Below are positions 1-54,897 of a DNA stretch of 54,897 bases, one piece after another; within the stretch, counting starts at the first letter, position 1; each line of letters opens with the position of its first letter. The position numbers were made by a program, and so were the translations under genes. A model generated the notes under the pieces. That model searched no databases. It worked only from the letters and a program-made list of their open reading frames with translations, and was not told where the DNA came from. The DNA comes from a virus (Duplodnaviria > Caudoviricetes), in the IMG/VR virus record IMGVR_UViG_3300009505_000017, positions 1-54,897 of that record; one strand, given 5' to 3'.

Positions 1-35
1 ACATATATTTCAATGACACAGTAGAAGACAATGGA

Positions 36-230
36 ATGCATCATTGTAAATACACTCAAGAGTATACAGACCATGATACATATTTACATGGTTGGGAAGA
101 TGATGAGTTATGTTTTGAAGAAAATGGAAGTTGTAATTGTGCTAATCCAGAGGTAAAGGAAGATCAATATATAGGGGAGTTATACTGTGACATCTGTTAT
201 CAGACTGTTCACACTCATACTACTATTTAA
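36..230 (+). CDS. Small acidic Cys-rich hypothetical protein (possible zinc ribbon)
   Basis: 64-aa ORF with CNC and CDIC Cys pairs; first of a run of tightly packed + strand ORFs. Confidence 0.6.
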   Translation: MHHCKYTQEYTDHDTYLHGWEDDELCFEENGSCNCANPEVKEDQYIGELYCDICYQTVHTHTTI

Positions 231-254
231 TAATACTAATTAAAAATAAACATT

Positions 255-506
255 ATGAGAACAAAAGATGAAGCGCACTCGGCAAAGTTTGACAAACTGT
301 TGCGAGGTAAGAAGATCAATTCATGTAGATACATGACTAGAGAAGAAGCCGACCAGTTTGGTTGGTACAAACGTCCATTGATTATAGTATTCACAGACGA
401 AAGCTATATCATATTACAATCGGACGATGAAGGTAACGAAGGAGGCGCAGCCTTGTACGAAGACATACCAAGTAAAGAGAACTATCACGTAATTTATACG
501 ATATGA
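255..506 (+). CDS. Hypothetical phage early protein
   Basis: 83-aa ORF, A-rich leader (aaataaacattATG), ATGA overlap with next ORF. Confidence 0.8.
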   Translation: MRTKDEAHSAKFDKLLRGKKINSCRYMTREEADQFGWYKRPLIIVFTDESYIILQSDDEGNEGGAALYEDIPSKENYHVIYTI

Positions 507-730
507 ATATAAACACAAAAGGAACATACATAATCGAGCAAGACCACTATGTATTAAGTATAGACTATACTTACTATTATAATACTGGCACATATGAGCA
601 ACCACCAGAAGCAGACATGGAAATAACAAGTGTCGAGCTAAACGGTATGGACATAACGGACTTCTATTGGGATTACGTTGATGACACATTACACACAGAG
701 GTGTGGGAATACGCACAAGATAATAACTAA
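503..730 (+). CDS. Highly acidic hypothetical protein
   Basis: 75 aa, about 16 D/E against one Lys; translationally coupled to the upstream ORF. Confidence 0.8.
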   Translation: MNINTKGTYIIEQDHYVLSIDYTYYYNTGTYEQPPEADMEITSVELNGMDITDFYWDYVDDTLHTEVWEYAQDNN

Positions 731-742
731 AATAAATAAACA

Positions 743-1006
743 ATGAAAGTAAGAATTTTACAACGTAGTGTATACTACAAAACGGCAGAGTTAGAGATAG
801 AAATCCCTAACGACATTGATGAGTTTGATATTCAGCAATATGTCAATGACAACGAAGACCTTTGGGTTGATGACATAGACCACAAGATAAACGAGTCTGA
901 ATTCCTCTTCGGACTTGGAATGGATAGTGGGGATTGGACAGACGATGACCAAGACTCCGAGTGGAGATACGAATGTGACGAACTAAAAATAGGAGGACAT
1001 TTATAA
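743..1006 (+). CDS. Highly acidic hypothetical protein
   Basis: 87 aa, about 25 D/E; A-rich leader. Confidence 0.8.
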   Translation: MKVRILQRSVYYKTAELEIEIPNDIDEFDIQQYVNDNEDLWVDDIDHKINESEFLFGLGMDSGDWTDDDQDSEWRYECDELKIGGHL

Positions 1007-1012
1007 TCAATT

Positions 1013-1419
1013 AAACAATTAGAAATTATGAAACTACACGATGTACCTAGAAACAGTAGAATAAGAGTAAAGACCAAAGATAAAGTGCCACCTGGCGCTC
1101 CTGAGATTGAATCAGGAGAAGAGCTTAACTTTAGATCCATAGACGGAATGTATAGCTATTGCACCAGAGACAATGGTGAGGTAGTACATTTAGCAGCATG
1201 GACAGACGTAGAAGTTGTAGTATAAAAGGCAAGATATTGCCAATTAGGGTTGACTTCTGTACAAAAAGAGCAATAGATTGCCTTTACTGTACAGCAAAGT
1301 TTTGAGTAAAGTACCTATTTTAAGTACTGTTCTCAAATTATTACTAACGACTAAAAAAGCAATCATTAATAATAATAACACACGTTAATGCGTGTAAAAA
1401 CAAACAATTAGAAATTATG
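1013..1419 (+). repeat. Exact 18-bp direct repeat AAACAATTAGAAATTATG at 1013-1030 and 1402-1419, each ending in a start codon
   Basis: Identical sequence read at both positions; a degenerate copy (aattagaaatatg) precedes the 2117 start. Confidence 0.85.
1028..1225 (+). CDS. Hypothetical protein
   Basis: 65-aa ORF starting within the 18-bp leader repeat. Confidence 0.8.
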   Translation: MKLHDVPRNSRIRVKTKDKVPPGAPEIESGEELNFRSIDGMYSYCTRDNGEVVHLAAWTDVEVVV

Positions 1420-1761
1420 GGAAGATATTATGACGGAGACATAAACGGAAAGTTTATGTTCGCAGTACAATCAAGTAGTGCAGCAGACAGATTTGGTTCA
1501 GAAGGACACAACAATTATTTAGAGTATTACTTTGACGAGGAACACCTACCTACAATAAAGGAAGAGTTGTCAATATTAAAACCTGCATGGGAGAAGGTAA
1601 CAGAGTTCTTCAAGGATAGAAACTCATGGACTACTAAACAACAAGAAGAGGCAGGAATAAGTGCTCAAGAAATGAGTGACTTTGCCGACTATCGCTTAGG
1701 TAAACAGATAGAGGAATGTATAAAAGAGGAGGGACAATGTTCGTTTCAAGCAGAGCTTTAA
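1417..1761 (+). CDS. Hypothetical phage protein
   Basis: 114-aa ORF starting within the second copy of the leader repeat. Confidence 0.85.
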   Translation: MGRYYDGDINGKFMFAVQSSSAADRFGSEGHNNYLEYYFDEEHLPTIKEELSILKPAWEKVTEFFKDRNSWTTKQQEEAGISAQEMSDFADYRLGKQIEECIKEEGQCSFQAEL

Positions 1762-2138
1762 TAGTATTGTTCACACTCATCATAGGGGTAGGTGCTACCC
1801 CTGTTGATGAGGTGTTGGTTACTGCAACAGTATATAATGCAGATCCAAGACAATGCAACGCAGACTATCTAACGACTGCGAGTGGTAAAAAGATAAACGA
1901 AAGCAACCCCCAGGGACACAGATGGATAGCTGTGTCAAGGGATCTAGAGCCATTGGGTTTTACTTTCGGAACTAAGGTATTAATAAGTAACGCAGGCGAA
2001 ATGAATGGAGTCTGGACCGTAGAAGATAGAATGAATAAAAGATGGGTACATAGGATAGATTTCCTTGTAAACAACGATATAAGATTAGGTAAATGGAATA
2101 ACGTAAAATTAGAAATATGGAGACCAAAGAAGAATTAA
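1737..2138 (+). CDS. Secreted 3D-domain (MltA-like / double-psi beta-barrel) cell-wall protein
   Basis: Hydrophobic N-terminus (RALIVLFTLIIGVGA), then VTATVY..TASG..IAVSRDL..FGTKV..VEDRM..RIDF, typical of the 3D domain; start may be 1716 or 1737. Confidence 0.8.
   Translation: MFVSSRALIVLFTLIIGVGATPVDEVLVTATVYNADPRQCNADYLTTASGKKINESNPQGHRWIAVSRDLEPLGFTFGTKVLISNAGEMNGVWTVEDRMNKRWVHRIDFLVNNDIRLGKWNNVKLEIWRPKKN
1768..1783 (+). repeat. Dispersed motif TGTTCACACTCATCAT (exact copies at 1768-1783 +, 5594-5609 +, 9181-9196 -; partial copies at 206-218 + and 17569-17580 +)
   Basis: Three exact 16-mers plus 13/16 and 12/16 contiguous matches read directly. Confidence 0.9.
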
Positions 2139-2461
2139 GAAATGGATTAGAGTTAGTTTTAGCACTTCAACTAACGTTAGAGTTAATGGACGAATATAGA
2201 TTAAAAGGATTGCCAAAGAAGTATGGTAATATGTTTAAGAACTCAATAGAGAAATCAATGTCTCAGACATACGATAGGCTTTACAAAAATGATCCAGAAT
2301 TTATGACCAACTCAATGAATATAAAGAATGAGATGATATCTTCAATAGCTTCTTTAAACGAAGTAGATGCTATTCTTTTTGGATCATTTACTCAGCACTA
2401 TATGGACAACATAGATGTTGCCAGAGAGAAAGGAACTGTGTTCTTTTCTAAACTATTATAA
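2117..2461 (+). CDS. Hypothetical protein
   Basis: 114-aa ORF overlapping the end of the 3D gene. Confidence 0.8.
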   Translation: METKEELRNGLELVLALQLTLELMDEYRLKGLPKKYGNMFKNSIEKSMSQTYDRLYKNDPEFMTNSMNIKNEMISSIASLNEVDAILFGSFTQHYMDNIDVAREKGTVFFSKLL

Positions 2462-2462
2462 G

Positions 2463-2600
2463 CCACAAGATTATTTAATCCTTAGTTGTCGCTAATGTAG
2501 GCCGCTATAATGCTTTACATGATGTTCTTGTGGTGTATTATATATGACATCATAAATTATAGTAAGACTGACAGGACGGAAAGACGCCCCTCTATTGAGG
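2463..2600 (+). ncRNA. Candidate structured RNA in intergenic region
   Basis: CCACAAGA (2463-2470) pairs with TCTTGTGG (2526-2533), enclosing smaller stems; then GACAG-GACG-GAAAGA-CGCCC and CCTC-TATT-GAGG hairpins. Confidence 0.35.
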
Positions 2601-2623
2601 TAACTTAAATAAATAAAATAGAC

Positions 2624-2776
2624 ATGACGTTACAAATTTTTACAGTCCATTTATATTACGGACAACATACAAGGTATGAAACAAAACAAACACCTTCTAT
2701 AGAAGAAGCAAGAAGGTGGGTGTCAGGAGCTGCAAAAGGTAGAATTATTAACAAGCAAAACATATATGTACAATGA
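2624..2776 (+). CDS. Small hypothetical protein (50 aa; not in supplied ORF track)
   Basis: MTLQIFTVHLYYGQHTRYETKQTPSIEEARRWVSGAAKGRIINKQNIYVQ; A-rich leader, ATGA overlap with the 2773 gene. Confidence 0.7.
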   Translation: MTLQIFTVHLYYGQHTRYETKQTPSIEEARRWVSGAAKGRIINKQNIYVQ

Positions 2777-3378
2777 ATTTACTAACACAAAACAGTAAGC
2801 TTAAAAAGACAAGTAAGAATCTTAATTTAAGGGTATTTAATTTTGGAATACCTGCATATAAATCAGCAAGTGGTAAGCTTACCTGCCCTATGGCTGACGA
2901 GTGTGTTGAGTTTTGCTATGCAAAGAAAGGTGCTTATGTATGGAGCAATGTTCAACCTGCATTCGAGAAGAGATACCAACTCAGTAAGACATTAGAATTT
3001 ATTGATGCAATGAATTCAGAGATAAAAAAGAAACGACCTGAGTATGTAAGAGTACATGATAGTGGTGACTATTATTCAAGAAGCTACTTAGCTAAGTGGA
3101 TCACGATTGCAAATGAAAATCCAAGCGTAAAATTCTACAGCTATACAAACATGGTTGACATGATTAAAAACACCAAGCTCCCTGATAACTATGACATTAT
3201 ATTTAGTGATTCTGGCAAACAAAAGCACATGATAGACCAAAGTGCTGACAGACACACTAAAATATTTAAGAGTAAGGAAGACCTGTTAAGCAAGGGGTAC
3301 GTAGATGCCTCAGACACAGACCTTTATGCAACTAAATGGTTTAACAAAACCAATAGAGTCGGTTTAATATTTCATTAA
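2773..3378 (+). CDS. Gp88-like protein (radical-SAM-like Cys cluster)
   Basis: NSKLKK..TCPMADECVEFCYAKKG and VRVHDSGDYYS..FYSYT motifs characteristic of the phage GP88 family. Confidence 0.75.
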   Translation: MNLLTQNSKLKKTSKNLNLRVFNFGIPAYKSASGKLTCPMADECVEFCYAKKGAYVWSNVQPAFEKRYQLSKTLEFIDAMNSEIKKKRPEYVRVHDSGDYYSRSYLAKWITIANENPSVKFYSYTNMVDMIKNTKLPDNYDIIFSDSGKQKHMIDQSADRHTKIFKSKEDLLSKGYVDASDTDLYATKWFNKTNRVGLIFH

Positions 3379-3392
3379 AAAACAAATAAAAG

Positions 3393-3423
3393 TTGCGTAA
3401 TAAATAAATAATTAGTAAATTTG
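3393..3423 (+). promoter_or_regulatory. Bacteroidota sigma70-type promoter (-33 TTG, -7 TAAATTTG at 3416-3423)
   Basis: Matches TAnnTTTG consensus in intergenic DNA upstream of the recombination/replication operon. Confidence 0.7.
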
Positions 3424-3447
3424 TAAAACACAATTTAATTTAAAAAC

Positions 3448-3600
3448 ATGGGAAAATCAAGCGAAGAATTTATGAAACAAAGAGAGAGGTTTGAAGAGTC
3501 AATACCTCTACTAACATCATCATTCAATTGGGATCAATACTTTTTATCCCTACACACTAACCACTTAAATAAAATCAAAAATGAAAAGGGGAATATTTAA
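3448..3600 (+). CDS. Small hypothetical protein (50 aa; not in supplied track)
   Basis: MGKSSEEFMKQRERFEES...; directly after the promoter, with A-rich leader. Confidence 0.6.
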   Translation: MGKSSEEFMKQRERFEESIPLLTSSFNWDQYFLSLHTNHLNKIKNEKGNI

Positions 3601-3892
3601 TAAATACGTTGAATTCGTATGTGAAGAATGCGGAATAACAAAAGAAGAACTTTTTACTAAAAGTAGAAAGACTAAGTTAGCAATGTCGAGGTACTTGCTT
3701 TATTCTATATGCTATCAAAGACCTATGACAATAGTACAGATTGTTGATTTAATGTCTGAGAATGACTACGATACGTCTAGAACAAATATTGAATACGGAA
3801 TAGCTAAGATAAAAGAAATGAACGATGGAGATATTAATAGTTTAATTTCAATAGCCGTAAACAATATTTCAAAAGAAGAGTCGTTATGTTAG
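3581..3892 (+). CDS. DnaA domain IV-like helix-turn-helix protein (divergent)
   Basis: VCEECGITKEELFTKSRKTKLAMSRYLLY...SRTNIEYGIAKI resembles the DnaA C-terminal pattern (..SR....AR..A.Y...H.TV.YG..KI). Confidence 0.6.
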   Translation: MKRGIFNKYVEFVCEECGITKEELFTKSRKTKLAMSRYLLYSICYQRPMTIVQIVDLMSENDYDTSRTNIEYGIAKIKEMNDGDINSLISIAVNNISKEESLC

Positions 3893-4269
3893 AAGATTCT
3901 ATGACAATTCTTTGGCAAGAGGTTAAGGATAATAGGAAATCTGTTTGTCTTAATACAAGCAGAGAAGAAGCCTACATATATAGAGGTGTTAAGTTTTCAA
4001 AGTTAGATGGAGTAACAAGAATATATAACACCACTAAAGTTGGACTTAGTTACAGAGAAGTAACTAAAGATGAGTATGATTTCTTAATTGAAAATGGATT
4101 AAAGATTGGGGTTAAAAACATTCTCCAGAACACCTATAGAGGTCAGATAGAAAGTATAAATGAAAAGATACATGGAGAAGTCAATACTCGTAACAACAAG
4201 AAGCATTATGAGTCATTGAAACAAAAAAGAGAAACATTAATAAATAAATACAGTAAACTAAACAATTAA
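3886..4269 (+). CDS. Hypothetical protein
   Basis: 127-aa ORF in operon. Confidence 0.8.
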   Translation: MLEDSMTILWQEVKDNRKSVCLNTSREEAYIYRGVKFSKLDGVTRIYNTTKVGLSYREVTKDEYDFLIENGLKIGVKNILQNTYRGQIESINEKIHGEVNTRNNKKHYESLKQKRETLINKYSKLNN

Positions 4270-4271
4270 TT

Positions 4272-4862
4272 ATGGGAGAAACAAAATCAACATTCAAAAC
4301 ATTAGCAGCGGTTAATGTTAAGGACAGAGTAGAAAAGAAAGGTAGATTCGATTACTTATCTTGGGCATATGCCTGGGCTATGATTAAAGATCAATACCCT
4401 GATGCAAATCGTAAGGTATATGAATCAGAATCCAATGAACTAAATTACTTTTCAGATGGAAGAACAGGCTATGTAAAGGTAGGTGTAACAATAAATGATG
4501 TAGAACACATTGATTATCTGCCTATTATGGGACACAACAATCAATCGTTAACATTAGATAAGATTACTTCATTCGCAGTAAACAAGACTATACAACGTAG
4601 TACAGTTAAAGCTATAGCTATGCATGGATTGGGATTATCTTTATGGGCAGGAGAAGACTTAGTAGATATCAGTGAGGCAGCACCTGCTGTTAAGCAAGAA
4701 GCTAAACCAACTCTAAAGAAGACAAGTGAGAAGTGGAATGATGTAGTTAATTACGTTAAGGCAAACAAGACAAATCCATTCGCTTCTACGATTAAAACAT
4801 TAGAGACTAAGTATATTATTTCATCAGCAATTAAAAAAGAATTAGGAGTTTATGTCAAGTAA
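4272..4862 (+). CDS. Single-strand annealing recombinase, Sak/Rad52-like (DUF1071 type)
   Basis: YLSWAYAW, LPIMGHNN, NKTIQRSTVKAIAMHGLGLSLWAGEDL motifs; next to exonuclease and SSB. Confidence 0.85.
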   Translation: MGETKSTFKTLAAVNVKDRVEKKGRFDYLSWAYAWAMIKDQYPDANRKVYESESNELNYFSDGRTGYVKVGVTINDVEHIDYLPIMGHNNQSLTLDKITSFAVNKTIQRSTVKAIAMHGLGLSLWAGEDLVDISEAAPAVKQEAKPTLKKTSEKWNDVVNYVKANKTNPFASTIKTLETKYIISSAIKKELGVYVK

Positions 4863-5589
4863 TATAATAGAGTCGCTAAGAGACGACTCAAAGTACTATG
4901 GTGACTTTGGTAAAAAGTATCTATCTAATTCAGATATCTATAGTTTACTAAACAATCCTAAGAACTTCAGGATTAGCCAAAAGGGATTACCTTTATTAAA
5001 AGGTGGTTACTTTCACACAGCTATGTTAGAGCCACAGAAGATAGGAGACTATCCTGTTATAGATGCTTCAACAAGAAGCACTAAAGCTTTCAAAGAACAT
5101 ATATTAGAGAACAATTTAGATCCATATGACGTCTTACTATCTAAGGAGGTAGATGAGATAACAACATGGGTTAATGCAATGAAATCTAACTTCGTAATGT
5201 ATAGCGACATATATGCTCAAGGTAATATATACGAACAACCTGCAATTGCTACCATATTTGGAATAGAGTGGAAAGGTAAGGCAGATATAGTTACAGCTGA
5301 TAAAGTTATAGACATCAAGACCACAGGTAACATAGATAAGTTTAAGTGGAGTGCAAATGATTATAACTATGATAGCCAGGCTTATATATACGAGCAGCTA
5401 TTCGGTAAGCCAGTTGAATTCTATATAATAGACAAGACCACATTGAAACTAAAGATAGCTAAACCATCAGAAGAAACGCTACTAAGGGGTCGTGATAAGG
5501 TTTTAAGAGCTATAGAAGTATATAATAAGTTCTTTGCTGAGGGCTCAGTAGAGGACGTTACACAGTACATAGAGTATGAACAGTTTTAG
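4852..5589 (+). CDS. PD-(D/E)XK RecE-like exonuclease (DUF3799 type)
   Basis: LSNSDI, G..FHTAMLEP, KGKADIV..IDIKTT, YNYDSQAYIY motifs. Confidence 0.85.
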   Translation: MSSNIIESLRDDSKYYGDFGKKYLSNSDIYSLLNNPKNFRISQKGLPLLKGGYFHTAMLEPQKIGDYPVIDASTRSTKAFKEHILENNLDPYDVLLSKEVDEITTWVNAMKSNFVMYSDIYAQGNIYEQPAIATIFGIEWKGKADIVTADKVIDIKTTGNIDKFKWSANDYNYDSQAYIYEQLFGKPVEFYIIDKTTLKLKIAKPSEETLLRGRDKVLRAIEVYNKFFAEGSVEDVTQYIEYEQF

Positions 5590-5656
5590 TATTTGTTCAC
5601 ACTCATCATCGGCAGCAAACGTCATTTAGTGCCGATATATAGATTATCATTTTAAA

Positions 5657-5687
5657 GGAGTCAGCGGTGCTTCTCCAACTAAGCACC
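5657..5687 (+). promoter_or_regulatory. Predicted H-type pseudoknot in the ssb leader
   Basis: GGAG (5657-60) pairs with CTCC (5673-76); GGTGCTT (5666-72) pairs with AAGCACC (5681-87). Confidence 0.5.
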
Positions 5688-5705
5688 CATTAAATACCAT
5701 TAATT

Positions 5706-5981
5706 ATGTCAAACGACAAAATATTTGCAGACGGATTTATCTTCAAGAGAAGAGAGAACGCACCAGAATTTGTAATCGGCAACATCAGCGTAAAAGTTCA
5801 AGATGCTGTTGCTTTTTTACATGAAAACCAAAAAAATGGATGGGTTAACCTAAATGTACTTAACAGTCAGGCAGGTAAACCATACATTGAACTTGACACT
5901 TTTGTACCCAAGAAGAAGGATAATGGAGTGGACACAGCACCTAACCAAGCACCTGTACAAGAGGCAGATTTACCCTTCTAA
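5706..5981 (+). CDS. ssb: Single-stranded DNA-binding protein (short phage type)
   Basis: 91 aa, beta-rich core, flexible tail ending QEADLPF; follows SSAP and exonuclease. Confidence 0.7.
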   Translation: MSNDKIFADGFIFKRRENAPEFVIGNISVKVQDAVAFLHENQKNGWVNLNVLNSQAGKPYIELDTFVPKKKDNGVDTAPNQAPVQEADLPF

Positions 5982-5996
5982 TTAACTAACTAAAAG

Positions 5997-6032
5997 AAGA
6001 CAAGGGGTTTAATTACCCCTTGTTTTTTCTTT
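5997..6032 (+). terminator. Intrinsic terminator after ssb
   Basis: AAGACAAGGGGT-TTAATT-ACCCCTTGTTTT stem followed by further Ts. Confidence 0.85.
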
Positions 6033-6135
6033 AGTAAATGTTGAAAATGTTAATTTTTTCCCTTAGAAATGGGAAATAAAAAAAATAAAATTAAATAAAC
6101 GCTATAAAGATATATAGAACTATAAAATCAACATA

Positions 6136-8568
6136 ATGAGCAATAACGTAACAATATTTAGAAACATAAAAGACACATCTACTCCGTTCTTTAAAGATAT
6201 GGCATCTATTCTTGATAGAATGAAAGATGGCAAGTCTAAGGATTTGATTAAGCAGATTAGGTCAGAGAAGAATAAAGAGGTTCGACAGGAACTAAAAAAG
6301 AATTTACCAGCAATTTGTTTTTCTGGAACATTTAATAAAAGAAATGATGATAGCATCATTGAACATAGTGGATTCATTTGCTTAGACTTTGATGGATACA
6401 AGACTAAAAAAGATATGTTAGCCGAAAAGGAAAGGTTATCAAAGGATAGATTCACATATTCTGTATTTGTATCGCCAAGTGGTAACGGATTAAAGTCTTT
6501 AGTAAAGATACCTGCAGATATTGAGAATCACAAGAACTACTTTACATCATTAGAAAAACATTATAACTCAGAATATTTCGATAAGACAAGTAAGAACATA
6601 TCAAGAGTATGTTACGAGTCTTACGATCCATTAATATTTATTAACTTAAACTCAAATGTTTGGGATAAGATTGAGGAACAGGAATACAAGGTTGTAGACA
6701 AATACTCTTCGAGACCAACTATACCAATAACAAATGAGAATAAGATAGTAGAAATACTTATGACTTGGTGGACAAGAAAGTACGGATTAGTAGATGGTGA
6801 AAGAAACAATAACGTTTATATACTCGCTGCTGCATTTAATGACTATGGAATTAGCAAATCATTAGCAGAGTATATCATGTCTCAGTTTGAATCAAAAACA
6901 TTTACTTCACAAGAGATAAAGACCACTATAGCATCAGCATACAGTCAGACACAAAACTTTGGGTCTAAGTATTATGAGGATGAGGATCAAGTTAATTCTG
7001 TTAAGATGAAACTAAAACGTGGAGTATCAAAAAAGGAAATTCGTCTTCAGTTAGCTGAATCCAATATTGAAGACGCTGTAGTTGAAGCTGTATTAACTTC
7101 TATTGAAGAAGATGAAAGCGACAAGAGATTCTGGAGTAAGAATGAGAAAGGTGTTATAACAATGATACACTACTTGTTTAGGGATTTTCTTGAGGACAAT
7201 GGATTCAAGAAGTTTTGTCCAGAGGGGAGTAAGAACTTTATATTTGTTAGAGTTACCAATAACCTTATAGACCACACTACAGAAGAAGAAATAAAAGACT
7301 TTGTACTTGGTTATCTTGAAAAGTTAGATGATATGTCTGTATATAATTTCTTTGCAGACAAAACTAGATTCTTTAGAGAAGAATTTCTTTCCCTGTTAGG
7401 TACTGTTGACGTTTACTTTGTAGAGGACGACAGGGACACAGCATATCTTTATTATAGAAATTGTGCTGTAAAAGTAACAAAGGATGGAAAGACCGCTATA
7501 GACTATCTAGACTTAGGTGGACACGTTTGGAAGGACCAGGTTATTGATAGAGACTTCCAAGTATGTGAGTCTTTTGAATGTGATTACAAAACATTCATAA
7601 AGAATATATCAGGAGATGATAAGCATAACATGAAGTCAATGAGAAGTACTATCGGATTTATGTTACACGCATATAAAAATTTAGCATACTGTCCTGCAAT
7701 AATATTAAATGATGAATCAGTATCGGAAGATCCTGAAGGAGGGACAGGTAAAGGTTTGTTTATCAATGCACTATCTCAAATGAAGAAGTTAGTTGTTATA
7801 GATGGTAAGGCTTTTAATTTTGAGAAAAGCTTTGCCTATCAATTAGTTTCAGCAGATACACAGATACTTTGTTTTGATGATGTAAAGAAGCATTTTGATT
7901 TTGAAAGATTATTTAGTGTAGTCACAGAAGGAATGACTCTTGAAAAGAAAAATAAAGATGCTATCAAGATACCATTTAGCAGGTCTCCAAAGGTAGCTAT
8001 AACAACAAACTACGCAATAAAGGGAAGAGGTAATTCATTTGAAAGACGAAAGTGGGAATTAGAGTTTAGACAATTCTATACAAAAGATTTTACCCCATTA
8101 GTAGAATTTGGAAAGTTATTATTTTCAGATTGGTCAGTAGAAGAATGGTGTGCATTTGATAATTATATGATTGAGAATGTTATGTTCTACCTGAACAATG
8201 GCTTGATAAAAGGTAATTGGAAAAACTCAAGTATAAAGACATTAGGTTCTAATACGTCACAAGACTTTATTGAGTGGTGTGATTTAACTTCTTCAGAGGT
8301 AACTAATGGAGTTATAAGACTTGACGAAAAACTATACACTAATGACCTTTATAATGAATTTGTTCAGGATAACCCTGACTTTTCAAGAACAGGAAAGAGA
8401 ACTGTATCAAGAACTGAATTTAATAAGTGGTTAAGATACTACGGAAAGTATAAGACAGGAAATGAGCCTAAGACCAATAGAGATATGCAGGGTAAATGGA
8501 TTATGTTTATAACAAATAATACAGCAAAAAATGAAGAAGAAAAAGACGAAACTAGACTTCCATTCTGA
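6136..8568 (+). CDS. Primase-helicase (BT4734/VirE-N primase, PriCT-like region, P-loop helicase)
   Basis: KKNLPAICFSGTF..HSGFICLDFD..FVSPSGNGLK (VirE-N/BT4734); GERNN (PriCT); Walker A PEGGTGKG, Walker B ILCFDD, motif C ITTN. Confidence 0.88.
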   Translation: MSNNVTIFRNIKDTSTPFFKDMASILDRMKDGKSKDLIKQIRSEKNKEVRQELKKNLPAICFSGTFNKRNDDSIIEHSGFICLDFDGYKTKKDMLAEKERLSKDRFTYSVFVSPSGNGLKSLVKIPADIENHKNYFTSLEKHYNSEYFDKTSKNISRVCYESYDPLIFINLNSNVWDKIEEQEYKVVDKYSSRPTIPITNENKIVEILMTWWTRKYGLVDGERNNNVYILAAAFNDYGISKSLAEYIMSQFESKTFTSQEIKTTIASAYSQTQNFGSKYYEDEDQVNSVKMKLKRGVSKKEIRLQLAESNIEDAVVEAVLTSIEEDESDKRFWSKNEKGVITMIHYLFRDFLEDNGFKKFCPEGSKNFIFVRVTNNLIDHTTEEEIKDFVLGYLEKLDDMSVYNFFADKTRFFREEFLSLLGTVDVYFVEDDRDTAYLYYRNCAVKVTKDGKTAIDYLDLGGHVWKDQVIDRDFQVCESFECDYKTFIKNISGDDKHNMKSMRSTIGFMLHAYKNLAYCPAIILNDESVSEDPEGGTGKGLFINALSQMKKLVVIDGKAFNFEKSFAYQLVSADTQILCFDDVKKHFDFERLFSVVTEGMTLEKKNKDAIKIPFSRSPKVAITTNYAIKGRGNSFERRKWELEFRQFYTKDFTPLVEFGKLLFSDWSVEEWCAFDNYMIENVMFYLNNGLIKGNWKNSSIKTLGSNTSQDFIEWCDLTSSEVTNGVIRLDEKLYTNDLYNEFVQDNPDFSRTGKRTVSRTEFNKWLRYYGKYKTGNEPKTNRDMQGKWIMFITNNTAKNEEEKDETRLPF

Positions 8569-8821
8569 TTTTAATTGGTGTGTTGATAATGACTTCCAGG
8601 TTTATATAAAGCCAATGGAATTAACTGGTCATTGTAGAATTGCAGTAAGAAAAGGAGGTATATCTACTCAAGGTAAACCTTCTCTCTACTGTAAGGAAAA
8701 AGATATAACAATTTACAGCAAAGAAACATTAGGATCTGTATTGTATAAGAATCAAAATAAAGCTGCTGAGAAATTGCCAGAGGTGTTGAACTATTTAAGA
8801 AATTTATATGGAAAAGTTTGA
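8531..8821 (+). CDS. Hypothetical protein
   Basis: 96-aa ORF overlapping the primase end. Confidence 0.75.
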   Translation: MKKKKTKLDFHSDFNWCVDNDFQVYIKPMELTGHCRIAVRKGGISTQGKPSLYCKEKDITIYSKETLGSVLYKNQNKAAEKLPEVLNYLRNLYGKV

Positions 8822-9059
8822 AGGTTATTACGATTATGACGAAGTTTATTATGGTATGTTGAATTCATACGAAATGGTAGTTTACAACGTTCCTTTATCA
8901 GATGTAATTATTAGAGATGTGGAGTTTTTTATACATGATATAACTAAGCCTATTACTGTAGATGTTGTAGACGATCTTATTCAGTATTTTGAAGACATGG
9001 AAGACTATGAGAAATGTAAGATTTTATTGGAAAAAAGAAAAGAATATGATACAATTTAG
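8808..9059 (+). CDS. Acidic hypothetical protein with UVR-like C-terminal helix pair
   Basis: DLIQYFEDMEDYEKCKILLE resembles the UvrB/UvrC interaction motif (E.YE.A..L). Confidence 0.65.
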   Translation: MEKFEGYYDYDEVYYGMLNSYEMVVYNVPLSDVIIRDVEFFIHDITKPITVDVVDDLIQYFEDMEDYEKCKILLEKRKEYDTI

Positions 9060-10284
9060 AGATTATCAACAAAACATTATAGATAAGGGAACAGAAGTTT
9101 TATTAACTAAGAAATTTCTGTACCTGTCTATGGAGGTGAGAACAGGTAAGACACTTACCTCTCTAGGTATTCTAGATAAGATGATGAGTGTGAACAGAGT
9201 ATTGTTCATCACGAAGAAGAGAGCAATAAGCTCGATAGAATCAGATTACAATCTGCTTGATCCAGACTATGAACTGCAAGTTATAAACTATGAATCACTT
9301 CACAAGATCGACCAAGCAGTTTGGGATGCTGTAGTTTGTGATGAAGCACATGGTATGGGAGCTTTCCCAAAGCCAAGTAAAAGAGCCAAAGCTGTATCTG
9401 AACTTATTAGAAAAAACAAACCATATGTTATATTACTTTCAGGCACGCCAACGCCTGAGTCTTATAGTCAAATGTATCATCAAGTATATTCAATTCCAAA
9501 CAATCCATTTAATAAATATTCTAACTTTTATAAATTTGCTAGTGACTACGTAACAGTTACCACTAAAAGAATAGGTGGATTTATGGTGAATGATTATTCT
9601 GATGCCAAGGAAACCATAATTGATGACATGAATCCTTATACTATTTCATATACACAAAAAGAAGCAGGATTTGAATCTTCTATAAAAGAAAAAATTTTGT
9701 TTGTCGATGCTCCTGAAAGTTTAATGGTTATGTGTTCTAAGTTAAAGAAGCTGCTTGTTCTGGAAGGTGAAGATGAAGTTATACTAGCTGATACAAGTGT
9801 AAAGCTTATGCAGAAGCTACATCAAATGTATAGTGGTACTGTTAAGTTTGAAAGTGGAAATTCCATGGTCCTTGATTTGTTTAAAGCTGAATACATATAC
9901 GATAATTTTTGTTGTAATAAAATAGGAATATTCTATAAGTTTAAGGAAGAGCTTAACGCAATTAAGAAAGTCTATGGAGATAGTATATGCACTGATTTAG
10001 ATGAGTTTAACAGCACAGATAAGTCTATAGCCTTGCAAATTGTCAGTGGAAGAGAAGGAATATCTTTGCGTAATGCTAAATATTTAGTATATTACAACAT
10101 AGATTTTAGTGCTACAAGTTACTGGCAATCAAGAGATAGAATGACCACCAAAGAAAGACTTGAAAACGAAGTGTTTTGGATTTTCACAGAAGGAGGAATA
10201 GAAAGTAAAATATATAAAGCAGTAAGCAAAAAGAAGAATTATACTCTAAATCATTTCAAAAGAGATTTATTAACTTTAAATTAA
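9046..10284 (+). CDS. Superfamily 2 (SNF2/DEAD-like) helicase
   Basis: Q-motif FRDYQ, Walker A EVRTGKT, DEAH, LSGTP, GREGISL, QSRDR; start placed at MIQFRDYQ rather than 8989. Confidence 0.9.
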   Translation: MIQFRDYQQNIIDKGTEVLLTKKFLYLSMEVRTGKTLTSLGILDKMMSVNRVLFITKKRAISSIESDYNLLDPDYELQVINYESLHKIDQAVWDAVVCDEAHGMGAFPKPSKRAKAVSELIRKNKPYVILLSGTPTPESYSQMYHQVYSIPNNPFNKYSNFYKFASDYVTVTTKRIGGFMVNDYSDAKETIIDDMNPYTISYTQKEAGFESSIKEKILFVDAPESLMVMCSKLKKLLVLEGEDEVILADTSVKLMQKLHQMYSGTVKFESGNSMVLDLFKAEYIYDNFCCNKIGIFYKFKEELNAIKKVYGDSICTDLDEFNSTDKSIALQIVSGREGISLRNAKYLVYYNIDFSATSYWQSRDRMTTKERLENEVFWIFTEGGIESKIYKAVSKKKNYTLNHFKRDLLTLN

Positions 10285-10289
10285 ATACA

Positions 10290-10652
10290 ATGAAAAAACT
10301 AAAAAAAGTACAGGAACATTTTAAATTTAAACTAACAGATAACTGGTCTAATGAATGTTATTTTTACATTTATGAAGATTCAACAGCTGATGGGTATTCA
10401 GTATATATAGCTACTGAAGACACCAGTAATATTAATGTCAATGAAGATGTACATTATTACGATTCAGACTTAACTAATTCTTTAACAGAAGCTATAAGGG
10501 CGCTAGAGTATCTTGATAAAGAGGGGCAAAATATTTATATTGATGATATAAACTCAGAATTTGTAGAAGAGGCAATGGAAGAATTATATGAATTAGTTAT
10601 AAATAAAACAATGGAAACGTTAAACAAATTAATAGACAAAAAAAATGATTGA
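10290..10652 (+). CDS. Acidic hypothetical protein
   Basis: 120-aa D/E-rich ORF between helicase and nuclease. Confidence 0.8.
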   Translation: MKKLKKVQEHFKFKLTDNWSNECYFYIYEDSTADGYSVYIATEDTSNINVNEDVHYYDSDLTNSLTEAIRALEYLDKEGQNIYIDDINSEFVEEAMEELYELVINKTMETLNKLIDKKND

Positions 10653-10740
10653 ATCAATTGGTTGGCTATGTTTAGCCTGGGTAGTAATGATAGTAGGAAA
10701 GGAAATAGCTAAGAAGTTATGGCCAGAAGACTGGAAATAA
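10645..10740 (+). CDS. Small single-pass membrane peptide (31 aa; not in track)
   Basis: MIESIGWLCLAWVVMIVGKEIAKKLWPEDWK; overlaps the upstream stop and is TAATG-coupled to the next gene. Confidence 0.65.
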   Translation: MIESIGWLCLAWVVMIVGKEIAKKLWPEDWK

Positions 10741-10979
10741 TGACGGAACAACAGATACAAGCGAAAAGAATTAAACAATTAGAAGCTGAAGGGTACTATG
10801 TTATCAAGCTTATTAAGACTAATAAGAATGGTATACCTGATCTTGTTGCTATACCTCCTAACTGTGGGGTTATATTTTCAGAAGTAAAAAAGCCAAAGGG
10901 CAGGGTGTCTGCCTTACAAGAATTTAGATTAAAAGAATTAGAAAAACATGGAGTCAGAACAGAAATATATAGAGGATGA
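10740..10979 (+). CDS. VRR-NUC domain nuclease (probable Holliday junction resolvase)
   Basis: MTEQQIQ..GIPDL..FSEVKKPKGRVSALQ, a PD-(D/E)XK VRR-NUC signature. Confidence 0.88.
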   Translation: MTEQQIQAKRIKQLEAEGYYVIKLIKTNKNGIPDLVAIPPNCGVIFSEVKKPKGRVSALQEFRLKELEKHGVRTEIYRG

Positions 10980-11262
10980 ATTTGAATTGGACGAGTACTT
11001 TCTAAAACAAATGCATACATTTGAATTGGATGTAAAAAATAAAATAGCATCTAAAATAGATGAGCTAATAGGGTTAAAAAGCACAGCTGGAAAAATACAA
11101 AGCATAGCTGGTTATATTAATTTAAAAAAAGATATTGATATATTTTTTGTTTTAGATTACTATAGAGAAGCTGATTGCGCTCCTACTGTGCTAATAGACG
11201 TTAACGAAATAGAAGTAGACAGATACCTAGACTATATAAACTCTAATAAATATATTAAATGA
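10948..11262 (+). CDS. Hypothetical protein
   Basis: 104-aa ORF, coupled on both sides. Confidence 0.75.
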   Translation: MESEQKYIEDEFELDEYFLKQMHTFELDVKNKIASKIDELIGLKSTAGKIQSIAGYINLKKDIDIFFVLDYYREADCAPTVLIDVNEIEVDRYLDYINSNKYIK

Positions 11263-11627
11263 AAAATTCAGAAAAATTAATAATAGAAGCTGTAGAGTCA
11301 GCAACTGGGGTTTTGGATATAATGAAAAAGACTAGAAAAAGAGAGCATGTTGATGCCAGGCGAATAGCTTACATGATATTCAGGGAAACACAGTTTTACA
11401 CGTTTGAAAAAATAGGTGAATTGTTTAATAGAAATCATGCAACTGTATTGTTTGGGATTAGATCAGGTCAATCACTTATAGATTTTGACCCAAAGTTTAA
11501 AGAAAACTATTTACAATGCCTTGCTGAGATTAGGACTATAAACACTGAAAAAGAACAGATAAGACAAAAAATATTAGATTTAAAAAGAAAGTTATTAACA
11601 CTAGAAAAAATAGAAAATGGATTATAA
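11259..11627 (+). CDS. DnaA domain IV-like DNA-binding protein with C-terminal coiled coil
   Basis: KTRKREHVDARRIAYMI..TFEKIGELFNRNHATVLFG closely follows the DnaA C-terminal HTH signature. Confidence 0.8.
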   Translation: MKNSEKLIIEAVESATGVLDIMKKTRKREHVDARRIAYMIFRETQFYTFEKIGELFNRNHATVLFGIRSGQSLIDFDPKFKENYLQCLAEIRTINTEKEQIRQKILDLKRKLLTLEKIENGL

Positions 11628-11850
11628 ATTTGAAGACATACAGAAGATAATAGACTTTAAAAGTTGGGCAGATAAAAAGAAGATTGATGAGCTTCTTAGA
11701 ATTGATTGTACGATGTACACTAACCTGGGATTAGATAGTTTAAAGAAAGATCGTGAAGAAACAAAAAGAAGATCAAAAGTCATTTACAAAGCTATATCTA
11801 AGATAGATGAGGCTTTTGGTAAAAGCCTAATATACCAAATGGATAGTTAA
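11617..11850 (+). CDS. Hypothetical protein
   Basis: 77-aa ORF in operon. Confidence 0.8.
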   Translation: MDYKFEDIQKIIDFKSWADKKKIDELLRIDCTMYTNLGLDSLKKDREETKRRSKVIYKAISKIDEAFGKSLIYQMDS

Positions 11851-11905
11851 TAACTATTTTGTTTTTTATTGTTTTTTTATGTTAAATTTAGGAAACAATT
11901 ATAAA

Positions 11906-12094
11906 ATGGCAATACAAATACACAACCATAATTCCATAAAATTTATAAATCTTTTAATGGAAAGAATAAATTCACTTAGTGATGATATTTACGAATCACT
12001 AATGGATGAAGATACTGAATCTCTAAAGTCCTCAATAAGAGAGTTGCAAATAGTTTTACGAGAAACACAAAAAACAACTGAAGATGAGTACTAA
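11906..12094 (+). CDS. Hypothetical helical protein
   Basis: ORF 11879-12094; second Met (11906) has the better A-rich context. Confidence 0.65.
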   Translation: MAIQIHNHNSIKFINLLMERINSLSDDIYESLMDEDTESLKSSIRELQIVLRETQKTTEDEY

Positions 12095-13118
12095 TAAAGA
12101 CGCAGGATACAGACCAAGACTTACTGATGAAGAAAGTGAAATGGTAAAAAACCATAGAGCATTAAAAATAGAATGCGAAACCAACGGAATACCAATGAGC
12201 GATGTAAATCATTATTGGTATAAGGGTAAAAGCTTCTCTCTTCATGTGAAAAATAATGGAGTAAGTCTTGACAAAGTGAGACAGGACATAATCAAGGCTA
12301 TGAATAGTCATTCTCCTTCATATCCTAAGATAAAAAGAACTAAGTCAGAGACTGGTCACTTATTAGTTATAGATCCTGCTGATATACACATAGGAAAGCT
12401 TGCAACCAGCTTTGAAACAGGCGAAGATTATAACTCTCAGATAGCAGTAAAAAGGGTTAAGAAAGGCGTAAAAGGAATTTTACAAAAATCAAATGGATTT
12501 AATATAGATAAAATTCTTTTTGTTGGTGGTAACGATATACTTCATATAGACGAACCTCATAGAAAAACTACTGCAGGAACACCTCAAGATACTGATGGGA
12601 TGTGGTATGAAAACTTTATGACTGCTAAAAAACTTTACATAGATATTCTAGAGACATTGATGTCTGTAGCTGATGTTCATTTTGTATACAATCCTAGTAA
12701 CCACGATTATATATCTGGATTTATGTTATCCGATTCTATACAGTCTTGGTTTAGAAAGTCTAAGAATATAACATTTGATTGTAGTATAGCTCATAGAAAG
12801 GGATTTAAGTATGGTCAAAATTTAATTGGAACTACACATGGAGATGGAGCAAAGCTAGCTGACCTTCCGTTAATAATGGCTAATGAGTTTTCAAGAGAAT
12901 GGGCTGATACAAAACATAGATATGTTTATACTCACCACATACACCACAAAAGTTCAAAAGACTATCATGGAATTACAGTTGAATCATTGAGATCTCCAAG
13001 CGGATCAGATTCCTGGCATCATAGAAAAGGATATGGAGTTGGTGGCATAAAAGCAGTAGAAGGTTTTATACATTCAAAAGACCATGGTCAAGTAGCAAGG
13101 TTAACTCATATCTTTTAA
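12084..13118 (+). CDS. Calcineurin-like metallophosphoesterase
   Basis: ADIHIG, GGND, PSNHD, THGD, HHIHH metal-binding motifs. Confidence 0.85.
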   Translation: MSTNKDAGYRPRLTDEESEMVKNHRALKIECETNGIPMSDVNHYWYKGKSFSLHVKNNGVSLDKVRQDIIKAMNSHSPSYPKIKRTKSETGHLLVIDPADIHIGKLATSFETGEDYNSQIAVKRVKKGVKGILQKSNGFNIDKILFVGGNDILHIDEPHRKTTAGTPQDTDGMWYENFMTAKKLYIDILETLMSVADVHFVYNPSNHDYISGFMLSDSIQSWFRKSKNITFDCSIAHRKGFKYGQNLIGTTHGDGAKLADLPLIMANEFSREWADTKHRYVYTHHIHHKSSKDYHGITVESLRSPSGSDSWHHRKGYGVGGIKAVEGFIHSKDHGQVARLTHIF

Positions 13119-13120
13119 TT

Positions 13121-13216
13121 ATGAAAGATAAATATTTTACAAAAATATTTGCATGGATAATTATATTGATAGTAACTTTTTTTATTTGGTCTAGTGTTTA
13201 TACATGGATATTTTAA
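13121..13216 (+). CDS. Small membrane peptide (31 aa; not in track)
   Basis: MKDKYFTKIFAWIIILIVTFFIWSSVYTWIF, one hydrophobic helix; fills the gap between two genes. Confidence 0.55.
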   Translation: MKDKYFTKIFAWIIILIVTFFIWSSVYTWIF

Positions 13217-13548
13217 TGATTAAAAAAGAATGGCACTTTATGGATAAGGCTAAACAAAGAAAACAAACTCCAGTTTATACAGGGGTGTTGATGTATTTCC
13301 CAGATGCTATAAAAGAAATAGCACAATGCAGTTATGCAGGGCAACAACAACATAACCCTGACCTTCCGTTAAATTGGGATAGAGATAAGTCAGGAGACGA
13401 ATTAGACGCTCTTACAAGGCACTTAATGGAATGTGGCACTGTAGATTCCGATGGAGTTAGACACTCGGCTAAAGTAGCCTGGAGAGCCTTAGCTAACCTA
13501 CAAAAAGAAATTGAAAATGAAAGAACACATAACAAGTCAAATTATTAA
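13204..13548 (+). CDS. dATP/dGTP diphosphohydrolase-like protein (DUF5664 type)
   Basis: FPDAIKEIAQCSYAG..NW..DALTRHL..DSDGVRHSAKVAWRALA pattern; start uncertain (13204, 13217 region or 13240). Confidence 0.7.
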   Translation: MDILMIKKEWHFMDKAKQRKQTPVYTGVLMYFPDAIKEIAQCSYAGQQQHNPDLPLNWDRDKSGDELDALTRHLMECGTVDSDGVRHSAKVAWRALANLQKEIENERTHNKSNY

Positions 13549-13627
13549 AGAAAAGCTCAAGCCAAAGCCTAATTATAATTTAATAAGAAAGCTTCAGCAA
13601 TTGTTAGACGAGCCTAAAAAAAAATCA

Positions 13628-16600
13628 TCAGAAGTCTAAATTTTTAAGTTCATCTTCTAGTTTTTTTATTTTTCTACCAGCAGGCGAATTTTTCTGTTGT
13701 TTTCTAGCTTTAGATTTTCTAGCTTTTCTTTTTTTAAGTTCTCTTTCTCCATAGATTATTTTAAAATCTTCATCACTTAATTTTAAATCTTGCTGTTTAG
13801 AAGCTTTTATGTCAGACCAATTCTGAGCCATCATATATCTTCTTATATCCTTGTATAGTGGTAATGGTACTCCTGTAAACTGACTAGCCTCTAAAGCAGT
13901 TCTTAATGTCATAAACTCAGCTGCTGCTCTGTCGGCAACTTTTTTATCTTTGCTTCCCATTTTAGCAAGTAAATCACCCATTCTTAATAAACTACTAGCT
14001 TGTGGAGCTAAAGGCCCTGCACCAATTCTTATTGCCGACTCAGCTACACCTTCTTTCTCTAATTTTTGTTGGTTTATTACACTAAATATAATAGAATGTA
14101 TATATGGATTATATCCTTTGCCATCTTTGTCTGACCATAAACCTAAATCTTCTCCATATTCCTCGTTTAATTTTTCAATAGCTAAATTTATTGGAATCAT
14201 AGGAAAGTTTCCTGAAGTACCTCTTGTTATTAAAGAAACTCCTGCACCTGCTAATTGTCTAGTGGTTAACTCTTCATAATCTATGTCATCTTTATCATCA
14301 AGTCCTAACACTCCATTGAACATAGAAGCTAGTGCTTTGTACATAACAACGTACAAACTCATTCTAGTCATGATTCCTGCTAATGTAGCACCTCCTTTTA
14401 TAGCACCCATTTCTCCTTGTCCAACCATAGAAGCAACAGCTTGTCTTGCTGTTACAAATTCATTGATAGTAAACCGAGCCATATAGGAGTTTATTGACTT
14501 ATATAATATCATTCTAGCACCATCTTGATCTGAGAGTTGATTTTTCAACACGCCACTAAAGGGGTCATTAGATGTTGCCGCTTGAGTAACTTTAGCATCA
14601 GCTGCTCTCTTGGCAGCTTGAATAGCATCTGCATACTTAGTCATGTATGCTTCGTCATTTTTTGATATTTTATCTGCGTCCATGTCTTGACCAGTTTCCT
14701 GTTTAAAAACCTTAGCAAAAGTTCCAAAAAATAAAGGTCTTGAAATCATTTTATCAGGAGTACTTAATAAATTATCTGCCAAAAACTCTGAACCATCTGC
14801 AAACTTTTTACCAAATCGAGCTGCGTATTGAAAAGTACTTTTAACATTACTACCACTAGCTCGTTTACTTCCTTTTTTGTTTCTAACTACACCAGCGTTT
14901 TCTGATTTAGAACCTCCTAGTATTTCTGAACCCCAATTTTTAGTTACAGTTGTAGACCCTACATTTTCTGCAAAAGACAATCCGTTTTGCATTAAAGATA
15001 ATTTTGAATATTTTCCTAACCCTAATGCTAATTCTTTAGGAGCTGACATCAATCCAAATGTCAAGTTACTTCCAAGTTCTGCCACAGCTCTTGGAGCAGA
15101 TGCTAGCGTACTATAATAACCAATTTTTCTTGCTGAATCAAACCACTTTCCTCCTATAACGTCTGTACTAAAATTACTAGACAAAACCTTATTAATAGAT
15201 TCATCATATGCTCTTGACAAAGAAACAGTTGCTTCTATTACTTCTTTTGTAGCATTGTCTTGTTCAGAAAGTTTAGTTAATTGAGTTAAAGCTTTTCTAG
15301 ATGTTTGTATTTCATTAGTTAAATAGTAATCCATACCTGCCATTCTTAAAGCTCTTAGTGCTGTAGCTACAGGATCAAAATCAATTGCCTTTGCTCCTGG
15401 AGTTCTACTTATAGATGTTTTAGATTCAGTACTTGTTTGTGGATTTATGTAGTTTTTCTGTGATATTAATTGTTGGTCTAATTTGTCAGTTGTAGCATCA
15501 ACTTTGTGATGAACATAATTGTTCAATAAGTCTAATTTATTACCTCTTACAATAGTTGTCGCATAGGCTTGCTTGTCGCCTAAAGCACCATAAATTTCCT
15601 GCATTATACCTATCGCCTTCATTACTTGTGGAGATAAATTTTGTTTCATCTTCTTAGTTGTAATGACTCCTCCTTCGCTATTCTTTGCTTTTATATCGAG
15701 TAATATATCTATGTCAGCTTGAGTATAATTGCTTTTTGTTTTAGAATTGTTAAAGTTTTCTACAGTCTTGTCTATAAATTTATTTGCTTCTGCAACTCCT
15801 TTATTACCTGCGTTTGATTCGCTTTCTAAAGCTAGTAAGTATGTTTGTATTTCAAACCTTCTTCTTACTGCAGGATTAGTTCCTTCTTTGTAAGTAGGAG
15901 CTATTATCTGTTCTACAGCATCAAGCTTATCTGTTAGTCTTCCTGACCAAGTTTTAAACTGACTGTACTTTGTGGCTATTGGTTCAAAACTATTATTTCT
16001 TATAGTGTTGTTTTTATAGTTTCCAAAAGCATTATCTACTGCAGATAAAGGATTAGTCCTTAGCATCTCTAATGATGTTGTGGAATTTGCTCCCCTTTTT
16101 GTGGCGTTTTTTAAACCAGCTTTTAAAGCAGCTTCGGCCCTGCTTTTGACCATAGCTATTTTATTTTTAGTAGTTCCATATTTGTCTACTAAAGGACGCA
16201 TGTCATAAGCCCTACTATTTATTGACTGACCAAGTTTGTTTGCAGCGTGTGTATAATGACCATTATTAATGTTTTCAAGACTAACTTCTAATAAATCTAA
16301 TTGCTTACCTGTTAAGCCAATTAGGTCGCTGTCTTTAATGTTTTGAAACACTTGAACACCACCTGCTTCTTTAGTTGTGTTGTCAAGGCTTTTTAAACTT
16401 ATACCCTTAGACCTAGATTTTATTTTTGTTATAATGGCCTGTCTATTCTCAGCAAATTTATTAGCAGCTTCTACAAGCTCTTGATTTTCATCAGTCTCTG
16501 CTGAGTTAATTTTATCTATAAGAGTTTGTAATGTAAATGAATCTAGTTTATCTAAGTCGTTTTCAATAAACTTAGAATCTTCTGATATTAAAGTTTCACC

Positions 16601-19600
16601 ATCTACATCTTCATTAATAATTTTATCTACTATAGTTTTTAAAGTTTTAGTTTCTTTAGTTTCAGTCTCTTCATCTGTATCTTGAATGTTTTCATTATAC
16701 AAAGAATCAGCCATGTTTTGAGAATCTATTATTAACTGATTATCTAACTTTACATTTTGTTTTTGCTTTAGAAGATTACTTAAGAAATCATTATAACCAT
16801 CTATGTTTTCACTAGTAAGATTTTTAGTTGGAGTATTTAGTATAGTTCCTAACCTAGATATAAGGTCTGGATTTAATCCATAGTCTCCTTTATTTAATCT
16901 TGTGGTCACTCTATTATTAAGCTTCTCTGCTTTCAAAAGTTTTGCTGCGTAATCAGCGTCATTAAATACTTTTTCTGAATACTCTATTAATTCTTGTACA
17001 GCCACTTGATTATCAAGATTAACACTATTAACTTTGTTTATAACAGCTTTTGTTTGTGCTGCAGTAATAGTTCCCTTTTTACCTTTAGAATATATCTTTA
17101 TCTGTTTATTAAGGTCTTTTCTTTTGGTTTTTAAATCTTGTTTACCTTCTCTGTTGGCCTTGTTCCACGCTTTCCAAAATCTTTTACGCTGAGTATTTTC
17201 TCCTTCTTGCTTTGCCTTATCAGTTCTAGTGGTACTCTTTATAGATTGTAAAATACCTTTATATGTATCAGCCGTTACAGTTTGACTATTTGTTTTAGCA
17301 ATGGCTTCTACCTCAGCCTGTACTTCTGCTTCATTTGCAGCATATAAATCTATCTGCTCATTTGAAAAGTTAGTCTCTCCTTTCGCTATTTTAGTAGCTA
17401 ATCTTTTTGTTTTAGATTTATCCTTAGGAACATTTTTTCTTTTCTGTGTAACTAACGCATCGATCTCTGCTTGATTCTCAGCATAAAACTGTTGAGCTTC
17501 ATCACCAAACTCTTGAGTAGATTCACCATCTACTAATCTATTAGCAAATGATTCAACCTTATTATCATTGTTCACACTCACACCTTTCTTTGCTGAGGAA
17601 GGTTGAGTAGATGTCTGATTAGTTTTAGCTGCGTCATTTGATGCAATCTTTTCTGCATAAGCTTTAGCTTCTTTAGAAGTTTTAAAGCTTTTAGTTAAAG
17701 CATTGCTTCTAGTCATTTGACCACCTTGATTTGTATTAACTCTTACCTCAAATCTATAATCAGTATTTTTTCTGGCAGAAGGTTGACCTTGGTCGTTTTG
17801 AGCCGAAATATTAACCTCTACTTTATCAGAAGAATAGTTTTCATATCTACCTGCTGAGTCAGGGGAATTTGGTTTTAAGAGTTCAACATCTGTCTCCGTA
17901 GTCGTGTCGATAGTTGTATCGGTTTGCGTGTCACCTTCTTCGACTTTCGTTTCGGTATCTGTCTCAACGTCTCCTTCTCCCACTTGCTGCAGTTCCACTT
18001 CGGAGTCTGCCCCATCTGTTTGGCTTCCTCCATCATCTTGTAACACTTGTTTCTCTGTGCTTGGTTTTTGAATGGCATCGTTTTCTTTTTTAGTTTCGCT
18101 TTCCTTATCTTTTTCTAATGCAGCTTCATTAGCTGTTTCAACAGGAAAAGCTAAGGCTTGCTTTTCTTCCATTGATAACTTATTAAAGTTTTGTACAGCT
18201 CTACTTCTAATTTCGCTGTTATTTATTTTATAGTTTTGTTCACCTGCAGCTTCTTTTTCAGCAACTAACTCTTTGCCTGCATCATCCATTAGTTTTTGTT
18301 TTGATTTGTTATTTACAAAATCAAAGTTGCTGTTTTTAATTATGTTGTTTTTTAAATCCTGAATCTGAACATCAAGATAAGGTGAGAAAACTTCAGATAC
18401 TTTTTTCTCTGATTCTAATTGCTTAATTTTATTTAAGTCACTCATCACCTGTAAAGATGTTTCAGCACTTAAATTTGATGGTAAACCATTAATGGTTTCA
18501 TTAAATATTTTAACATCACTCATTAAGTTATCAGCTTGCTGTTGCGTATAAATACCTCTCTTTACTTGTGAATCTAAAAGTGATTGTGTTTTTTTTACAT
18601 TACTAGCTAATAAAGCTAAAGATTTCATTTGATCAATAGCTCTACCACCTCGTCCAGTCATACTAAAAGACCTAGTTGTATTTGCTTTTAAATCTCCTGC
18701 AACAGGCATTAAGATACCTGCGCTTAAAGATATTATGGAGGTGTTAGCAAAGTCATCTAAACTAATAGTCTCCTTCATTATTTGTTCACCTGCTTGTTCG
18801 TTTATGTCTGAACCAATAATATAAGCTTGTGCGCCTTGTTGAATGTTTTCTTGAAAAAATTCTTTTCCACCTTCAGTTAAATATACAGGAACATTTCTTA
18901 TAACTCCATCTAATGTTTTTCGTAAATAAGACCTAGACGCTTCAATCCCTGCTCCTTGCGCATATCTGTTAATTGTATTCTCAACAATTTTTTGTTTTAC
19001 TTTTGTTCCAAATATCTTATCCATAGCAACACGCTGTGTAGATATTGGGGCTGTTAAAACACCTAGTGCATATCCCTGAGTCGCTGCTTCAGAAGCTAAT
19101 AAATTTGCTTCTTCGTTTGATAAACCTGCATCTAGAGCTGACTTTCTAACTTGTGACGCTAATGAGCTACTCATTAAAGTACCCTGAGCAATCATAGCTG
19201 AAGCTGTTGAAGCTCTCATAGGTACTTTTTCTAACAAAGAAACAACTTGTCTACCTTGCTTGTATTTAGATGCAAATGCAATTCCTTTTACAGTTTGACC
19301 TGCCATTCCAACACCCCTAGTAAGAGCTATCTGAAGTAGCATATCTGAAGCCACACCTGCAGTTGTTACTGTTGCTCCTGTGCCACTAAAACTACTTACA
19401 TCAACTCCATTTAACTGAACTTGTTTTCTTATTTCTTTTATTTGTTCTGGCTCTAATACGCTGCTTACTCTTATCTTTAAATCTAAATCATATATTTCTC
19501 CGTTGTCATCAATCATATACTCTCTACCATTTGCAAAAGCGCTTTTACCACTTGCATAGGTATATCTAAGCATATCATCTCTGTTAAGTTCTGTTTCAGC

Positions 19601-21412
19601 TTGATTCATTTGAATTTCATCAATAACAGATTCCATGCCTACCCAATCATAAGCCCACTCAGAAAAACTATTTATCCTATCATTTACAGAACGACCCCCT
19701 TGAGATCCTGCATCGAGTAACCATTGAGTATTTGAACCACCTGCACCACCTTCTAATTCTTTTTGATAATTTTCTTTTGTTTCGGCTTTTTGTTTTTTTA
19801 CTGCAAATGACAAAGTAGGAAATTCTTCTTCCATATAATCCCTAAGCTCATCTATTGCAATAGCAGGTTTTAAATCTATTTTATCTACATCACCATTTAA
19901 AAAAGGATTCTTGCCTTCATTCTTAATTTCGTATTCAAGAACTTGTTTGTTTACATTTTGCAAATCAACTTCAGCTAAATAGTTTTTTAGGTAATCATAC
20001 TTTAATTTCTCAGCTGCCAAAGTTGGATTATAGTTTCCAGAATAGTCGTAATATCTTCCATCTTCAGATATTGTTTCGTTTTCTAGCAACTTAGCGTATC
20101 TTTCTTTAAATCCGTTTTCTATTAAATAGCCATTAAATCCAGATATGTCAATTTTATTACCATCACCTGATAGCTTTTTTAAAGTTTGCTGGTCATACAT
20201 TTCTCCTAAAACATCATCTTCAAAACCTGTTGGTTCAAAATCTGAGTTTTCAAAAATCTCAAACTCTTCATCAGTATAAGCTCCATCTTCTCTTTGAAAT
20301 ATAGACTGAAGTTTTTCAACGCTAGCATTAGGGCCTGCCAAATCTATAAGCCTTGCCGTTTCTGCATCAAAGTCTTTAACTTTTTTAATTATAGCATTTC
20401 TTTTTTCTTTTTCTTCAGGAGTGTAACTAAAGTTTTTTACATCAGAATATTGAGAATATTCTTTTTGTTTTTCTTCTTGCAGTTTTAATGCATTGTCTTT
20501 AATTGACTTTACAGAAACTTCTTGTAGTTTTTCAATAGATTTTTTATTTCCTTTTAATGCAGAGTTTATATCTGATTGCTTTACATATCCTATAGCTAAT
20601 GCTTTTTGAATATTAGGATCAGCTTCTATTTTTAATTTTAATTGTTCATCTATAGGTAAATCTAAAAACTCACCTTTAGTTTCAATAGCTCTGTCTGTTT
20701 TTGTGAATGTTATACTTCCCTGTCCTCTTTCTCGATTGGGATTTGTTGCTTTTTCAAACAAAGAACTAAGGTCATCTTTTAATAGATTTTTGTTTTTTCT
20801 AGAATCATATCTTTCTTTCCATGAACCTTCACCATAGGCAATTGCAGATTGTTTATCTGTTCCAAAATCAGCAACCTCTCCTCTTTTTTTAGCTTCTTCG
20901 TAAACAGATTTCCAATCTGATTCTGCTTGCTCAGACATGTCAACAAATTCTCCGTCTTCATTTTGAAATACTGTAGGGAAAGAAAACCAATTTTCTCCAT
21001 CAAAAGTTTCGGTTTTCATTTTGTGCGTAGATACACTTCCATCGTCATTTAATTGAACACCTTTTCTATTTGGTGCGTCAATATTTATATTGAATTCTTC
21101 CTCAACTTCTACTTCTAAACCATCCGAAAATCCAGGAGTTGTTTCCGTCTCTGTAGTGGATTCCGTAACGACCTCGTTTGAAGTGGAAGGAGTATCGACT
21201 TGATTTTTTTTTTCAGAAGTAGCTATTCCAACATTTGTTCTCCAAGTTTCAATGTCGCTTTTTGTATACTTCTTATCTGTAAGATAAACATGCACATTGT
21301 CTTGTATTTCTTTACTACCTGAAAAATTTGATTTCCAAGTTTCAAAATCACTTTTGGTTGCGCCATCATTAGTTAGCGTGTTCCATATGTTTTTAAGAAT
21401 TTCTTCGTCCAT
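13628..21412 (-). CDS. Giant (2594 aa) internal virion / DNA-ejection protein
   Basis: Very long, mainly helical ORF last in the structural operon, after two other internal-protein-like genes; no RNA polymerase catalytic motif seen. Confidence 0.7.
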   Translation of the reverse strand: MDEEILKNIWNTLTNDGATKSDFETWKSNFSGSKEIQDNVHVYLTDKKYTKSDIETWRTNVGIATSEKKNQVDTPSTSNEVVTESTTETETTPGFSDGLEVEVEEEFNINIDAPNRKGVQLNDDGSVSTHKMKTETFDGENWFSFPTVFQNEDGEFVDMSEQAESDWKSVYEEAKKRGEVADFGTDKQSAIAYGEGSWKERYDSRKNKNLLKDDLSSLFEKATNPNRERGQGSITFTKTDRAIETKGEFLDLPIDEQLKLKIEADPNIQKALAIGYVKQSDINSALKGNKKSIEKLQEVSVKSIKDNALKLQEEKQKEYSQYSDVKNFSYTPEEKEKRNAIIKKVKDFDAETARLIDLAGPNASVEKLQSIFQREDGAYTDEEFEIFENSDFEPTGFEDDVLGEMYDQQTLKKLSGDGNKIDISGFNGYLIENGFKERYAKLLENETISEDGRYYDYSGNYNPTLAAEKLKYDYLKNYLAEVDLQNVNKQVLEYEIKNEGKNPFLNGDVDKIDLKPAIAIDELRDYMEEEFPTLSFAVKKQKAETKENYQKELEGGAGGSNTQWLLDAGSQGGRSVNDRINSFSEWAYDWVGMESVIDEIQMNQAETELNRDDMLRYTYASGKSAFANGREYMIDDNGEIYDLDLKIRVSSVLEPEQIKEIRKQVQLNGVDVSSFSGTGATVTTAGVASDMLLQIALTRGVGMAGQTVKGIAFASKYKQGRQVVSLLEKVPMRASTASAMIAQGTLMSSSLASQVRKSALDAGLSNEEANLLASEAATQGYALGVLTAPISTQRVAMDKIFGTKVKQKIVENTINRYAQGAGIEASRSYLRKTLDGVIRNVPVYLTEGGKEFFQENIQQGAQAYIIGSDINEQAGEQIMKETISLDDFANTSIISLSAGILMPVAGDLKANTTRSFSMTGRGGRAIDQMKSLALLASNVKKTQSLLDSQVKRGIYTQQQADNLMSDVKIFNETINGLPSNLSAETSLQVMSDLNKIKQLESEKKVSEVFSPYLDVQIQDLKNNIIKNSNFDFVNNKSKQKLMDDAGKELVAEKEAAGEQNYKINNSEIRSRAVQNFNKLSMEEKQALAFPVETANEAALEKDKESETKKENDAIQKPSTEKQVLQDDGGSQTDGADSEVELQQVGEGDVETDTETKVEEGDTQTDTTIDTTTETDVELLKPNSPDSAGRYENYSSDKVEVNISAQNDQGQPSARKNTDYRFEVRVNTNQGGQMTRSNALTKSFKTSKEAKAYAEKIASNDAAKTNQTSTQPSSAKKGVSVNNDNKVESFANRLVDGESTQEFGDEAQQFYAENQAEIDALVTQKRKNVPKDKSKTKRLATKIAKGETNFSNEQIDLYAANEAEVQAEVEAIAKTNSQTVTADTYKGILQSIKSTTRTDKAKQEGENTQRKRFWKAWNKANREGKQDLKTKRKDLNKQIKIYSKGKKGTITAAQTKAVINKVNSVNLDNQVAVQELIEYSEKVFNDADYAAKLLKAEKLNNRVTTRLNKGDYGLNPDLISRLGTILNTPTKNLTSENIDGYNDFLSNLLKQKQNVKLDNQLIIDSQNMADSLYNENIQDTDEETETKETKTLKTIVDKIINEDVDGETLISEDSKFIENDLDKLDSFTLQTLIDKINSAETDENQELVEAANKFAENRQAIITKIKSRSKGISLKSLDNTTKEAGGVQVFQNIKDSDLIGLTGKQLDLLEVSLENINNGHYTHAANKLGQSINSRAYDMRPLVDKYGTTKNKIAMVKSRAEAALKAGLKNATKRGANSTTSLEMLRTNPLSAVDNAFGNYKNNTIRNNSFEPIATKYSQFKTWSGRLTDKLDAVEQIIAPTYKEGTNPAVRRRFEIQTYLLALESESNAGNKGVAEANKFIDKTVENFNNSKTKSNYTQADIDILLDIKAKNSEGGVITTKKMKQNLSPQVMKAIGIMQEIYGALGDKQAYATTIVRGNKLDLLNNYVHHKVDATTDKLDQQLISQKNYINPQTSTESKTSISRTPGAKAIDFDPVATALRALRMAGMDYYLTNEIQTSRKALTQLTKLSEQDNATKEVIEATVSLSRAYDESINKVLSSNFSTDVIGGKWFDSARKIGYYSTLASAPRAVAELGSNLTFGLMSAPKELALGLGKYSKLSLMQNGLSFAENVGSTTVTKNWGSEILGGSKSENAGVVRNKKGSKRASGSNVKSTFQYAARFGKKFADGSEFLADNLLSTPDKMISRPLFFGTFAKVFKQETGQDMDADKISKNDEAYMTKYADAIQAAKRAADAKVTQAATSNDPFSGVLKNQLSDQDGARMILYKSINSYMARFTINEFVTARQAVASMVGQGEMGAIKGGATLAGIMTRMSLYVVMYKALASMFNGVLGLDDKDDIDYEELTTRQLAGAGVSLITRGTSGNFPMIPINLAIEKLNEEYGEDLGLWSDKDGKGYNPYIHSIIFSVINQQKLEKEGVAESAIRIGAGPLAPQASSLLRMGDLLAKMGSKDKKVADRAAAEFMTLRTALEASQFTGVPLPLYKDIRRYMMAQNWSDIKASKQQDLKLSDEDFKIIYGERELKKRKARKSKARKQQKNSPAGRKIKKLEDELKNLDF
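17875..18078 (-). CDS. Putative nested (+1 frame) small basic protein of MPFKxxAQR type
   Basis: MPFKNQAQRNKCY...KWNCSKWEKET; A-rich leader (aaaaaagaaaacgATG); host frame here is a low-complexity linker. Confidence 0.55.
   Translation of the reverse strand: MPFKNQAQRNKCYKMMEEAKQMGQTPKWNCSKWEKETLRQIPKRKSKKVTRKPIQLSTRLRRQMLNS
21204..21213 (-). other. A10 slippery run; candidate -1 frameshift or transcriptional slippage site
   Basis: GAA AAA AAA AAT at codons 67-70; the -1 frame has TGA just before the run and stays open to TGA at 21104-21102. Confidence 0.45.
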
Positions 21413-21424
21413 TATAAAAGTTAT

Positions 21425-23359
21425 TTATCCAACATTTGGCGTTGATTGTGTTGTACCATTTGGCTTCTCTCCTCTTAAGACTTTATCCATATTTGTTTGA
21501 AGCCATGTGTGATTTTTCCTGCTTGATTGCGCTGGGCTTTTGTAATCTACACCATCTACTGTGATTACATATCTGTCATTAGGGCCATTCTCGTCTATAT
21601 CACTTACTTGTATATTTGAGTCAATATCATATTCTTGTATAGCCTTTTGGATTATAGTATTTGCTACACCAATAACCTCTGCTTCATCAGGATTACTTTC
21701 TGTTGCACTAGCAAAAACTTCAGCTGCAGTACCTGCTCTTTTTATACCATCTGATTCTGAAACTCCTAGATTAAACGCACCTAAGCCTACATAATCTTTT
21801 GTTACGGTTTTAAACTTACCTTCTGTACCACCTGCTTTTTTGTTAGTACCCTTTAATTTAGATTTATCAAAATATCTTTGAGCTTTTAATTGTAGTTGTG
21901 CCGCAATTTGCTTACCTGCATCTACACCTAAACCTGATAATGGTATAGGGGCCATGTTGTTTCCATCAGCATCTATAAACACTAATTCCATATCTTCTCC
22001 TGCACCTATAATATTATAAGCTGATATTTTGTCTGGATTCTCAGCAACTAAAGCCTTTAAACTTGAGGCATCACCTGTAGCTGCAAGGTCGATAAGATCT
22101 ACTGAGGCTTGGAAGTCTTTTTCTTCATCACCTGACTTAATTGAAGCAGCACTTCTTTGGAACTCACTTTTTTTAGTTCCTTTTGTTATTTTTCTTTGCA
22201 ATCCTGAAACTAAACTTCTTCTATTATAACCTTTAACAGCTTCTATTTGTTCTTCTGTCATTTCTGGAACAATAGCATTGTTTGAGTTTGCAGCTGCAAC
22301 CCTAGAATATTTAGGAACAGTAACTTTTTTTGCTTCTAGATTCTCATCTAATATATCAACTGTAAATGTCTCCTTTTTTTGAGCATCTGTTAAATTATCG
22401 TAGTCAGTAAAAGAAACTAGCTTACCTCCCATTCCGTTTTCACTAGTGAACAAACTGGCTACATGCTCTATATTTGTTGTGTTGGCTGCTACTTGATTAT
22501 TGACGCTTGCTTTTAGATCTGGATTATTTCTAGAGTCAGCAATAACATTTCCTACCATTAGTCCAGTTCCATCCTTAACCATTATCTCATAATTAGTTCC
22601 AACTGCACTATTAGCAAAATCATCAACTTGGTCAGTAATATATATCCTATCAGCTCTTGTATTTGCTTTGTGCTTAAGAGCCAAAACACTCATTCCACTT
22701 TGTCCGTCTATATAAATTGGTTTACCGTCTTTATCTAATTTACGAACTAAAGTTTTAGTTTTCTCGTCAACTTCCATTTTATAAAAATCAACTATACCCA
22801 TGCCTTTATCATCAAAATTAACATCAACACCAGCTAACGTACCTATTTGAGTTTGTATCTGTTGCTTAATAGCTTCTAATTCACCAGATTGTGGCTTAAC
22901 AAAAATTTGTTCTCCTTTATCATTAGTAATATATTTTCCTTTTGCTCTTTCTTCAGTAACATCTATTTCATCTCCAAATGTTTTAACAAAATCAGATAAA
23001 ATTTCAAAAGTTTGTTTTCCGTTTTCTTGAAATATTAAATTTTCTTCAGGAGGAACATTTCCATTTCTTACAAGTTTTTCGCTTATAAATGCATCCTCTT
23101 TAAATTTAGCCAAAGATTCAACCATTTTAGCTGCAGCTGTATCATTACTAGGCATGTTCTCGGCAGCATACTTCTCAGCTTCACGAATTGATTTTGAAGT
23201 GCTTTTTTTAAGGTCAAGACGCTGCTTGTCTATATTAGCTTTCCAAGCTTGTACATCTGTTATTCCTTTATCTATAGCTGCAAACTTTGATTCAAGTGGA
23301 TTACCTCCAATTAAACCTTTATCTAATGCCGCTATAGTTCCCTGTAATGCGTTACCCAT
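21425..23359 (-). CDS. Internal virion / ejection protein (644 aa)
   Basis: Position between pilot-like protein and giant protein, as in podovirus ejectosome gene triplets. Confidence 0.6.
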   Translation of the reverse strand: MGNALQGTIAALDKGLIGGNPLESKFAAIDKGITDVQAWKANIDKQRLDLKKSTSKSIREAEKYAAENMPSNDTAAAKMVESLAKFKEDAFISEKLVRNGNVPPEENLIFQENGKQTFEILSDFVKTFGDEIDVTEERAKGKYITNDKGEQIFVKPQSGELEAIKQQIQTQIGTLAGVDVNFDDKGMGIVDFYKMEVDEKTKTLVRKLDKDGKPIYIDGQSGMSVLALKHKANTRADRIYITDQVDDFANSAVGTNYEIMVKDGTGLMVGNVIADSRNNPDLKASVNNQVAANTTNIEHVASLFTSENGMGGKLVSFTDYDNLTDAQKKETFTVDILDENLEAKKVTVPKYSRVAAANSNNAIVPEMTEEQIEAVKGYNRRSLVSGLQRKITKGTKKSEFQRSAASIKSGDEEKDFQASVDLIDLAATGDASSLKALVAENPDKISAYNIIGAGEDMELVFIDADGNNMAPIPLSGLGVDAGKQIAAQLQLKAQRYFDKSKLKGTNKKAGGTEGKFKTVTKDYVGLGAFNLGVSESDGIKRAGTAAEVFASATESNPDEAEVIGVANTIIQKAIQEYDIDSNIQVSDIDENGPNDRYVITVDGVDYKSPAQSSRKNHTWLQTNMDKVLRGEKPNGTTQSTPNVG

Positions 23360-23370
23360 AATTTAATGCT

Positions 23371-24300
23371 TTAGTTTGTTGGTACTGTAATTTGCCCTGA
23401 TGCAACTGCTGCTGCTATCTGTTCTGGTGTCATTAAAGCTATCTGTTCTGGAGTTAAACCTGCTGGTGTTGGAGTCTGTCCGAACCCAGCTATACTTCCA
23501 GCCGCTGATTTTATACCTCCAAGAGCAGTAGTCAGAGCGCCTCCAACAGCGGTAAGACCCTCTCCAAATGAAGTTTTACCATACCCTTCAGTTCCAAAAC
23601 CCTCCAAGGTTCCTTCCCTACCTATTTGTCTCATTTGTTTACCTGTAAGGTCACCTCCTTGTGTTGCTTTAAAAGAGTCAAATAATTTTTGACCTTCTTT
23701 ACCGCCTCCTAGTCCTTCAACTGCCTTTCCTTCTGCGCCTCCAAAAGCACCTATCCCTGCGGTTAAAGCGCTAGTTCCTGCACTTATAAAAGCACCTGTT
23801 GCTGCTGCCTCTAATTGATTTGCTTCATTTCTCTTAGCGTCAGCTTCTAATCCTGCTGCTGCTGCCCTATCATCTTGTAAAGCTGAAATTCTAGCTGCAT
23901 CCATTTCAGACGCTGCCGCACGTTTCATATCAATGTCTAATTTTTGCATCGCAAATTTATCAGCAATTTGTCCTGTCCCAATATCCTGGACTTGTTTTAC
24001 TTTTCCTGCAGTTGCCGCAACACCTCTTTGATCACCTTCTTGAGCTGCTTCTAATATCTGAGAACCTTGAACATTTGAAAGTTGAAGTTGTTTATCGTAA
24101 ATATCTGTAGTTGCTCTAATTGCATCATAGAAATTTTGCTCTAATCTAGCTACGGACTCTTGCTCTAATTCTTCCTGCTTAATTTCTAATCTACCTGCTT
24201 CTCTTGCTGCTTCTTTGGCTGCGCTACTTGCCATGAAACCTTTTGCTGCTTGACCTCCTACTGCTATAGTTGCTGCTGCTATTGATGTAAATGCTGCCAT
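23371..24300 (-). CDS. Ala/Gly-rich internal virion (pilot-like) protein
   Basis: Hydrophobic Ala/Gly N-terminus, coiled-coil centre, Gly-rich hydrophobic C-terminal part. Confidence 0.65.
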   Translation of the reverse strand: MAAFTSIAAATIAVGGQAAKGFMASSAAKEAAREAGRLEIKQEELEQESVARLEQNFYDAIRATTDIYDKQLQLSNVQGSQILEAAQEGDQRGVAATAGKVKQVQDIGTGQIADKFAMQKLDIDMKRAAASEMDAARISALQDDRAAAAGLEADAKRNEANQLEAAATGAFISAGTSALTAGIGAFGGAEGKAVEGLGGGKEGQKLFDSFKATQGGDLTGKQMRQIGREGTLEGFGTEGYGKTSFGEGLTAVGGALTTALGGIKSAAGSIAGFGQTPTPAGLTPEQIALMTPEQIAAAVASGQITVPTN

Positions 24301-24301
24301 A

Positions 24302-24712
24302 TTATAATGTTTTTATCATTTCTGTGTTATAACTATCTCCTTTTATATACCCATTTTTTTTGTAAATATCAATAAGAGAGTCTGACTTTAATAAAGCATA
24401 AGAATATTTACATCCATTAAGCTTTAATGTTTCTGTTAAAACTTCAATTAAAAAAGACAAAGCTTCTCTTCTTTTAGTTTTTTTATCATATTCAAAGTTG
24501 GATATAATCCAATCACACCATCCTACTTTTGAGTTAGTTATATATATATAACCTGCACAAACAGGTATTTCTCCGTCATAAACCACTACGCCACCTTTTC
24601 CATCTTTTGGTAGAAAATCTCTTGGAGGTGGTGTCCATCTCCAATCTTTCCACCATTTAGTTAAAATGGTATCGTAGTCGTTTTCATTTAATTCTCTTAT
24701 AGTAAATTTCAT
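24302..24712 (-). CDS. GNAT-fold acetyltransferase-like protein
   Basis: IRELNENDY..VCAGYIY..LIDIYKKNGY GNAT-like pattern; position matches podovirus GNAT-like genes before internal proteins. Confidence 0.65.
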   Translation of the reverse strand: MKFTIRELNENDYDTILTKWWKDWRWTPPPRDFLPKDGKGGVVVYDGEIPVCAGYIYITNSKVGWCDWIISNFEYDKKTKRREALSFLIEVLTETLKLNGCKYSYALLKSDSLIDIYKKNGYIKGDSYNTEMIKTL

Positions 24713-24717
24713 TTACG

Positions 24718-24725
24718 CAAAGATA
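24718..24725 (-). promoter_or_regulatory. Bacteroidota -7 promoter element TATCTTTG, 5 nt before the ATG (probably leaderless)
   Basis: Minus strand reads TATCTTTG-CGTAA-ATG. Confidence 0.65.
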
Positions 24726-24732
24726 CAAAAAA

Positions 24733-25515
24733 CTAAGGATTACTTTTGAATACTTGAGAATCTACAGTAAACAGTTCTACAGCAGATGTATTGTCGTTTG
24801 TTACTTTAAATTCCATGTAATATCCTGTAGCTCCATAAGACTCAGCAACAGGGTCTTTAAGCACTAATATATATGCATTATTAGGTATTGTAGATCCAAT
24901 AGGCAAGAAATTTGATGCATCAACCGTTAACGTTTTTCTATCACTACTAATTGAAGTTATAGGACCTACAGCTACAGGTGAGCTGAAGTTGTTAGGAGCA
25001 GAAATAAGAGTACTAAAATTTAACTCATCACCTATAGATATTATTCTAGATGTTGGAGTGCTAAATTCAACCGTAATTATACCAGTTGACGCACCTGTTG
25101 AAGAAAGTAATTTACCTATTCCTTGTGTAGATCTTAACGCTAAGTTCTCTGTACCTGATATTCTTTTAATGTAAGCAAAGAAGCTACCCTCTTTCTTTAC
25201 GAAATCTGCCTGAGGCATGAAACCTGCTCCCAAATCAGTTACTAAACTTATATCCCATGAGTCGTCACTTTCTAATTCAATTGTTTTAAAAACTTTAACA
25301 GTAGTAGGTTCTTGATTAAAAACACCTGTAAGGGTTGTATCATAATCAACTCCATAATAGTTGTTACGTCTTTCATTGGTGTTATGTCTGTATAAATTTC
25401 CACCTTTAAAGGTATATAAATACTGATTCATTCCTAATATAAAATCAGGGAAGTAGCTATAAAAAGAAGGCCATCCCTTTACTGATTCACTATATGTTAC
25501 TGTGTAATTTTCCAT
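24733..25515 (-). CDS. Tail protein (resembles the C-terminal part of a tail stabilisation/nozzle protein)
   Basis: TYSESVKGWPSFYSY..LYTFKGGNLY..NNYYG..VKVFKTIELE..KKEG pattern. Confidence 0.6.
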   Translation of the reverse strand: MENYTVTYSESVKGWPSFYSYFPDFILGMNQYLYTFKGGNLYRHNTNERRNNYYGVDYDTTLTGVFNQEPTTVKVFKTIELESDDSWDISLVTDLGAGFMPQADFVKKEGSFFAYIKRISGTENLALRSTQGIGKLLSSTGASTGIITVEFSTPTSRIISIGDELNFSTLISAPNNFSSPVAVGPITSISSDRKTLTVDASNFLPIGSTIPNNAYILVLKDPVAESYGATGYYMEFKVTNDNTSAVELFTVDSQVFKSNP

Positions 25516-25524
25516 ATTTTATTT

Positions 25525-27222
25525 TTACGTTGGGGGGGTGCAAATTTGTATGTTACTTACAACTCCGTTTGTTACTGTAATATATTGACCGTTATCCATT
25601 ATATAGTTTTGGTCGGTAGCTCTAGTCACTCCATCATGGTCTAAGAAAATAGGGTTGTTTAGAACAGGATAAGTATTGACTGCATTCTGAAATCTTGCAA
25701 AGAAAAAAGTTCCTGTTGCAGATTGACAGAAAGTACTAGAACCAATAGCATTAGCCGTAAAGCTAGGTAAAGCCGCAGGACACTCTACTGACAAGTTCCA
25801 TCCTGTACTTGCACATGGGCCTAAAACCTCTATAGAGACAGTGCCTGGTGATGCGTTTGGCTTAGGTATAACCATAAGGTTAAATTGAGATTGACCTCCT
25901 CTAATATCATCTCCTGTATTAATTGTTATACTTCGAGTAGAAGGGGTGTCTGCTATCCATCCATTTGAGTCATAGCCATTAAAAGCGTTATAAACACTTG
26001 TATTAGGTGTAGCTGGAACACAGGTGTCTGTAGGGTCTCCTAGTATAGTAAAGGCATTTGCCACACCACTAGTAGACTGTAAGTTTCCATCTGAAGCGCT
26101 TGATAGTCTATTGTAAAAAACACCATCATATAATACTCTTATTCCGTCAGGAATACTAGCAGGGTTAAAATAAATAAGAATAGCTCCAGTATCTGACACT
26201 GTAGTTCCTGCATCTATATCTAATTGATATACACCTCTTGAACCTGAAGGTGGGGTCAAAGTTCCTCCACATGGAAGTCCTGCTGGAGTACATGTTCCAG
26301 TAGCTATAACAATACCATACTGTATTTCAATATATGTATTGTCAGCTAATATTACAAACTGACTAGTTGCCGTATTGTTTATTGCATTTACTGCTCCACT
26401 ATCTAAATAAACATAATTACCTATCCCTGGAGTTGTTAATGTTTCAGGAACAAAAACTCCTGCAGATATATTTGCGTTTTGAGCAAAGTAATAATTTATT
26501 GTTGCAGCACCACAAGTATCATCTGCTTGAACACTAGAACCCAGAAAACTATCTAACTGTATAGGACAGTCTGTTTGAAAAGAAAAAAACGTACCCTGAA
26601 TAGGAGCGTAATAATCAATATTAATAACACTAGCGCTTGATATGTCTTTAGGTATAACCTGAGTATACACTCTTGTTCCACCGCCTCTTAAATCAAGCTG
26701 ATTAGAGTTGACTGTAATAGCTTGAGAAGTTCCAGAAGACACATATGTTCCATCTGTTTGTATGTTATAAACAAGAATTGGTGGCGTGGTCGATGGTGTA
26801 TTTTGATTTGATCCATAATAAGTTGGCTGTCCAGATGGGGTATTAAGTCCAACAGGACCTTGGTTATTTCCTATATATGTAAGTTGATTATATGTCTGTC
26901 CGTTATATGTAGATAGAACGCCATCTGGAATTATGCCTCCAACAACAGAATAAACAATTACAGCTCCAACATCTGTCCCTCCACTTATTTCTGCTAAAAA
27001 AGTGCCTCTTATATCTGAAGATTCTCCTGCGATTTCTCCACAAGGCAAAGCACAAGCAGGGCATATTATTTCAGGTGAAAGAAAACCTCCTACTTGCTCT
27101 CTATATATACCATTAAACTGATAGAACCCATCTGGAGATTTAATCAATAAATTAACATCATCGTAAACAGATATTGCTGTTGCGAAGTTTTCAGAATCAA
27201 TAAATTTATTTACTACACTCAT
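25525..27222 (-). CDS. Tail/virion surface protein with two tandem ~250-aa repeats
   Basis: LPCG..G....GA...Y....IPDG....Y.G..YN.L and CP..L.SF occur twice; beta-rich, T/G/S/N-rich. Confidence 0.7.
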   Translation of the reverse strand: MSVVNKFIDSENFATAISVYDDVNLLIKSPDGFYQFNGIYREQVGGFLSPEIICPACALPCGEIAGESSDIRGTFLAEISGGTDVGAVIVYSVVGGIIPDGVLSTYNGQTYNQLTYIGNNQGPVGLNTPSGQPTYYGSNQNTPSTTPPILVYNIQTDGTYVSSGTSQAITVNSNQLDLRGGGTRVYTQVIPKDISSASVINIDYYAPIQGTFFSFQTDCPIQLDSFLGSSVQADDTCGAATINYYFAQNANISAGVFVPETLTTPGIGNYVYLDSGAVNAINNTATSQFVILADNTYIEIQYGIVIATGTCTPAGLPCGGTLTPPSGSRGVYQLDIDAGTTVSDTGAILIYFNPASIPDGIRVLYDGVFYNRLSSASDGNLQSTSGVANAFTILGDPTDTCVPATPNTSVYNAFNGYDSNGWIADTPSTRSITINTGDDIRGGQSQFNLMVIPKPNASPGTVSIEVLGPCASTGWNLSVECPAALPSFTANAIGSSTFCQSATGTFFFARFQNAVNTYPVLNNPIFLDHDGVTRATDQNYIMDNGQYITVTNGVVSNIQICTPPT

Positions 27223-27242
27223 TTTTTAATTAATTTTAATAT

Positions 27243-30200
27243 TTAACACGTACCTAAATCGTTTAGTGTTTCATTTGTTGATATTATTTCTGTAGCACAA
27301 AACTCTTCACCTTCACAAATTGGACTACTACATTGTTTAAATATAGTTTGCTGGTCTCCATCACAATCAAGATATGTGATTTGTAAAGTATTGTCATAAG
27401 GTATACTTTTATATCTATTACAAACTGGTGGAGGCGGTGGGCCTCCAGTACATCCACAACAAGAATCTAAAGCGGTAACATCATAACATAACTCTATAGG
27501 TGTAGGGCTTCTTAAATCCCAAACTAAATACAAATAAGTATTAGCTGTGTTATAAATGAATTGAGCTTCGTAATTTTCAGGACCTCCTGAAATTGGAGTT
27601 GCTGTATTTAATAATGGAAGTAATACATCAATATCTACTTCATCGTAATTTGTATTAGTTGATAGGTATTTTAGTTTCCCTGCATTAGGATTAAATTCAT
27701 AAGTTTGACCTGCATTTTGTCTAATCTGCATAACAACAGTAGATCCTTCAGGAGGCAAAGCTCCAAAAGAAGCAGGACCAGTAGACTCTGTAAATAAAGA
27801 AACACCATCTGATTCTAAAACAATAGAATTAGTGCTGTAAGGACTTAAATAAGATCCTTGTGTCCACCTGTATCTTACATCTGTAGTTAAAGGAGCGTCT
27901 CCTTCAAAGTTTACAACTATTTCTTTAACTGTTACGTCTGGAGCTATTGGACATTCAAAATTAATATCATAGTCAGAAACAACAATTGGTGTAGTGGTCA
28001 CTTCCACATATCTAGGGCTGTTTTGTGTTTTATTAAAAGAAACACTACCTATCCCTGAGACATCTTGATTTATAACTTCAGTTCCATTCCATATAGCAGT
28101 TATATTTACTTGACCATTTACGTTATATGAAAAAGGTATTGTACCTATTACAGTAGTACAATCAAGGTTTAGTGTATAAGGATCTTCTCCATTTGTTACT
28201 GTTAACACATATCCGCACTGTTTTTCTTCTGGTGGCTGAGGTATAATTTGTGTATTAGAGCTTAAAACATATTCATTCATGTATGGATCGTATCCACCTA
28301 GTTTTTGAGTTTCAAAAGAAGTTGTAAATAAGTCTCTAAACCAAGAACGCATTCCTACTGTAGATATTACATTTAATTGGTCTGTTTTAGCAGATCCTCC
28401 TTTTAATTCTATTACTGAACTTCTTTTTGAGTCCGTAAAATAAACATTATAACCATAAGAAGTAAAACTCTCTGGATTACTGCTTATTCCAAATTCCTCT
28501 ATTCTAGCTAATTGAGTACCAAGAACCTCAGGTACTGATGTTATAGCTCCACCTGCTGCTGCATCAGAAAGTAAGTTTTTTCCTACTAACAAATAAGATA
28601 TCTTATCTTCTTGAAGAGTTAAGATGTCTGTCTGTCTTGAATGCATTTTTCTAATCGGTCCGTATGATGTTTCTAATGTTTTAAAATTAGCTAAAGCCAG
28701 GTTAAATTGATTTAACTTATTTAAGTTAGTTTCTTGATTAAAAACTCCACTATAAGTTACATCAGCAAACCTATGACTTTCTTTGTATTGTTCTTCTGAA
28801 ACAGATGTTACTTTTTCTCCAAGTTGTATAAATGGTTTTGTAAGTCCAGATAAAACATGATTTTCTTCCGCTCCATTTCCAAAAGAATAAGAATTAAAAA
28901 AAGTTAAATCAACAATAGCAGGGTTTGTTAAAGTTTGGTCTTGGTCAGCATCTGAATTTCCTGACAAATGAAGTCCGTTTACAATGTCAAATGTCTGTTC
29001 ATTTTCATAATACAATTCATCATTTGCATCTAATGGCTCAGTTTCAAAAATAGTCAAAGTAGATGCTCTTTCTACTTGAAGATTAATACTAGCATAAGAA
29101 TTTCTTGGTCTAATACCACCGCATCTAGGAGTTCCTGATTGATAGCAAAATCTTAAAGGCGATGTTGGAGTAGCTTGCTGAAATCCTACATAACTATTAC
29201 CTGTTGTTGCTAATCGATCCTCAAAAATCTTTATATCATCATACTGAATTTGATTATTTTGAGCATCATCATCACTACCTGATGAAATTCCATTTGTAAA
29301 ATCAATATTATCTCCTAACACCCAATCATATAAACTATCATAATCATTTGAAGATATAAATTTTTTGCTCCAATCATAATATCTACTTCCACATCCTCCA
29401 CCTCGACTATATCTAGTAGCATTAATGGTTATCTCTATAAGAGAACCTGCTGGAACAGTCCATGGAATATATTCTCCAGGATTATCTTCATCTTCAATAG
29501 AGCATGAAACATTAACTAAAGGCTTATCTCTGCTGCCTCCAGAACTAGTCTCTTCTATTCTAGAATTTGGCGGTTTATTTGCCGCAAAGTTAGTGGGCTT
29601 TACTAACATGTAAGTCCCTGTTGGCTGACCACATTCTTGTGATCCTGGCAAAATATTTCCGTCAATATCTTTTTCACAAAGAAAATCTTTAGCCTCAGAT
29701 CCAAAACCTAAAACTTTTGTTGTAGCGCAATTTAAAACAGGGCCATTTGTATCTGCTTTGACGTATAACACATCGTTATCTTTCACCTTGTCCCTATTGT
29801 CTCCCTGAAGCAAATAGTAAGCGTCTCCTGTCTCTTCTTCTCTAAAGAATATATTGCTGTATATTGTTCTGTAAAGTCCCTTAGACTCTTTAATTACAAA
29901 TTTATATTTTGTAGCCCAATAAGGAGGGTAGCTATTCATTTGAACCCTAATACTGTTTTTGTCAACTGAATTAAAGCAAGGAATAAAAATAGTATTATCT
30001 GTATCAACTAGAGCAGTACTACTTCTCCCATAGTCATCCATATATACAACACCTATTTCATAATCTCTGTTACTGTGTAAACTTTGCTTTGATCCATCTA
30101 ATGCATAAAAACCTTCTGCAGAAACACAGCTTATATATTCATAAGCAAAATTTCCTAATGGAGCTGGAGGCTGTACTGTTTGGTCATATTCTTCAAATTT

Positions 30201-31817
30201 TAATGCAGGCGCAATAAATGAAATTACATCACTTCCAAAAGAAGATTCAATAATAAAACCCTGGGGTGTTCCACTTATTCCAAAACCGACTTTTTCCCAG
30301 TTTTGTTTAGCTACTGCCGAACAAATAAATGCATCAGTAACAGACGTTCCTGTTTCTGTTCCTCCTGAAACAGGAATACAAGTGTTATTAGCTATAGGGA
30401 TAAAAGAACTAATAGCATTAATGAATTCTGGGCTAGTAGCCATTTCATGAACGCTACCAAAATCTGTTTGAAGATTAAATATAAAATCGTATTCAAAAAC
30501 ATTCTCTGGTTGACTTTGATCTTCATACAATGGGTCTCCACTATAAACAGATCCATTGTAATCAAAATTAACTCCAATTTGCGCTCCTTCAACTAACTGT
30601 ATATTATCGCCTCCAAAATCAATTGATACTTTTGAATTTACAACATTAACAGCTCCGTCAATAGTGTATTGAAAACCTTCTCTGTCTCCTGCTATACTAT
30701 CAGATTCTTGAAGCTCAGATATAAGTTGTAAATCATAATCAAGGTAAATAGAAGCTCCATCTTTATCGACTATGTCGTAACCATCAATGTAATTACCGTA
30801 CATCAATCTATTTCCCATAATAGTTTGTGCTTGAGCAACTCTAGGAACATTGTCAAACAATCTTAATAATTGAGCTTCAGGTAATGTTGTGAATATTTTT
30901 TGATTTGTAAAAGTTATTGTTTGATCTGTATTGTCTAACCAACCCTCATTTTCTTTATTAAATCTTTCAACAACATTTATGCTTTGACTAGTGCTAAATT
31001 TAAATAAAACATCTAAATCTTTTACATTTCTACCTCCAGTGTCAAAAGTTACTTTTACTGAATTAAATATATTTCTCATCCCTTCTTGATTATAGTTGCT
31101 ATAATCAAATCGAAAAGGACCAGGGGTAAAAGCATATTCGCTAAATGGAGATATCGATGAGTACTCACCATCTTCATATTGCCATCTATAGGCAAAACTA
31201 AGTAGTATTTCCTCCATAAAGTTTTCTCCTCCACCTACTTGAAATTGTTCTATTTCAGGTGCGTTTAATGGTGGAGCAACAATAACTCCAATATCTTGCT
31301 CTGTTATTTGGTCAATTGTTGTACCAGGATCTGGATTTAGATAAGTTCTTTCAACATTTATCTTTCTAGGAGCATTTAAGTTGTCTGTAAAAAATAAAAA
31401 TTCACCTATTAAGTTTATTCCATTAACTAAAAAGTCTTTGTCAAAATTTAAAATTGAAGTAGAAATTACATGATAATCTAAAACAAATGTTCTTGTATTA
31501 TATGATGTTATTAAATCTACTTTACCTGTTGAAGAAACAGGGTTAGATTCATCACTAACAAACCAATATATTGTTTCATTTGCCCCATCTTCATAAGCTC
31601 CAATACATTTAGCACCAGAACTTAATGGCTGACCATTAAAATTAAGTTGAGCAATTAAATCGTTACCTTTTGAATTTTCAACAGCTCCTATTTCAGTGCC
31701 TTCTGTAGAACCCAATCTAACATTTAAAGCATCAATGTATTCACCTTGAGGTACAAGGCGCTCATCAACACTTTTATTCATTCTCCCTTTTATGAAATTT
31801 TTTGAAATATTAGGCAT
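27243..31817 (-). CDS. Large tail stabilisation / nozzle protein
   Basis: N-terminal KGRMNKSVDERLVPQGEYIDALNVR, FTDNLNAPRKIN, FAYRWQYEDGEYS, GNRLMYGNY, FGISSNPESF, motifs typical of Bacteroidota podovirus tail proteins. Confidence 0.75.
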   Translation of the reverse strand: MPNISKNFIKGRMNKSVDERLVPQGEYIDALNVRLGSTEGTEIGAVENSKGNDLIAQLNFNGQPLSSGAKCIGAYEDGANETIYWFVSDESNPVSSTGKVDLITSYNTRTFVLDYHVISTSILNFDKDFLVNGINLIGEFLFFTDNLNAPRKINVERTYLNPDPGTTIDQITEQDIGVIVAPPLNAPEIEQFQVGGGENFMEEILLSFAYRWQYEDGEYSSISPFSEYAFTPGPFRFDYSNYNQEGMRNIFNSVKVTFDTGGRNVKDLDVLFKFSTSQSINVVERFNKENEGWLDNTDQTITFTNQKIFTTLPEAQLLRLFDNVPRVAQAQTIMGNRLMYGNYIDGYDIVDKDGASIYLDYDLQLISELQESDSIAGDREGFQYTIDGAVNVVNSKVSIDFGGDNIQLVEGAQIGVNFDYNGSVYSGDPLYEDQSQPENVFEYDFIFNLQTDFGSVHEMATSPEFINAISSFIPIANNTCIPVSGGTETGTSVTDAFICSAVAKQNWEKVGFGISGTPQGFIIESSFGSDVISFIAPALKFEEYDQTVQPPAPLGNFAYEYISCVSAEGFYALDGSKQSLHSNRDYEIGVVYMDDYGRSSTALVDTDNTIFIPCFNSVDKNSIRVQMNSYPPYWATKYKFVIKESKGLYRTIYSNIFFREEETGDAYYLLQGDNRDKVKDNDVLYVKADTNGPVLNCATTKVLGFGSEAKDFLCEKDIDGNILPGSQECGQPTGTYMLVKPTNFAANKPPNSRIEETSSGGSRDKPLVNVSCSIEDEDNPGEYIPWTVPAGSLIEITINATRYSRGGGCGSRYYDWSKKFISSNDYDSLYDWVLGDNIDFTNGISSGSDDDAQNNQIQYDDIKIFEDRLATTGNSYVGFQQATPTSPLRFCYQSGTPRCGGIRPRNSYASINLQVERASTLTIFETEPLDANDELYYENEQTFDIVNGLHLSGNSDADQDQTLTNPAIVDLTFFNSYSFGNGAEENHVLSGLTKPFIQLGEKVTSVSEEQYKESHRFADVTYSGVFNQETNLNKLNQFNLALANFKTLETSYGPIRKMHSRQTDILTLQEDKISYLLVGKNLLSDAAAGGAITSVPEVLGTQLARIEEFGISSNPESFTSYGYNVYFTDSKRSSVIELKGGSAKTDQLNVISTVGMRSWFRDLFTTSFETQKLGGYDPYMNEYVLSSNTQIIPQPPEEKQCGYVLTVTNGEDPYTLNLDCTTVIGTIPFSYNVNGQVNITAIWNGTEVINQDVSGIGSVSFNKTQNSPRYVEVTTTPIVVSDYDINFECPIAPDVTVKEIVVNFEGDAPLTTDVRYRWTQGSYLSPYSTNSIVLESDGVSLFTESTGPASFGALPPEGSTVVMQIRQNAGQTYEFNPNAGKLKYLSTNTNYDEVDIDVLLPLLNTATPISGGPENYEAQFIYNTANTYLYLVWDLRSPTPIELCYDVTALDSCCGCTGGPPPPPVCNRYKSIPYDNTLQITYLDCDGDQQTIFKQCSSPICEGEEFCATEIISTNETLNDLGTC

Positions 31818-31818
31818 A

Positions 31819-32745
31819 TTATTTTATCCATTTATTTTGACCCCTTAAGTTCATTAATAATCTACTAGGGTGTATATTGCTTAATCTTAATTTTGCATTT
31901 CTTAAAAGAGCTGATTTTTCTTTTTTAAGTCTAGTTACTATATATTCTTGAACTCCAATCTTATTGTTTAATATTGTGTATCTCATATATGCATAAACAA
32001 ATTCTTCAAACAGTTTATTTACACTAATTAAAGAGTCATCTCCTTTTTCCATTCCATCTGAAACATATTCCAAAACACAAAGCTCATCTGCCATGTCTGA
32101 GCTGAAATTAATAACTCCACCTGATTTATTTATACTAAACGTAGGGTTTTGATTAGCAGTCTCTGTGTTAAGTCCATATCTTCCACCTATTGGATATTCA
32201 AAATACCATACACCGTTAGAAAAATAACCTTCTTGTCCGTTATAAGGGCTTTGCTGGTTTAAATATATTGATTTTTTACCTCCTGTAATTCTTTGTAAAT
32301 CTATTGTAGAAGTAGAAGGTTTAAGTATATTCCCATCATGATCAAATAATATTCTACAATTATTGTCCTGCAAATAAGCATCACTCCAATTTGTTTGAAT
32401 ATTTTCACTAAGAGGCATTAGTGTACCATTCTTGTACAAAGATATTCTTACCCAATTTACATAATCAGAAGGCAATACAAATCTTAATGTGTCACATACT
32501 TGTAATTCAAGTATTTTTATTTCTTTTAAAGAATCGTAATTTAATTCTTGTATAGCTCTTTTTGCGTGAAAAAGTATATTATATCTTTCAACATTATTTA
32601 TAAGTTTATCGTTACCAACATACATTAACATGAAGTTGTTTACAATATCCTCTAATGGTATATATTGATATGAACCCCAATTCTCATCTTCTGTGTTTGG
32701 GTTTCCTGTATTCTCGTAGTAAGTATAATCGTTTATATATGCCAT
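31819..32745 (-). CDS. Head-tail adaptor / tail ring protein
   Basis: LPSDYVNWVRIS motif and position between capsid and nozzle genes. Confidence 0.6.
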   Translation of the reverse strand: MAYINDYTYYENTGNPNTEDENWGSYQYIPLEDIVNNFMLMYVGNDKLINNVERYNILFHAKRAIQELNYDSLKEIKILELQVCDTLRFVLPSDYVNWVRISLYKNGTLMPLSENIQTNWSDAYLQDNNCRILFDHDGNILKPSTSTIDLQRITGGKKSIYLNQQSPYNGQEGYFSNGVWYFEYPIGGRYGLNTETANQNPTFSINKSGGVINFSSDMADELCVLEYVSDGMEKGDDSLISVNKLFEEFVYAYMRYTILNNKIGVQEYIVTRLKKEKSALLRNAKLRLSNIHPSRLLMNLRGQNKWIK

Positions 32746-32747
32746 AA

Positions 32748-33737
32748 TTATTGTCCTTCTTGGTTATTTGCTTCCTGTTCTTCTACTTTCCCAAATTTAG
32801 CTACATCCATCTCTCTAACTGAAACCCCTGCATACTGAAGTATTTTGTTTATCAAGTTTGTCTCATCTGAAGCAGGTAGCTCAAAATCTTGGTAATCCGC
32901 AGCTGTCTCATCAAACGATGGCTCACCTCCAGGGAATTGAGCATATGTCCAATTAGGATCATTGGGGTATCTTACATATTGAGAAACAACTGTGCCTGTG
33001 TTGTTTATTGATTCAGGATAAACTGTAATCGTGTTTCCTGTATTTATATTATTTGCACCACCTAAAACATAAGCTGGATACATTAAACTTGGAGATGTAA
33101 GATGTGAAGAGTTTAAATAAAATATTTTATTCTGAGAAACTCTTTCTATTTCTTTTATTCCTTTTGTACTTGAAATAGAATAAGAAGAACCTATATATCC
33201 TCCTGTAAAAAAATCATTAGTTGATATTGTCAATTGAGTCTCACTATCTACACTTACTACAAAAGCACTTCCTCCAGAATATAACTCTCCTCCTGTAGTA
33301 TTTACTATTAACTGACCTGCAGCTACTTGACCTCCAGATACAAAATTTGCAGAAGCATCTATTAAAGTGTTTCCTATCGAACCAAAAGTTAATGTACCTG
33401 TTGCTGTGATATTTGGATAATAGTTTATTTTATCTATTAAATAGTAATCATTAGGTAAATCAAATAAATTTATACCTACATTAATTAATCCTTTAGTAGA
33501 AGAAAAACTATCTATTACTTCAATTAAACCTTTTACTAGATCAGCATATTCGCTTCCAGAAATTCTTTTGTTTTGTTTTACTATCTGTGAATTATATTGA
33601 TAGAAGTAATCTTCAAATAAATCTAACTGTGCTTGTTTTGCGTATAGGTTGAAATCATTTGGAGTAATATATCCAAAATTATTTTTATTTACAATAGAAA
33701 GAACAGTTGCTCTGACTGTATTTATTAATGATGCCAT
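32748..33737 (-). CDS. Head-tail adaptor / tail ring protein
   Basis: GYITPNDFNLYAKQAQ, LPNDYY, YVRYPNDP, KILQYAGV; position. Confidence 0.6.
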   Translation of the reverse strand: MASLINTVRATVLSIVNKNNFGYITPNDFNLYAKQAQLDLFEDYFYQYNSQIVKQNKRISGSEYADLVKGLIEVIDSFSSTKGLINVGINLFDLPNDYYLIDKINYYPNITATGTLTFGSIGNTLIDASANFVSGGQVAAGQLIVNTTGGELYSGGSAFVVSVDSETQLTISTNDFFTGGYIGSSYSISSTKGIKEIERVSQNKIFYLNSSHLTSPSLMYPAYVLGGANNINTGNTITVYPESINNTGTVVSQYVRYPNDPNWTYAQFPGGEPSFDETAADYQDFELPASDETNLINKILQYAGVSVREMDVAKFGKVEEQEANNQEGQ

Positions 33738-33755
33738 TCTTTATTTTTCTTTGAA

Positions 33756-33763
33756 CAAAGATA
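33756..33763 (-). promoter_or_regulatory. Bacteroidota -7 promoter element TATCTTTG
   Basis: Intergenic, abuts the terminator U-tract, 18 nt before the ring-protein start. Confidence 0.65.
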
Positions 33764-33764
33764 C

Positions 33765-33799
33765 AAAAAAAAAAGAGGCCTCATTTCTGAAAGCCTCTT
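33765..33799 (-). terminator. Intrinsic terminator
   Basis: AAGAGGC/GCCTCTT stem with a 10-nt T tract on the minus strand. Confidence 0.75.
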
Positions 33800-33827
33800 C
33801 TTGTTTAACACCTATTTAGGTTTGTTT

Positions 33828-34574
33828 TTAATCTATTTTATCTTCTAATATTCTTAGAACTTCTAAGCCTTCATCACTTTGAAGAAATGATGCTAAAATA
33901 AATAAAGGATCTTCACCATAAGGAACTGTAAGTAATTTCTTTTTGTTTCCTTTTAAGTTATAATAAACATCTTTTTTATTTTTTAACAATAATAAACCTT
34001 CACTGAAAAATTTAGAACATTTGTTTTGAAGAGATAATAAAGGGTCGTTAATAGACTCTAAAAAATCCTCAGGATATCTACTCGCAAACAATCTAACATC
34101 ACGCTTTAATTCTGCAGACGTCATTCTATCTACTTTCACGCCCATTACTACTCTAGCTATTGTTTCTAACATTTCAATATCTAATTCTTTAGCTGCAATC
34201 ATTGCGTCTAAAGCTAAATCCATGCTATCTACATCTACACTAGCGTCTTTTTCTTTATCAACTTCAATAAAATCATTTCCATTCCCAGGATGATGTGCTA
34301 GAAATTTTTGTAAAATTTGGTTTTGTTTTGGAACTCTTAAAAATCCATCTTCAAAAATAATTGGTTCTAAAAGAACATTTCCATCTTGCTCATCCTCAAA
34401 AATAGTTTTTTGATTCTTAGCATATCGCATAGATCTGTTTTGTCCAGTTTCTTCGTCAAAATAAAGTAAACTACTTCTTTTAGTATTTCTTGATGGAATT
34501 GTGTAGCTCAATGGAGCTTTGTCTCTGGTGAGTTTGTAGCTTTTGTCAACAAAAGCCTCTTTGTTTTTTTTCAT
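33828..34574 (-). CDS. Conserved hypothetical protein of the capsid module
   Basis: 248-aa ORF directly downstream of the major capsid gene. Confidence 0.7.
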   Translation of the reverse strand: MKKNKEAFVDKSYKLTRDKAPLSYTIPSRNTKRSSLLYFDEETGQNRSMRYAKNQKTIFEDEQDGNVLLEPIIFEDGFLRVPKQNQILQKFLAHHPGNGNDFIEVDKEKDASVDVDSMDLALDAMIAAKELDIEMLETIARVVMGVKVDRMTSAELKRDVRLFASRYPEDFLESINDPLLSLQNKCSKFFSEGLLLLKNKKDVYYNLKGNKKKLLTVPYGEDPLFILASFLQSDEGLEVLRILEDKID

Positions 34575-34596
34575 TTGATTACGATTTAATTTTAAT

Positions 34597-34628
34597 AAAA
34601 AAAAGGGGTGAGGTTAATCACCCCTTTT
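34597..34628 (-). terminator. Intrinsic terminator after the major capsid gene (possibly bidirectional)
   Basis: AAAAGGGGTGA-GGTTAA-TCACCCCTTTT with T tracts on both strands. Confidence 0.85.
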
Positions 34629-34646
34629 ATTGTAATTATCTATATC

Positions 34647-36065
34647 TTATTTAAAGATAAAGAAGTTGTTAGCACCTAAAGTACATAAAGCTCTTTCAGA
34701 TAAGAAGTTTACTTCCATAGCATCTAAGCTAGAAGTAGAAGCTCCACCTGCTGAACCTGTAATCCAAGTCTTATAACGTCTGTCTTCAGTTTCTGAAGCT
34801 CTATAACGAACGTGTAAGAATGGTCTCTTAGCGTTTTTGCCAAGAACTTGATCGTAAACTGTAGTAGAACCTGCTGGAACTAATACTCCGTTTACAGCAC
34901 CACCTACAATATCACCACGCATAGTTGGATCGTTTAAGTATTTCCAGTCTGTTTTGTAGAAGTCATAACCTCTTCGGAATCCAGAGAATCCTAAGTTTAA
35001 AGCCATTTCTTCATCATTGTCAAAAAGACCAAATGAAGTACCACCTGCATATCCTGCATTTTGAGCAGCTAACATATCGTCAATATCAAATCCAAACTCA
35101 CGATTCACAAAAAGAACATTCTCTTCAATAGAACCTTGCTTGTCTAATCTTTGAATGATAGCGTCAAAATCTCCAAGAGTTGTTGGGTTACCACCACTCC
35201 ATACATTTCCTCGCTCTTCAACAACATAGAAAAGACCTTCTGATCCTTTGTTACCTACGCCTGATGCAACTCCTTCAACAATTGCTGCTGCTCCTGAACC
35301 ACCTTCTGCTGGTACTGCTTCAACCATTGCTGTTTCTAAGTAATCTTCAAAACGTAAACGAGTTTCATGCTCTGATTTTAAATACCATAAGAAACCAGTT
35401 GCTCCGTTTTCAGTAGTAACCTCAATCCATCCAATTTGAGCCATGTCAGAACCACTTACTGCGTAGTGATCTTTAATGATAATTGGTGAGTTAGAGAAAA
35501 TGCTATCATCAGCTTCTAACTGCCCTTGCATTCCAACAGATCCCTTTTGGAATTCTGAACCATAAATAAATAGAGAACATACTACTCCTGCAGCAACCCC
35601 TTGACCTGCTAATTCATAATAAGCAACATCAATTGTTCCGTTAGCAATATCAACTGCAGTAACAATAGCTTTGTTACTAAGAGTTGAAGCTGCTGTGCTG
35701 TCAGAAATCATAATTGTTTGACCAACTCTAATTGCAATAGCGCCAGTTCCTGGAACTAAAACATCTCCAATTGTTAAAGTAGCAACTCCTGCTCCTGCTA
35801 CTGCTGCTGAAGTAACATCTGTATACTTCGTGTGTAGTCTTCCTTGCTCTGCCCATTTAATAAGGTCTGAGTTAGAAGGCATTTCAGCGCCTACCATTCT
35901 TAAGAATGATGCTACTGTTCTGTTTCCATAACGTTCGAATTCTTTTTCATAAGTATCTGGAAGATACTGATTTAAGAAATCAAAGTTAGTAATGTAATTT
36001 GTCTGTAATAAAACCTGTTCTGAACTTGGTTGTAAGTCAAACCCAGGTACTGCATCTACTGCCAT
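34647..36065 (-). CDS. Major capsid protein
   Basis: 472 aa after scaffold and portal, followed by a strong terminator; WAEQGRLH, PIIIKDHYAVSGSD, GSEGLF, FLSERALCTLGANNF. Confidence 0.85.
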   Translation of the reverse strand: MAVDAVPGFDLQPSSEQVLLQTNYITNFDFLNQYLPDTYEKEFERYGNRTVASFLRMVGAEMPSNSDLIKWAEQGRLHTKYTDVTSAAVAGAGVATLTIGDVLVPGTGAIAIRVGQTIMISDSTAASTLSNKAIVTAVDIANGTIDVAYYELAGQGVAAGVVCSLFIYGSEFQKGSVGMQGQLEADDSIFSNSPIIIKDHYAVSGSDMAQIGWIEVTTENGATGFLWYLKSEHETRLRFEDYLETAMVEAVPAEGGSGAAAIVEGVASGVGNKGSEGLFYVVEERGNVWSGGNPTTLGDFDAIIQRLDKQGSIEENVLFVNREFGFDIDDMLAAQNAGYAGGTSFGLFDNDEEMALNLGFSGFRRGYDFYKTDWKYLNDPTMRGDIVGGAVNGVLVPAGSTTVYDQVLGKNAKRPFLHVRYRASETEDRRYKTWITGSAGGASTSSLDAMEVNFLSERALCTLGANNFFIFK

Positions 36066-36081
36066 AATTTTTGTTTTTTAG

Positions 36082-36098
36082 TTAACACTAAGTGTTAA
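36082..36098. promoter_or_regulatory. Perfect inverted repeat TTAACACT-A-AGTGTTAA in the capsid gene leader
   Basis: 8-bp arms in the 39-bp scaffold-capsid spacer. Confidence 0.5.
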
Positions 36099-36104
36099 TT
36101 ATTT

Positions 36105-37199
36105 TTATTTTTTACTTCTAATTTTCAATCCTCTACCACTTGAGTCTGAAACTTGACGAGCCTTAAAGCCTGTATCTCCAATCGCTTGAGGAGCTTGCCT
36201 AGTCGACATGTTAATGTTTTTACTTTTTTTAGAAACATCACTTATCGCATCTGCTTTCCCTTGGTCATAAAAATAACTAGCAAACTTTTGAGGATTCATT
36301 GCAGCACTTAAAGCTGTATGCCATCCCTTTGCATCACTTATTAAACCATCTTCACCAACATACCTGCCGACTAGATTATTTAAATCACTTTGCTTTGTCT
36401 TCATTTCAGTAACATCACCATAAGAATAATTTACAATTTTATCTCCAACATTAAACTCAAAACCTTTGAATTCTGGATTAAAAACTTCATTTGTCTTTTT
36501 TACAAAAAAATCATTTTTCTTTGCATTGGCTTCTTCAGCTGATTTAGAATTTTTAATATAACTTCTATATGCTTCAACTTCTCTCTCCTGTTCTTCAGAA
36601 AAAGAACTCCCACTTGACTCAAGAGGAACTCTGTATTTTTCTTTTAAATCGTTAAGATATGTTTTAGCTTTTGAAAGTTCTCTTTTTTTAGCAATGTTCT
36701 TTTTCTTTATTTCTTTTTCATCATCAATGTCTTCATCATATGAAAACTTTTCATCCATTAAATAATGAATGTCTTCACTATCTAAATCAGATTCAGTTAA
36801 AGAATAGTACTCTGCTAACACTTGTTCGTCATCTAAATCATCGTATTGTTTATTTACTTTTACGAAATCTTCAAAACCACGCCCTGTGTTCTTTTTATAA
36901 TCTAAATATTTAGACACCTCTTCTGGCAAATCATTTGTCTCTTCTCTTTGAGCAAACAAATCATCAACAGATGAAATATCTTTATTATATCTATTTTTAA
37001 TATATGAAAGAACGTCTTCGTCTTTTATAGTTGGACTTTCAACTGCCAATTCTTCGGCTTCTTGTTCTAAAGGTTGCTCTTCAACAACATCATTAGGTTT
37101 ATCGTTAAACTCAGCTTCATGCTTTTGTAATAACTTCTCTTCTACTTCCTGTACAGATTTTTCCGCTACAGAATCTAGTGATTTTACTTTAATTTCCAT
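36105..37199 (-). CDS. Capsid scaffolding protein
   Basis: Acidic, helical, basic extreme C-terminus; between portal and capsid. Confidence 0.7.
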   Translation of the reverse strand: MEIKVKSLDSVAEKSVQEVEEKLLQKHEAEFNDKPNDVVEEQPLEQEAEELAVESPTIKDEDVLSYIKNRYNKDISSVDDLFAQREETNDLPEEVSKYLDYKKNTGRGFEDFVKVNKQYDDLDDEQVLAEYYSLTESDLDSEDIHYLMDEKFSYDEDIDDEKEIKKKNIAKKRELSKAKTYLNDLKEKYRVPLESSGSSFSEEQEREVEAYRSYIKNSKSAEEANAKKNDFFVKKTNEVFNPEFKGFEFNVGDKIVNYSYGDVTEMKTKQSDLNNLVGRYVGEDGLISDAKGWHTALSAAMNPQKFASYFYDQGKADAISDVSKKSKNINMSTRQAPQAIGDTGFKARQVSDSSGRGLKIRSKK

Positions 37200-37215
37200 T
37201 TGATTTAATTTTTTA

Positions 37216-37223
37216 CAAAGTTA
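37216..37223 (-). promoter_or_regulatory. Bacteroidota -7 promoter element TAACTTTG
   Basis: Intergenic, upstream of scaffold and capsid. Confidence 0.65.
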
Positions 37224-37251
37224 ATATTTAATTTAATAAAGTATTTAAGGT

Positions 37252-39687
37252 TTATCTAGGTTCAAATTCAGCTAAATCAAAACCATCTAAACTATCTTCA
37301 TTTGATTCAAAACTTACAGGAGCTAAGTTGTTTTTTCTTTGCTCTATTAATTTTGATTGCTCTGTGTTAGCTTGACTTATTCTTTTAGACTTAGCTTCTT
37401 CACGTTGATTTTCTCTCATTTTCAACCCCTCAATTTCAACACCTTTTAATTTCATTTGTAACTGAAACTCTAGTTGCATTAACTCAGCTTTTATAGCAGC
37501 CTCTCCCTTCATTTTTTCTATTGAAAAAGTTGCTTTTCCTTTCTCAATTTCCATAGAAGCTTGAGTTTCCATTTGTAATTTTTGCATTGCTGTTTGAGCT
37601 GCTAGTTGTTGTGACTGCATATTTATCTGACCTTGTTGTTGGGCAGCAGCAGCTTTTGCTTGTTTTTCAGAGTCTTCTTTTGCTTTACGCCTAACCTTAA
37701 GCATCTGATTAGCAAGTTTAACATTTCTTATTTCTCTAATGTCAATTGCATCTTCTAAGTTTATACTATCCCTGCTTAAAGCGGTTTGTATATTTTGCTC
37801 TAAAAGTTTTTGTTGCTCTTCATCTGGAGCTACTTCTATGAAGATGCCAAAATCACTTAAATATAATTCAGATATTTCTTCTAAAATTCCAACATTATAC
37901 TTACCTACCTGATTAATAAATTCTTCTCTAAAATCTGCATACTCTAACAAATCAGCTACTCTACTAGATAATGCTGTACAAAGCCTTTCTGTCATTGCTA
38001 TTCCAGAGTCTAATATGTGTCTAGTTGCAGTATTACTGCTTAAAGCTGCTAGTTTTTGAAGACCGACTAAAGAATAAGAATCTGGTGTTGCTCCATCTCT
38101 AGCTTCATTTAAACCTGTTACATCTCTAAGCATAGACATATAATGATTATACGTACCTACAAGACTTTGTATTTTTCCTTGCCCTGAACTACTGTTCAAT
38201 TGTTGGATAGGTACTTTTGCTTGATTATAATCTCCGTCTTGAGTATAACTTCTACCAATAACACTTCCTGTTTGGAAAAACATTCTAAGTGCATCTTCTG
38301 GATTGTATGCTTGACCTGTTCCTAAATCTACTTCACTTAATCCATCAGCATCTATGTAAACACCATCTGGTACAACTCTTGAAATAACTTGTTGTAATTT
38401 TAAATGGGTCATTTGAATTAGATCAGCAAATGTAATCATTCTTCGTACTAAAGATTCTAAAACTCCTTTATACATTCTTGGAGCAGCAGCTAAAAACTCT
38501 GGATACACTTCTTGTGATGCAGAAGCTGGTCTAGCCATGTTCTCAGCCATCTCCCATTTAAGCATAATACTTGTACCCATAATCATAACTCCCTCATACC
38601 AAACATCAATTGTTTTAGATACTTTTTCATAATTACCTTCATCTTGCATTTCTGGAGTTGGATTAAAGCTGTCATCTTTTTCAATAACTTTTGAAGCTCC
38701 TGATGAATTTGTTTTTTTCTTATAAGTAAATGTATGGGTTGTTTTATAATTAAAGAATAAAACAGTGGCACTGTCTTTACTGAATAAACTATTATTGTAA
38801 TACTGTGCTGTATTATTGTAATCATACCAACTTTGACTATATTTTGATATTTCTTCCATATCAACCCTAGTTAAACTTGTGTCAATTTTAAGCAATTCAC
38901 TTATTGGTAAAGTTTTAATTTCACCCCAATAAAAACAATCTTTAAAATAAGGGTCTTCTGTATAACTATAAACTACATTTGCAGGATCAACATATTCAAC
39001 TTCAATTCCTGAACCAGGTTTAAAACTATGTTTGCACATTTGAATACCTAAGACCATTTGGTCATAGTAAAGTCTTTTTTGCAAATCATGGTATCTGCTT
39101 TCAGCTAAAACGGTATTTATTGCTTCTTCCTCTGCAATTTCAATAGATGGCTTGTATTTTAATTGCATATGCAAAGCAAGCTGCTCATCGTTTTCAGGAA
39201 CTTCTTCAGCACTCATTCGAAAAGTATTGACATCAAAATCTTTTTGAACTTGCTTCATTAGATCTTTAGAGATCATATCTTTTTCTAGTTGTCTTTGATA
39301 TTTACTTTTTTTATCAAGAGACATACCATCCTGGGCATAAGCGTTAATTTTAAATACTCTGTCAGCCATTCCATTAACAACTATGTCCACAAACTTTGGT
39401 ATAATTGGGACAGGAGTCCAGTCTAAATTTAAATAACTTAAATCCCCATCAATTGCTAATTCATTTTTATATTTAGCTATTGACTGCTCTCCACGAGCAT
39501 ATAATCGAAGTCTATGAAAGTCAGCCCATTGATTATAAAACCTACTTTGTCCTCCGTCTTTTCTGAACCACTCATATTGAATGGCTTGTCCTATTTGCAA
39601 CCCAAACTCAACGCTGTCTTTTTCTTTGTCAGACACGAATTGACTTGGGAAACCCTGAGGGTTTATTGCTATTTTTACATCCTCCAT
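37252..39687 (-). CDS. Portal protein
   Basis: 811 aa adjacent to terL; PIIPKFVDIVVNG, RDVTGLNEARDG, long C-terminal Q/A-rich coiled coil like a podovirus portal barrel. Confidence 0.85.
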   Translation of the reverse strand: MEDVKIAINPQGFPSQFVSDKEKDSVEFGLQIGQAIQYEWFRKDGGQSRFYNQWADFHRLRLYARGEQSIAKYKNELAIDGDLSYLNLDWTPVPIIPKFVDIVVNGMADRVFKINAYAQDGMSLDKKSKYQRQLEKDMISKDLMKQVQKDFDVNTFRMSAEEVPENDEQLALHMQLKYKPSIEIAEEEAINTVLAESRYHDLQKRLYYDQMVLGIQMCKHSFKPGSGIEVEYVDPANVVYSYTEDPYFKDCFYWGEIKTLPISELLKIDTSLTRVDMEEISKYSQSWYDYNNTAQYYNNSLFSKDSATVLFFNYKTTHTFTYKKKTNSSGASKVIEKDDSFNPTPEMQDEGNYEKVSKTIDVWYEGVMIMGTSIMLKWEMAENMARPASASQEVYPEFLAAAPRMYKGVLESLVRRMITFADLIQMTHLKLQQVISRVVPDGVYIDADGLSEVDLGTGQAYNPEDALRMFFQTGSVIGRSYTQDGDYNQAKVPIQQLNSSSGQGKIQSLVGTYNHYMSMLRDVTGLNEARDGATPDSYSLVGLQKLAALSSNTATRHILDSGIAMTERLCTALSSRVADLLEYADFREEFINQVGKYNVGILEEISELYLSDFGIFIEVAPDEEQQKLLEQNIQTALSRDSINLEDAIDIREIRNVKLANQMLKVRRKAKEDSEKQAKAAAAQQQGQINMQSQQLAAQTAMQKLQMETQASMEIEKGKATFSIEKMKGEAAIKAELMQLEFQLQMKLKGVEIEGLKMRENQREEAKSKRISQANTEQSKLIEQRKNNLAPVSFESNEDSLDGFDLAEFEPR

Positions 39688-41913
39688 TTATTTTATAATT
39701 TGGCTATAACTTCCCTTATTGTCATATCTTGCAAAGTTAAGTTTTATTTTTGATTTATTTTTAATGGGCTGGTAAAGGTTCTTCTGTATAGCCATGATAG
39801 CTAAACCAGAACTAATTGAAGCATCAAACTTTGTTCTTTTGTTTATATCAAACCTAGCCCAATCTTCTAAAGTTCTAATAAAATACATCGAACCTATAAG
39901 ATCTTTCTCTCTAAAAGTACCTGATAAATCAAATCCAACATTCTTTTCAATATAAGATTCTATTGCGGCTGCATGAGCTTGTTTTATATCTTCAGAGCTA
40001 TTAGGCATACCTCCTAATTCTTTTTCAGTTTGTGACAATTTATTATAAACCTTATCAGGCCTATTCATTGAAAAACCTCTATAACCTCTGTTTTTAAAAT
40101 GATACAACAATCTTGGTTTATTATTTTCTATTAATATTGGCATACCATAAAACACACAAGCCATTAATACATCTTCAAAAAACATTTCCGCTGTTTGTGG
40201 TCTAGCAATATATTCTAAAAAAAATTCATTAGTAGGTCCTTCATCCATGTGAAACTTAGTAACGCCATGTAAAGCACCATTAGATCCTCCACCACCTACA
40301 GTCCCAGATATATCATAACTATCACATCCAAAAGCACCTATGTGGTCGTTTTTTGGGTATTTAACTCCATTCTTTAAGTAGTATTGATTTTGTAATTGTT
40401 TTTTTGGTGTCCATGTTACATAAAATCGTCCTCTATCATTTGGAGAAAAAATAACTTCTGTATCTTTAATTCCATTTTTCCATGAAAACGAACCTCTTGT
40501 TACAAATCTATCTTTTATTAATGAATCATTGTAATCTATTTGCTGATAAAGTTTTTGAAGATTAAATAACGATTGTTTACTTTCATCTCTAAAAGCGTGA
40601 GATTCCGTACGAGGGAACTGTCTGTAATACTCGTTTAATCCATCAGGATCTGATTTAAGACCCTCAACCTCATTGTTCCAGTGATTGATAACACCTTGCT
40701 CGATTACATCTCCTAAAGGCCCTTCTATCTCTTTCCCTGGATCATCAAATACAGGATATCCGTAAACATCTATAAATCCTTCATAGTTCCATTCCATAGG
40801 GATGAAAAGTGAATATAATCCACTTTTAGTTTGACCATTCTTGTTTCTTTTGTTTACATTAGAATCTGAATATAATTTTTTAAAATTACCACCTCCTTTT
40901 TCAATAGAATTAGAAGTACTTCCCATCATACATTTTCCAATAATCTTAGATCCTAATCTAAGACAGGTCTTAGTAACTCGCCAATTGTTTAATATGTTAT
41001 CAGGTCTTTCCCATTTCCCACTTTCATCATGAGCTAATATTTTTAATTTTTCTCCATCGTAAGAGTTGTCACCTGTGTTTTTCCAATCTATTGTCGTGTC
41101 AAGCCCTTCAAGTTCTGTAGCGGCTTCATTGGCATCAAGCTTTTTTCTGGTAAGCTTGGAGGCTGGTACTCTATAGGCAAGTTCGGTCTTGGGCCTGTCC
41201 ATACCATCTTGGATCGGTTTGAAAAAGAAGGGGTAGTTGAGCGATATCGGTACGACTTTATCGGTAAACATCTTCTTAGCATCTGACCCAGTTTTTGACA
41301 ATATTCCAAAACGTGAATCTCGTGATGTGGTAGCTTCATGCACGAGTTCTGATGAGGACATAAACGAAAAGCCTGATCGTCTGTTCTTAAGATAACACAT
41401 TCCATATGACCGTATGTCTGCTTTGCAAGCTTCCCAGAATATGTAGAATAATCTATTTGATTCCCTAAAGTTTGGCTGCCCAACATCAATTTTGGTCCAG
41501 CACAAGTACATGTAGTGAGAACCAGTAATAAAAGTAGAAACCCCTTTGTTATTAAACCAAAAACCTTTTTCACGTCTTTCAAATTCTTTGTCAATATAGT
41601 CATACCATTTCTCTTTAAAGTTATCTGGATGTTTGTCCCAATCAAATACATTTTTAATTTTACTTAATTCTTTTGGATAATCTAATTTACCCCAGTAATT
41701 TTTTTTAAATTTATAAACATCTTCTTCTTTTGGTAAAGCTATTTTTAAATTTTGTATTTCATATATATCACCAATCATACCACTTTTGGATATAACAACA
41801 ATATCATATTCTTTATTATACCCATAATCCCACAATCTTTTTTTATTGTTAGATTTTAGAACCTTTTCAGGAACAATGTTATTTAGTATTTTATATAAAG
41901 TTTGTTCGTACAT
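39688..41913 (-). CDS. terL: Terminase large subunit
   Basis: Walker A LKNRRSGFS, Walker B LAHDESGK, coupling motif GSTS, nuclease FGCDSYD and terminal FDASISSG. Confidence 0.9.
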   Translation of the reverse strand: MYEQTLYKILNNIVPEKVLKSNNKKRLWDYGYNKEYDIVVISKSGMIGDIYEIQNLKIALPKEEDVYKFKKNYWGKLDYPKELSKIKNVFDWDKHPDNFKEKWYDYIDKEFERREKGFWFNNKGVSTFITGSHYMYLCWTKIDVGQPNFRESNRLFYIFWEACKADIRSYGMCYLKNRRSGFSFMSSSELVHEATTSRDSRFGILSKTGSDAKKMFTDKVVPISLNYPFFFKPIQDGMDRPKTELAYRVPASKLTRKKLDANEAATELEGLDTTIDWKNTGDNSYDGEKLKILAHDESGKWERPDNILNNWRVTKTCLRLGSKIIGKCMMGSTSNSIEKGGGNFKKLYSDSNVNKRNKNGQTKSGLYSLFIPMEWNYEGFIDVYGYPVFDDPGKEIEGPLGDVIEQGVINHWNNEVEGLKSDPDGLNEYYRQFPRTESHAFRDESKQSLFNLQKLYQQIDYNDSLIKDRFVTRGSFSWKNGIKDTEVIFSPNDRGRFYVTWTPKKQLQNQYYLKNGVKYPKNDHIGAFGCDSYDISGTVGGGGSNGALHGVTKFHMDEGPTNEFFLEYIARPQTAEMFFEDVLMACVFYGMPILIENNKPRLLYHFKNRGYRGFSMNRPDKVYNKLSQTEKELGGMPNSSEDIKQAHAAAIESYIEKNVGFDLSGTFREKDLIGSMYFIRTLEDWARFDINKRTKFDASISSGLAIMAIQKNLYQPIKNKSKIKLNFARYDNKGSYSQIIK
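41088..41603 (-). CDS. Putative nested (+1 frame) lipoprotein inside terL; spanin candidate
   Basis: Frame open for 187 codons (41651-41088); from Met at 41603: basic N-region, GFLLLLLVLTTC lipobox-like signal, Pro-rich C-terminus. Confidence 0.5.
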   Translation of the reverse strand: MTILTKNLKDVKKVFGLITKGFLLLLLVLTTCTCAGPKLMLGSQTLGNQIDYSTYSGKLAKQTYGHMECVILRTDDQAFRLCPHQNSCMKLPHHEIHVLEYCQKLGQMLRRCLPIKSYRYRSTTPSFSNRSKMVWTGPRPNLPIEYQPPSLPEKSLMPMKPLQNLKGLTRQ

Positions 41914-42200
41914 TATTTTGATCTACCTTCAGCAAAACCTTTAAATGATGCTGCTTTTGTTTCTACATTACTTTTGTCTATCATATTGTTTTCTTCTTCA
42001 ATTTTGCTTAAAATTTCAAACGCATCAAATATAGCTAACTTCTTAGATGCTGCTGCATTTTTTAATCTATCAGCTGCAATATCAGGAGACAATCCATCAA
42101 GGTCTTTTTTTAAAATACCTTCATTAGCAACTTTTATAAGCTCTTGAACAGCTTTTTTACCTGCCTTAATTATTTCTAATTTTAATTCAATATTGTTCAT
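41913..42200 (-). CDS. Probable terminase small subunit
   Basis: 95-aa helical protein coupled directly to terL. Confidence 0.55.
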   Translation of the reverse strand: MNNIELKLEIIKAGKKAVQELIKVANEGILKKDLDGLSPDIAADRLKNAAASKKLAIFDAFEILSKIEEENNMIDKSNVETKAASFKGFAEGRSK

Positions 42201-42675
42201 AGACAGTATTTTTTTTTAAAAAACAAACGTGTATTAATCTTGATTCATTATCTTCATCACCAAAGTTTTCAAAAATATTTCTTGAATGTTCTAAATGAGA
42301 AGGAAAAACAATTAACCTATTTAGTTTTGATTTTAATATACAACTTTTTTCTCCTTTATAATATAAAGTAGTTCCATCTTCTTTTGGTGGATTATAATTT
42401 AAATAAAGAATTGCAGTCAAATCACCCATCATTTCATCTGTATGAATAAAATTAGGTTCTATTTGATGTTCTGGAGATTTTCTTACAAAATTTAAAGATG
42501 AATAAAAATTAGGGTATTTTTCCAAAAGAAAAAGAACCAACTCATCTTCACCCCTTTGTCTAACATTTTTAAATAAATCTTCACCAATTTGAATATCTTC
42601 AAAACCTTTGTTAATTACATCACAAACATAACTATCAATATCTTTTATTACATTTTCATATAAGCTTACATTCAT
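42187..42675 (-). CDS. 2OG-Fe(II) oxygenase
   Basis: FIHTD (HxD), AILYLN, GTTLY, NRLIVFPSHLEHS (distal His), SRL (2OG-binding Arg). Confidence 0.85.
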   Translation of the reverse strand: MNVSLYENVIKDIDSYVCDVINKGFEDIQIGEDLFKNVRQRGEDELVLFLLEKYPNFYSSLNFVRKSPEHQIEPNFIHTDEMMGDLTAILYLNYNPPKEDGTTLYYKGEKSCILKSKLNRLIVFPSHLEHSRNIFENFGDEDNESRLIHVCFLKKNTVYEQY

Positions 42676-43235
42676 AAAGTCATTGTTATGTTTTTATCAA
42701 ACATTCGATAAAGTTTTTCACCATCTATAGTATACTCATATTCACTGTCTGGTTGGAAATAAACAACAGTTCCTTTAATAATACCTTTACTAATTAAGTA
42801 TTCATTAGGATACTTAACTAAACCCATTAATGGCTCTTCTTCTTGGTGGGTCTTAAGATAATGATTTTTTTTAGGAATAGGCTTTATCATGCAATATTTA
42901 GAATGACAAAACCATTCATCATTCTGTTTATACATATAAAACTGATCGTAATCAATAAAAAACAAGTCATCTTGAAAGAAACTTTTACCGCTTCTTTCTT
43001 TTCCTTTCATGTCATTATAATATTTAAAAACATTATGATGAACCAGCAAGGTATCTCCTGGTTTAATATTACCCTTGTAATCTATAGGGGTTTGTTGTAC
43101 AATTGCGTACCTATTGGAAACGGTATGATCTTCTTTGGAGTTGCTTATTATAAAATCAACATCTCCAATTTTTTTTGTATTATCATACCTTTTTCCATTG
43201 CAAGGTTTTACAATGAAGTAAAAAGGTGATTTCAT
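42672..43235 (-). CDS. Tandem GroES-like co-chaperonin-fold protein
   Basis: Two halves each resembling GroES (FIVKP...IKPGDTLLV and CMIKP...KGTVVYF..YTIDGEKLYRM...I). Confidence 0.55.
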   Translation of the reverse strand: MKSPFYFIVKPCNGKRYDNTKKIGDVDFIISNSKEDHTVSNRYAIVQQTPIDYKGNIKPGDTLLVHHNVFKYYNDMKGKERSGKSFFQDDLFFIDYDQFYMYKQNDEWFCHSKYCMIKPIPKKNHYLKTHQEEEPLMGLVKYPNEYLISKGIIKGTVVYFQPDSEYEYTIDGEKLYRMFDKNITMTL

Positions 43236-43462
43236 TCAAAATTTATATTATATTCAATTGATACTGGCATATTAGAATTGAATTCTTTCCAAAGAAATAT
43301 TTCTCCTTGTTTATTTTCAATCCAAACTTTTATAGAGTTGCTTTCGCTTATATGCTTTATTAAATGAATATAATAATTTCCGTTAAAAATTTCCTGATTC
43401 ACTATGTAGTGCATGGCGCTGGATTTATAATCAGCGCCAACTGATATTTTTCTTATATCCAT
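43232..43462 (-). CDS. Hypothetical protein
   Basis: 76-aa ORF heading the packaging operon, ATGA-coupled to the next gene. Confidence 0.8.
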   Translation of the reverse strand: MDIRKISVGADYKSSAMHYIVNQEIFNGNYYIHLIKHISESNSIKVWIENKQGEIFLWKEFNSNMPVSIEYNINFE

Positions 43463-43485
43463 TATATTTAATTTTATTTATATTT

Positions 43486-46400
43486 TTATACGTCTTTAAG
43501 AAATCTAATGTACGCAGCACGCTGTGCGCCATTTGCACCGTCAAAACCTGAAATTAGGAAAGGGTCTACTGCACCAACAGACCAATATCTTAGAACATCC
43601 CAGTTTCCTGATTGTGATATAGTGCTTGTCCAGATGTATTCTCTAGCTGTATCTTCAATGAAGAAAACTTGATTAGATGCTAACGCACCACCCCCATATC
43701 CATTAAGGTTGAAATCAGCATCTCCTAATTCGGTTGTATCGGTTAATCCAGCCCAAATTCCTGGGTTAGAACCATATCTATTTTGATTAGGAGAACTATC
43801 ATTACATGGGACGTTTGATATTATGGTCCACTCTTGCGAAGTCGGAAGTCTAAATCCTGTTGGTGGCTGTATTTGTCTTGCTGCAAATTGATTATATAAA
43901 AGACCTCTTTCGCTGTTATTAAAATCAAAGTCCCAGTATGCAGCTACTGGAAGTCCAGCGTTATGCTGAGCATAGAATTCAGTAGCATTTGTAGCAATAG
44001 GAATAGCCCCACCTGATATTGTATCGGTTATAGTTGAATTTTCATCAGTAAATACAAAATCACAAACTGTAGTTTCACCTGGCGTCTGGTCTTGCTGAAT
44101 TTCTCCAGTTAAGACTCCGTTAGCTATACCTCCTCCAGCAGGTATTGTTCCGCTTGGGTTAGTAGATGTGAACGCAGTAACTAAGCTGTATCCTGGATTT
44201 AATTGAAGTCCAGTAGAAAAGCTATAAGGAGTAACGCCTCCCACTCCTGTTTGAGTTGCACCATCTAAGTCTCCTGTAAGAGTGTATCCTGCAGCTGGGC
44301 CAATAATATTATTTTCAATATCGTATGTTATTGTGCTATTAGCACCTGCTATTGATTCTTCAAAATATAAACAAATCGCAAGCTCACCATCATTTGGTCC
44401 TACAACACCTGTCTCTACTCCTACTACAGCAGTGTTTGCAAACTGGTTAATTGTAATTCCGAATGATGAAACATCTGCTTGACCTGCAGCGTATGTGCCA
44501 GAATCAAATCCGTCTAGTCTAAATAAATCTCCAGAAAGATTTAGTGGATTGTAATTACCTATAGTAGATGACAATCCATCTGGTATTGTTCCAATGGTAA
44601 AACCTATGCTATCTCCAGCAGGTATATTTAAAGGAGAACTTCCCATCCATACCCAAGTAACAAGTTTTAACTTAAGTGGCAATGGTGTTCTCCATAAAGG
44701 AATTTGAGTAGGTTGAGTAACATTAGATGTCCACTCCATAAAGTCATACCCTTGAGTCTGACTTCCTAGGTTATTTATTAAACCAGTCATTATAAATGTT
44801 GGAGTAACTACGTCAGGAGTTTCAATGACCCTTCCGTTAGCATCAACAGATAAATTATAAGTTGCAGTACCTGCTACCTGACCAGCTCCATATGTGTTTA
44901 GCTTAAGTTCTCCGTCTTTTCTAATTTCTAAAGCGTTAGAGTCAAATCCTGGACCTGTTCCGTTTCCTATTATAAATAAGTTGTCTGTTGTATTCCATGA
45001 GTTTACACTTCCTGGACCTACAACTGAATTGTAAGAACCTAGAACTGTTTGTCTAAAGTCTGTAACCTCTAGTCCAGAACCGAATGCGTAAGCAAAGCTT
45101 CCTGTTAATGAGTTATCTAATCCAATACCTGTTGACCTTTGAGAAGATGAAAACGCTGTATTTGAAATTCCAATTAACGTTGACTCAGCTGAGTCTGTAA
45201 GGTTTCCTGAACCAAATATATAACTTAAAACTCCTACAGATTCGTTTCCTGTTCCAATAGATACTGATTGTATCCCTGAAGCTGTATTTGGTTGCCCCCC
45301 TATAGATATAGAGTCTTGAGCAGATGCTTCTTGACTATTACCAATTGTTACTGAGCGAAGTCCTGATGATATATTTCCTTTACCAAATGAGGATGAATCA
45401 ATTCCACTTGCTGTAGATTGATTACCAATCGCTGTAGATTGATCGCCACTAGCTGTTGTTTGACTTCCCATTGCTGTAGAAGCTTGCCCACTCGATTCTG
45501 TTGAAAGTCCTGATGCAAAAGATGCAGCACCACTTGCTATTGTTGTATTATTTAATGCTGTAGAGTAATTACCACTTGCTGTTGTGTTTGCTCCCATTGC
45601 TACAGAACCCTCTCCTGAAGCTTCAGTTTGTAAACCCATTGTTGTAGAGTAATTACCACTTGCTTCTGTTAGAGTTCCTGTTGCTAAAGATTGACTACCA
45701 CTTGCTTCTGAATTAACTCCAATCGCTATAGAGGCATTTCCACTTGCTTCTGCGCCATCTCCTATTGCAAAAGACTTACCTCCACTTGCAATTGTGTTTT
45801 GTCCCATTGCGGTAGAGTTATTTCCACTTGCTTCTGTGTTTTGTCCCATTGCAAAAGATTGACTGCCACTTGCAATTGTGTTTTGTCCCATGGCTACAGA
45901 CCTATTTCCACTTGCTTCTGTGTTACCTCCTATTGATGTAGAAGCATCTCCACTTGCTGTCGTGCCATTTCCTATTGCTACTGAATGGCTTCCACTTGCT
46001 TCTGTTGAAAGTCCCATTGCGGTAGAGTTATCTCCACTTGCTAATGTTGAAAGTCCCATTGCAAAAGATTGAGCGCTACTTGCTGTTGTGTTTTGTCCCA
46101 TGGCTACAGACCTACCTCCACTTGCTATTGTATTAAGTCCTGACGCAAAAGATGTACCACCACTAGCTGTTGTGCCATCTCCCATTGACGTAGAAGCATT
46201 TCCACTTGCTGTTGTATTTAAACTTAATGCTGTAGAAGCAATTCCAGTAGCTGTTGTGCCATCTCCCATTGCGGTTGCGGCTTCACCATCTGCAACAGTA
46301 AGAACACCCATTGCGGTTGCGTTATCGTCATTTGCCTGTGTGCCTCGTCCTAAAGCCACAGACGCATCACCAGAAGCAACTGTATTAAGTCCAAGTGAAA

Positions 46401-47457
46401 TAGAATACGCTCCAGAAGCAAGTGCGTTATCTCCCATGGCTATAGAGCCATTTCCAAATGCAATGGTGTTTAAACCTACTGAAATAGAATTATTTCCATC
46501 AGTCTGAGCATTTGTTCCTATGGCAATACTAGCTGTTCCATTGGCGTTTGAGTTATCTCCTAAAGCATTAGAATAATCTCCATCAGCTGTACTAGAGTTG
46601 TTGAATATTAAAGATACATTTCCTGCTCCTAGTTTTACTGGAGCATCTCCCAACTCACTATCTGTTGTCCATATAGCTAAGTTCCCTGGAGTCCCCTGAC
46701 CTGTTAGTACAGAAGAGTTATCAATCTTATCCCAAAATATGTTATCGTTTAAATCTTCAGAAATAATAGCCCAATCTCCAACTTCCCAATCAGTAATTGT
46801 TCCACCACCCTGTGTGTTTAAAGGAGTTGTTCCTTCAACAGAAACTATCCAATACTTTCCAGTGTTGTCAGGTATTAAAGATATAGCCTGTAAGTCAGGT
46901 ATATTTGTGTCAGCATTCCATGCTCCTTGAAATTCAAGGCCTGAGCCTTGATAGTTCTGCCATTCGACAGTACCATCGGTTTGAGAAACTAAAACTTGCT
47001 CTCCTGTACCAACAGTGTTACTAGCGTCATAAACTTCAGAAGCAAAATAAATTCCTCCGTTTACATTTACTAATCCATTTGCAATTGTTTGTTTTCCAAT
47101 AGTTACATTTTCAGCAACAATTAAGCTACCTATTCCGCTTCCGTCATCTAAATAAACTATTGAGCCTGCAGGAGTTTCACATGGATCTTTTGAATCTGTA
47201 GTAGCTGTATCTTGATAAAATAAAGAATTAACTAACTTAAAAGATTCCTCTCCTGATGTTGGAGCTGTAAATATAGGAAGCCTATAAGAACAACCATCAA
47301 AGGCCTCGTCAATAACAAATTCAGCAATACCTTGTAGGGTAAAAGTTTTTGTCTGCCTATCAATTGGTGTTGAGTTAGCAGCAGTTCCTATTAAATAATC
47401 CGCACCTTCAATTGGTGATTGATTGGGGTACGATAAAGTATTGCTAATTTTTGCCAT
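43486..47457 (-). CDS. Tail fibre / receptor-binding protein with YadA-like head repeats and a C-terminal Fib_succ_major-like domain
   Basis: About 35 tandem 14-aa ASGxxSxAMGxxTx repeats; LFIIGNG..NALEI neck; C-terminal GLLYN..PTGFRLPTSQEW..YIRFLKD. Confidence 0.85.
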   Translation of the reverse strand: MAKISNTLSYPNQSPIEGADYLIGTAANSTPIDRQTKTFTLQGIAEFVIDEAFDGCSYRLPIFTAPTSGEESFKLVNSLFYQDTATTDSKDPCETPAGSIVYLDDGSGIGSLIVAENVTIGKQTIANGLVNVNGGIYFASEVYDASNTVGTGEQVLVSQTDGTVEWQNYQGSGLEFQGAWNADTNIPDLQAISLIPDNTGKYWIVSVEGTTPLNTQGGGTITDWEVGDWAIISEDLNDNIFWDKIDNSSVLTGQGTPGNLAIWTTDSELGDAPVKLGAGNVSLIFNNSSTADGDYSNALGDNSNANGTASIAIGTNAQTDGNNSISVGLNTIAFGNGSIAMGDNALASGAYSISLGLNTVASGDASVALGRGTQANDDNATAMGVLTVADGEAATAMGDGTTATGIASTALSLNTTASGNASTSMGDGTTASGGTSFASGLNTIASGGRSVAMGQNTTASSAQSFAMGLSTLASGDNSTAMGLSTEASGSHSVAIGNGTTASGDASTSIGGNTEASGNRSVAMGQNTIASGSQSFAMGQNTEASGNNSTAMGQNTIASGGKSFAIGDGAEASGNASIAIGVNSEASGSQSLATGTLTEASGNYSTTMGLQTEASGEGSVAMGANTTASGNYSTALNNTTIASGAASFASGLSTESSGQASTAMGSQTTASGDQSTAIGNQSTASGIDSSSFGKGNISSGLRSVTIGNSQEASAQDSISIGGQPNTASGIQSVSIGTGNESVGVLSYIFGSGNLTDSAESTLIGISNTAFSSSQRSTGIGLDNSLTGSFAYAFGSGLEVTDFRQTVLGSYNSVVGPGSVNSWNTTDNLFIIGNGTGPGFDSNALEIRKDGELKLNTYGAGQVAGTATYNLSVDANGRVIETPDVVTPTFIMTGLINNLGSQTQGYDFMEWTSNVTQPTQIPLWRTPLPLKLKLVTWVWMGSSPLNIPAGDSIGFTIGTIPDGLSSTIGNYNPLNLSGDLFRLDGFDSGTYAAGQADVSSFGITINQFANTAVVGVETGVVGPNDGELAICLYFEESIAGANSTITYDIENNIIGPAAGYTLTGDLDGATQTGVGGVTPYSFSTGLQLNPGYSLVTAFTSTNPSGTIPAGGGIANGVLTGEIQQDQTPGETTVCDFVFTDENSTITDTISGGAIPIATNATEFYAQHNAGLPVAAYWDFDFNNSERGLLYNQFAARQIQPPTGFRLPTSQEWTIISNVPCNDSSPNQNRYGSNPGIWAGLTDTTELGDADFNLNGYGGGALASNQVFFIEDTAREYIWTSTISQSGNWDVLRYWSVGAVDPFLISGFDGANGAQRAAYIRFLKDV
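45070..46590 (-). repeat. 42-bp tandem coding repeat array (YadA head-like)
   Basis: Recurring ccacttgc / cccattgc units; near-identical blocks such as gttttgtcccatggctacagacct near 45880 and 46090; boundaries approximate. Confidence 0.85.
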
Positions 47458-47463
47458 TTTTTT

Positions 47464-47700
47464 TTATTTTTCTGGTTCTTTTTCGGTGATTTCTCCTGAT
47501 TGTAAATTAATCACAGAGTTTTCACCGTATTTTTTTATTAAGCTTTTTTCTAAATCTGCAAAATCACTTTTAATAAAAGAAACTTGTTCAATTACTAATT
47601 GTTTTTGAAGTTCTAAATCTCCCAATTGGGTTTTAAGTTTTACAAAATTTGAGTTTAATTCTTGCAAGTTTTGTAATTCTTTCGTTTCTAAATTTTTCAT
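47464..47700 (-). CDS. Small coiled-coil protein (possible fibre chaperone)
   Basis: 78-aa heptad-rich ORF directly upstream of the fibre gene. Confidence 0.7.
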   Translation of the reverse strand: MKNLETKELQNLQELNSNFVKLKTQLGDLELQKQLVIEQVSFIKSDFADLEKSLIKKYGENSVINLQSGEITEKEPEK

Positions 47701-47724
47701 TATTTTTTATTTAAGTTTATAACG

Positions 47725-47732
47725 CAAAGGTA
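47725..47732 (-). promoter_or_regulatory. Bacteroidota -7 promoter element TACCTTTG
   Basis: Intergenic, upstream of the fibre operon. Confidence 0.6.
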
Positions 47733-47740
47733 ATCAATTA

Positions 47741-48133
47741 TTATTTATCTTTTTGTTTGGTTTTTTCCCAGGTTCTACCTACGAAATAAGCTCCATAAGT
47801 AGTTACAAGAAGTGTTTGAAAAATAGGTATATACTCCTTAGATATTTTAAACTCACCTATGTTGCCGTCAGTAAAACATAAAGCTGTAAAAATTACGGTC
47901 AAATAGATTAAAACCATAGGGCGTATATTCTTTGACAAAAAAGAATCGCTCTGCATGTCGAACTTCCAACGCTCAGTCACCTGCTCTTGCGCTTTGCTGT
48001 CTGCGTCTTCTAATATTTTTTGAACTTGTTTTTTTATTATAAGCTTTTCTTCTTCAGTAGTAGTAAGCTTATCAATAACGTCCCCAATTTCTTTTATAAC
48101 ATTTCCTGATAACCATGCAAATAGTTTTTTCAT
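47741..48133 (-). CDS. Holin (GTA 3TM-like family)
   Basis: RWKFDMQSDSFLSKNIRP, two hydrophobic helices, GAYFVGRTWEK; coupled to the amidase. Confidence 0.75.
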   Translation of the reverse strand: MKKLFAWLSGNVIKEIGDVIDKLTTTEEEKLIIKKQVQKILEDADSKAQEQVTERWKFDMQSDSFLSKNIRPMVLIYLTVIFTALCFTDGNIGEFKISKEYIPIFQTLLVTTYGAYFVGRTWEKTKQKDK

Positions 48134-48540
48134 AATCCTTTATATTCTTTAGTTGCGTCAAAACTTGGACAAGCTTTGGGTGAAAAATCCCTATGACCAT
48201 GTATAATAGCTTTAGGGAATGTATTTTTAAGAAATCTAAGCAGCAAAAGAAAACTTGCTATCTGCTCACTTGTTCTATTGTCTTCTGGACACATTTTAGA
48301 ATCTACGCCACCTGCATAACAAACACCTATACTATTTTGGTTATGACCTTTGGTGTGCGCTCCTGATTGGTCTAATGGTCTTCCAAACTCTATTTTACCA
48401 TCTCTTTTAATAAAAAAATGGTAGCCAATACCTGACCACCCTCTTTGCTTATGCCATTCATCAATTGTATTTGCATCCACATCCATTGAAGGAGTAGTTG
48501 CTGAACAATGAATGATTATTTTATTTATTTTTCTTTTCAT
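48130..48540 (-). CDS. Endolysin, N-acetylmuramoyl-L-alanine amidase (T7 lysozyme-like)
   Basis: IIIHCSAT, GIGYHF, GAHTKGHNQNSIGVCYAGG, GHRDFSPKACPSF; start at MKRKINK. Confidence 0.92.
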   Translation of the reverse strand: MKRKINKIIIHCSATTPSMDVDANTIDEWHKQRGWSGIGYHFFIKRDGKIEFGRPLDQSGAHTKGHNQNSIGVCYAGGVDSKMCPEDNRTSEQIASFLLLLRFLKNTFPKAIIHGHRDFSPKACPSFDATKEYKGL

Positions 48541-48682
48541 TATAATTAATCCATATTCTTTGAGCCGTATACACAATCGAGGCTGATAATAGAATTAATT
48601 TTAAAGCCATTTCAATTTGCGTAAATGACACAACCAGACTTAAAAAGTTTATAACATATATTTTTATATCCTGCATTGTCAT
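48521..48682 (-). CDS. Small two-helix membrane protein, holin/antiholin candidate (53 aa; not in track)
   Basis: MTMQDIKIYVINFLSLVVSFTQIEMALKLILLSASIVYTAQRIWINYNEKKNK; immediately upstream of the amidase. Confidence 0.65.
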   Translation of the reverse strand: MTMQDIKIYVINFLSLVVSFTQIEMALKLILLSASIVYTAQRIWINYNEKKNK

Positions 48683-48753
48683 TATTCTCTTACAAGTGTA
48701 TATTCAAATGTGATGTCTAAAAGGGCGCTATTGGTCTGAGTGTACCCTACCAT
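48682..48753 (-). CDS. Possible 23-aa micro-ORF
   Basis: MVGYTQTNSALLDITFEYTLVRE; overlaps the upstream stop and is TAATG-coupled downstream. Confidence 0.4.
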   Translation of the reverse strand: MVGYTQTNSALLDITFEYTLVRE

Positions 48754-49004
48754 AATGCTACAATTTCTCCTGCGGTAGTTCCTGATGCGAATACCTGCAA
48801 GACATTTACTGGAAAAAATTGTCCTGCATAAACACCTGTAAAGATAACATCGTCACCTCCTACAGTTTTTACTCTAACATTTCCAGGTGTGCCTATATAT
48901 AAAGCACATCCATTATTTGTTCCTCCTGATACACTTGGAATTAAATCAGTGTCACTTGGAGTAACCAGCGCAGCTCTACCTGCTTGTAATTTTTGATAAG
49001 CCAT
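48747..49004 (-). CDS. Head spike base / capsid decoration protein-like
   Basis: VTPSDT..ALYIGTPGNVRV..GDDVIF..AGQFFPVNV..VFASGTTA..IVALW resembles RcGTA spike-base-type proteins. Confidence 0.6.
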   Translation of the reverse strand: MAYQKLQAGRAALVTPSDTDLIPSVSGGTNNGCALYIGTPGNVRVKTVGGDDVIFTGVYAGQFFPVNVLQVFASGTTAGEIVALW

Positions 49005-49007
49005 TTT

Positions 49008-49163
49008 TTATTTGTTATAAGGGAAATTTCTGTTTAAACTGTCTTTTCTTTTAGAACAGCCACAAGATTTTCCTGTTACTTTTTCATATACTTTAGCTAC
49101 TTTGTCTGCTCCAACTGCTTTAGCTACTTTTTCTACAGTGTCTCCGAATCCTTTTGATTTCAT
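49008..49163 (-). CDS. Small basic protein with CGC motif (51 aa; not in track)
   Basis: MKSKGFGDTVEKVAKAVG..SCGCSKRKDSLNRNFPYNK. Confidence 0.75.
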   Translation of the reverse strand: MKSKGFGDTVEKVAKAVGADKVAKVYEKVTGKSCGCSKRKDSLNRNFPYNK

Positions 49164-49321
49164 TTTACGTCTTCTTTTTTATGAGAACAAGAACAAAATT
49201 TATAAGAACATTCTTGAATTTCTTTAAAACTTATAGATTTTAACAAATTGTTCCAACTGCATTGAAATTTGCACCAAACTTTTTGTATCCATAAACCTAA
49301 TTTTATAAAAGCTTTACCCAT
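49160..49321 (-). CDS. Small Cys-rich protein (53 aa; not in track)
   Basis: MGKAFIKLGLWIQKVWCKFQCSWN..CSYKFCSC; ATGA-coupled. Confidence 0.65.
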   Translation of the reverse strand: MGKAFIKLGLWIQKVWCKFQCSWNNLLKSISFKEIQECSYKFCSCSHKKEDVK

Positions 49322-49323
49322 TT

Positions 49324-49524
49324 TTATTTTTTCTTGTTTTTAAGTATTTTATCAATAGCTACATTCTTTATGTTGATAGTATCATAAGAAGGTACATTTG
49401 TCAAATTTGGATGAGTATTACTTTTTTGATACTTAGCCAAACCCTTATCAATTTTTTCTTGAAAATTTTTTTTACCCTTTAAACATTTTTTTAATGCATC
49501 TCCGATTAATCCTTTACAACTCAT
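49324..49524 (-). CDS. Small basic protein
   Basis: 66 aa, Lys-rich, N-terminal Cx11C; -7 element TATATTTG upstream at 49550-49543. Confidence 0.7.
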   Translation of the reverse strand: MSCKGLIGDALKKCLKGKKNFQEKIDKGLAKYQKSNTHPNLTNVPSYDTINIKNVAIDKILKNKKK

Positions 49525-49550
49525 AACTTAAAATTTATTCTACAAATATA

Positions 49551-49841
49551 CTAATATTTTCCTTGTCTAGTTTTAGGACTAGACTTTGTTGAACCACCCT
49601 TCCCAGCCCATAGGTTTTTACACGCCCAGTATCTTGCAGTTAACTTTGATTTTGCTGTTCCACATTTATGACGTGCCTTGAAGCTCTTTCGTGCAGCTGC
49701 TGAATAATTATGTCCATATCCTTTTGCTCCAAAGTGAATAAGCTTTTCTTTTCCTGACTCACAACCTTTAACCATTTTCTTTTTACCTGCTCTATCAGAA
49801 GCAGTAGGCTTATTGCAAGCCATCTTTTTCTTATCTGCCAT
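49551..49841 (-). CDS. Small basic conserved phage protein
   Basis: MADKKKMACNKP..IHFGAKGY..RKSFKARHKC..TARYWACKNLW; start moved from 49907 because another ORF occupies that space. Confidence 0.8.
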   Translation of the reverse strand: MADKKKMACNKPTASDRAGKKKMVKGCESGKEKLIHFGAKGYGHNYSAAARKSFKARHKCGTAKSKLTARYWACKNLWAGKGGSTKSSPKTRQGKY

Positions 49842-49845
49842 TTCA

Positions 49846-49971
49846 TTATTTCTTACCGCACTTTGAATATGCACTATTTTTAATAGTTTTTTCAGAAGGT
49901 AATCCATTTTTTTCAGGATTAACTCCGCTTTTCTTTGCTGCTGTAAAATAAGGTTTTAATGATTTTTTCAT
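49846..49971 (-). CDS. Small basic protein (41 aa; not in track)
   Basis: MKKSLKPYFTAAKKSGVNPEKNGLPSEKTIKNSAYSKCGKK; TAATG-coupled to the upstream gene. Confidence 0.6.
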   Translation of the reverse strand: MKKSLKPYFTAAKKSGVNPEKNGLPSEKTIKNSAYSKCGKK

Positions 49972-50219
49972 TATTTAGTATATTTTTTAGTTACTTTTGC
50001 TTTTTTTGTATTTGACACAAACTGCTTTTTACCGCCTGACGCCTTCTTTTTTCTTGCTGTCTTAGCCCTTTCTGCTTTACTTAAACTCTTAGCCTTAGCC
50101 AAAGGCAGACACCTGTCTGGGTTTTTCTTGTTCTTGCTAGTACCGCATGCGCCCATTATAGACCCATCTGTACCTATGCGAACCCACTTCTCATTTCTCC
50201 ATTTAGCAAGCTCACCCAT
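49971..50219 (-). CDS. Small basic conserved phage protein
   Basis: LAKWRNEKWV..CG..RCLP..AKSLSKAER..TARKK. Confidence 0.8.
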   Translation of the reverse strand: MGELAKWRNEKWVRIGTDGSIMGACGTSKNKKNPDRCLPLAKAKSLSKAERAKTARKKKASGGKKQFVSNTKKAKVTKKYTK

Positions 50220-50374
50220 TATTTCTTTTTTCCTTTACCGTAGTTAGGATCTTTACAATACTTACTAGCAGCCATATTAGCATAGGCAGAAGGATATTTG
50301 TCAAAAGTTTTTTTTGCCCAAGATATTCCTGCTGCACAAATTTTATTACCTTTTTTCTTAACCTTCTTTGCCAT
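50219..50374 (-). CDS. Small basic protein with YPSAYAN motif (51 aa; not in track)
   Basis: MAKKVKKKGNKICAAGISWAKKTFDKYPSAYANMAASKYCKDPNYGKGKKK; TAATG-coupled. Confidence 0.75.
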   Translation of the reverse strand: MAKKVKKKGNKICAAGISWAKKTFDKYPSAYANMAASKYCKDPNYGKGKKK

Positions 50375-50376
50375 TA

Positions 50377-51114
50377 TTATAAGTTTATTTCAAAAACTAA
50401 ATACAACTCCATTTCTGCATCATCTGTTCCTATCGCTCCGTTTTCTACTCCACTAATATTTATAATTTCTCCTGCTGCTAGACTTACATTTCCGTCCCAT
50501 TTTTTAGTTGGGAAAGTGCCAGTATCAGAAGCTGTTAAAGATAAAGTAGGTAATGCCGCTTTAAATTGATAACTAGACGTCTGTGTTGTAGAAAGTGCAG
50601 TGTTTGTCATAGAATAAACATTTACATCCCATGTACTATTTGCTAATGGAATATCAACAGGTGTTGCATGTATCCATTTCATTTGAGCCTTTATAAGCTT
50701 ACCATCAAATGGCATTTGAAATACAGAACTATTTGACGCTACAGGCGAAGCTGATGCTGCAAACTCTAATGTATCTCCAAATATTCCAGGGGACCCACCA
50801 AATAAATTCTTCCAAATTCCAACTACAGACAATAAAGCTCCTTGCGATCTTGATATATTAACCTCACTACCAGTCCCTTGACTTATTAAAATACCTGCCT
50901 CCCCAATTAAAACAACATTGTCAGATGTAGAATCACTTCCAGTTAAGGTAATAGTAAATTCATTGGTATCAGTTTCTGTTCCTGATAAATCATATTTAGT
51001 TCCAACTAAGTTAGGGTCTATCTTTATGTTGTCTAATCCATCGTATCCAACTAAAGCCTCTACTTGAGCTTGATTTGTTCTTAATTCAAATTGTGAAAAT
51101 TTTAAATTTGCCAT
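50377..51114 (-). CDS. Virion surface/fibre-like protein
   Basis: MANLKFSQF anchor-like N-terminus; C-terminal beta domain similar to an internal domain of the tail fibre. Confidence 0.65.
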   Translation of the reverse strand: MANLKFSQFELRTNQAQVEALVGYDGLDNIKIDPNLVGTKYDLSGTETDTNEFTITLTGSDSTSDNVVLIGEAGILISQGTGSEVNISRSQGALLSVVGIWKNLFGGSPGIFGDTLEFAASASPVASNSSVFQMPFDGKLIKAQMKWIHATPVDIPLANSTWDVNVYSMTNTALSTTQTSSYQFKAALPTLSLTASDTGTFPTKKWDGNVSLAAGEIINISGVENGAIGTDDAEMELYLVFEINL

Positions 51115-51131
51115 TGTTTTTTTTTTATATA

Positions 51132-51290
51132 TTATTCGCAGAGTTCTGGTATCATTCTACTATCTTCGATTACTGTTTCTTGTTCACAGAACTCATCAAG
51201 CTCCGTTATTATAAAGCATAGTTCTGGTATGTCTTCATTTCTTTTGTCTTGAAATGGTATGCCATTTCCTATTGCTGATCCTAATCCCAT
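51132..51290 (-). CDS. Small acidic protein (52 aa; not in track)
   Basis: MGLGSAIGNGIPFQDK..IPELC..IPELCE; TAATG-coupled. Confidence 0.65.
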   Translation of the reverse strand: MGLGSAIGNGIPFQDKRNEDIPELCFIITELDEFCEQETVIEDSRMIPELCE

Positions 51291-51484
51291 TATACTTTCT
51301 TCTTTAACGCTGGAGGCGTTGGGTTTAATGATTCTCGTTTTGCTTTTTGATAAGAAAGCATTTCAAAATTTTTATTATTAAAATTACTTTCAGATCTTTC
51401 TTTAGCCACATGTGTTTTTAGTAGCTTATTAGCTTCTTCACATTTAGCTCTTTTTTTTGTATCTTTTATTGATTCGCAACCCAT
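51290..51484 (-). CDS. Small basic protein
   Basis: 64 aa, N-terminal Cx11C like the 49324-49524 protein. Confidence 0.7.
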   Translation of the reverse strand: MGCESIKDTKKRAKCEEANKLLKTHVAKERSESNFNNKNFEMLSYQKAKRESLNPTPPALKKKV

Positions 51485-51502
51485 AATTTTATTTTTTAGT
51501 TT

Positions 51503-51814
51503 TTATTTACCTCCAGTATTACCTTTGTTTCTTCTTCCTGCTCCTTTTTTACCTCTCGCTCTTCTGTCTCCTGCTGTATTACTTTTACTTCCTCTATTCT
51601 TAGAGGCCTTTTCTAATACAACTTTACCGTTTTTATGGGACACATCTAGTCCATCGTAGTTCCCATATGTTCCAAATTGACGATTTTTTCTATTATCATC
51701 AACTCTTTGCTTAATAGACTTACGTTTTTTGTTGTATTTAGCCTGATATTTACGATGTTTCTTACGTGCTTCAGGGTTATCTCTATAAAATTTAGCAGTT
51801 CTGCTTAATGCCAT
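51503..51814 (-). CDS. Very basic protein with degenerate HNH-like motif
   Basis: Arg/Lys-rich; DGLDVSHKNG..ASKNR; start at MALSRT. Confidence 0.65.
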   Translation of the reverse strand: MALSRTAKFYRDNPEARKKHRKYQAKYNKKRKSIKQRVDDNRKNRQFGTYGNYDGLDVSHKNGKVVLEKASKNRGSKSNTAGDRRARGKKGAGRRNKGNTGGK

Positions 51815-51825
51815 AATAAAAAAGT

Positions 51826-51841
51826 TATCTTTGCAAAGATA
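51826..51841. promoter_or_regulatory. Palindromic pair of opposed -7 promoter elements TATCTTTG|CAAAGATA
   Basis: Perfect 16-bp palindrome made of two TAnnTTTG elements between divergent genes. Confidence 0.75.
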
Positions 51842-51854
51842 CAAATTTAATCTA

Positions 51855-52283
51855 ATGAAATTTTCGCCACAAAACGACTACCTGAAATACTGGAAAGTTG
51901 TAAGACAATGGGCTAGGTCCAAATATAACCTCTCTACATCTGAAATAGAGATGATGCTATTCTTATATAGCGAAGGATACTTTACAAGAAAACAATTTGA
52001 AGAGTATAATGAAATAATGTCCTGGGACAAAAGGAGATTTGAAAACTTGCTAAGAGAAAAATGGATAATCGTATGGAGAAAACGAAAAGGCAGGGAGTCT
52101 ACTTTATATGAACTTGGATTTAGTGGGAAGCGCTTATGCGCTTCGATTTATAAAAAGCTAAATAAAAAAGAAATGGTGTCAGAACACGAAAGAACTAACC
52201 CCATTTTTAATTTAGATGCTGATTATAGCAAAAAAGTATACAGAAAGATTATAAAAAAAATGAATAAAGAAATGAAACTATAG
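51855..52283 (+). CDS. Winged-helix (MarR-like) DNA-binding protein
   Basis: YNLSTSEIEMMLFLY..RFENLLREKWI..LYELGFSGKRL; the only + strand gene in the right arm. Confidence 0.6.
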   Translation: MKFSPQNDYLKYWKVVRQWARSKYNLSTSEIEMMLFLYSEGYFTRKQFEEYNEIMSWDKRRFENLLREKWIIVWRKRKGRESTLYELGFSGKRLCASIYKKLNKKEMVSEHERTNPIFNLDADYSKKVYRKIIKKMNKEMKL

Positions 52284-52535
52284 CACTACAACTATATCTC
52301 TTTCAGATATTATAGTTACTACCTCATCTTCTAACATCATCTTGTGACCTGCATTCTTATCGTAATAAATGAAGTCACCTTCATTTACAACATAAACATC
52401 AGTCCCTGGAATCTTTATCAAACCTTTTTTGTATCTTAGCTGGTTGCTATCGTCTGACGTTAGTAATATTCCTGACTGTGTTTTTTGTTCTGATTGAACT
52501 TCTGTAATAACAATGTACTTACCTACTGCTTTCAT
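52278..52535 (-). CDS. groES: Co-chaperonin GroES
   Basis: KTQSGILL mobile loop, VNEGDFIYY, IISERDIVVVL; directly downstream of groEL. Confidence 0.88.
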   Translation of the reverse strand: MKAVGKYIVITEVQSEQKTQSGILLTSDDSNQLRYKKGLIKIPGTDVYVVNEGDFIYYDKNAGHKMMLEDEVVTIISERDIVVVL

Positions 52536-52546
52536 TTTATTTAAGT

Positions 52547-54118
52547 TTAATTTCTTTTCATTGTTACAATCGCATTAGTACTTAGTATCGTTGTAGCGAC
52601 ACTTACTGCGTTTCTTAGTGCATTCTTAGTGACTTTAGCAGGATCAATGATTCCCATTGCGTACATATCTCCATACTTTTTATTCTTAACATCATATCCA
52701 TGATTATAAGGAACATCTGCACACTCGCAAATAATATCTCTTACTTCTTTTACATTTTCACCTGCATTAATTAATATCTGCTCTAAAGGCGCAATTAAAG
52801 CTCCATATAAAATATCTTCAGCCCATCCTTCTCCTAATGATTCTGCACATCTTAACAAAGCCAAGCCTCCACCAGGAAGAATTCCTTCTTCAACTGCAGA
52901 ACGCACAGCGCAAACTGCGTCTTCTACTCTATCAAATTTTTCTTTTTGCTCAATATCAGAGTTTCCTCCTACATAAATGACTCCAACTCCACCTGACAAC
53001 AAAGCAATACGATTACTTATGAAGTCTCTTTCGTTTTTGTTCTTATTATTTTCTCTTTGAGTCTTAAGTTCTTGTATTCTCTTTGATGTCTCTGAATTGT
53101 CAGAGCCTTCTTTTAGAATAACACTAGATGAATTTCCAATAATAATCTTGTTAGCATGACCTAAGTCTTCCATTGTTAGACTTCCTAAGTTATCACCTTG
53201 TGATTCGCTGAAATATTTTGCTCCTGTAGAAAGAGCTATGTCTGAAAGTAATTCATTGGTCTTATATCCAAATGATGGTGGGATAATATTACATAACTTC
53301 AAATTATTCTGAACTACATTGGCAGCAAGAGTGTTTACTACGTTTTGAGCGCAGTTACCTATAATCAATAGTTTCTTGTTATTGTTTATAACAGGTTTTA
53401 ATATTGATTCAATTTGAAGAATGTTTGTAATCTCCATGTCAGTAATCAAAATCTCTACATCATCTAATATACATTCATCGTTTCTGTGGTTGTTTACAAA
53501 TAACTTTGAAGTATAACCTCTATCAATCTTAATACCCTTAGTAATGTCGTAGTAAGTCTGCTCAGTCTTGCTGTTCTCAACAGTTAAAACTCCGTCTTTC
53601 CCCAAATCCTTATAAGCAGATGAAATCATCTTACCAATATCTGGATCATTGTTAGCTGAAATAGTAGCAACATCCTTAAGAGTCTTTCCTGTAACTTTCT
53701 TTGAAGTCTTGTCAAGTGTCTCAATAACCTTTTCAGATAATTTATTTATATCCCTAATTAATTGAGTCGTGTTTACGTTGTCCTCTCTTTTTAATAACTG
53801 CATTCCCTCTTTTACAAGAGATTCAGTTAAAACAATAGCAGTAGTTGTTCCGTCTCCTGCTGAGGTCGCTGTTCTTTCAGCCGCCTCTTTCATCATACGC
53901 ACAGCCAGGTTCTCGACTGGGTCTTCTAAGTCTATTGATTTTGCAACCGTTACTCCGTCTTTAGTAACCGTTATGCCATGTGTATGGTTAGGAGACTCAA
54001 TAAGTACAGTCCTACCTAAAGGACCTAAAGTACTTTTTACCGCTTTTGAAATTTTAGTTATTCCATTAAGCAATTTATCTCTTCCCTCTTGCTCAAATGC
54101 TAGTTCTTTTGGATTCAT
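52547..54118 (-). CDS. groEL: Chaperonin GroEL (phage-encoded)
   Basis: TLGPLGR, VTKDGVTVAK, AGDGTTTA, EEGILPGGG, GIIDPAKV; lacks the GGM tail. Confidence 0.97.
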   Translation of the reverse strand: MNPKELAFEQEGRDKLLNGITKISKAVKSTLGPLGRTVLIESPNHTHGITVTKDGVTVAKSIDLEDPVENLAVRMMKEAAERTATSAGDGTTTAIVLTESLVKEGMQLLKREDNVNTTQLIRDINKLSEKVIETLDKTSKKVTGKTLKDVATISANNDPDIGKMISSAYKDLGKDGVLTVENSKTEQTYYDITKGIKIDRGYTSKLFVNNHRNDECILDDVEILITDMEITNILQIESILKPVINNNKKLLIIGNCAQNVVNTLAANVVQNNLKLCNIIPPSFGYKTNELLSDIALSTGAKYFSESQGDNLGSLTMEDLGHANKIIIGNSSSVILKEGSDNSETSKRIQELKTQRENNKNKNERDFISNRIALLSGGVGVIYVGGNSDIEQKEKFDRVEDAVCAVRSAVEEGILPGGGLALLRCAESLGEGWAEDILYGALIAPLEQILINAGENVKEVRDIICECADVPYNHGYDVKNKKYGDMYAMGIIDPAKVTKNALRNAVSVATTILSTNAIVTMKRN

Positions 54119-54141
54119 ATTTTAATTGATTTAATTTAAAG

Positions 54142-54149
54142 CAAATATA
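54142..54149 (-). promoter_or_regulatory. Bacteroidota -7 promoter element TATATTTG for groEL-groES
   Basis: Intergenic, 23 nt upstream of the groEL start. Confidence 0.65.
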
Positions 54150-54390
54150 CAACTATTTTAACATTATACAAATGCTTGTTTTATGTCTCTATATATATAT
54201 ATAGCGAAAACTATAATATATACTTTTTACTATCTCTATAAATACTATAAAAATCAACATAATTAACATATTAATATAAATAGATATAAAAGTAACTGTA
54301 AATCAATGAATTAAACTATGACCGTTTTATTTTAAAAACAACATTGGTCAGCATTAAATTAACATCCTAGCCGCATAAATGCGGTAAGCA
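54150..54390. other. Candidate replication origin: AT-rich non-coding tract with (C/T)AACAT iteron-like repeats
   Basis: AATCAACAT, AATTAACAT, AAACAACAT, GGTCAGCAT, AATTAACAT between 54252 and 54365; (TA)n run near 54189-54202; CCGCAT/ATGCGG hairpin at 54371-54384. Confidence 0.45.
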
Positions 54391-54391
54391 C

Positions 54392-54428
54392 AAAAAAAGA
54401 GGAAACAAATAAATGATCCTCTCTTTTC
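54392..54428 (-). terminator. Probable intrinsic terminator
   Basis: AGAGGA/TCCTCT stem with a T7 tract on the minus strand, after the 54459 gene. Confidence 0.5.
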
Positions 54429-54458
54429 TGAAACACAAATTAACTATTGGGAAGAAAG

Positions 54459-54665
54459 TTATCTGTAAATACTGTAAAAATCTTTTTTAGCTTCTGCAAG
54501 TTCAATGCCTTCTGCTATCATATTAATCTTCTTAGCACGATGTTTAGCTTTTTTAAAACTTGCTAATTTTTTAATGCCCATTTCATAATACTGCCCATGA
54601 CCGTCAAGCTCATGCTTGTTACGACTTGACATATACTCTTTCATGATTGGTTTTTTAATGTCCAT
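54459..54665 (-). CDS. Hypothetical protein
   Basis: 68-aa ORF overlapping the upstream gene. Confidence 0.65.
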   Translation of the reverse strand: MDIKKPIMKEYMSSRNKHELDGHGQYYEMGIKKLASFKKAKHRAKKINMIAEGIELAEAKKDFYSIYR

Positions 54666-54813
54666 ATTGTTGCCATTTAATGTTTATACTTATTATACCT
54701 AGATAAATTACTAATTCATCATAAGGGTACTCCTCAATTGCTACGTAGTATCCCCAACCTAATGCAAATCCTACCGAAAGCCTTTCTTGTATTTCAATGA
54801 CAACTCCTTCCAT
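54655..54813 (-). CDS. Small hydrophobic hypothetical protein (probably leaderless)
   Basis: MEGVVIEIQERLSVGFALGWGYY..; -7 element TATATTTG (54825-54818) lies 4 nt before this ATG. Confidence 0.6.
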   Translation of the reverse strand: MEGVVIEIQERLSVGFALGWGYYVAIEEYPYDELVIYLGIISINIKWQQYGH

Positions 54814-54897
54814 GTAGCAAATATACAAAAAAAATTTGACTAATCGCATATATATAGTGTTTGGGTAATATTATATTATACGCACAACATAGCTCAT

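Follow-up and report, generated by a model that had tools for sequence, protein, structure and literature searches.

A strand-polarized 15-nt DNA word in marine Flavobacteriia phages, a probable recognition site and possible nick site

A 15-nt word dispersed through the genomes of uncultured marine Flavobacteriia phages is, on comparative evidence, very probably a self-contained asymmetric recognition site that is read on DNA by a protein of the phage lineage. The first-pass annotation had interpreted it as a DnaA-box-like motif in a phage with two DnaA domain-IV proteins. As a whole that interpretation is partly supported: the word appears to be a real signal for a phage factor, and it is probably not a DnaA box. 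We tentatively favor a site at which a strand-specific nick or cleavage promotes recombination, a reading held with well short of even confidence. A site that is only bound, as a roadblock, origin or terminus, is nearly as likely.

Copies of the word and their conservation

The window, which is the whole stretch of 54,897 nt that was analyzed, is a linear IMG/VR virus record that is 91% complete, and the unsampled part may hold further copies. The core TGTTCACACTCA was found at 206+, 1768+, 5594+, 9185-9196(-) and 17569+. These copies and the features discussed with them are as follows.

206..221, + strand: motif copy, core 12 nt and first 13 nt exact, 2 mismatches (13/16 overall by another count)
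1768..1783, + strand: exact 16-mer, at a mosaic joint
1784..2461, + strand: two-gene insert (678 nt), starting directly 3' of the 1768 word
3581..3892, + strand: DnaA domain-IV-like protein, below the Pfam cut-off
5594..5609, + strand: exact 16-mer in the intergenic spacer after the PDDEXK exonuclease gene
5605..5650, + strand: 41-nt insertion directly 3' of the 5594 motif, placement ambiguous by 5 nt
5664..5688, + strand: hairpin with loop CTCC(A/T)ACT in the leader of ORF 5706-5981
6136..8568, + strand: primase-SF3 helicase with BT4734-like N domain, PriCT_1, DUF5906 and a C-terminal winged-helix-like domain
9181..9196, - strand: exact 16-mer inside a helicase gene
11259..11627, + strand: DnaA domain-IV-like protein, above the Pfam cut-off
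17569..17580, + strand: 12-nt core inside a virion-type gene, at a mosaic joint
45.5-46.4 kb: 42-bp tandem array
51503..51814, - strand: 103-aa very basic protein, phrog_6437, candidate reader or nickase
51831-52283: winged-helix-like gene, conserved in all relatives

The three exact 16-mers and the partial copies at 206 and 17569 were confirmed as first annotated, as were the two copies just past stop codons. The 1768 copy lies 6 nt past the stop of ORF 1417-1761; it is also within ORF 1737-2138, where it encodes a hydrophobic LFTLII stretch. The 5594 copy lies 4 nt past the TAG of ORF 4852-5589, the PDDEXK exonuclease gene, and the primase-helicase gene starts 527 nt downstream of it. The 206 copy overlaps the last codons of ORF 36-230. 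The other two copies are antisense to the genes that contain them, at 9181 in the SNF2-type helicase ORF 8989-10284, past the Walker A motif, and at 17569 in the 2594-aa ORF 13628-21412, where relatives read TGTTCACACTCATCAC. With the preceding base, three copies read TTGTTCACA (at 1767, 5593 and 17568), again as annotated.

The word is over-represented. No non-low-complexity 12-mer exceeded 3 copies in any of 200 order-3 Markov simulations, while the window has 5, and 1/200 simulations gave any 16-mer at ≥3 copies. Matches with ≤3 mismatches numbered 4 against 0.74 expected, a count reached in 2/100 shuffles. For k=12-16 the word was the only repeat with ≥3 copies besides the 42-bp tandem array and A/T-rich simple words, and its 7-8-mer sub-words were not enriched outside the full sites.

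The decisive support for the word is comparative. Exact 12-mers occurred 2-5 times per record in 15/15 related records examined (G001-G015), which agrees with the idea of a dispersed phage-specific network; a reversed control word gave 0-3 matches per record. Sites number 3-6 per genome in this motif-bearing group, and a sister clade (5 records) had zero copies at ≤1 mismatch. The logo, tTGTTCACACTCATCAy, has 15 invariant nt with flanks that are not conserved (61 distinct contexts). Assignment to a Bacteroidota phage also held, in that all 87 terminase matches of the window were phages of Flavobacterium, Cellulophaga, Tenacibaculum or Maribacter, plus one uncultured record.

Judging from sequence, the constraint is on DNA and not on protein, as had been suggested, because copies lie in three reading frames and on both strands and because the word dictates the helicase residues. 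The helicase copy falls in a variable linker after Walker A, where it reads MMSVN, and this linker is unrelated in motif-less genomes. The copy is exact in 9/10 primase-near loci, with 1 mismatch in the other (L122). At 5594 the word is a clean 15-nt presence/absence unit with intact flanks when compared with G001, G002, G006 and G009.

The annotation had also proposed that the DnaA-IV proteins (3581, 11259) or host DnaA read the word. The likeness to a DnaA box is real to the extent that, with the preceding T, the first 9 nt are one base off the quoted consensus, and the window phage does encode two DnaA domain-IV-like proteins. Neither paralog tracked the motif, however. By tblastn the 11259 family was absent from motif-bearing G011, G013 and G014 and the 3581 family from motif-bearing G015, while G012 (68% complete) matched neither. 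Both families were present in the motif-less clade, so the expected co-occurrence was not found, and the 11259-family recognition helix (N-K/R-N-H-A-T/S-V/I) hardly differs between genomes with and without the motif. The DnaA box reading is further weakened because all 15 positions are equally invariant, not just the 9 that resemble the box. Unlike DnaA boxes, the copies are not clustered, and host genomes held scattered single matches only.

Strand polarity and mosaic joints

The sites follow absolute strand and not gene direction, and are thus antisense in the late arm. With the primase gene placed on the + strand, the sites to its left are on +, as is every site of the late (minus-strand) arm. 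A single - site, right of the primase gene, was found in the window, G001-G006, G008, G009, G011 and G014, and G013 fits this pattern by site class. G020 has 5 forward sites and 1 reverse, G028 has 4/4 on one strand, and the sites of G015 read +,-,-,-.

Immediately 3' of the word, homology between genomes is lost. The 1768 joint has homology to G001/G002 on its left and to G006/G009/G010 on its right; the G001/G002 HSPs run up to 1783, and the G006/G009 HSPs begin at 1760-1762. A G004 HSP (92% identity, 4379 nt) ends at 17580, and at the 206 copy homology to relatives starts only 35-46 nt after the word. Over all pairs, 38 distinct HSP ends fell within the motif ±8 nt versus 10.1 expected, although HSP ends may be biased to any conserved island and to gene borders. 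From the 5' side 22 HSPs stop at +11..+24, and 30 HSPs start at +25..+56.

Inserts occupy the same edge. The insert at 1784..2461, comprising a phrog_21574 protein gene with a hydrophobic N-terminus and then ORF 2117-2461, separates the motif from a conserved non-coding block (2470-2620) that is within ~45 nt of the motif in G001-G003. The near-identical contig L041/L079 and one metatranscriptome contig both lack the 41-nt insertion at 5605..5650, the joint 5604->5646 being seen in run X17. The hairpin at 5664..5688 is conserved over 10 sequences, with 8 predicted pairs, 3 of which show compensatory double changes. Several metatranscriptome contig ends lie 0-16 nt from 4/5 sites (190, 1788, 5646-5665 and 9172/9173).

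Nick, binding site or RNA element

If the word is a nick site, we infer the following route. A single-strand nick or cleavage would be made at the word or just 3' of it, comparable to the localized single-strand interruptions known from T5, from phiKMV-like phages and from tf, a LUZ24-like phage. The nick would turn into a break during replication, and the break would be repaired from a co-infecting relative by the phage Sak annealing protein and the PDDEXK exonuclease (4272-5589). A nick fixed to one strand would explain why sites follow absolute strand rather than gene direction. Passage from nick to break to repair would explain homology breaks exactly at the 3' edge of the word, the inserts directly 3' of it and a short hypervariable stretch beside it. 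The contig ends near the sites give weak support, though, coming from assembled contigs, they may perhaps reflect strain mosaicism. The one conserved inverted copy and the +,-,-,- order of G015 argue against a nick, since known nick systems are one-stranded.

The candidate enzyme or specificity factor would be the small basic protein of 51503-51814. Among 333 window ORFs of ≥30 aa, this ORF (listed as 51503-51844) was the sole one to track the motif, being present in 9/9 near-complete motif genomes, at 66-86% protein identity, and in 0/4 motif-less genomes; since all four motif-less genomes belong to one clade, the co-occurrence amounts to one evolutionary contrast. The protein is possibly HNH-like, a kinship that we treat as a lead. 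Its AF2 model contains a beta-beta-alpha unit at pLDDT 70 with D-V-S-H ... N-R, and among Pfam-bearing Atlas clusters the nearest are HNH_3/HNH at 0.92. Searches gave no Pfam match at E up to 10 and no Foldseek PDB match below E 5, and hhalign did not match the protein to the HNH of MW202828.1. G003 and G006 have Arg in place of the putative catalytic His60 though these keep 4 and 3 sites, which counts against the nick reading. So does the breadth of the family, which extends far beyond the motif: relatives of the protein are encoded by 513 stretches of the viral collection, and among 80 fetched loci only 4 held the exact core, with 46 word matches versus 35 control-word matches at ≤3 mismatches.

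A replication site that is only bound is unlikely but is the strongest rival. The primase-SF3 helicase, an alternative reader whose gene lies between the 5594(+) and 9181(-) copies, could bind through its C-terminal domain to single inverted sites flanking its own gene, as P4 alpha binds ori and crr; a DnaA-IV-like protein could be the binder instead. Alternatively, a Tus-like monomer could make polar fork barriers, with the origin between 5594 and 9181 and outgoing forks passing the sites until stopped at 17569(+) or 9181(-), either side of the gene-arm convergence at ~13.6 kb. In the window and 10/11 mapped records the primase gene has one or more sites on either side, and the innermost - and + window sites are 4.4 and 3.9 kb away from where the arms converge. 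In P4, the annotated 'ori type 1 repeats' (TGTTCACC, variants TGTTCACA) have the heptamer TGTTCAC in common with the word; their 16 copies are spread over ori and crr, to either side of alpha. P4 alpha and pRN1 ORF904 are described, in the available part of PMC2777425, as primase plus SF3 helicase plus C-terminal winged helix, an architecture that the window protein may resemble. Its last 150 aa are modeled as helix-helix-helix plus beta-hairpin (pLDDT 78), the weak top Foldseek matches are mostly winged-helix DNA binders, and Pfam WH_KIN17 was hit at E 0.009. However, the P4 alpha domain (1KA8) was not among the 50 best Foldseek matches, none of which was below E 0.07. The C-terminal recognition helix differs little between genomes that have the motif and those that lack it, and the domain is just 32-57% identical among genomes with an invariant word. 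The sites are single rather than clustered iterons, no Tus-like gene was found, and GC skew in the window shows no switch other than the gene-strand switch. Binding alone also leaves the 3'-edge breaks and inserts unexplained.

Rather less probable is a polar transcription roadblock, in which a phage protein on the word would stop RNA polymerase arriving from the TGTT side, attenuating the early-left operon at 206, 1768 and 5594 and stopping antisense read-through past convergence at 9181(-) and the late-arm (+) sites. Sense-oriented early-arm copies do lie at gene ends or in spacers, and copies in the two long ORFs (helicase and 2594-aa) run antisense to the transcription of those ORFs, although G010 has a sense copy within its helicase ORF. 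The precedent is L5, whose type of repressor binds asymmetric 13-mers as monomers, with the block abolished by site reversal (PMC9283540, available part). The gene at 51831-52283 could supply such a protein, but the motif-less clade also has it, at 48-54% identity. The stoperator analogy of the first-pass annotation fails on orientation, which follows transcription in L5 (same source) and absolute strand here. Barriers 4 kb within the opposite arm would be an odd design, sites number 3-6 here versus >20 in L5 (same part of PMC9283540), and the 40 ORFs scanned against Pfam included no integrase or immunity repressor.

An RNA-level element is improbable. Copies would pair in trans, early transcripts carrying UGUUCACACUCAUCA and helicase and late mRNAs its perfect complement, or the word would act in RNA processing or antitermination; in some genomes the complement precedes a late start codon by 15 nt. 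The window and 10/10 mapped records (G007 via 1-mismatch variants only) have copies both sense and antisense to local transcription, at least one of each, but one-strand placement in two convergent arms yields both senses automatically. In G006, G007, G010, G011 and G013 the complement comes after a stop codon and precedes the next late ATG by 14-19 nt. The best-covered RNA contigs begin right after the 5594 copy, where depth is higher, although contig depth is no basis for ranking expression. Variant copies (C to A, T to C) would mispair with their partners, complementarity never extends past the word, and hairpins (≥5 nt complementarity) are no commoner downstream (31/56 sites) than upstream (33/56). 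The DNA-level joints would stay unexplained.

Still less credible is a single-element promoter for a phage-specific polymerase or sigma factor, even though the word forms a 15-nt unit on its own, early-arm copies precede genes, often with purine-rich runs next, and RNA contig depth rises past 5594. RNA polymerase was not detected, the giant proteins having no PDB or PHROG polymerase match or DFDxD-type motif; 2/5 window copies would drive antisense transcription, the 1768 copy is within the coding start of its gene, and sigma-70-like sites are at background (73 vs 79.3). A passive linker, a functionless short conserved sequence offering microhomology for module exchange, would suit the mosaic joints but is the least plausible reading, since 15 letter-perfect nt in genes whose flanks differ by 25-35%, kept in genomes down to ~52% primase identity, need direct selection, and the conserved polarity would be unexplained.

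Comparison with known systems

Short conserved regulatory sequences occur at the joints of exchanged modules in T4-type promoter-stem-loop cassettes and lambdoid 'linker' sequences. The word resembles these in its position, but they are promoters or gene-boundary sequences in one orientation, whereas the word also occurs inside genes and antisense. Tus-Ter and RTP-Ter are polar fork barriers with a handful of asymmetric sites, some within genes, and they share with the word a split into two opposed orientations about a region of converging replication or transcription. Here the groups are unbalanced at 4:1 and no Tus- or RTP-like protein was found; we know of no such system in phages.

P4 shares with the window phage TGTTCAC and sites in both orientations flanking a primase-SF3 helicase gene. 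It has 6-10 clustered 8-bp repeats per region in place of single 15-bp words kilobases apart, and the window phage has further copies in late genes. The P4-type initiator has a C-terminal winged-helix-type domain, which is weakly supported in the window protein, and its primase is DnaG-type rather than AEP-type (available part of PMC2777425). The L5/Cluster A stoperators are likewise dispersed, asymmetric single sites of ~13-15 bp with an orientation that matters, many of them in short spacers after stop codons (PMC9283540, in the part available), but they serve a temperate immunity system and no lysogeny genes were among the ORFs scanned here.

For the nick reading, the closest systems are those of T5, phiKMV-like phages and tf. 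According to the accessible portion of PMC3517423, their nick sites have a short, asymmetric consensus, number a few to 14 per genome and lie on one strand only, at places conserved among relatives; co-evolution of site and nickase has been proposed. That portion describes no link between nick sites and mosaic joints. The word is 15 nt against 9 in tf, one conserved copy is on the other strand, and the hosts are Flavobacteriia instead of Proteobacteria. The sites of the window phage share with those systems their small number, their asymmetry and a strand fixed regardless of gene direction, and in tf, too, the sites keep to one strand across two convergent gene sets (same portion of PMC3517423).

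Genome context and copies of the word

The window record is linear and 91% complete, and its genes lie on two arms.

1 to ~13.6 kb, plus strand: genes for GP88, two DnaA-domain-IV-like proteins, a Sak annealing protein, a PDDEXK exonuclease, an AEP primase-SF3 helicase, an SNF2 helicase, VRR-NUC and a DNA repair exonuclease
13.6 kb onward, minus strand (late arm): genes for a giant protein, structural proteins, portal, terminase, amidase and GroES/GroEL

Terminase matches (87 records) were limited to Flavobacterium, Cellulophaga, Tenacibaculum and Maribacter phages plus the uncultured MW202828.1, and the original assignment to a Bacteroidota phage therefore stands. ORF 13204-13548 has a dATP/dGTP diphosphohydrolase N-terminal domain (PF18909, E 2e-10), which hints at nucleotide-pool manipulation or modified DNA. 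GroES (Cpn10, E 2e-10) adjoins a 523-aa ORF within 52278-54118, and the MW202828.1 orthologue of that ORF is annotated groEL. Tandem repeats of 42 bp (14 codons) form a long array at 45500-46500 within ORF 43486-47457, which encodes a 1323-aa protein. ORF 42187-42675, with a weak 2OG-Fe(II) oxygenase match, is present only in the window and the related record G004, with a 53% match in G018. Neither a tRNA nor an Rfam family was found in the window.

The window was scanned for the 16-mer TGTTCACACTCATCAT and its 12-nt core TGTTCACACTCA.

206, plus strand: two mismatches against the 16-mer, near its 3' end
1768, plus strand: exact 16-mer, 6 nt past a stop codon and within the next ORF
5594, plus strand: exact 16-mer, 4 nt after a stop codon
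9181-9196, minus strand: exact 16-mer, antisense in a helicase gene
17569, plus strand: 12-nt core, antisense in the gene for a 2594-aa protein

These positions agree with the first-pass annotation, which had placed two copies a few bases after stop codons and others inside unrelated genes. With the 42-bp tandem array (45.5-46.4 kb) and A/T-rich simple sequence set aside, this word alone reached at least three copies in the window at k = 12-16. In 200 order-3 Markov simulations of the window, non-simple 12-mers reached at most 3 copies, versus 5 observed, and any 16-mer at three copies arose in 1/200. The logo of 61 distinct contexts is t-TGTTCACACTCAT-C-A-y with free flanking positions. It describes a single asymmetric 15-nt site that lacks both a partner half-site and conserved flanks. 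The first 9 nt of the word occur in 202 papers, of which the 15 listed concern primers or unrelated items; no published description of the word was found. Letter-perfect words dispersed through unrelated genes are uncommon, and as a rule they serve a specific machine as its handle.

The constraint had been attributed to DNA rather than protein. Sense copies fall in three reading frames. In the helicase, the copy spans the linker that joins two conserved blocks, SLGI and VLFITKK; with the word this linker is (K)MMSVN(R/K), with synonymous variation in the codons beside the word, and without it the linker has unrelated residues and is one codon shorter than that of the window. Six genomes have the word in the spacer that separates the exonuclease gene from ORF 5706, while exactly those 15 nt are missing in four, with both flanks intact. 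The word therefore behaves as a unit. Judged from these three lines of sequence comparison, the attribution is correct and the constraint is on DNA.

Distribution, strand and mosaic joints

Relatives of the primase were surveyed at 48 IMG/VR loci. The word was present at 0-1 mismatch in 10/10 loci with 77-100% primase identity; at 62-68% identity, 37/38 loci had nothing and 1/38 had a 2-mismatch match. Whole records of the related phages G001-G015 had 2-5 exact 12-mers apiece and, in addition, a few variants with 1 mismatch, and a reversed control word gave 0-3 matches per record. In whole-record scans of the motif-less clade (G016-G019 and MW202828.1), the word was absent at up to 1 mismatch and at background level at 2 mismatches. 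Presence of the word is not a simple function of relatedness, because the primases of motif-bearing G011, G013, G014 and G015 are more distant from that of the window (51-55% identical) than those of the motif-less clade (62-64%), and these genomes keep the word. G012 is an incomplete record with no primase match.

The single-base changes C9A and T10C are found naturally in the word. A variant, TGTTCACAATCA, occurs in G006 and G007. Another record, G020, has three copies of TTCACACCCAT alongside three of TTCACACTCAT, and a 44.9-kb phage, G028, has four of TTCACACTCAT. No copies were found in the cultured relatives Flavobacterium elemoF, Cellulophaga phi19:3 and phi38:1, and Tenacibaculum Gundel_1. 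Three exact copies in the order +,+,- are found on a 10-kb contig that was binned with the MAG of an uncultured Lutibacter (G021 contig C83, locus L271/L298). This contig is probably part of a related phage genome and offers a possible hint to the host. A species-genome scan with the 16-mer gave, among the matches listed, scattered single matches with this phage-like contig as the exception. Public runs from 14 studies contain the window stretch or part of it, and the word is common to abundant uncultured podophage-like genomes of marine and sediment Flavobacteriia.

Repeated words of their own were seen in several relatives. Motif-less MW202828.1 (L006 43.7-50 kb, L181) has 14 copies of the palindrome GTCGTTAACGAC between small genes of its early region, mostly a few bases past stop codons. 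A 16-mer occurs three times in G018 (50762, 53309, 53713) and a 13-mer four times in G016 (52392-55488), both in the early arm only; motif-bearing G015 has an early-region 13-15-mer in four to five copies (33312-35977). Within each of these last three genomes the repeats share one orientation. G017 had no analogous repeated word. The repeats of the motif-less clade were rejected as equivalents of the word, as their architecture differs from that seen here.

Orientation was compared with the primase set on the plus strand. Copies to the left of the primase are on the plus strand. Late-arm copies, which lie inside the giant gene or in a ~35-nt spacer between two late genes, are also on the plus strand and hence antisense to the late genes. 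To the right of the primase there is one minus copy, located either in the helicase linker or where a 129-aa ORF starts. This one-inverted-copy pattern is found in the window (4/5 copies on one strand), G001-G006, G008, G009, G011 and G014, and in G013 by site class; G020 repeats it with 5 forward copies and 1 reverse. The exceptions are G015 (+,-,-,-) and G010, whose three copies are all plus, one being a sense copy in its helicase. Only G010 and G028 have all copies on one strand. With site classes counted as independent, the tally is ~13:2 (+:-) outside the zone right of the primase and 1:3 inside it, which is suggestive of polarity, not strong evidence for it.

Positions of the word coincide with points of genome mosaicism. 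Homology of the window to G001 and G002 stops at 1783, the last base of the word, and homology to G006 and G009 starts at 1760-1762. A 4379-nt local alignment block (HSP) with G004 (92% identity) stops at 17580, exactly where the core ends, in mid-course of the giant gene. When all pairs of 16 genomes were compared, 38 distinct HSP ends fell within 8 nt of the word versus 10.1 expected, a count to be read knowing that local alignments tend to end at conserved islands, that many sites are gene borders and that orthologous sites are dependent. When HSPs were oriented by the word, 22 coming from the 5' side stopped at +11..+24 and 30 started at +25..+56, which leaves, immediately 3' of the word, a short stretch that does not align. 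Two inserts of the window start directly 3' of the word as well: one of 41 nt, which is polymorphic (joint in run X17), and one of 678 nt with two genes. A conserved non-coding block of ~150 nt at 2470-2620 is common to G001-G003, where it lies at most ~45 nt after a motif copy; in the window two genes lie between motif and block. In practical terms, the word precisely marks this lineage and its recombination joints.

Candidate readers

That the word is recognised on DNA by a phage-encoded protein is well supported. The following window products were considered.

3581-3892, plus strand: DnaA domain-IV-like protein
11259-11627, plus strand: DnaA domain-IV-like protein
6136-8568, plus strand: primase-SF3 helicase
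51503-51814, minus strand: basic 103-aa protein

All 333 window ORFs of at least 30 aa were screened for presence in 9 near-complete motif genomes and absence from 4 motif-less genomes, the latter being one clade. ORF 51503-51844 (true start 51814) was the sole ORF present in 9/9 and 0/4. Its product is very basic and 66-86% identical across the motif genomes. It had no Pfam family, and neither Foldseek nor hhalign supported an HNH fold. The AF2 model (pLDDT 70) has three helices and a beta-beta-alpha unit (strands 56-61 and 64-69, helix 70-75, with D57, H60 and N73), and the nearest Pfam-bearing ESM Atlas clusters are HNH_3 and HNH (0.92). His60 is changed to Arg in G003 and G006, and the protein family is far wider than the motif. 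In three genomes with the protein and no motif (G024, G025, G027) the search for an analogous one-strand word gave one 11-mer with 4 copies each, too weak to call. The protein is a candidate reader, possibly of HNH type.

The primase-helicase is the other candidate. Its domain order, a primase-SF3 helicase with a C-terminal winged-helix-like domain, fits a P4-type initiator. In P4 the annotated type-1 iterons, TGTTCACC or TGTTCACA, flank the alpha primase-helicase gene; the word shares a heptamer with the TGTTCACC-type repeat, and two crr copies of P4 read TGTTCACACTG. P4 repeats are clustered, several within a few hundred bp, whereas the sites here are single, with no excess of 7-8-mers outside them. 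A literature search pairing the P4 octamer with phage P4 found nothing. The C-terminal fold (domain at residues ~690-800) is winged-helix-like with a best Foldseek E of 0.08, and 1KA8 was outside the top 50. This domain did not differ between motif-bearing and motif-less genomes. The last 150 aa of the protein (8116-8565) are only 51-57% identical in those relatives with 77-82% identity over the full length; by this comparison the domain is evolving much faster than the rest of the protein.

The first-pass annotation had proposed one of the DnaA-IV proteins, or host DnaA, as the reader of a near-DnaA box. The 9-mer TTGTTCACA does not fit the box TTWTNCACA, having G at the W position, and the preceding T is found in only 66% of the 61 contexts. 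The 11259 protein matches DnaA domain IV (45.5 bits against a cut-off of 31.5; 1J1V match E 6e-4), and the 3581 protein scores 23.3 bits, under the cut-off. Motif-bearing G011, G013 and G014 have no member of the 11259 family, whereas motif-less G016-G018 do, and the recognition helix of the family is the same in both groups. The 3581 family, missing from G015, occurs in all four motif-less genomes, and its recognition helix varies among motif-bearing genomes that share the invariant word. With each paralog absent from some motif genomes and both present in motif-less ones, the paralogs fail to co-vary with the word, and neither is convincing as its reader. Host DnaA alone would leave the 15 invariant positions, the lack of sub-word enrichment and the motif-less sister clade unexplained.

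Mechanisms weighed and comparison with known systems

The proposed reading, a strand-specific nick or cleavage at or just 3' of the word, accounts for more of the observations than any other. It would fit the placement of sites on one strand through both convergent arms, as described for tf, the phiKMV-like phages and T5 (PMC3517423), and their small number and conserved locations. It would also explain why breaks, inserts and hypervariability lie on one fixed side of the word, and it would be consistent with the co-occurrence of a possible HNH-type protein and with the recombination module (Sak plus exonuclease) encoded by the same phage. What weakens it is that the inverted copy is conserved, that His60 has become Arg in two genomes, and that the nick itself is putative. 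Should the word prove to be such a site, localized nicks, a phenomenon still unexplained, would be known from Bacteroidota phages too; a candidate enzyme would be at hand, and nicks would be tied to modular exchange, which touches the long-standing question of the origin of phage mosaicism.

A larger scheme can be drawn, which we consider unlikely. In it a small HNH-derived protein would mark or nick 3-6 fixed 15-bp words as strand-polar punctuation, serving both as polar landmarks for forks or polymerases (origin and convergence zone) and as programmed crossovers for module exchange between related phages, even in the middle of the helicase and of the 2594-aa virion gene. If this is true, modular evolution would have a mechanism dedicated to it and would not rest on accidents of homology.

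Binding-only readings take the word as an ori/crr-like element, a Tus/Ter-like polar barrier or a stoperator-like site. They account better than a nick does for the inverted copy and for the sites flanking the primase gene, but worse for the joints. For a phage group without a cultured motif-bearing member, a binding-only site would define either the origin/terminus or the punctuation of transcription.

RNA-level and promoter readings are the least supported. Expression data were assembled contigs of public runs, in which uncovered parts and depth differences are not readable as expression. The best-covered piece in three metatranscriptome runs from two studies (5646/5655/5665 to 5908/5965/5917) lies just past the 5594 copy and ahead of a hairpin at 6000-6023, and metatranscriptome contigs end near 4/5 sites; both carry little weight, since strain mosaicism or assembly can produce them. 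RNA contigs give their best cover in a unit of hairpin, small conserved ORF (5706-5981) and hairpin: the leader hairpin, 5664-5688, has the loop CTCC(A/T)ACT and compensatory stem changes, and the one after the ORF, 6000-6023, has a 9-bp stem. An obligatory hairpin beside the word was rejected (mean z -1.35, yet complementarity of at least 5 nt in 33/56 sites upstream versus 31/56 downstream), as were sigma-70-like promoters and intrinsic terminators, whose counts at the sites were at background. An N4- or crAss-type RNA polymerase in the giant protein, reading the word as a promoter, was also rejected: the protein had no PDB or PHROG polymerase match, and a search for D-x-D-x-D found only one string, DMDAD. 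For the crAss-like model phage, early promoters are reported to lack a common motif (bioRxiv 10.1101/2020.03.07.982082).

Dispersed, asymmetric, phage-specific sites are a known kind of element, represented by L5 stoperators and nick consensus sites. The suggested likeness to an L5 stoperator network holds in part. L5-type stoperators are dispersed, asymmetric single sites of ~13 bp, and the word is likewise a single, asymmetric site, of 15 nt; but stoperators follow the direction of transcription, whereas the word follows the absolute strand, with late-arm and helicase copies antisense. Stoperators also form part of a temperate immunity system with repressor and integrase; a Pfam scan of 40 window ORFs gave no integrase or repressor family. 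Localized nick (sci) sites share with the word an asymmetric consensus at conserved places, but all are on one strand, whereas exactly one word copy is opposite in most relatives and three are in G015. The word differs from both kinds of site on a defining point; its link to mosaic joints would be new if confirmed, as would a candidate reader.

Follow-up and report, generated by a model that had tools for sequence, protein, structure and literature searches.

A putative small gene of the MPF family nested in the +1 frame of a giant virion gene in a marine Flavobacteriia phage

Comparative sequence analysis indicates that nucleotides 17875–18078 (minus strand) of the window, by which we mean the whole 54,897-nucleotide stretch of phage DNA analysed, are very likely a true protein-coding gene that annotation has missed. 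It is contained entirely within a giant virion gene, in the +1 frame of the latter, and encodes a 67-aa protein of the MPF family. The source virus is a marine Flavobacteriia phage. The features discussed are as follows.

13628–21412, minus strand: giant virion protein gene, 2594 aa, with a PHROG match in the C-terminal third only (phrog_32588)
17875–18078, minus strand: nested MPF-family ORF, 67 codons plus TAA, ATG at 18078, in the +1 frame of the giant gene
17875–18091, no strand assigned: dual-coding conservation island ('cassette'), GC- and CpG-rich, kept between phages with non-homologous giant-gene flanks
18079–18098, minus strand: putative Shine-Dalgarno-independent (Bacteroidia-type) initiation region of the nested ORF, an A-rich, unstructured leader
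36105–37199, minus strand: 364-aa scaffold-position protein (phrog_16786), between the portal (37252–39687) and a 472-aa virion structural protein

Position, composition and start of the nested frame

The ORF begins at offset 3334 of the giant gene, which places it in phase +1, and its basic product opens with MPFK; the translation equals that quoted in the original prediction, which had called the ORF and its phase correctly. Further features are C12, W28, C30, W33, the pair E36-T37 and an IP/LP motif, and the C-terminal part carries a Lys/Arg-rich tail together with a conserved TRLRRQ helix. Across the same nucleotides the host frame encodes DAIQKPSTEKQVLQDDGGSQTDGADSEVELQQVGEGDVETDTETKVEEGDTQTDTT..., which is acidic and of low complexity and corresponds to about residues 1112–1180 of the giant protein, in agreement with the acidic linker that had been proposed; the giant protein as a whole has no Pfam match. 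The segment had also been described as richer in CG-containing codons than its surroundings, and its GC content is indeed 46.6%, compared to 30.3% and 34.8% in the 600-nt flanks, with a CpG value of 0.049 compared to 0.008–0.010. Contigs from RNA libraries match 17881–18091 and diverge past both ends; start, strand and level are not readable from them, stretches that they leave uncovered carry no meaning, and they may derive from DNA. The plus strand is likewise open across the region, in two ORFs of 55 and 59 aa.

Immediately upstream lies the predicted A-rich leader (gaaactaaaaaagaaaacgATG), whose DNA doubles as K, E and N codons of the giant protein. The A content at -20 to -1 is 63% in 53 distinct leaders compared to 38% at 4155 control +1-frame ATGs, and A reaches frequencies of 0.83, 0.91, 0.85 and 0.94 at positions -3, -6, -12 and -13, respectively. 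These four positions, all occupied by A in the window leader, are those at which A is a positive determinant of initiation in F. johnsoniae (Bacteroidia), and the start region (-35 to +35) is unstructured, with a minimum free energy of -0.3 kcal/mol. Hosts of the Bacteroidota initiate without Shine-Dalgarno sequences, thus internal starts may be easier. We infer that initiation of this type probably occurs internally on the late structural mRNA, at the nested ATG with its A-rich unstructured leader, to yield the MPF protein. The Bacteroidetes-type -7 motif TAnnTTTG has no minus-strand site at 18079–20338, approximately 2.2 kb upstream, and is not enriched in the window overall (91 found, 82 expected).

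The length of the nested ORF was considered as evidence in itself and rejected, since a +1-frame ATG ORF of at least 67 codons appears in 23.5% of 1000 synonymously resampled giant genes; the giant gene itself has a further open +1 run of 78 codons near its 5' end (nt 397). With the host residues of the segment held fixed, the +1 frame was open over 67 codons in 3.6% of 20000 resamplings. As the length lies within chance expectation, the significance of the ORF rests on conservation and homology.

Selection and conservation in the overlap

The nested frame has a pN/pS of 0.31 in a set of 25 distinct long-form sequences, where the host and third frames have 1.43 and 1.19, respectively, although several of the sets were ascertained with nested-frame patterns and pN is therefore biased downwards at those codons. 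The minimum numbers of changes at nested codon positions 1, 2 and 3 are 44, 31 and 66. The least biased data are codons 42–69 of this set and 106 host-ascertained pairs spanning 85–99.9% identity. In these pairs, which like all pairwise counts are phylogenetically non-independent, 56, 26 and 18% of differences within the overlap fall at host codon positions 1, 2 and 3, compared to 19, 11 and 69% in the C-domain and 29, 18 and 53% upstream of the overlap. The phase of the substitution periodicity switches solely within the overlap, where host third positions become the least variable, a pattern replicated in three subtypes. For the giant gene overall pN is 0.055 and pS 0.193; inside the overlap they are 0.18 and 0.23. 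As read from these substitution patterns, selection is shown to target the nested frame and not the host-protein sequence of this segment.

Nine relatives of the giant gene were located by patterns outside the cassette. In seven of these the nested ORF is intact, with identical start, stop and +1 phase, while the two closest relatives (L001 and L002, with a giant protein 96% identical) have lost the N-terminal ~25 codons and contain an in-frame TGA. The expectation of an open +1 frame in homologous giant genes therefore held for the seven and failed for these two. No further MPF copy was found in the L001 and L002 records, which are 71% and 38% complete, and their loss of the gene implies that it is dispensable or replaceable. 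One other nested ORF (L023) has a stop at codon 33. In L008–L010 the giant-gene flanks are unrelated to those of the window on both sides and the nested protein is 85% identical; L008 and L009 also hold a second copy, at the site orthologous to that of the window, which has decayed to MPFQSQAQRSKLL* with the host frame still open, and the intact nested copy lies 675 nt downstream of it. Indels in the nested frame comprise whole codons, and the subtypes retain a protein-like pattern despite DNA divergence.

The arrangement extends beyond the giant gene. Among the 80 cassette-ascertained loci kept from 99 relatives, a longer ORF contains the MPF ORF in its +1 frame in 79, and one copy (L090) is free-standing; a profile of free-standing proteins located 26 loci, 24 nested and two free-standing. 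Nested copies have one of two hosts, the giant gene or a scaffold-position gene of ~400 aa. When 80 loci were chosen solely on the C-terminal domain that the ~400-aa gene encodes, a +1-frame MPF ORF was present in 65, a decayed copy in one and none in 13, and in the one remaining locus (L246) the MPF domain is in frame and forms the N-terminus of the scaffold-position protein. The window's own 364-aa protein is a homologue of this ~400-aa host (tblastn, 36–38% identity) and its gene lacks the cassette, which was found within the scaffold-position gene in none of 80 close relatives; PHROGs holds no family for three of the ~400-aa host proteins. On this distribution, one cassette is shown to occupy two unrelated host genes, giant and scaffold-position, in related Flavobacteriia phages. 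A majority of the related viral contigs examined, of marine and freshwater origin, carry the nested ORF, and a blastn search for distant matches to the surrounding 3 kb among phage records returned none.

The MPF family

The nested protein is, by homology, a member of a large, unnamed, virus-wide family of small proteins that we refer to as MPF. In an exhaustive search of 1.84 billion proteins, a profile built from eight nested ORFs matched 113 at E ≤ 1e-3, the best of them at 3.5e-11; a word-indexed profile search returned no match. Giant-virus proteins are among the 113, and in 100 of them the match begins at the protein's own residue 1, aligned to query position 1–2. One subtype of the family (W-type) comprises 544 called small proteins. 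The original prediction had put forward MPFKS as a recurrent start of stand-alone phage proteins and proposed an HMM search for homologues; such a family is real and the search was productive. The start and open frame whose loss in close relatives it had named as telling against the gene are absent from the two closest relatives, as described above, and the stand-alone homologues whose absence would have told the same way exist.

M1, P2, F3, Q8, C12, W28 and C30 vary little or not at all across 58 sequences, within the pattern M-P-F-x-S-x-x-Q-R-x-x-C-[WY]...P-x-W-[DN]-C-x-x-W-E-K-E-T...LP followed by a Lys/Arg tail. The window protein fits this core (Q8, C12, Y13, W28, N29, C30, W33, E36, T37, I41-P42 and KRKSKK). 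With free-standing MPF proteins of phages and giant viruses it shares the Met1 start, M1/P2/F3/Q8/C12/W28/C30/W33, the ET...LP arrangement and the basic tail, and differs in an extra 25-aa C-terminal extension containing the conserved TRLRRQ helix. Whereas the window copy lies inside a giant ORF, other MPF genes are either free-standing or joined in frame to PBCV_basic_adap, DUF5771 or DUF5661, and MPF forms the N-terminal module of some longer viral (NCLDV-like) proteins.

An HMM of 23 free-standing proteins (called library genes of unchecked genomic context, themselves picked with the nested profile), run on 963 six-frame pieces of the window, scored the nested ORF at 69.5 bits (E 1.4e-20), with the next best piece at E 0.52. 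The original prediction had placed the nested gene in one class with a cluster of small genes at 49–52 kb. This did not hold: the family profile matches the nested ORF alone in the 54,897-base record (E 4.8e-24), with the free-standing-protein HMM every other piece has E of at least 0.52 and those at 49–52 kb at least 2.5, and the ORFs there, small and basic yet without homology to the nested ORF, were rejected as paralogues.

Neither Pfam nor PHROGs holds a family for the nested ORF or for the MPF domain of its relatives, and searches of Pfam, PHROGs, PDB and named homologues yielded no function for the MPF protein. Weak matches to Choline_sulf_C, which at 15.5 bits fall short of the cut-off of 27, were put down to chance. 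The small viral and bacterial proteins of DUF3008 likewise start MP.KSK.Q and finish with an LP-basic motif. An ESM Atlas cluster annotated as DUF3008 lies close by (score 0.83, with the family in 37% of cluster members). In hmmscan there was no match to the DUF3008 model (PF11450) at E ≤ 1 in the window ORF, five other nested forms or ten free-standing relatives, nor at E ≤ 10 in the free-standing copy of L090. PF08789 (PBCV basic adaptor) matches the C-terminal tail only, in some free-standing relatives (for example P0014, 26.2 bits); the window protein has no Pfam match, PF08789 included.

The AF2 model of the nested protein (pLDDT 82.3) predicts helices at residues 6–22, 30–37 and 58–66. 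Its best fold matches in BFVD are giant-virus proteins (Terrestrivirus, Harvfovirus), with probability 0.99 but E of 0.055–0.068; sequence and fold searches of the PDB found no homologue, and the best Foldseek match, Erv1 at E 9.3, was judged not meaningful. A complex prediction with the window's scaffold-position protein scored 0.00, which, as it was run without controls, is evidence neither way. A tentative guess, which we hold to be possible though rather less than even, is that the protein folds as a helical hairpin, secured by C12 and C30 and followed by a basic tail; it would be expressed at the same time as the structural proteins and might act in virion assembly or be packaged together with the DNA.

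Alternative explanations and the age of the two frames

The open frame could be an untranslated by-product, the selected element being an acidic host motif (DAIQKPSTE..VL...EVELQ.VG.G) that would serve in capsid targeting or as a protease or binding site. This motif is present wherever the cassette occurs, and where a segment is acidic and poor in T its composition alone would keep the +1 frame open, as the 78-codon run at nt 397 and the frequency with which resampled genes reach 67 codons illustrate; the two plus-strand ORFs are open at the same region as well. However, the host frame within the overlap evolves like the third frame rather than like the nested one, its third positions are least variable there and nowhere else, and the nested frame aligns with free-standing proteins from Met1; furthermore, where the nested frame has decayed (L008:6218 and L215) the host frame stays open while its motif drifts. 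We therefore consider this explanation very unlikely.

It is also improbable, if a little less strikingly so, that MPF is translated but joined to the host protein by frameshifting or slippage, for example by -1 slippage in A-runs, with which many short forms finish (as KKKK). Either MPF-scaffold fusions or a giant protein cut short and ending in MPF would result. The in-frame MPF domain of L246 and the longer viral proteins with MPF as N-terminal module are compatible with such fusions, but L246 is a single case in 80 and possibly an assembly indel, and the long form in the window finishes ...RLRRQMLNS* without an A-run. The conservation of the ATG and of its Bacteroidia-type leader also argues for independent initiation, as do stops in the nested frame six codons upstream of the ATG in L008–L010. 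Sharp boundaries, high GC and CpG and differing flanks might instead suggest a nucleic-acid element, such as a recombination hotspot, regulatory RNA or packaging signal, in which nested coding is incidental. We regard this as extremely improbable given that the three-base periodicity of variation is in phase with the nested frame, that indels are of whole codons and the protein-like pattern outlasts DNA divergence between subtypes, and that the start region is unstructured.

If 17875–18078 is, as we favour, a translated nested gene, the relative age of the two frames becomes of interest. The MPF frame looks older because free-standing relatives of it occur in other phages and in giant viruses, and the host-frame segment looks younger because it evolves like an unconstrained frame; the acidic linker is thus probably the younger frame, and would have been laid over the MPF gene. 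The original prediction spoke of an overprinted gene, of which the overlap stands while the direction is probably the reverse. A bolder and, in our estimation, doubtful extension is that the cassette is a mobile dual-coding module, an ancient virus-wide gene moving among the disordered acidic linkers of different structural genes, such as the scaffold-position gene and that of the giant internal protein. It would survive in linkers because its -1 reading makes a harmless acidic spacer, its placement would tie MPF synthesis to that of virion proteins, and it would be the large proteins that were overprinted, onto a small gene that preceded them, in the opposite direction to classical overprinting; in some lineages slippage or in-frame fusion might then turn the MPF domain into an adaptor for virion targeting or assembly.

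The textbook case of a phage gene wholly inside another in the +1 frame is lambda Rz1, embedded in the spanin gene Rz. As there, a complete small ORF lies within a larger gene on the same strand, is kept across many phages, is presumably expressed together with its host from one late mRNA, and is under purifying selection in the nested frame. The differences are that Rz is a lysis gene whereas MPF has a virion or scaffold-position gene as its host, that Rz1 is a lipoprotein whereas the MPF product is predicted to be a soluble basic helical protein, and that the MPF gene is nested in two unrelated hosts and its frame looks older than the host segment. Classical viral overprinting, reviewed in PMC8227390, is the birth of a de novo gene inside an older one. 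The present case is similar in that one DNA encodes two proteins, one basic and one acidic and disordered, under asymmetric constraint. It differs in that the small nested frame is old by phylogenetic spread, and the segment of the large gene is unconstrained and probably newer, which suggests that burial of an older gene beneath a younger reading frame is possible.

For tailed dsDNA phages that infect Bacteroidota, the locus offers a clear, testable case of a gene nested out of frame, and it links the virion-morphogenesis module to an uncharacterised small-protein family that phages share with giant viruses. Experiments are feasible because elemoviruses are in culture together with their Flavobacterium host. 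A full-text literature search, with supplementary small-gene catalogues outside its scope, found no paper describing the nested gene. Gene callers miss it: the ORF is unannotated in all 69 GenBank records that bear it, namely 68 Elemovirus genomes and MW202828, where the annotation at the locus is the giant 'structural protein' CDS only.

The nested frame and its genome setting

The nested ORF, whose family we call MPF, begins at nucleotide offset 3334 of the giant virion gene and thus lies in its +1 phase.

18078–18076 (ATG) to 17877–17875 (TAA), minus strand: nested MPF ORF, translated as MPFKNQAQRNKCYKMMEEAKQMGQTPKWNCSKWEKETLRQIPKRKSKKVTRKPIQLSTRLRRQMLNS
13628–21412, minus strand: giant host gene, 2594 codons

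All features noted in the original prediction were reproduced, namely the ORF and its frame, an acidic, low-complexity host-frame reading (DAIQKPSTEKQVLQDDGGSQTDGADSEVELQQVGEGDVETDTE...), the A-rich leader (gaaactaaaaaagaaaacgATG) and the CG-rich segment, with 46.6% GC compared to 30–35% in the flanks and CpG of 0.049 compared to about 0.01. Length as sole proof of a gene was rejected as unremarkable, since, when the entire giant gene was resampled synonymously 1000 times, 23.5% of the resulting sequences contained a +1-frame ATG ORF of at least 67 codons; the real gene also has a second long +1 run. With the host residues of this segment fixed, the +1 frame was open throughout in just 3.6% of 20000 resamplings; the segment is also open in two plus-strand ORFs. 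The second run (78 codons, with a 74-aa TTG ORF; 20779–21003, minus strand) lies in the N-terminal acidic region of the giant gene and does not match the MPF profile.

The record (54,897 bases, 91% complete by CheckV estimate) encodes on the minus strand, in order, the large terminase, portal, a 364-aa scaffold-position protein, a 472-aa virion structural protein and, after other genes, among them one for a 1524-aa structural protein, the giant gene. Judging from portal sequences, the phage very probably infects a member of the Flavobacteriia, since the 86 organism-named portal relatives (phage records) all come from phages of Flavobacterium (68), Cellulophaga (15), Tenacibaculum (2) and Maribacter (1). 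Adjoining genes for a putative GroES-like co-chaperonin (85 aa, 52278–52535) and GroEL-like chaperonin (523 aa, 52547–54118), both minus-strand, were assigned by eye from their translations.

Homologues and distribution

The stand-alone homologues anticipated by the original prediction were found. A profile of eight nested ORFs matched 113 proteins among 1.84 billion representatives at E ≤ 1e-3 (best 3.5e-11), most of them 44–130 aa, and 100 of the 113 matches begin at the protein's own residue 1. Conversely, among the window's 963 six-frame pieces, an HMM of 23 free-standing proteins singled out the nested ORF at E 1.4e-20 (runner-up 0.52). MPF also serves as an N-terminal module in longer proteins, some with NCLDV-type C-terminal domains (PBCV_basic_adap, DUF5771 or DUF5661); such fusions were seen in giant-virus contigs (locus L173, a GVMAG contig, and proteins P0014, P0024 and P0083), linking the small-protein repertoires of phages and NCLDV. 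No family covering the domain was found in Pfam, PHROG or PDB, and the 544 called small proteins of the W-type subtype are all unnamed and lack Pfam matches. The nested product is confidently predicted to be helical (AF2 model, pLDDT 82.3; helices 6–22, 30–37 and 58–66); the top fold matches of the model are uncharacterised Terrestrivirus and Harvfovirus proteins, and a PDB fold search returned nothing. The proposed kinship with the small Lys/Cys-rich basic ORFs at 49–52 kb (51–118 aa; 49008–51844, minus strand) was not borne out, since the record holds exactly one MPF copy; these ORFs are non-homologous to it.

Nested genes are already known in phages; this one is widespread, unannotated and testable. 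From 99 relatives that the nested protein retrieved in IMG/VR, 80 were retained; 79 of these hits are nested in +1 phase within a longer ORF, and the sole free-standing copy (L090) sits between terminase and portal. The free-standing-protein profile found 26 loci, 24 nested and two free-standing, one of the latter in a giant-virus MAG contig. Among cultured or GenBank phages, 68 Elemovirus records and MW202828 carry the ORF, always in +1 phase under a giant 'structural protein' CDS and never annotated. Host genes are of two kinds, giant genes of 2000–3100 codons and a gene of about 400 codons, the latter homologous (36–38% identity) to the scaffold-position gene of the window (36105–37199), which itself lacks the cassette, as do its 80 closest relatives.

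Peptide patterns outside the cassette identified 10 loci with relatives of the giant protein, nine covering the region. The open +1 frame expected in relatives was intact in seven of nine, with the same MPF start, stop and phase, but in the closest two (L001 and L002, 96% identical) the first ~25 nested codons are gone and an in-frame stop is present; no other MPF copy was found in these records (71% and 38% complete). A host-ascertained set of 80 loci, found solely via the C-terminal domain of the ~400-aa gene, contained a +1-frame MPF ORF in 65, in four sequence subtypes, a decayed one in L215 and none in 13. In the remaining locus, L246, the MPF domain is in frame and forms the N-terminus of the scaffold-position protein (1273–2313, 347 aa), and the 60 codons that normally encode the N-terminus are found upstream in a different frame; this arrangement reflects either a genuine fusion or an assembly error of 1 nt. 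The nested ORFs of L199–L278, in the N-terminal part of the scaffold-position gene, include at least four subtypes (Cys-type, W-type with MPFKSEKQRRWLWxNKPEIALKWTNKY, YLF-type and HKR-type), and many end in A-runs encoding KKKK, possible slippery sequences.

Selection and origin of the cassette

pN/pS by frame among 25 distinct long-form sequences
Nested frame, all codons: 0.31
Nested frame, codons 1–40: 0.22
Nested frame, codons 42–69: 0.45
Host frame: 1.43
Third frame: 1.19

Differences by host codon position 1/2/3 in host-ascertained loci (106 phylogenetically non-independent pairs, 85–99.9% C-domain identity)
Overlap: 56%/26%/18%
C-terminal domain: 19%/11%/69%
Host N-terminal part upstream of overlap: 29%/18%/53%

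Minimum changes at nested codon positions 1/2/3 numbered 44/31/66 in the long-form sequences. Over its full length the giant gene has pN 0.055 and pS 0.193, with pN rising to 0.18 inside the overlap; separately, a stretch of ~200 codons downstream of the cassette is hypervariable (pN about 0.3–0.5 among close relatives). In the host-ascertained pairs, the least biased test, the position profiles indicate that coding periodicity flips into the nested phase within the overlap only, which was replicated in three subtypes, themselves defined by nested-frame patterns.

The original prediction of a real overprinted gene is largely right as to an overlapping gene with stand-alone homologues, but probably misjudged which frame was overprinted. 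Free-standing relatives of the MPF frame extend well outside this phage group, and the host segment behaves in its evolution like a frame without constraint; the small gene is therefore probably the older reading, across which the big proteins read.

The cassette seems to be moved or swapped as one block, judging from its two unrelated host genes, varying positions within giant genes, GC above its flanks and a decayed remnant. In L008–L010 the giant protein is unrelated to that of the window on both sides of the cassette while the nested protein is 85% identical, thus the conserved island is coextensive with the ORF. The remnant (MPFQSQAQRSKLL*), a decayed second copy that retains its A-rich leader, occurs at L008:6218–6259 and the equivalent L009 site, a position orthologous to the window's cassette site; 675 nt further downstream, between different flanking sequences, is the intact copy. 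In each of the complete records G003 and G004 there is a single MPF copy.

Proposed translation and possible role

Across 53 distinct leaders, A makes up 63% of the 20 nt preceding the nested ATG. The corresponding value is 55% at 29 gene starts of the window and 38% at 4155 further ATGs taken from the +1 frame of the host genes that carry these leaders; only 1.8% of those 4155 reach the nested median. A occurs at position -3 with a frequency of 0.83, at -6 with 0.91, at -12 with 0.85 and at -13 with 0.94; PMC6847099 reports that these four positions stimulate initiation in F. johnsoniae, a species in which ribosomes disregard Shine-Dalgarno sequences. The region from -35 to +35 is unstructured (MFE -0.3 kcal/mol). 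No Bacteroidetes-type -7 box was found just upstream, suggesting that ribosomes would initiate internally on the mRNA of the giant gene to translate the ORF.

It is conceivable, as a rather doubtful guess, that the product acts in virion assembly or is packaged and DNA-associated, based on its constant placement in the morphogenesis module, the one in-frame scaffold-position fusion, its basic tail and the N-terminal use of the module on diverse viral proteins.

Metatranscriptome-library contigs from two studies span 17881–18091 and 17958–18204 at ~94–95% identity in different flanks, showing presence in RNA libraries and again a mosaic island, rather than demonstrating translation. In contigs from RNA libraries X17 and X18, 300 bases just past the nested stop (17580–17881) are replaced by 33 other letters.

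What the first reader, a model, noticed from the sequence alone, without database searches (positions are those of the whole stretch)
41088..41651. Long lipoprotein-like ORF hidden in the +1 frame of the terminase ATPase domain: possible missing spanin
Seen: the +1 frame stays open for 187 codons, twice the next longest same-strand nested ORF in the track (93 aa), across the conserved Walker A region. terL codons here are visibly GC-richer than in the rest of the gene. The product has a basic N-region, a hydrophobic core and a lipobox-like Cys (KGFLLLLLVLTTC/TC), several more Cys and a Pro-rich tail. Established: lambda Rz1 is a Pro-rich outer-membrane lipoprotein nested in the +1 frame of Rz, and phages of Gram-negative hosts usually need outer-membrane disruption. 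No spanin is evident near the holin and amidase. Inference: an overprinted lysis or exclusion lipoprotein embedded in terL, which would tie it to packaging gene expression.
Basis: partly seen in the sequence, partly recalled or inferred. Interest (0 to 1): 0.85.

Follow-up and report, generated by a model that had tools for sequence, protein, structure and literature searches.

The report
Conserved hidden gene inside phage terminase

Summary
The ORF is real (41088-41651, minus strand, +1 frame of terL) and far from chance. Of 82 terL genes (window plus 81 relatives), 52 keep the same +1 frame open for 146-235 codons. About 10 stops are expected from terL's own protein and codon usage; 0-4 are seen. 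All 52 lie in one 70-row clade. The 12 basal relatives, 18 nested relatives and 4 of 4 cultured flavobacterial phages carry 5-14 stops, which suggests one birth and about 7-9 losses.

Selection is frame-specific and protein-like. There is a conserved start (ATG 41603 here, 171 aa), a basic N-region, a Leu-rich core and a selected C-T-C-S-G-P motif. The tail is kept hydrophilic, although its sequence is free to vary. AlphaFold gives one N-terminal helix and then disorder.

No family matches it. The only homologues found are the same ORF and terL/ORF frame chimeras.

The lipoprotein-spanin reading fails its tests. The -1 residue is T/I/L, there is no C-terminal membrane segment, the ORF is outside the lysis cassette, and it was lost repeatedly.

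Best reading: a de novo overprinted, late-expressed, exported or membrane-anchored accessory protein. Its envelope or lysis role is inferred, and translation is not shown.

The parts
39688..41913 (-). terL (terminase large subunit), 741 aa; the ancestral frame that hosts the nested gene
   Evidence: phrog_6681 'terminase large subunit', E 8.8e-168. The portal gene (phrog_6547) lies directly downstream. 87 phage records match by tblastn, and those annotated are called terL. No Pfam or PDB sequence match.
41088..41651 (-).
   Evidence: The ATG at 41651 (47 codons before the first Cys) occurs in only 2 of 52 open homologues (WIN, L022).
41091..41603 (-). Probable true coding sequence of the nested gene, 171 aa, from the conserved start ATG 41603 (stop at 41088-41090)
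   Evidence: All 52 open homologues have a start 24-31 codons before the first Cys: ATG at -31 in 30, ATG at -27/-26 in 14, only TTG at -28/-24 in 8. Database gene calls begin at the same Met. The start context scores at the 90th percentile of 822 out-of-frame internal ATGs and the 15th percentile of true starts.
41544..41603 (-). Basic N-region (residues 1-20, MTILTKNLKDVKKVFGLITK)
   Evidence: 5 K/R against 1 D/E. Net charge of the N-flank is +3.2 against +0.8 for the C-flank, and N exceeds C in 42 of 46 sequences. Lys at nested positions 9 and 20 is enriched against closed relatives (p 2e-5 and 9e-5).
41496..41543 (-). Hydrophobic core plus Cys motif (residues 21-36, GFLLLLLVLTTCTCAG); Cys32 = 41508-41510, Cys34 = 41502-41504
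   Evidence: The open clade has L at -9, -8, -6, -5 and -3, T at +2 (44/46) and Cys at +3 (43/46). Closed relatives encode the same terL peptide but show stop/Q/H/I/Y at these sites (p 1e-5 to 5e-10). terL synonymous variation is reduced here (obs/exp 0.79-0.85). AlphaFold gives a helix at residues 2-34. Kyte-Doolittle 19-residue maximum is 2.15.
41091..41495 (-). Hydrophilic, basic, Pro/Ser/Thr/Gln/Arg-rich tail (residues 37-171), predicted disordered
   Evidence: pLDDT below 50 for residues 36-171. GRAVY is -0.66 in open against +0.05 (closed inside the clade) and +0.25 (closed basal). At terL codons that cannot make +1 stops, third-position T is 0.217 against 0.36-0.42. There is no amino-acid sequence constraint (obs/exp 1.16-1.26).
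41000..41500 (.). Patch of raised G+C within terL, the nucleotide footprint of the second frame
   Evidence: GC 0.395-0.46 against about 0.21-0.35 around it. The raised local GC is found only in homologues that keep the frame open and has decayed in lineages that lost it.
47741..48576 (-). Context only: holin (47741-48133) and amidase endolysin (48130-48576), same strand, about 6 kb upstream of terL
   Evidence: phrog_3427 holin, E 6.9e-28, and phrog_822 amidase, E 1.3e-62. Holin presence does not track the nested ORF.

Best explanation
The finding is a real protein-coding gene born de novo by overprinting in the +1 frame of terL, at the base of one clade of uncultured marine phages related to Flavobacteriia podophages.

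**Product (inferred).** It is translated from the late mRNA from its own start (ATG 41603 here, 171 aa; 146-235 codons open in relatives). The product has signal-peptide-like architecture: a Lys-rich N-region, a Leu-rich core of about 10 residues, and a small-residue stretch C-T-C-S/A-G-P. This is followed by 130-190 residues of intrinsically disordered, cationic tail rich in Ser, Thr, Pro, Gln and Arg.

**Topology (inferred).** The charge balance predicts N-in/C-out. The tail would be exported to the periplasm and stay held at the inner membrane by the helix, or be released, or be atypically lipidated at the CxC.

**What is shown.**
- The frame is kept open.
- The hydrophobic core, the second Cys and the hydrophilic tail composition are each selected.
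- The gene is dispensable: it was lost repeatedly and then decays.

**What is inferred.** Translation, export, and the role. My best guess for the role is an accessory factor acting on the host envelope late in infection. I put a helper of outer-membrane or envelope disruption at lysis at about 30%, and a block to superinfection at about 25%. The rest is unknown.

The confidence given is for the gene being real and encoding a membrane-targeted protein with a disordered tail, not for the role.
For: **1. The frame is kept open.**
- 52 of 82 terL genes keep the same +1 frame open for 146-235 codons.
- Gene-wide codon resampling expects 8.5-12.8 stops in the 192-codon region, and 0-4 are observed. 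P <= 0.002 in 52 of 52.
- Shuffling only the region's own synonymous codons still expects 2.7-7.5 stops. P <= 0.05 in 43 of 52.
- The 30 closed genes have 6-14 stops, as expected.

**2. Phylogeny.**
- All 52 open rows lie in one 70-row clade (support 99). The 12 basal rows are closed, and 18 closed rows are nested inside the clade.
- This needs at least 10 state changes, of which 7 are forced by well-supported branches.
- The nested closed rows stay inside the clade in a tree built from the overlap region alone (clade support 100). That points to decay in place, not replacement.
- Their composition has reverted: third-position T is 0.36 and tail GRAVY +0.05.

**3. Selection at the protein level, with terL residues held the same.**
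- The Leu core, T at +2, Cys at +3 and Pro at +6 are enriched.
- The tail shifts from F/L/I to S/P/T/R/Q at many sites.
- Third-position T is depleted even at codons that cannot create stops (0.217 against 0.387).

**4. Start codon.** All 52 open rows have a start 24-31 codons before the Cys. A terL Val-to-Tyr change at the clade base creates the ATG.

**5. Control.** The 93-aa +1 ORF in the portal gene is open in 0 of 68 homologues.

**6. Structure and topology.**
- AlphaFold with a 46-sequence alignment gives a helix at 2-34 and the rest below pLDDT 50.
- The N-flank is more positive than the C-flank in 42 of 46 sequences, and there is only one hydrophobic segment.

**7. Origin.**
- No family matches it in Pfam, PHROGs, NCBIfam or PADLOC.
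- The 15 of 37 word-search hits that I read are this ORF or frame chimeras with terL. The 153 profile hits were not read, and their genomic context is not available.
Against: - There is no direct evidence of translation. Contigs from two metatranscriptome libraries cover parts of 40894-41541, but contigs show neither strand nor frame, and DNA carry-over is possible.
- The start context is only moderate: 15th percentile of the window's true starts.
- Most of the protein (the tail) shows no amino-acid sequence constraint. That is unusual for a protein with a specific partner.
- The basic charge of the tail is not itself selected: net charge is +10.8 in open rows against +9.0 in the hypothetical translation of closed rows.
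- The hydrophobic stretch is short for a membrane span, and the small-residue motif fits neither signal peptidase I nor II cleanly. SignalP, LipoP and TMHMM were not available.
- No gene co-varies with it. The holin is present in 26 of 29 informative open contigs and 6 of 8 informative closed-inside contigs. No replacement gene was seen in closed genomes. The functional guess therefore rests on architecture and timing alone.
- Tree inference used FastTree only. Support values are SH-like.
Confidence: 0.72

Rival explanations
1. One reading: an Rz1-like outer-membrane lipoprotein (o-spanin, or another lysis or exclusion lipoprotein). It would be lipidated at Cys32 or Cys34 and would supply the outer-membrane step of lysis that the phage otherwise lacks.
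For: - Basic N-region, Leu-rich core, then Cys.
- At both positions before a Cys, the smaller of the two residues terL allows is preferred. T against I is 30:10 at -1 of Cys32 and 44:0 at -1 of Cys34, whereas closed relatives show 10:18 and 13:15.
- The second Cys is itself selected, 43/46 against 11/28.
- The tail is Pro-enriched (6.5% against 1.9%).
- No canonical lipoprotein ORF was found in the window or in 6 related genomes.
- Related cultured flavophages mostly have no annotated spanin (PMC8776804, passages read).
- Precedent, recalled and not tested here: lambda Rz1 is embedded in the +1 frame of Rz.
Against: - The residue at -1 is T/I/L in 46 of 46 thinned sequences, never G/A/S. The lipobox consensus is recalled from DOLOP/PROSITE and comes from no call.
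- In the Phe variant of terL, Ser was available at -1, yet Leu is used in 6 of 6.
- No i-spanin partner was found, and the gene is not in the lysis cassette.
- At 171-235 aa it is several times longer than typical o-spanins (recalled).
- It was lost about 7-9 times, and basal, cultured and closed relatives do without it and without any canonical lipoprotein.
- It does not co-vary with the holin.
Confidence: 0.12
2. A phiX174 E-like or Sgl-like protein. The conserved N-terminal membrane helix is the active part and binds a host inner-membrane enzyme or the phage holin. The basic tail stays in the cytoplasm (N-out/C-in) and only supplies bulk or stability.
For: - It has the same layout as E, which is embedded in the +1 frame of a morphogenesis gene.
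- Constraint is concentrated on the N-terminal hydrophobic segment, with a basic tail free to vary.
- A selected Pro lies just after the helix (26/46 against 4/28).
[quoted passage not shown] The rest is recalled.
Against: - The N-flank is more positive than the C-flank in 42 of 46 sequences, which predicts N-in/C-out.
- The phage already has a holin and an amidase, so a single-gene lysis protein is not needed.
- The tail is under compositional selection for hydrophilicity, so it is not mere filler.
- No sequence similarity to any known Sgl is implied or was found.
Confidence: 0.1
3. Not an independent gene. The +1 frame would be reached by programmed ribosomal frameshifting from terL, giving a fusion of the TerL N-domain with a membrane anchor. 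Alternatively the open frame would be a by-product of nucleotide-level selection (a GC patch, a pac site, RNA structure or a recombined segment).
For: - Public protein sets contain chimeras of the terL N-terminus joined to the nested frame (P0001, P0003, P0004, P0024, P0032, P0037).
- A T5 run lies just upstream of the core.
- The region is a distinct GC patch.
Against: - The junctions of the chimeras differ from one to the next, and some switch back into the terL frame. This is what indel errors or error-tolerant gene callers give.
- 17 of 52 open homologues have a +1 stop directly before their start codon, 28 codons before the Cys. All 52 have their own start.
- The V-F codons that make the T run are no commoner in open than in closed rows (V 33/46 against 17/28; F 35/46 against 16/28).
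- The signal is frame-specific. The +2 frame has 13-33 stops in the region.
- Third positions are driven towards T in the core and away from T in the tail. A nucleotide-level cause does not predict this.
- The within-region codon shuffle still rejects chance.
Confidence: 0.06

Closest known systems
Lambda Rz1 (o-spanin embedded in the +1 frame of Rz)
   Same: Wholly embedded in the +1 frame of another late phage gene. N-terminal basic and hydrophobic signal followed by Cys. Pro-enriched, unstructured mature part. Further Cys residues.
   Different: Rz1 sits inside its own functional partner in the lysis cassette, has a canonical lipobox and is far shorter (recalled). Here the host gene is terL, the -1 residue is T/I/L, the product is 171-235 aa, no i-spanin is seen, and the gene is dispensable across the clade.
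PhiX174 lysis protein E (embedded in the +1 frame of scaffolding gene D) and ssRNA-phage Sgl proteins
   Same: De novo overprinted genes inside essential morphogenesis or replication genes. One N-terminal hydrophobic helix carries the constraint, and a basic tail tolerates change. Standard annotation misses them (PMC7693330, abstract seen; reference titles).
   Different: Those belong to tiny phages without a holin-endolysin pair and are 37-91 aa (partly recalled). This is a 55-kb tailed phage with a holin and an amidase. The predicted topology is N-in/C-out, and the tail is under compositional selection.
Overprinted (de novo) viral accessory genes in general
   Same: Restricted to a sub-clade of the host gene's tree. 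Encodes a largely disordered protein. Shifted codon composition in the overlap. Repeated loss. The review PMC8227390 (abstract and passages) and preprint 10.1101/229690 (abstract listing) describe these traits.
   Different: Most documented cases are in small eukaryotic viruses or small phages. My three full-text searches found no terL-embedded gene in a tailed phage.
Unimolecular spanin (T1 gp11 type)
   Same: N-terminal signal with Cys, and an extended periplasmic segment.
   Different: A u-spanin needs a C-terminal membrane segment (recalled). The tail here has none: maximum 19-residue hydropathy beyond residue 50 is 0.05.

Membership tests
Overprinted (de novo, embedded) protein-coding gene | Alternative frame kept open far beyond chance, given the host gene's protein and codon usage | tested here: met
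   0-4 stops against 8.5-12.8 expected. P <= 0.002 in 52 of 52 open homologues, and a within-region shuffle gives P <= 0.05 in 43 of 52. The portal-ORF control is open in 0 of 68.
Overprinted (de novo, embedded) protein-coding gene | Narrower phylogenetic spread than the host gene; no free-standing homologue | tested here: met
   Confined to one 70-row clade of terL and absent from 4 of 4 cultured relatives. The 15 of 37 word-search hits that I read are the same ORF or terL chimeras. The 153 profile hits were not read, and their genomic context could not be fetched, so a free-standing copy is not strictly excluded.
Overprinted (de novo, embedded) protein-coding gene | Selection on the encoded protein (not only on stops) | tested here: met
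   Leu core, second Cys and small residues are selected. terL synonymous variation is down to 0.79-0.85 over the N-part. The tail is kept hydrophilic, and this decays after loss.
Overprinted (de novo, embedded) protein-coding gene | Product is made (translation shown) | not testable with these tools
   Only contigs from RNA libraries cover part of the region. No Ribo-seq or proteome is available.
o-spanin (Rz1-like outer-membrane lipoprotein) | Signal peptidase II signal with canonical lipobox ([LVI][ASTVI][GAS]C; consensus recalled) | tested here: not met
   The -1 residue is T30/I10/L6 before Cys32 and T44/S2 before Cys34. Only the 2 Ser rows fit at -1. LipoP and SignalP were not available.
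o-spanin (Rz1-like outer-membrane lipoprotein) | Paired with an i-spanin gene (embedded, overlapping or adjacent) in the lysis cassette | tested here: not met
   The host gene is terL, about 6 kb from the holin and amidase. Next to the lysis genes lies only a 78-aa coiled-coil-like protein without a hydrophobic segment.
u-spanin (T1 gp11-like) | N-terminal lipoprotein signal plus C-terminal transmembrane segment | tested here: not met
   There is a single hydrophobic segment at residues 14-32. Tail maximum hydropathy is 0.05, and the tail is predicted disordered.
Single-gene lysis proteins (phiX174 E / Sgl) | Embedded small membrane protein that is the phage's only lysis function | tested here: not met
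   Being embedded and having a membrane helix are met. However, the phage has a holin and an amidase, and the gene is dispensable in the clade. Lytic activity is not testable here.
Terminase large subunit (host gene) | Homology to terL families; position next to the portal gene; ATPase P-loop | tested here: inconclusive
   PHROG terL at E 8.8e-168 and portal adjacent; annotated terL in RefSeq relatives. There is no Pfam or PDB sequence match, and the AlphaFold model is poor in the ATPase part. The Walker A position therefore rests on my reading of motifs.

The most novel reading that the evidence does not exclude
A gene born from scratch inside the terminase gene has become a new kind of late-acting envelope effector. 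It would be an exported, disulfide- or lipid-tethered, cationic disordered protein that helps breach the outer membrane, standing in for spanins in phages of Flavobacteriia, most of which have none recognised. Alternatively it would time lysis. Its dose would be coupled to packaging-gene expression.
Probability: 0.2. Interest if true: 0.85.

Novelty: new variant of a known kind. Interest (0 to 1): 0.72.

Why it matters
- Long genes hidden inside other genes are discarded by standard annotation of tailed phages. This is a clean case supported by dozens of diverged lineages: a 170-235-codon gene inside one of the most conserved and most used phage marker genes.
- It shows gene birth, maintenance and repeated decay on a single tree.
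- It gives a worked recipe for finding more such genes: stop depletion against codon-shuffled nulls, plus composition contrasts between carriers and non-carriers.
- terL-based phylogenies and codon analyses of this clade are distorted in the overlap.
- If the product acts on the envelope, it bears on how phages of Flavobacteriia get through the outer membrane without recognisable spanins.
- Near-identical sequence is held at half or more of the sampled words by 14 runs from 10 studies of marine and marine-sediment metagenomes. Metaproteomic tests are therefore feasible.

Tried and rejected
**Leads that went nowhere**
- Co-variation with the holin. From 13 genomes it looked as if lineages that lost the ORF had also lost the phrog_3427 holin: 0 of 3 against 6 of 6 open and 4 of 4 basal. 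After refetching 80 loci with 10-kb flanks, I counted as informative only contigs with the holin found or at least 3 kb beyond the p78 marker. The holin is present in 26 of 29 open, 6 of 8 closed-inside and 7 of 9 basal contigs, so there is no association. The remaining 34 contigs were too short and were dropped.
- Replacement gene. A gene-content matrix of 13 genomes shows no family present in closed genomes and absent from open ones that could replace the ORF. Many of these contigs are incomplete.
- Amidase as a marker. It was found in 0 of 5 closed and 2 of 5 open records. This is uninformative because the lysis enzymes differ and the contigs are incomplete.
- Lipobox scan. It covered ATG starts only and used my own loose pattern. 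It returned only two implausible nested hits. It is crude and cannot exclude atypical lipoproteins.
- terL fold. The AlphaFold model has mean pLDDT 44, so I ran no fold search on it. The Walker A position stays unverified.
- Sequence searches of PDB and Pfam at E <= 1 gave nothing for terL.
- Excess terL amino-acid change at the birth of the ORF. There are 7 fixed differences in 172 overlap codons against 13 in 569 outside. This is suggestive only and was not tested further.
- RNA libraries. Contigs from X15 and X16 cover parts of the region. I do not count this as proof of transcription.
- Three natural variants inside the ORF are compatible with it but too few to weigh.
- Bacteroidetes Q-rule for signal peptidase I (PMC5837995, abstract listing only). 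The conserved Gln44 lies about 13 residues after the core, too far for a cleavage site, so I dropped the idea.
- Literature. Three full-text searches found no report of a gene embedded in terL. The one hit with 'nested gene' and 'large terminase' (PMC4276943, passages) concerns the tail chaperone frameshift.
- Supplements were not consulted. SI file 7 of PMC8776804, on the lysis genes of cultured flavophages, could bear on the spanin question.


Full report
**1.

The window is a whole IMG/VR virus record of 54,897 bases, estimated 91% complete. The gene at 39688..41913 (-) is the large terminase. It matches phrog_6681 at E 8.8e-168, and a portal gene (phrog_6547) follows directly. Its closest named relatives are phages of Flavobacterium (44% identity), Cellulophaga (36-38%) and Tenacibaculum (32%), plus one uncultured podovirus at 68%.

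The ORF at 41088..41651 (-) is there, 187 aa. It begins 262 nt into terL and so lies in the +1 frame. In that frame terL carries 41 stops. The longest open run is 192 codons and the next is 33. The next longest same-strand nested ORF in the window is 93 aa. G+C rises to 0.41-0.46 at 41000-41399, against 0.21-0.35 elsewhere in the gene.

**2. It is not chance, and it is conserved**

A scan of IMG/VR returned 80 terL relatives at 70-90% protein identity. These are the best 80 of more than 600 matches. With the window and MW202828 that makes 82 genes.

- After protein-guided codon alignment, 52 of 82 keep the same +1 frame open for 146-235 codons (median 203). The other 30 have 6-14 stops there.
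- Resampling each gene's codons from its own usage outside the region predicts 7.7-13.6 stops for every sequence. The open group has 0-4, with P <= 0.002 in 52 of 52.
- Shuffling only the region's own synonymous codons still predicts 2.7-7.5 stops. P <= 0.05 in 43 of 52 and P <= 0.01 in 33 of 52.
- In the closed group, observed and expected counts agree.
- The +2 frame has 13-33 stops in the same stretch.
- As a control, the 93-aa +1 ORF inside the portal gene is open in the window alone, 0 of 68 homologues.

**3. One birth, several deaths**

- A FastTree of TerL, built without the overlapped columns, places all 52 open genes in one 70-row clade (support 99).
- The 12 rows outside that clade are all closed. 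18 closed rows are scattered inside it.
- The tree needs at least 10 changes of state. Well-supported branches force 7 of them.
- In a tree of the overlap region alone, the same 70-row clade returns (support 100). The inner closed rows stay inside it, so they lost the frame in place and did not import a basal segment.
- Those rows have drifted most of the way back to the basal composition.
- Some inner closed rows keep long remnants, such as 138, 112 and 107 codons.
- Four of four cultured relatives (elemoE, phi19:3, phi38:1, Gundel_1) have 9-14 stops.
- A terL Val-to-Tyr change fixed at the base of the clade creates the nested ATG. An Ile-to-Asn change in the K-x-RRSGFS motif removes a site that is a +1 stop in 10 of 12 basal genes.

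**4. The selection is on a protein**

I compared 46 thinned open genes with 28 thinned closed genes that encode the same terL residues.

*The N-terminal part*
- The terL peptide PTYITGTHYMYLQW is equally conserved in both groups.
- In open genes the +1 reading is always L-L-x-L-L-[VA]-L-[IT]-[TIL]-C-T-C-[SNA]-G.
- In closed genes the same positions give stops, Gln, His, Glu, Ile or Tyr.
- The first Cys is forced by terL Met-Tyr. The second Cys is not forced: 43/46 against 11/28.
- Other selected residues are Thr between the two Cys (44/46 against 13/28), Leu at -5 (45/46 against 9/28) and Pro at +6 (26/46 against 4/28).
- terL synonymous variation falls to 0.79-0.85 of expectation only over terL codons 106-150. 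This is the nested N-region, core and motif.

*The tail*
- Across the tail the ratio is 1.16-1.26, so the sequence itself is free.
- The composition is not free. At terL codons that cannot create +1 stops, third-position T is 0.217 in open genes, against 0.387 in closed genes and 0.384 outside the overlap. C plus G doubles.
- This turns Phe, Leu and Ile into Ser, Pro, Thr, Arg and Gln at many sites.
- The result is a tail GRAVY of -0.66 against +0.05 and +0.25, and Pro at 6.5% against 1.9%.
- Net positive charge is similar in both groups, so it comes with the frame.

**5. Start and architecture**

- All 52 open genes have a start 24-31 codons before the first Cys. It is ATG at -31 in 30, ATG at -27/-26 in 14, and only TTG at -28/-24 in 8.
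- In the window this is ATG 41603, giving 171 aa. The upstream ATG 41651 is shared with only one other sequence.
- Its context scores at the 90th percentile of 822 out-of-frame internal ATGs, but only the 15th percentile of the window's true starts.
- The product has 5 K/R against 1 D/E in residues 1-20 and one hydrophobic segment (residues 14-32). It has none later. It carries 7 Cys and 13 Pro, and its pI is 9.8.
- The N-flank is more positive than the C-flank in 42 of 46 sequences. By the positive-inside rule this predicts an exported C-terminus (the rule is established knowledge).
- AlphaFold2 with the 46-sequence alignment gives one helix (residues 2-34, pLDDT 53-70). Residues 36-171 are below 50.

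**6. Relatives of the protein**

- Pfam, PHROGs, NCBIfam and PADLOC give nothing.
- A word-based search found 37 database proteins. The 15 I read are either this ORF called from the same Met (186-216 aa, on contigs up to 65 kb) or chimeras that switch between the terL and nested frames at varying points.
- A profile search of 1.84 billion cluster representatives found 153 hits, 81 of them at E <= 1e-30. Many begin at profile position 1 or 5-6.
- The ORF is therefore sometimes called by pipelines, always without a name. Genomic context for these hits could not be fetched.

**7. Testing the spanin idea**

- The window has an amidase (48130-48576) and a holin (47741-48133) on the same strand, about 6 kb upstream of terL.
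- My loose lipobox scan finds no credible lipoprotein ORF in the window, in 4 near-complete closed genomes or in 2 open ones.
- The whole family therefore lacks a recognisable spanin, including members without the nested gene.
- The nested protein fails the lipobox at -1 and has no C-terminal membrane segment. It is not in the lysis cassette, and it is dispensable.
- Holin presence does not track it.
- In the cultured relatives, Bartlau et al. list only a peptidase for Gundel and an amidase with two membrane proteins for Calle. They annotate spanins only in unrelated isolates (PMC8776804, passages).
- What keeps a lipidation variant alive is the preference for Thr over Ile before both Cys, together with the selected second Cys.

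**8. Reading**

The data show a de novo overprinted gene that is maintained by selection and repeatedly lost. It encodes a signal-peptide-like or signal-anchor N-terminus and a disordered hydrophilic tail.

Its layout recalls Rz1 (embedded, signal plus Cys, Pro-rich). Even more, it recalls phiX174 E (embedded in a morphogenesis gene, constraint on the N-terminal helix, basic tolerant tail). It meets the defining tests of neither family.

Expression with late genes and predicted export point to an envelope role late in infection. That step is inference.

Three literature searches found no terL-embedded gene.

Noticed in passing
window 52278-54118 and 42672-43235: The phage encodes a GroEL-like chaperonin (523 aa, 52547-54118) with an adjacent GroES-like gene (85 aa, 52278-52535). 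A second, 187-aa protein matches a PHROG named co-chaperonin GroES (phrog_13932, E 2.6e-21) just upstream of terL. The 187-aa gene is present in all 13 genomes compared. The GroEL and 85-aa GroES names are my reading of the translations and of MW202828's annotation.
   Followed up: partly
window 49008-51844: A run of small, very Lys/Arg- and Cys-rich proteins (51-118 aa), for example 49551-49907, 49971-50219, 50219-50374 and 51503-51844. One of them contains another nested same-strand ORF (49640-49846, 68 aa). Function unknown.
   Followed up: no
window 38583-38864: The 93-aa +1-frame ORF inside the portal gene, the second longest nested ORF, is not conserved. It is open in 0 of 68 homologous portal genes, which carry 2-11 stops.
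   Followed up: yes
window 39688-41913 (terL protein): This terL family has no Pfam match and no PDB sequence match, even with a 17-sequence profile. AlphaFold folds residues about 10-140 confidently (pLDDT up to 94) but not the presumed ATPase and nuclease parts. The N-terminal domain may be a family-specific addition.
   Followed up: partly
database proteins P0001, P0003, P0004, P0024, P0031, P0032, P0034, P0037: Public protein sets hold chimeras that start in the terL frame and continue in the nested frame, or the reverse, with different junctions. These are most likely indel errors or error-tolerant gene calling, helped by the long open second frame.
   Followed up: partly
window 40800-42300: Near-identical sequence is held at half or more of the sampled words by 14 runs from 10 studies (marine, marine-sediment and viral metagenomes plus one coded organism, 2014-2025). 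Two metatranscriptome libraries hold smaller shares of 0.22-0.28. The phage type seems widespread.
   Followed up: partly
window 1-13548 against genomes G001-G004: The window shares its replication-side genes (for example 6136-8568, 8989-10284 and 3581-4269) with the basal closed genomes. It does not share them with the other open genomes, although its terL groups with the open clade. This is modular mosaicism.
   Followed up: no
window 47464-47700: A 78-aa protein with no hydrophobic segment and a sequence that looks coiled-coil sits between the holin and the tail fibre. It is conserved in all 13 genomes compared and is a fixed marker about 1 kb upstream of terL in most relatives. No family matches it.
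   Followed up: partly
window 42187-42675: A 162-aa protein with weak 2OG-Fe(II) oxygenase similarity (Pfam E 6.5e-4, below the curated cut-off; several PHROG hits) lies between the GroES-like gene and the putative small terminase. It is present in only 2 of 13 genomes.
   Followed up: no
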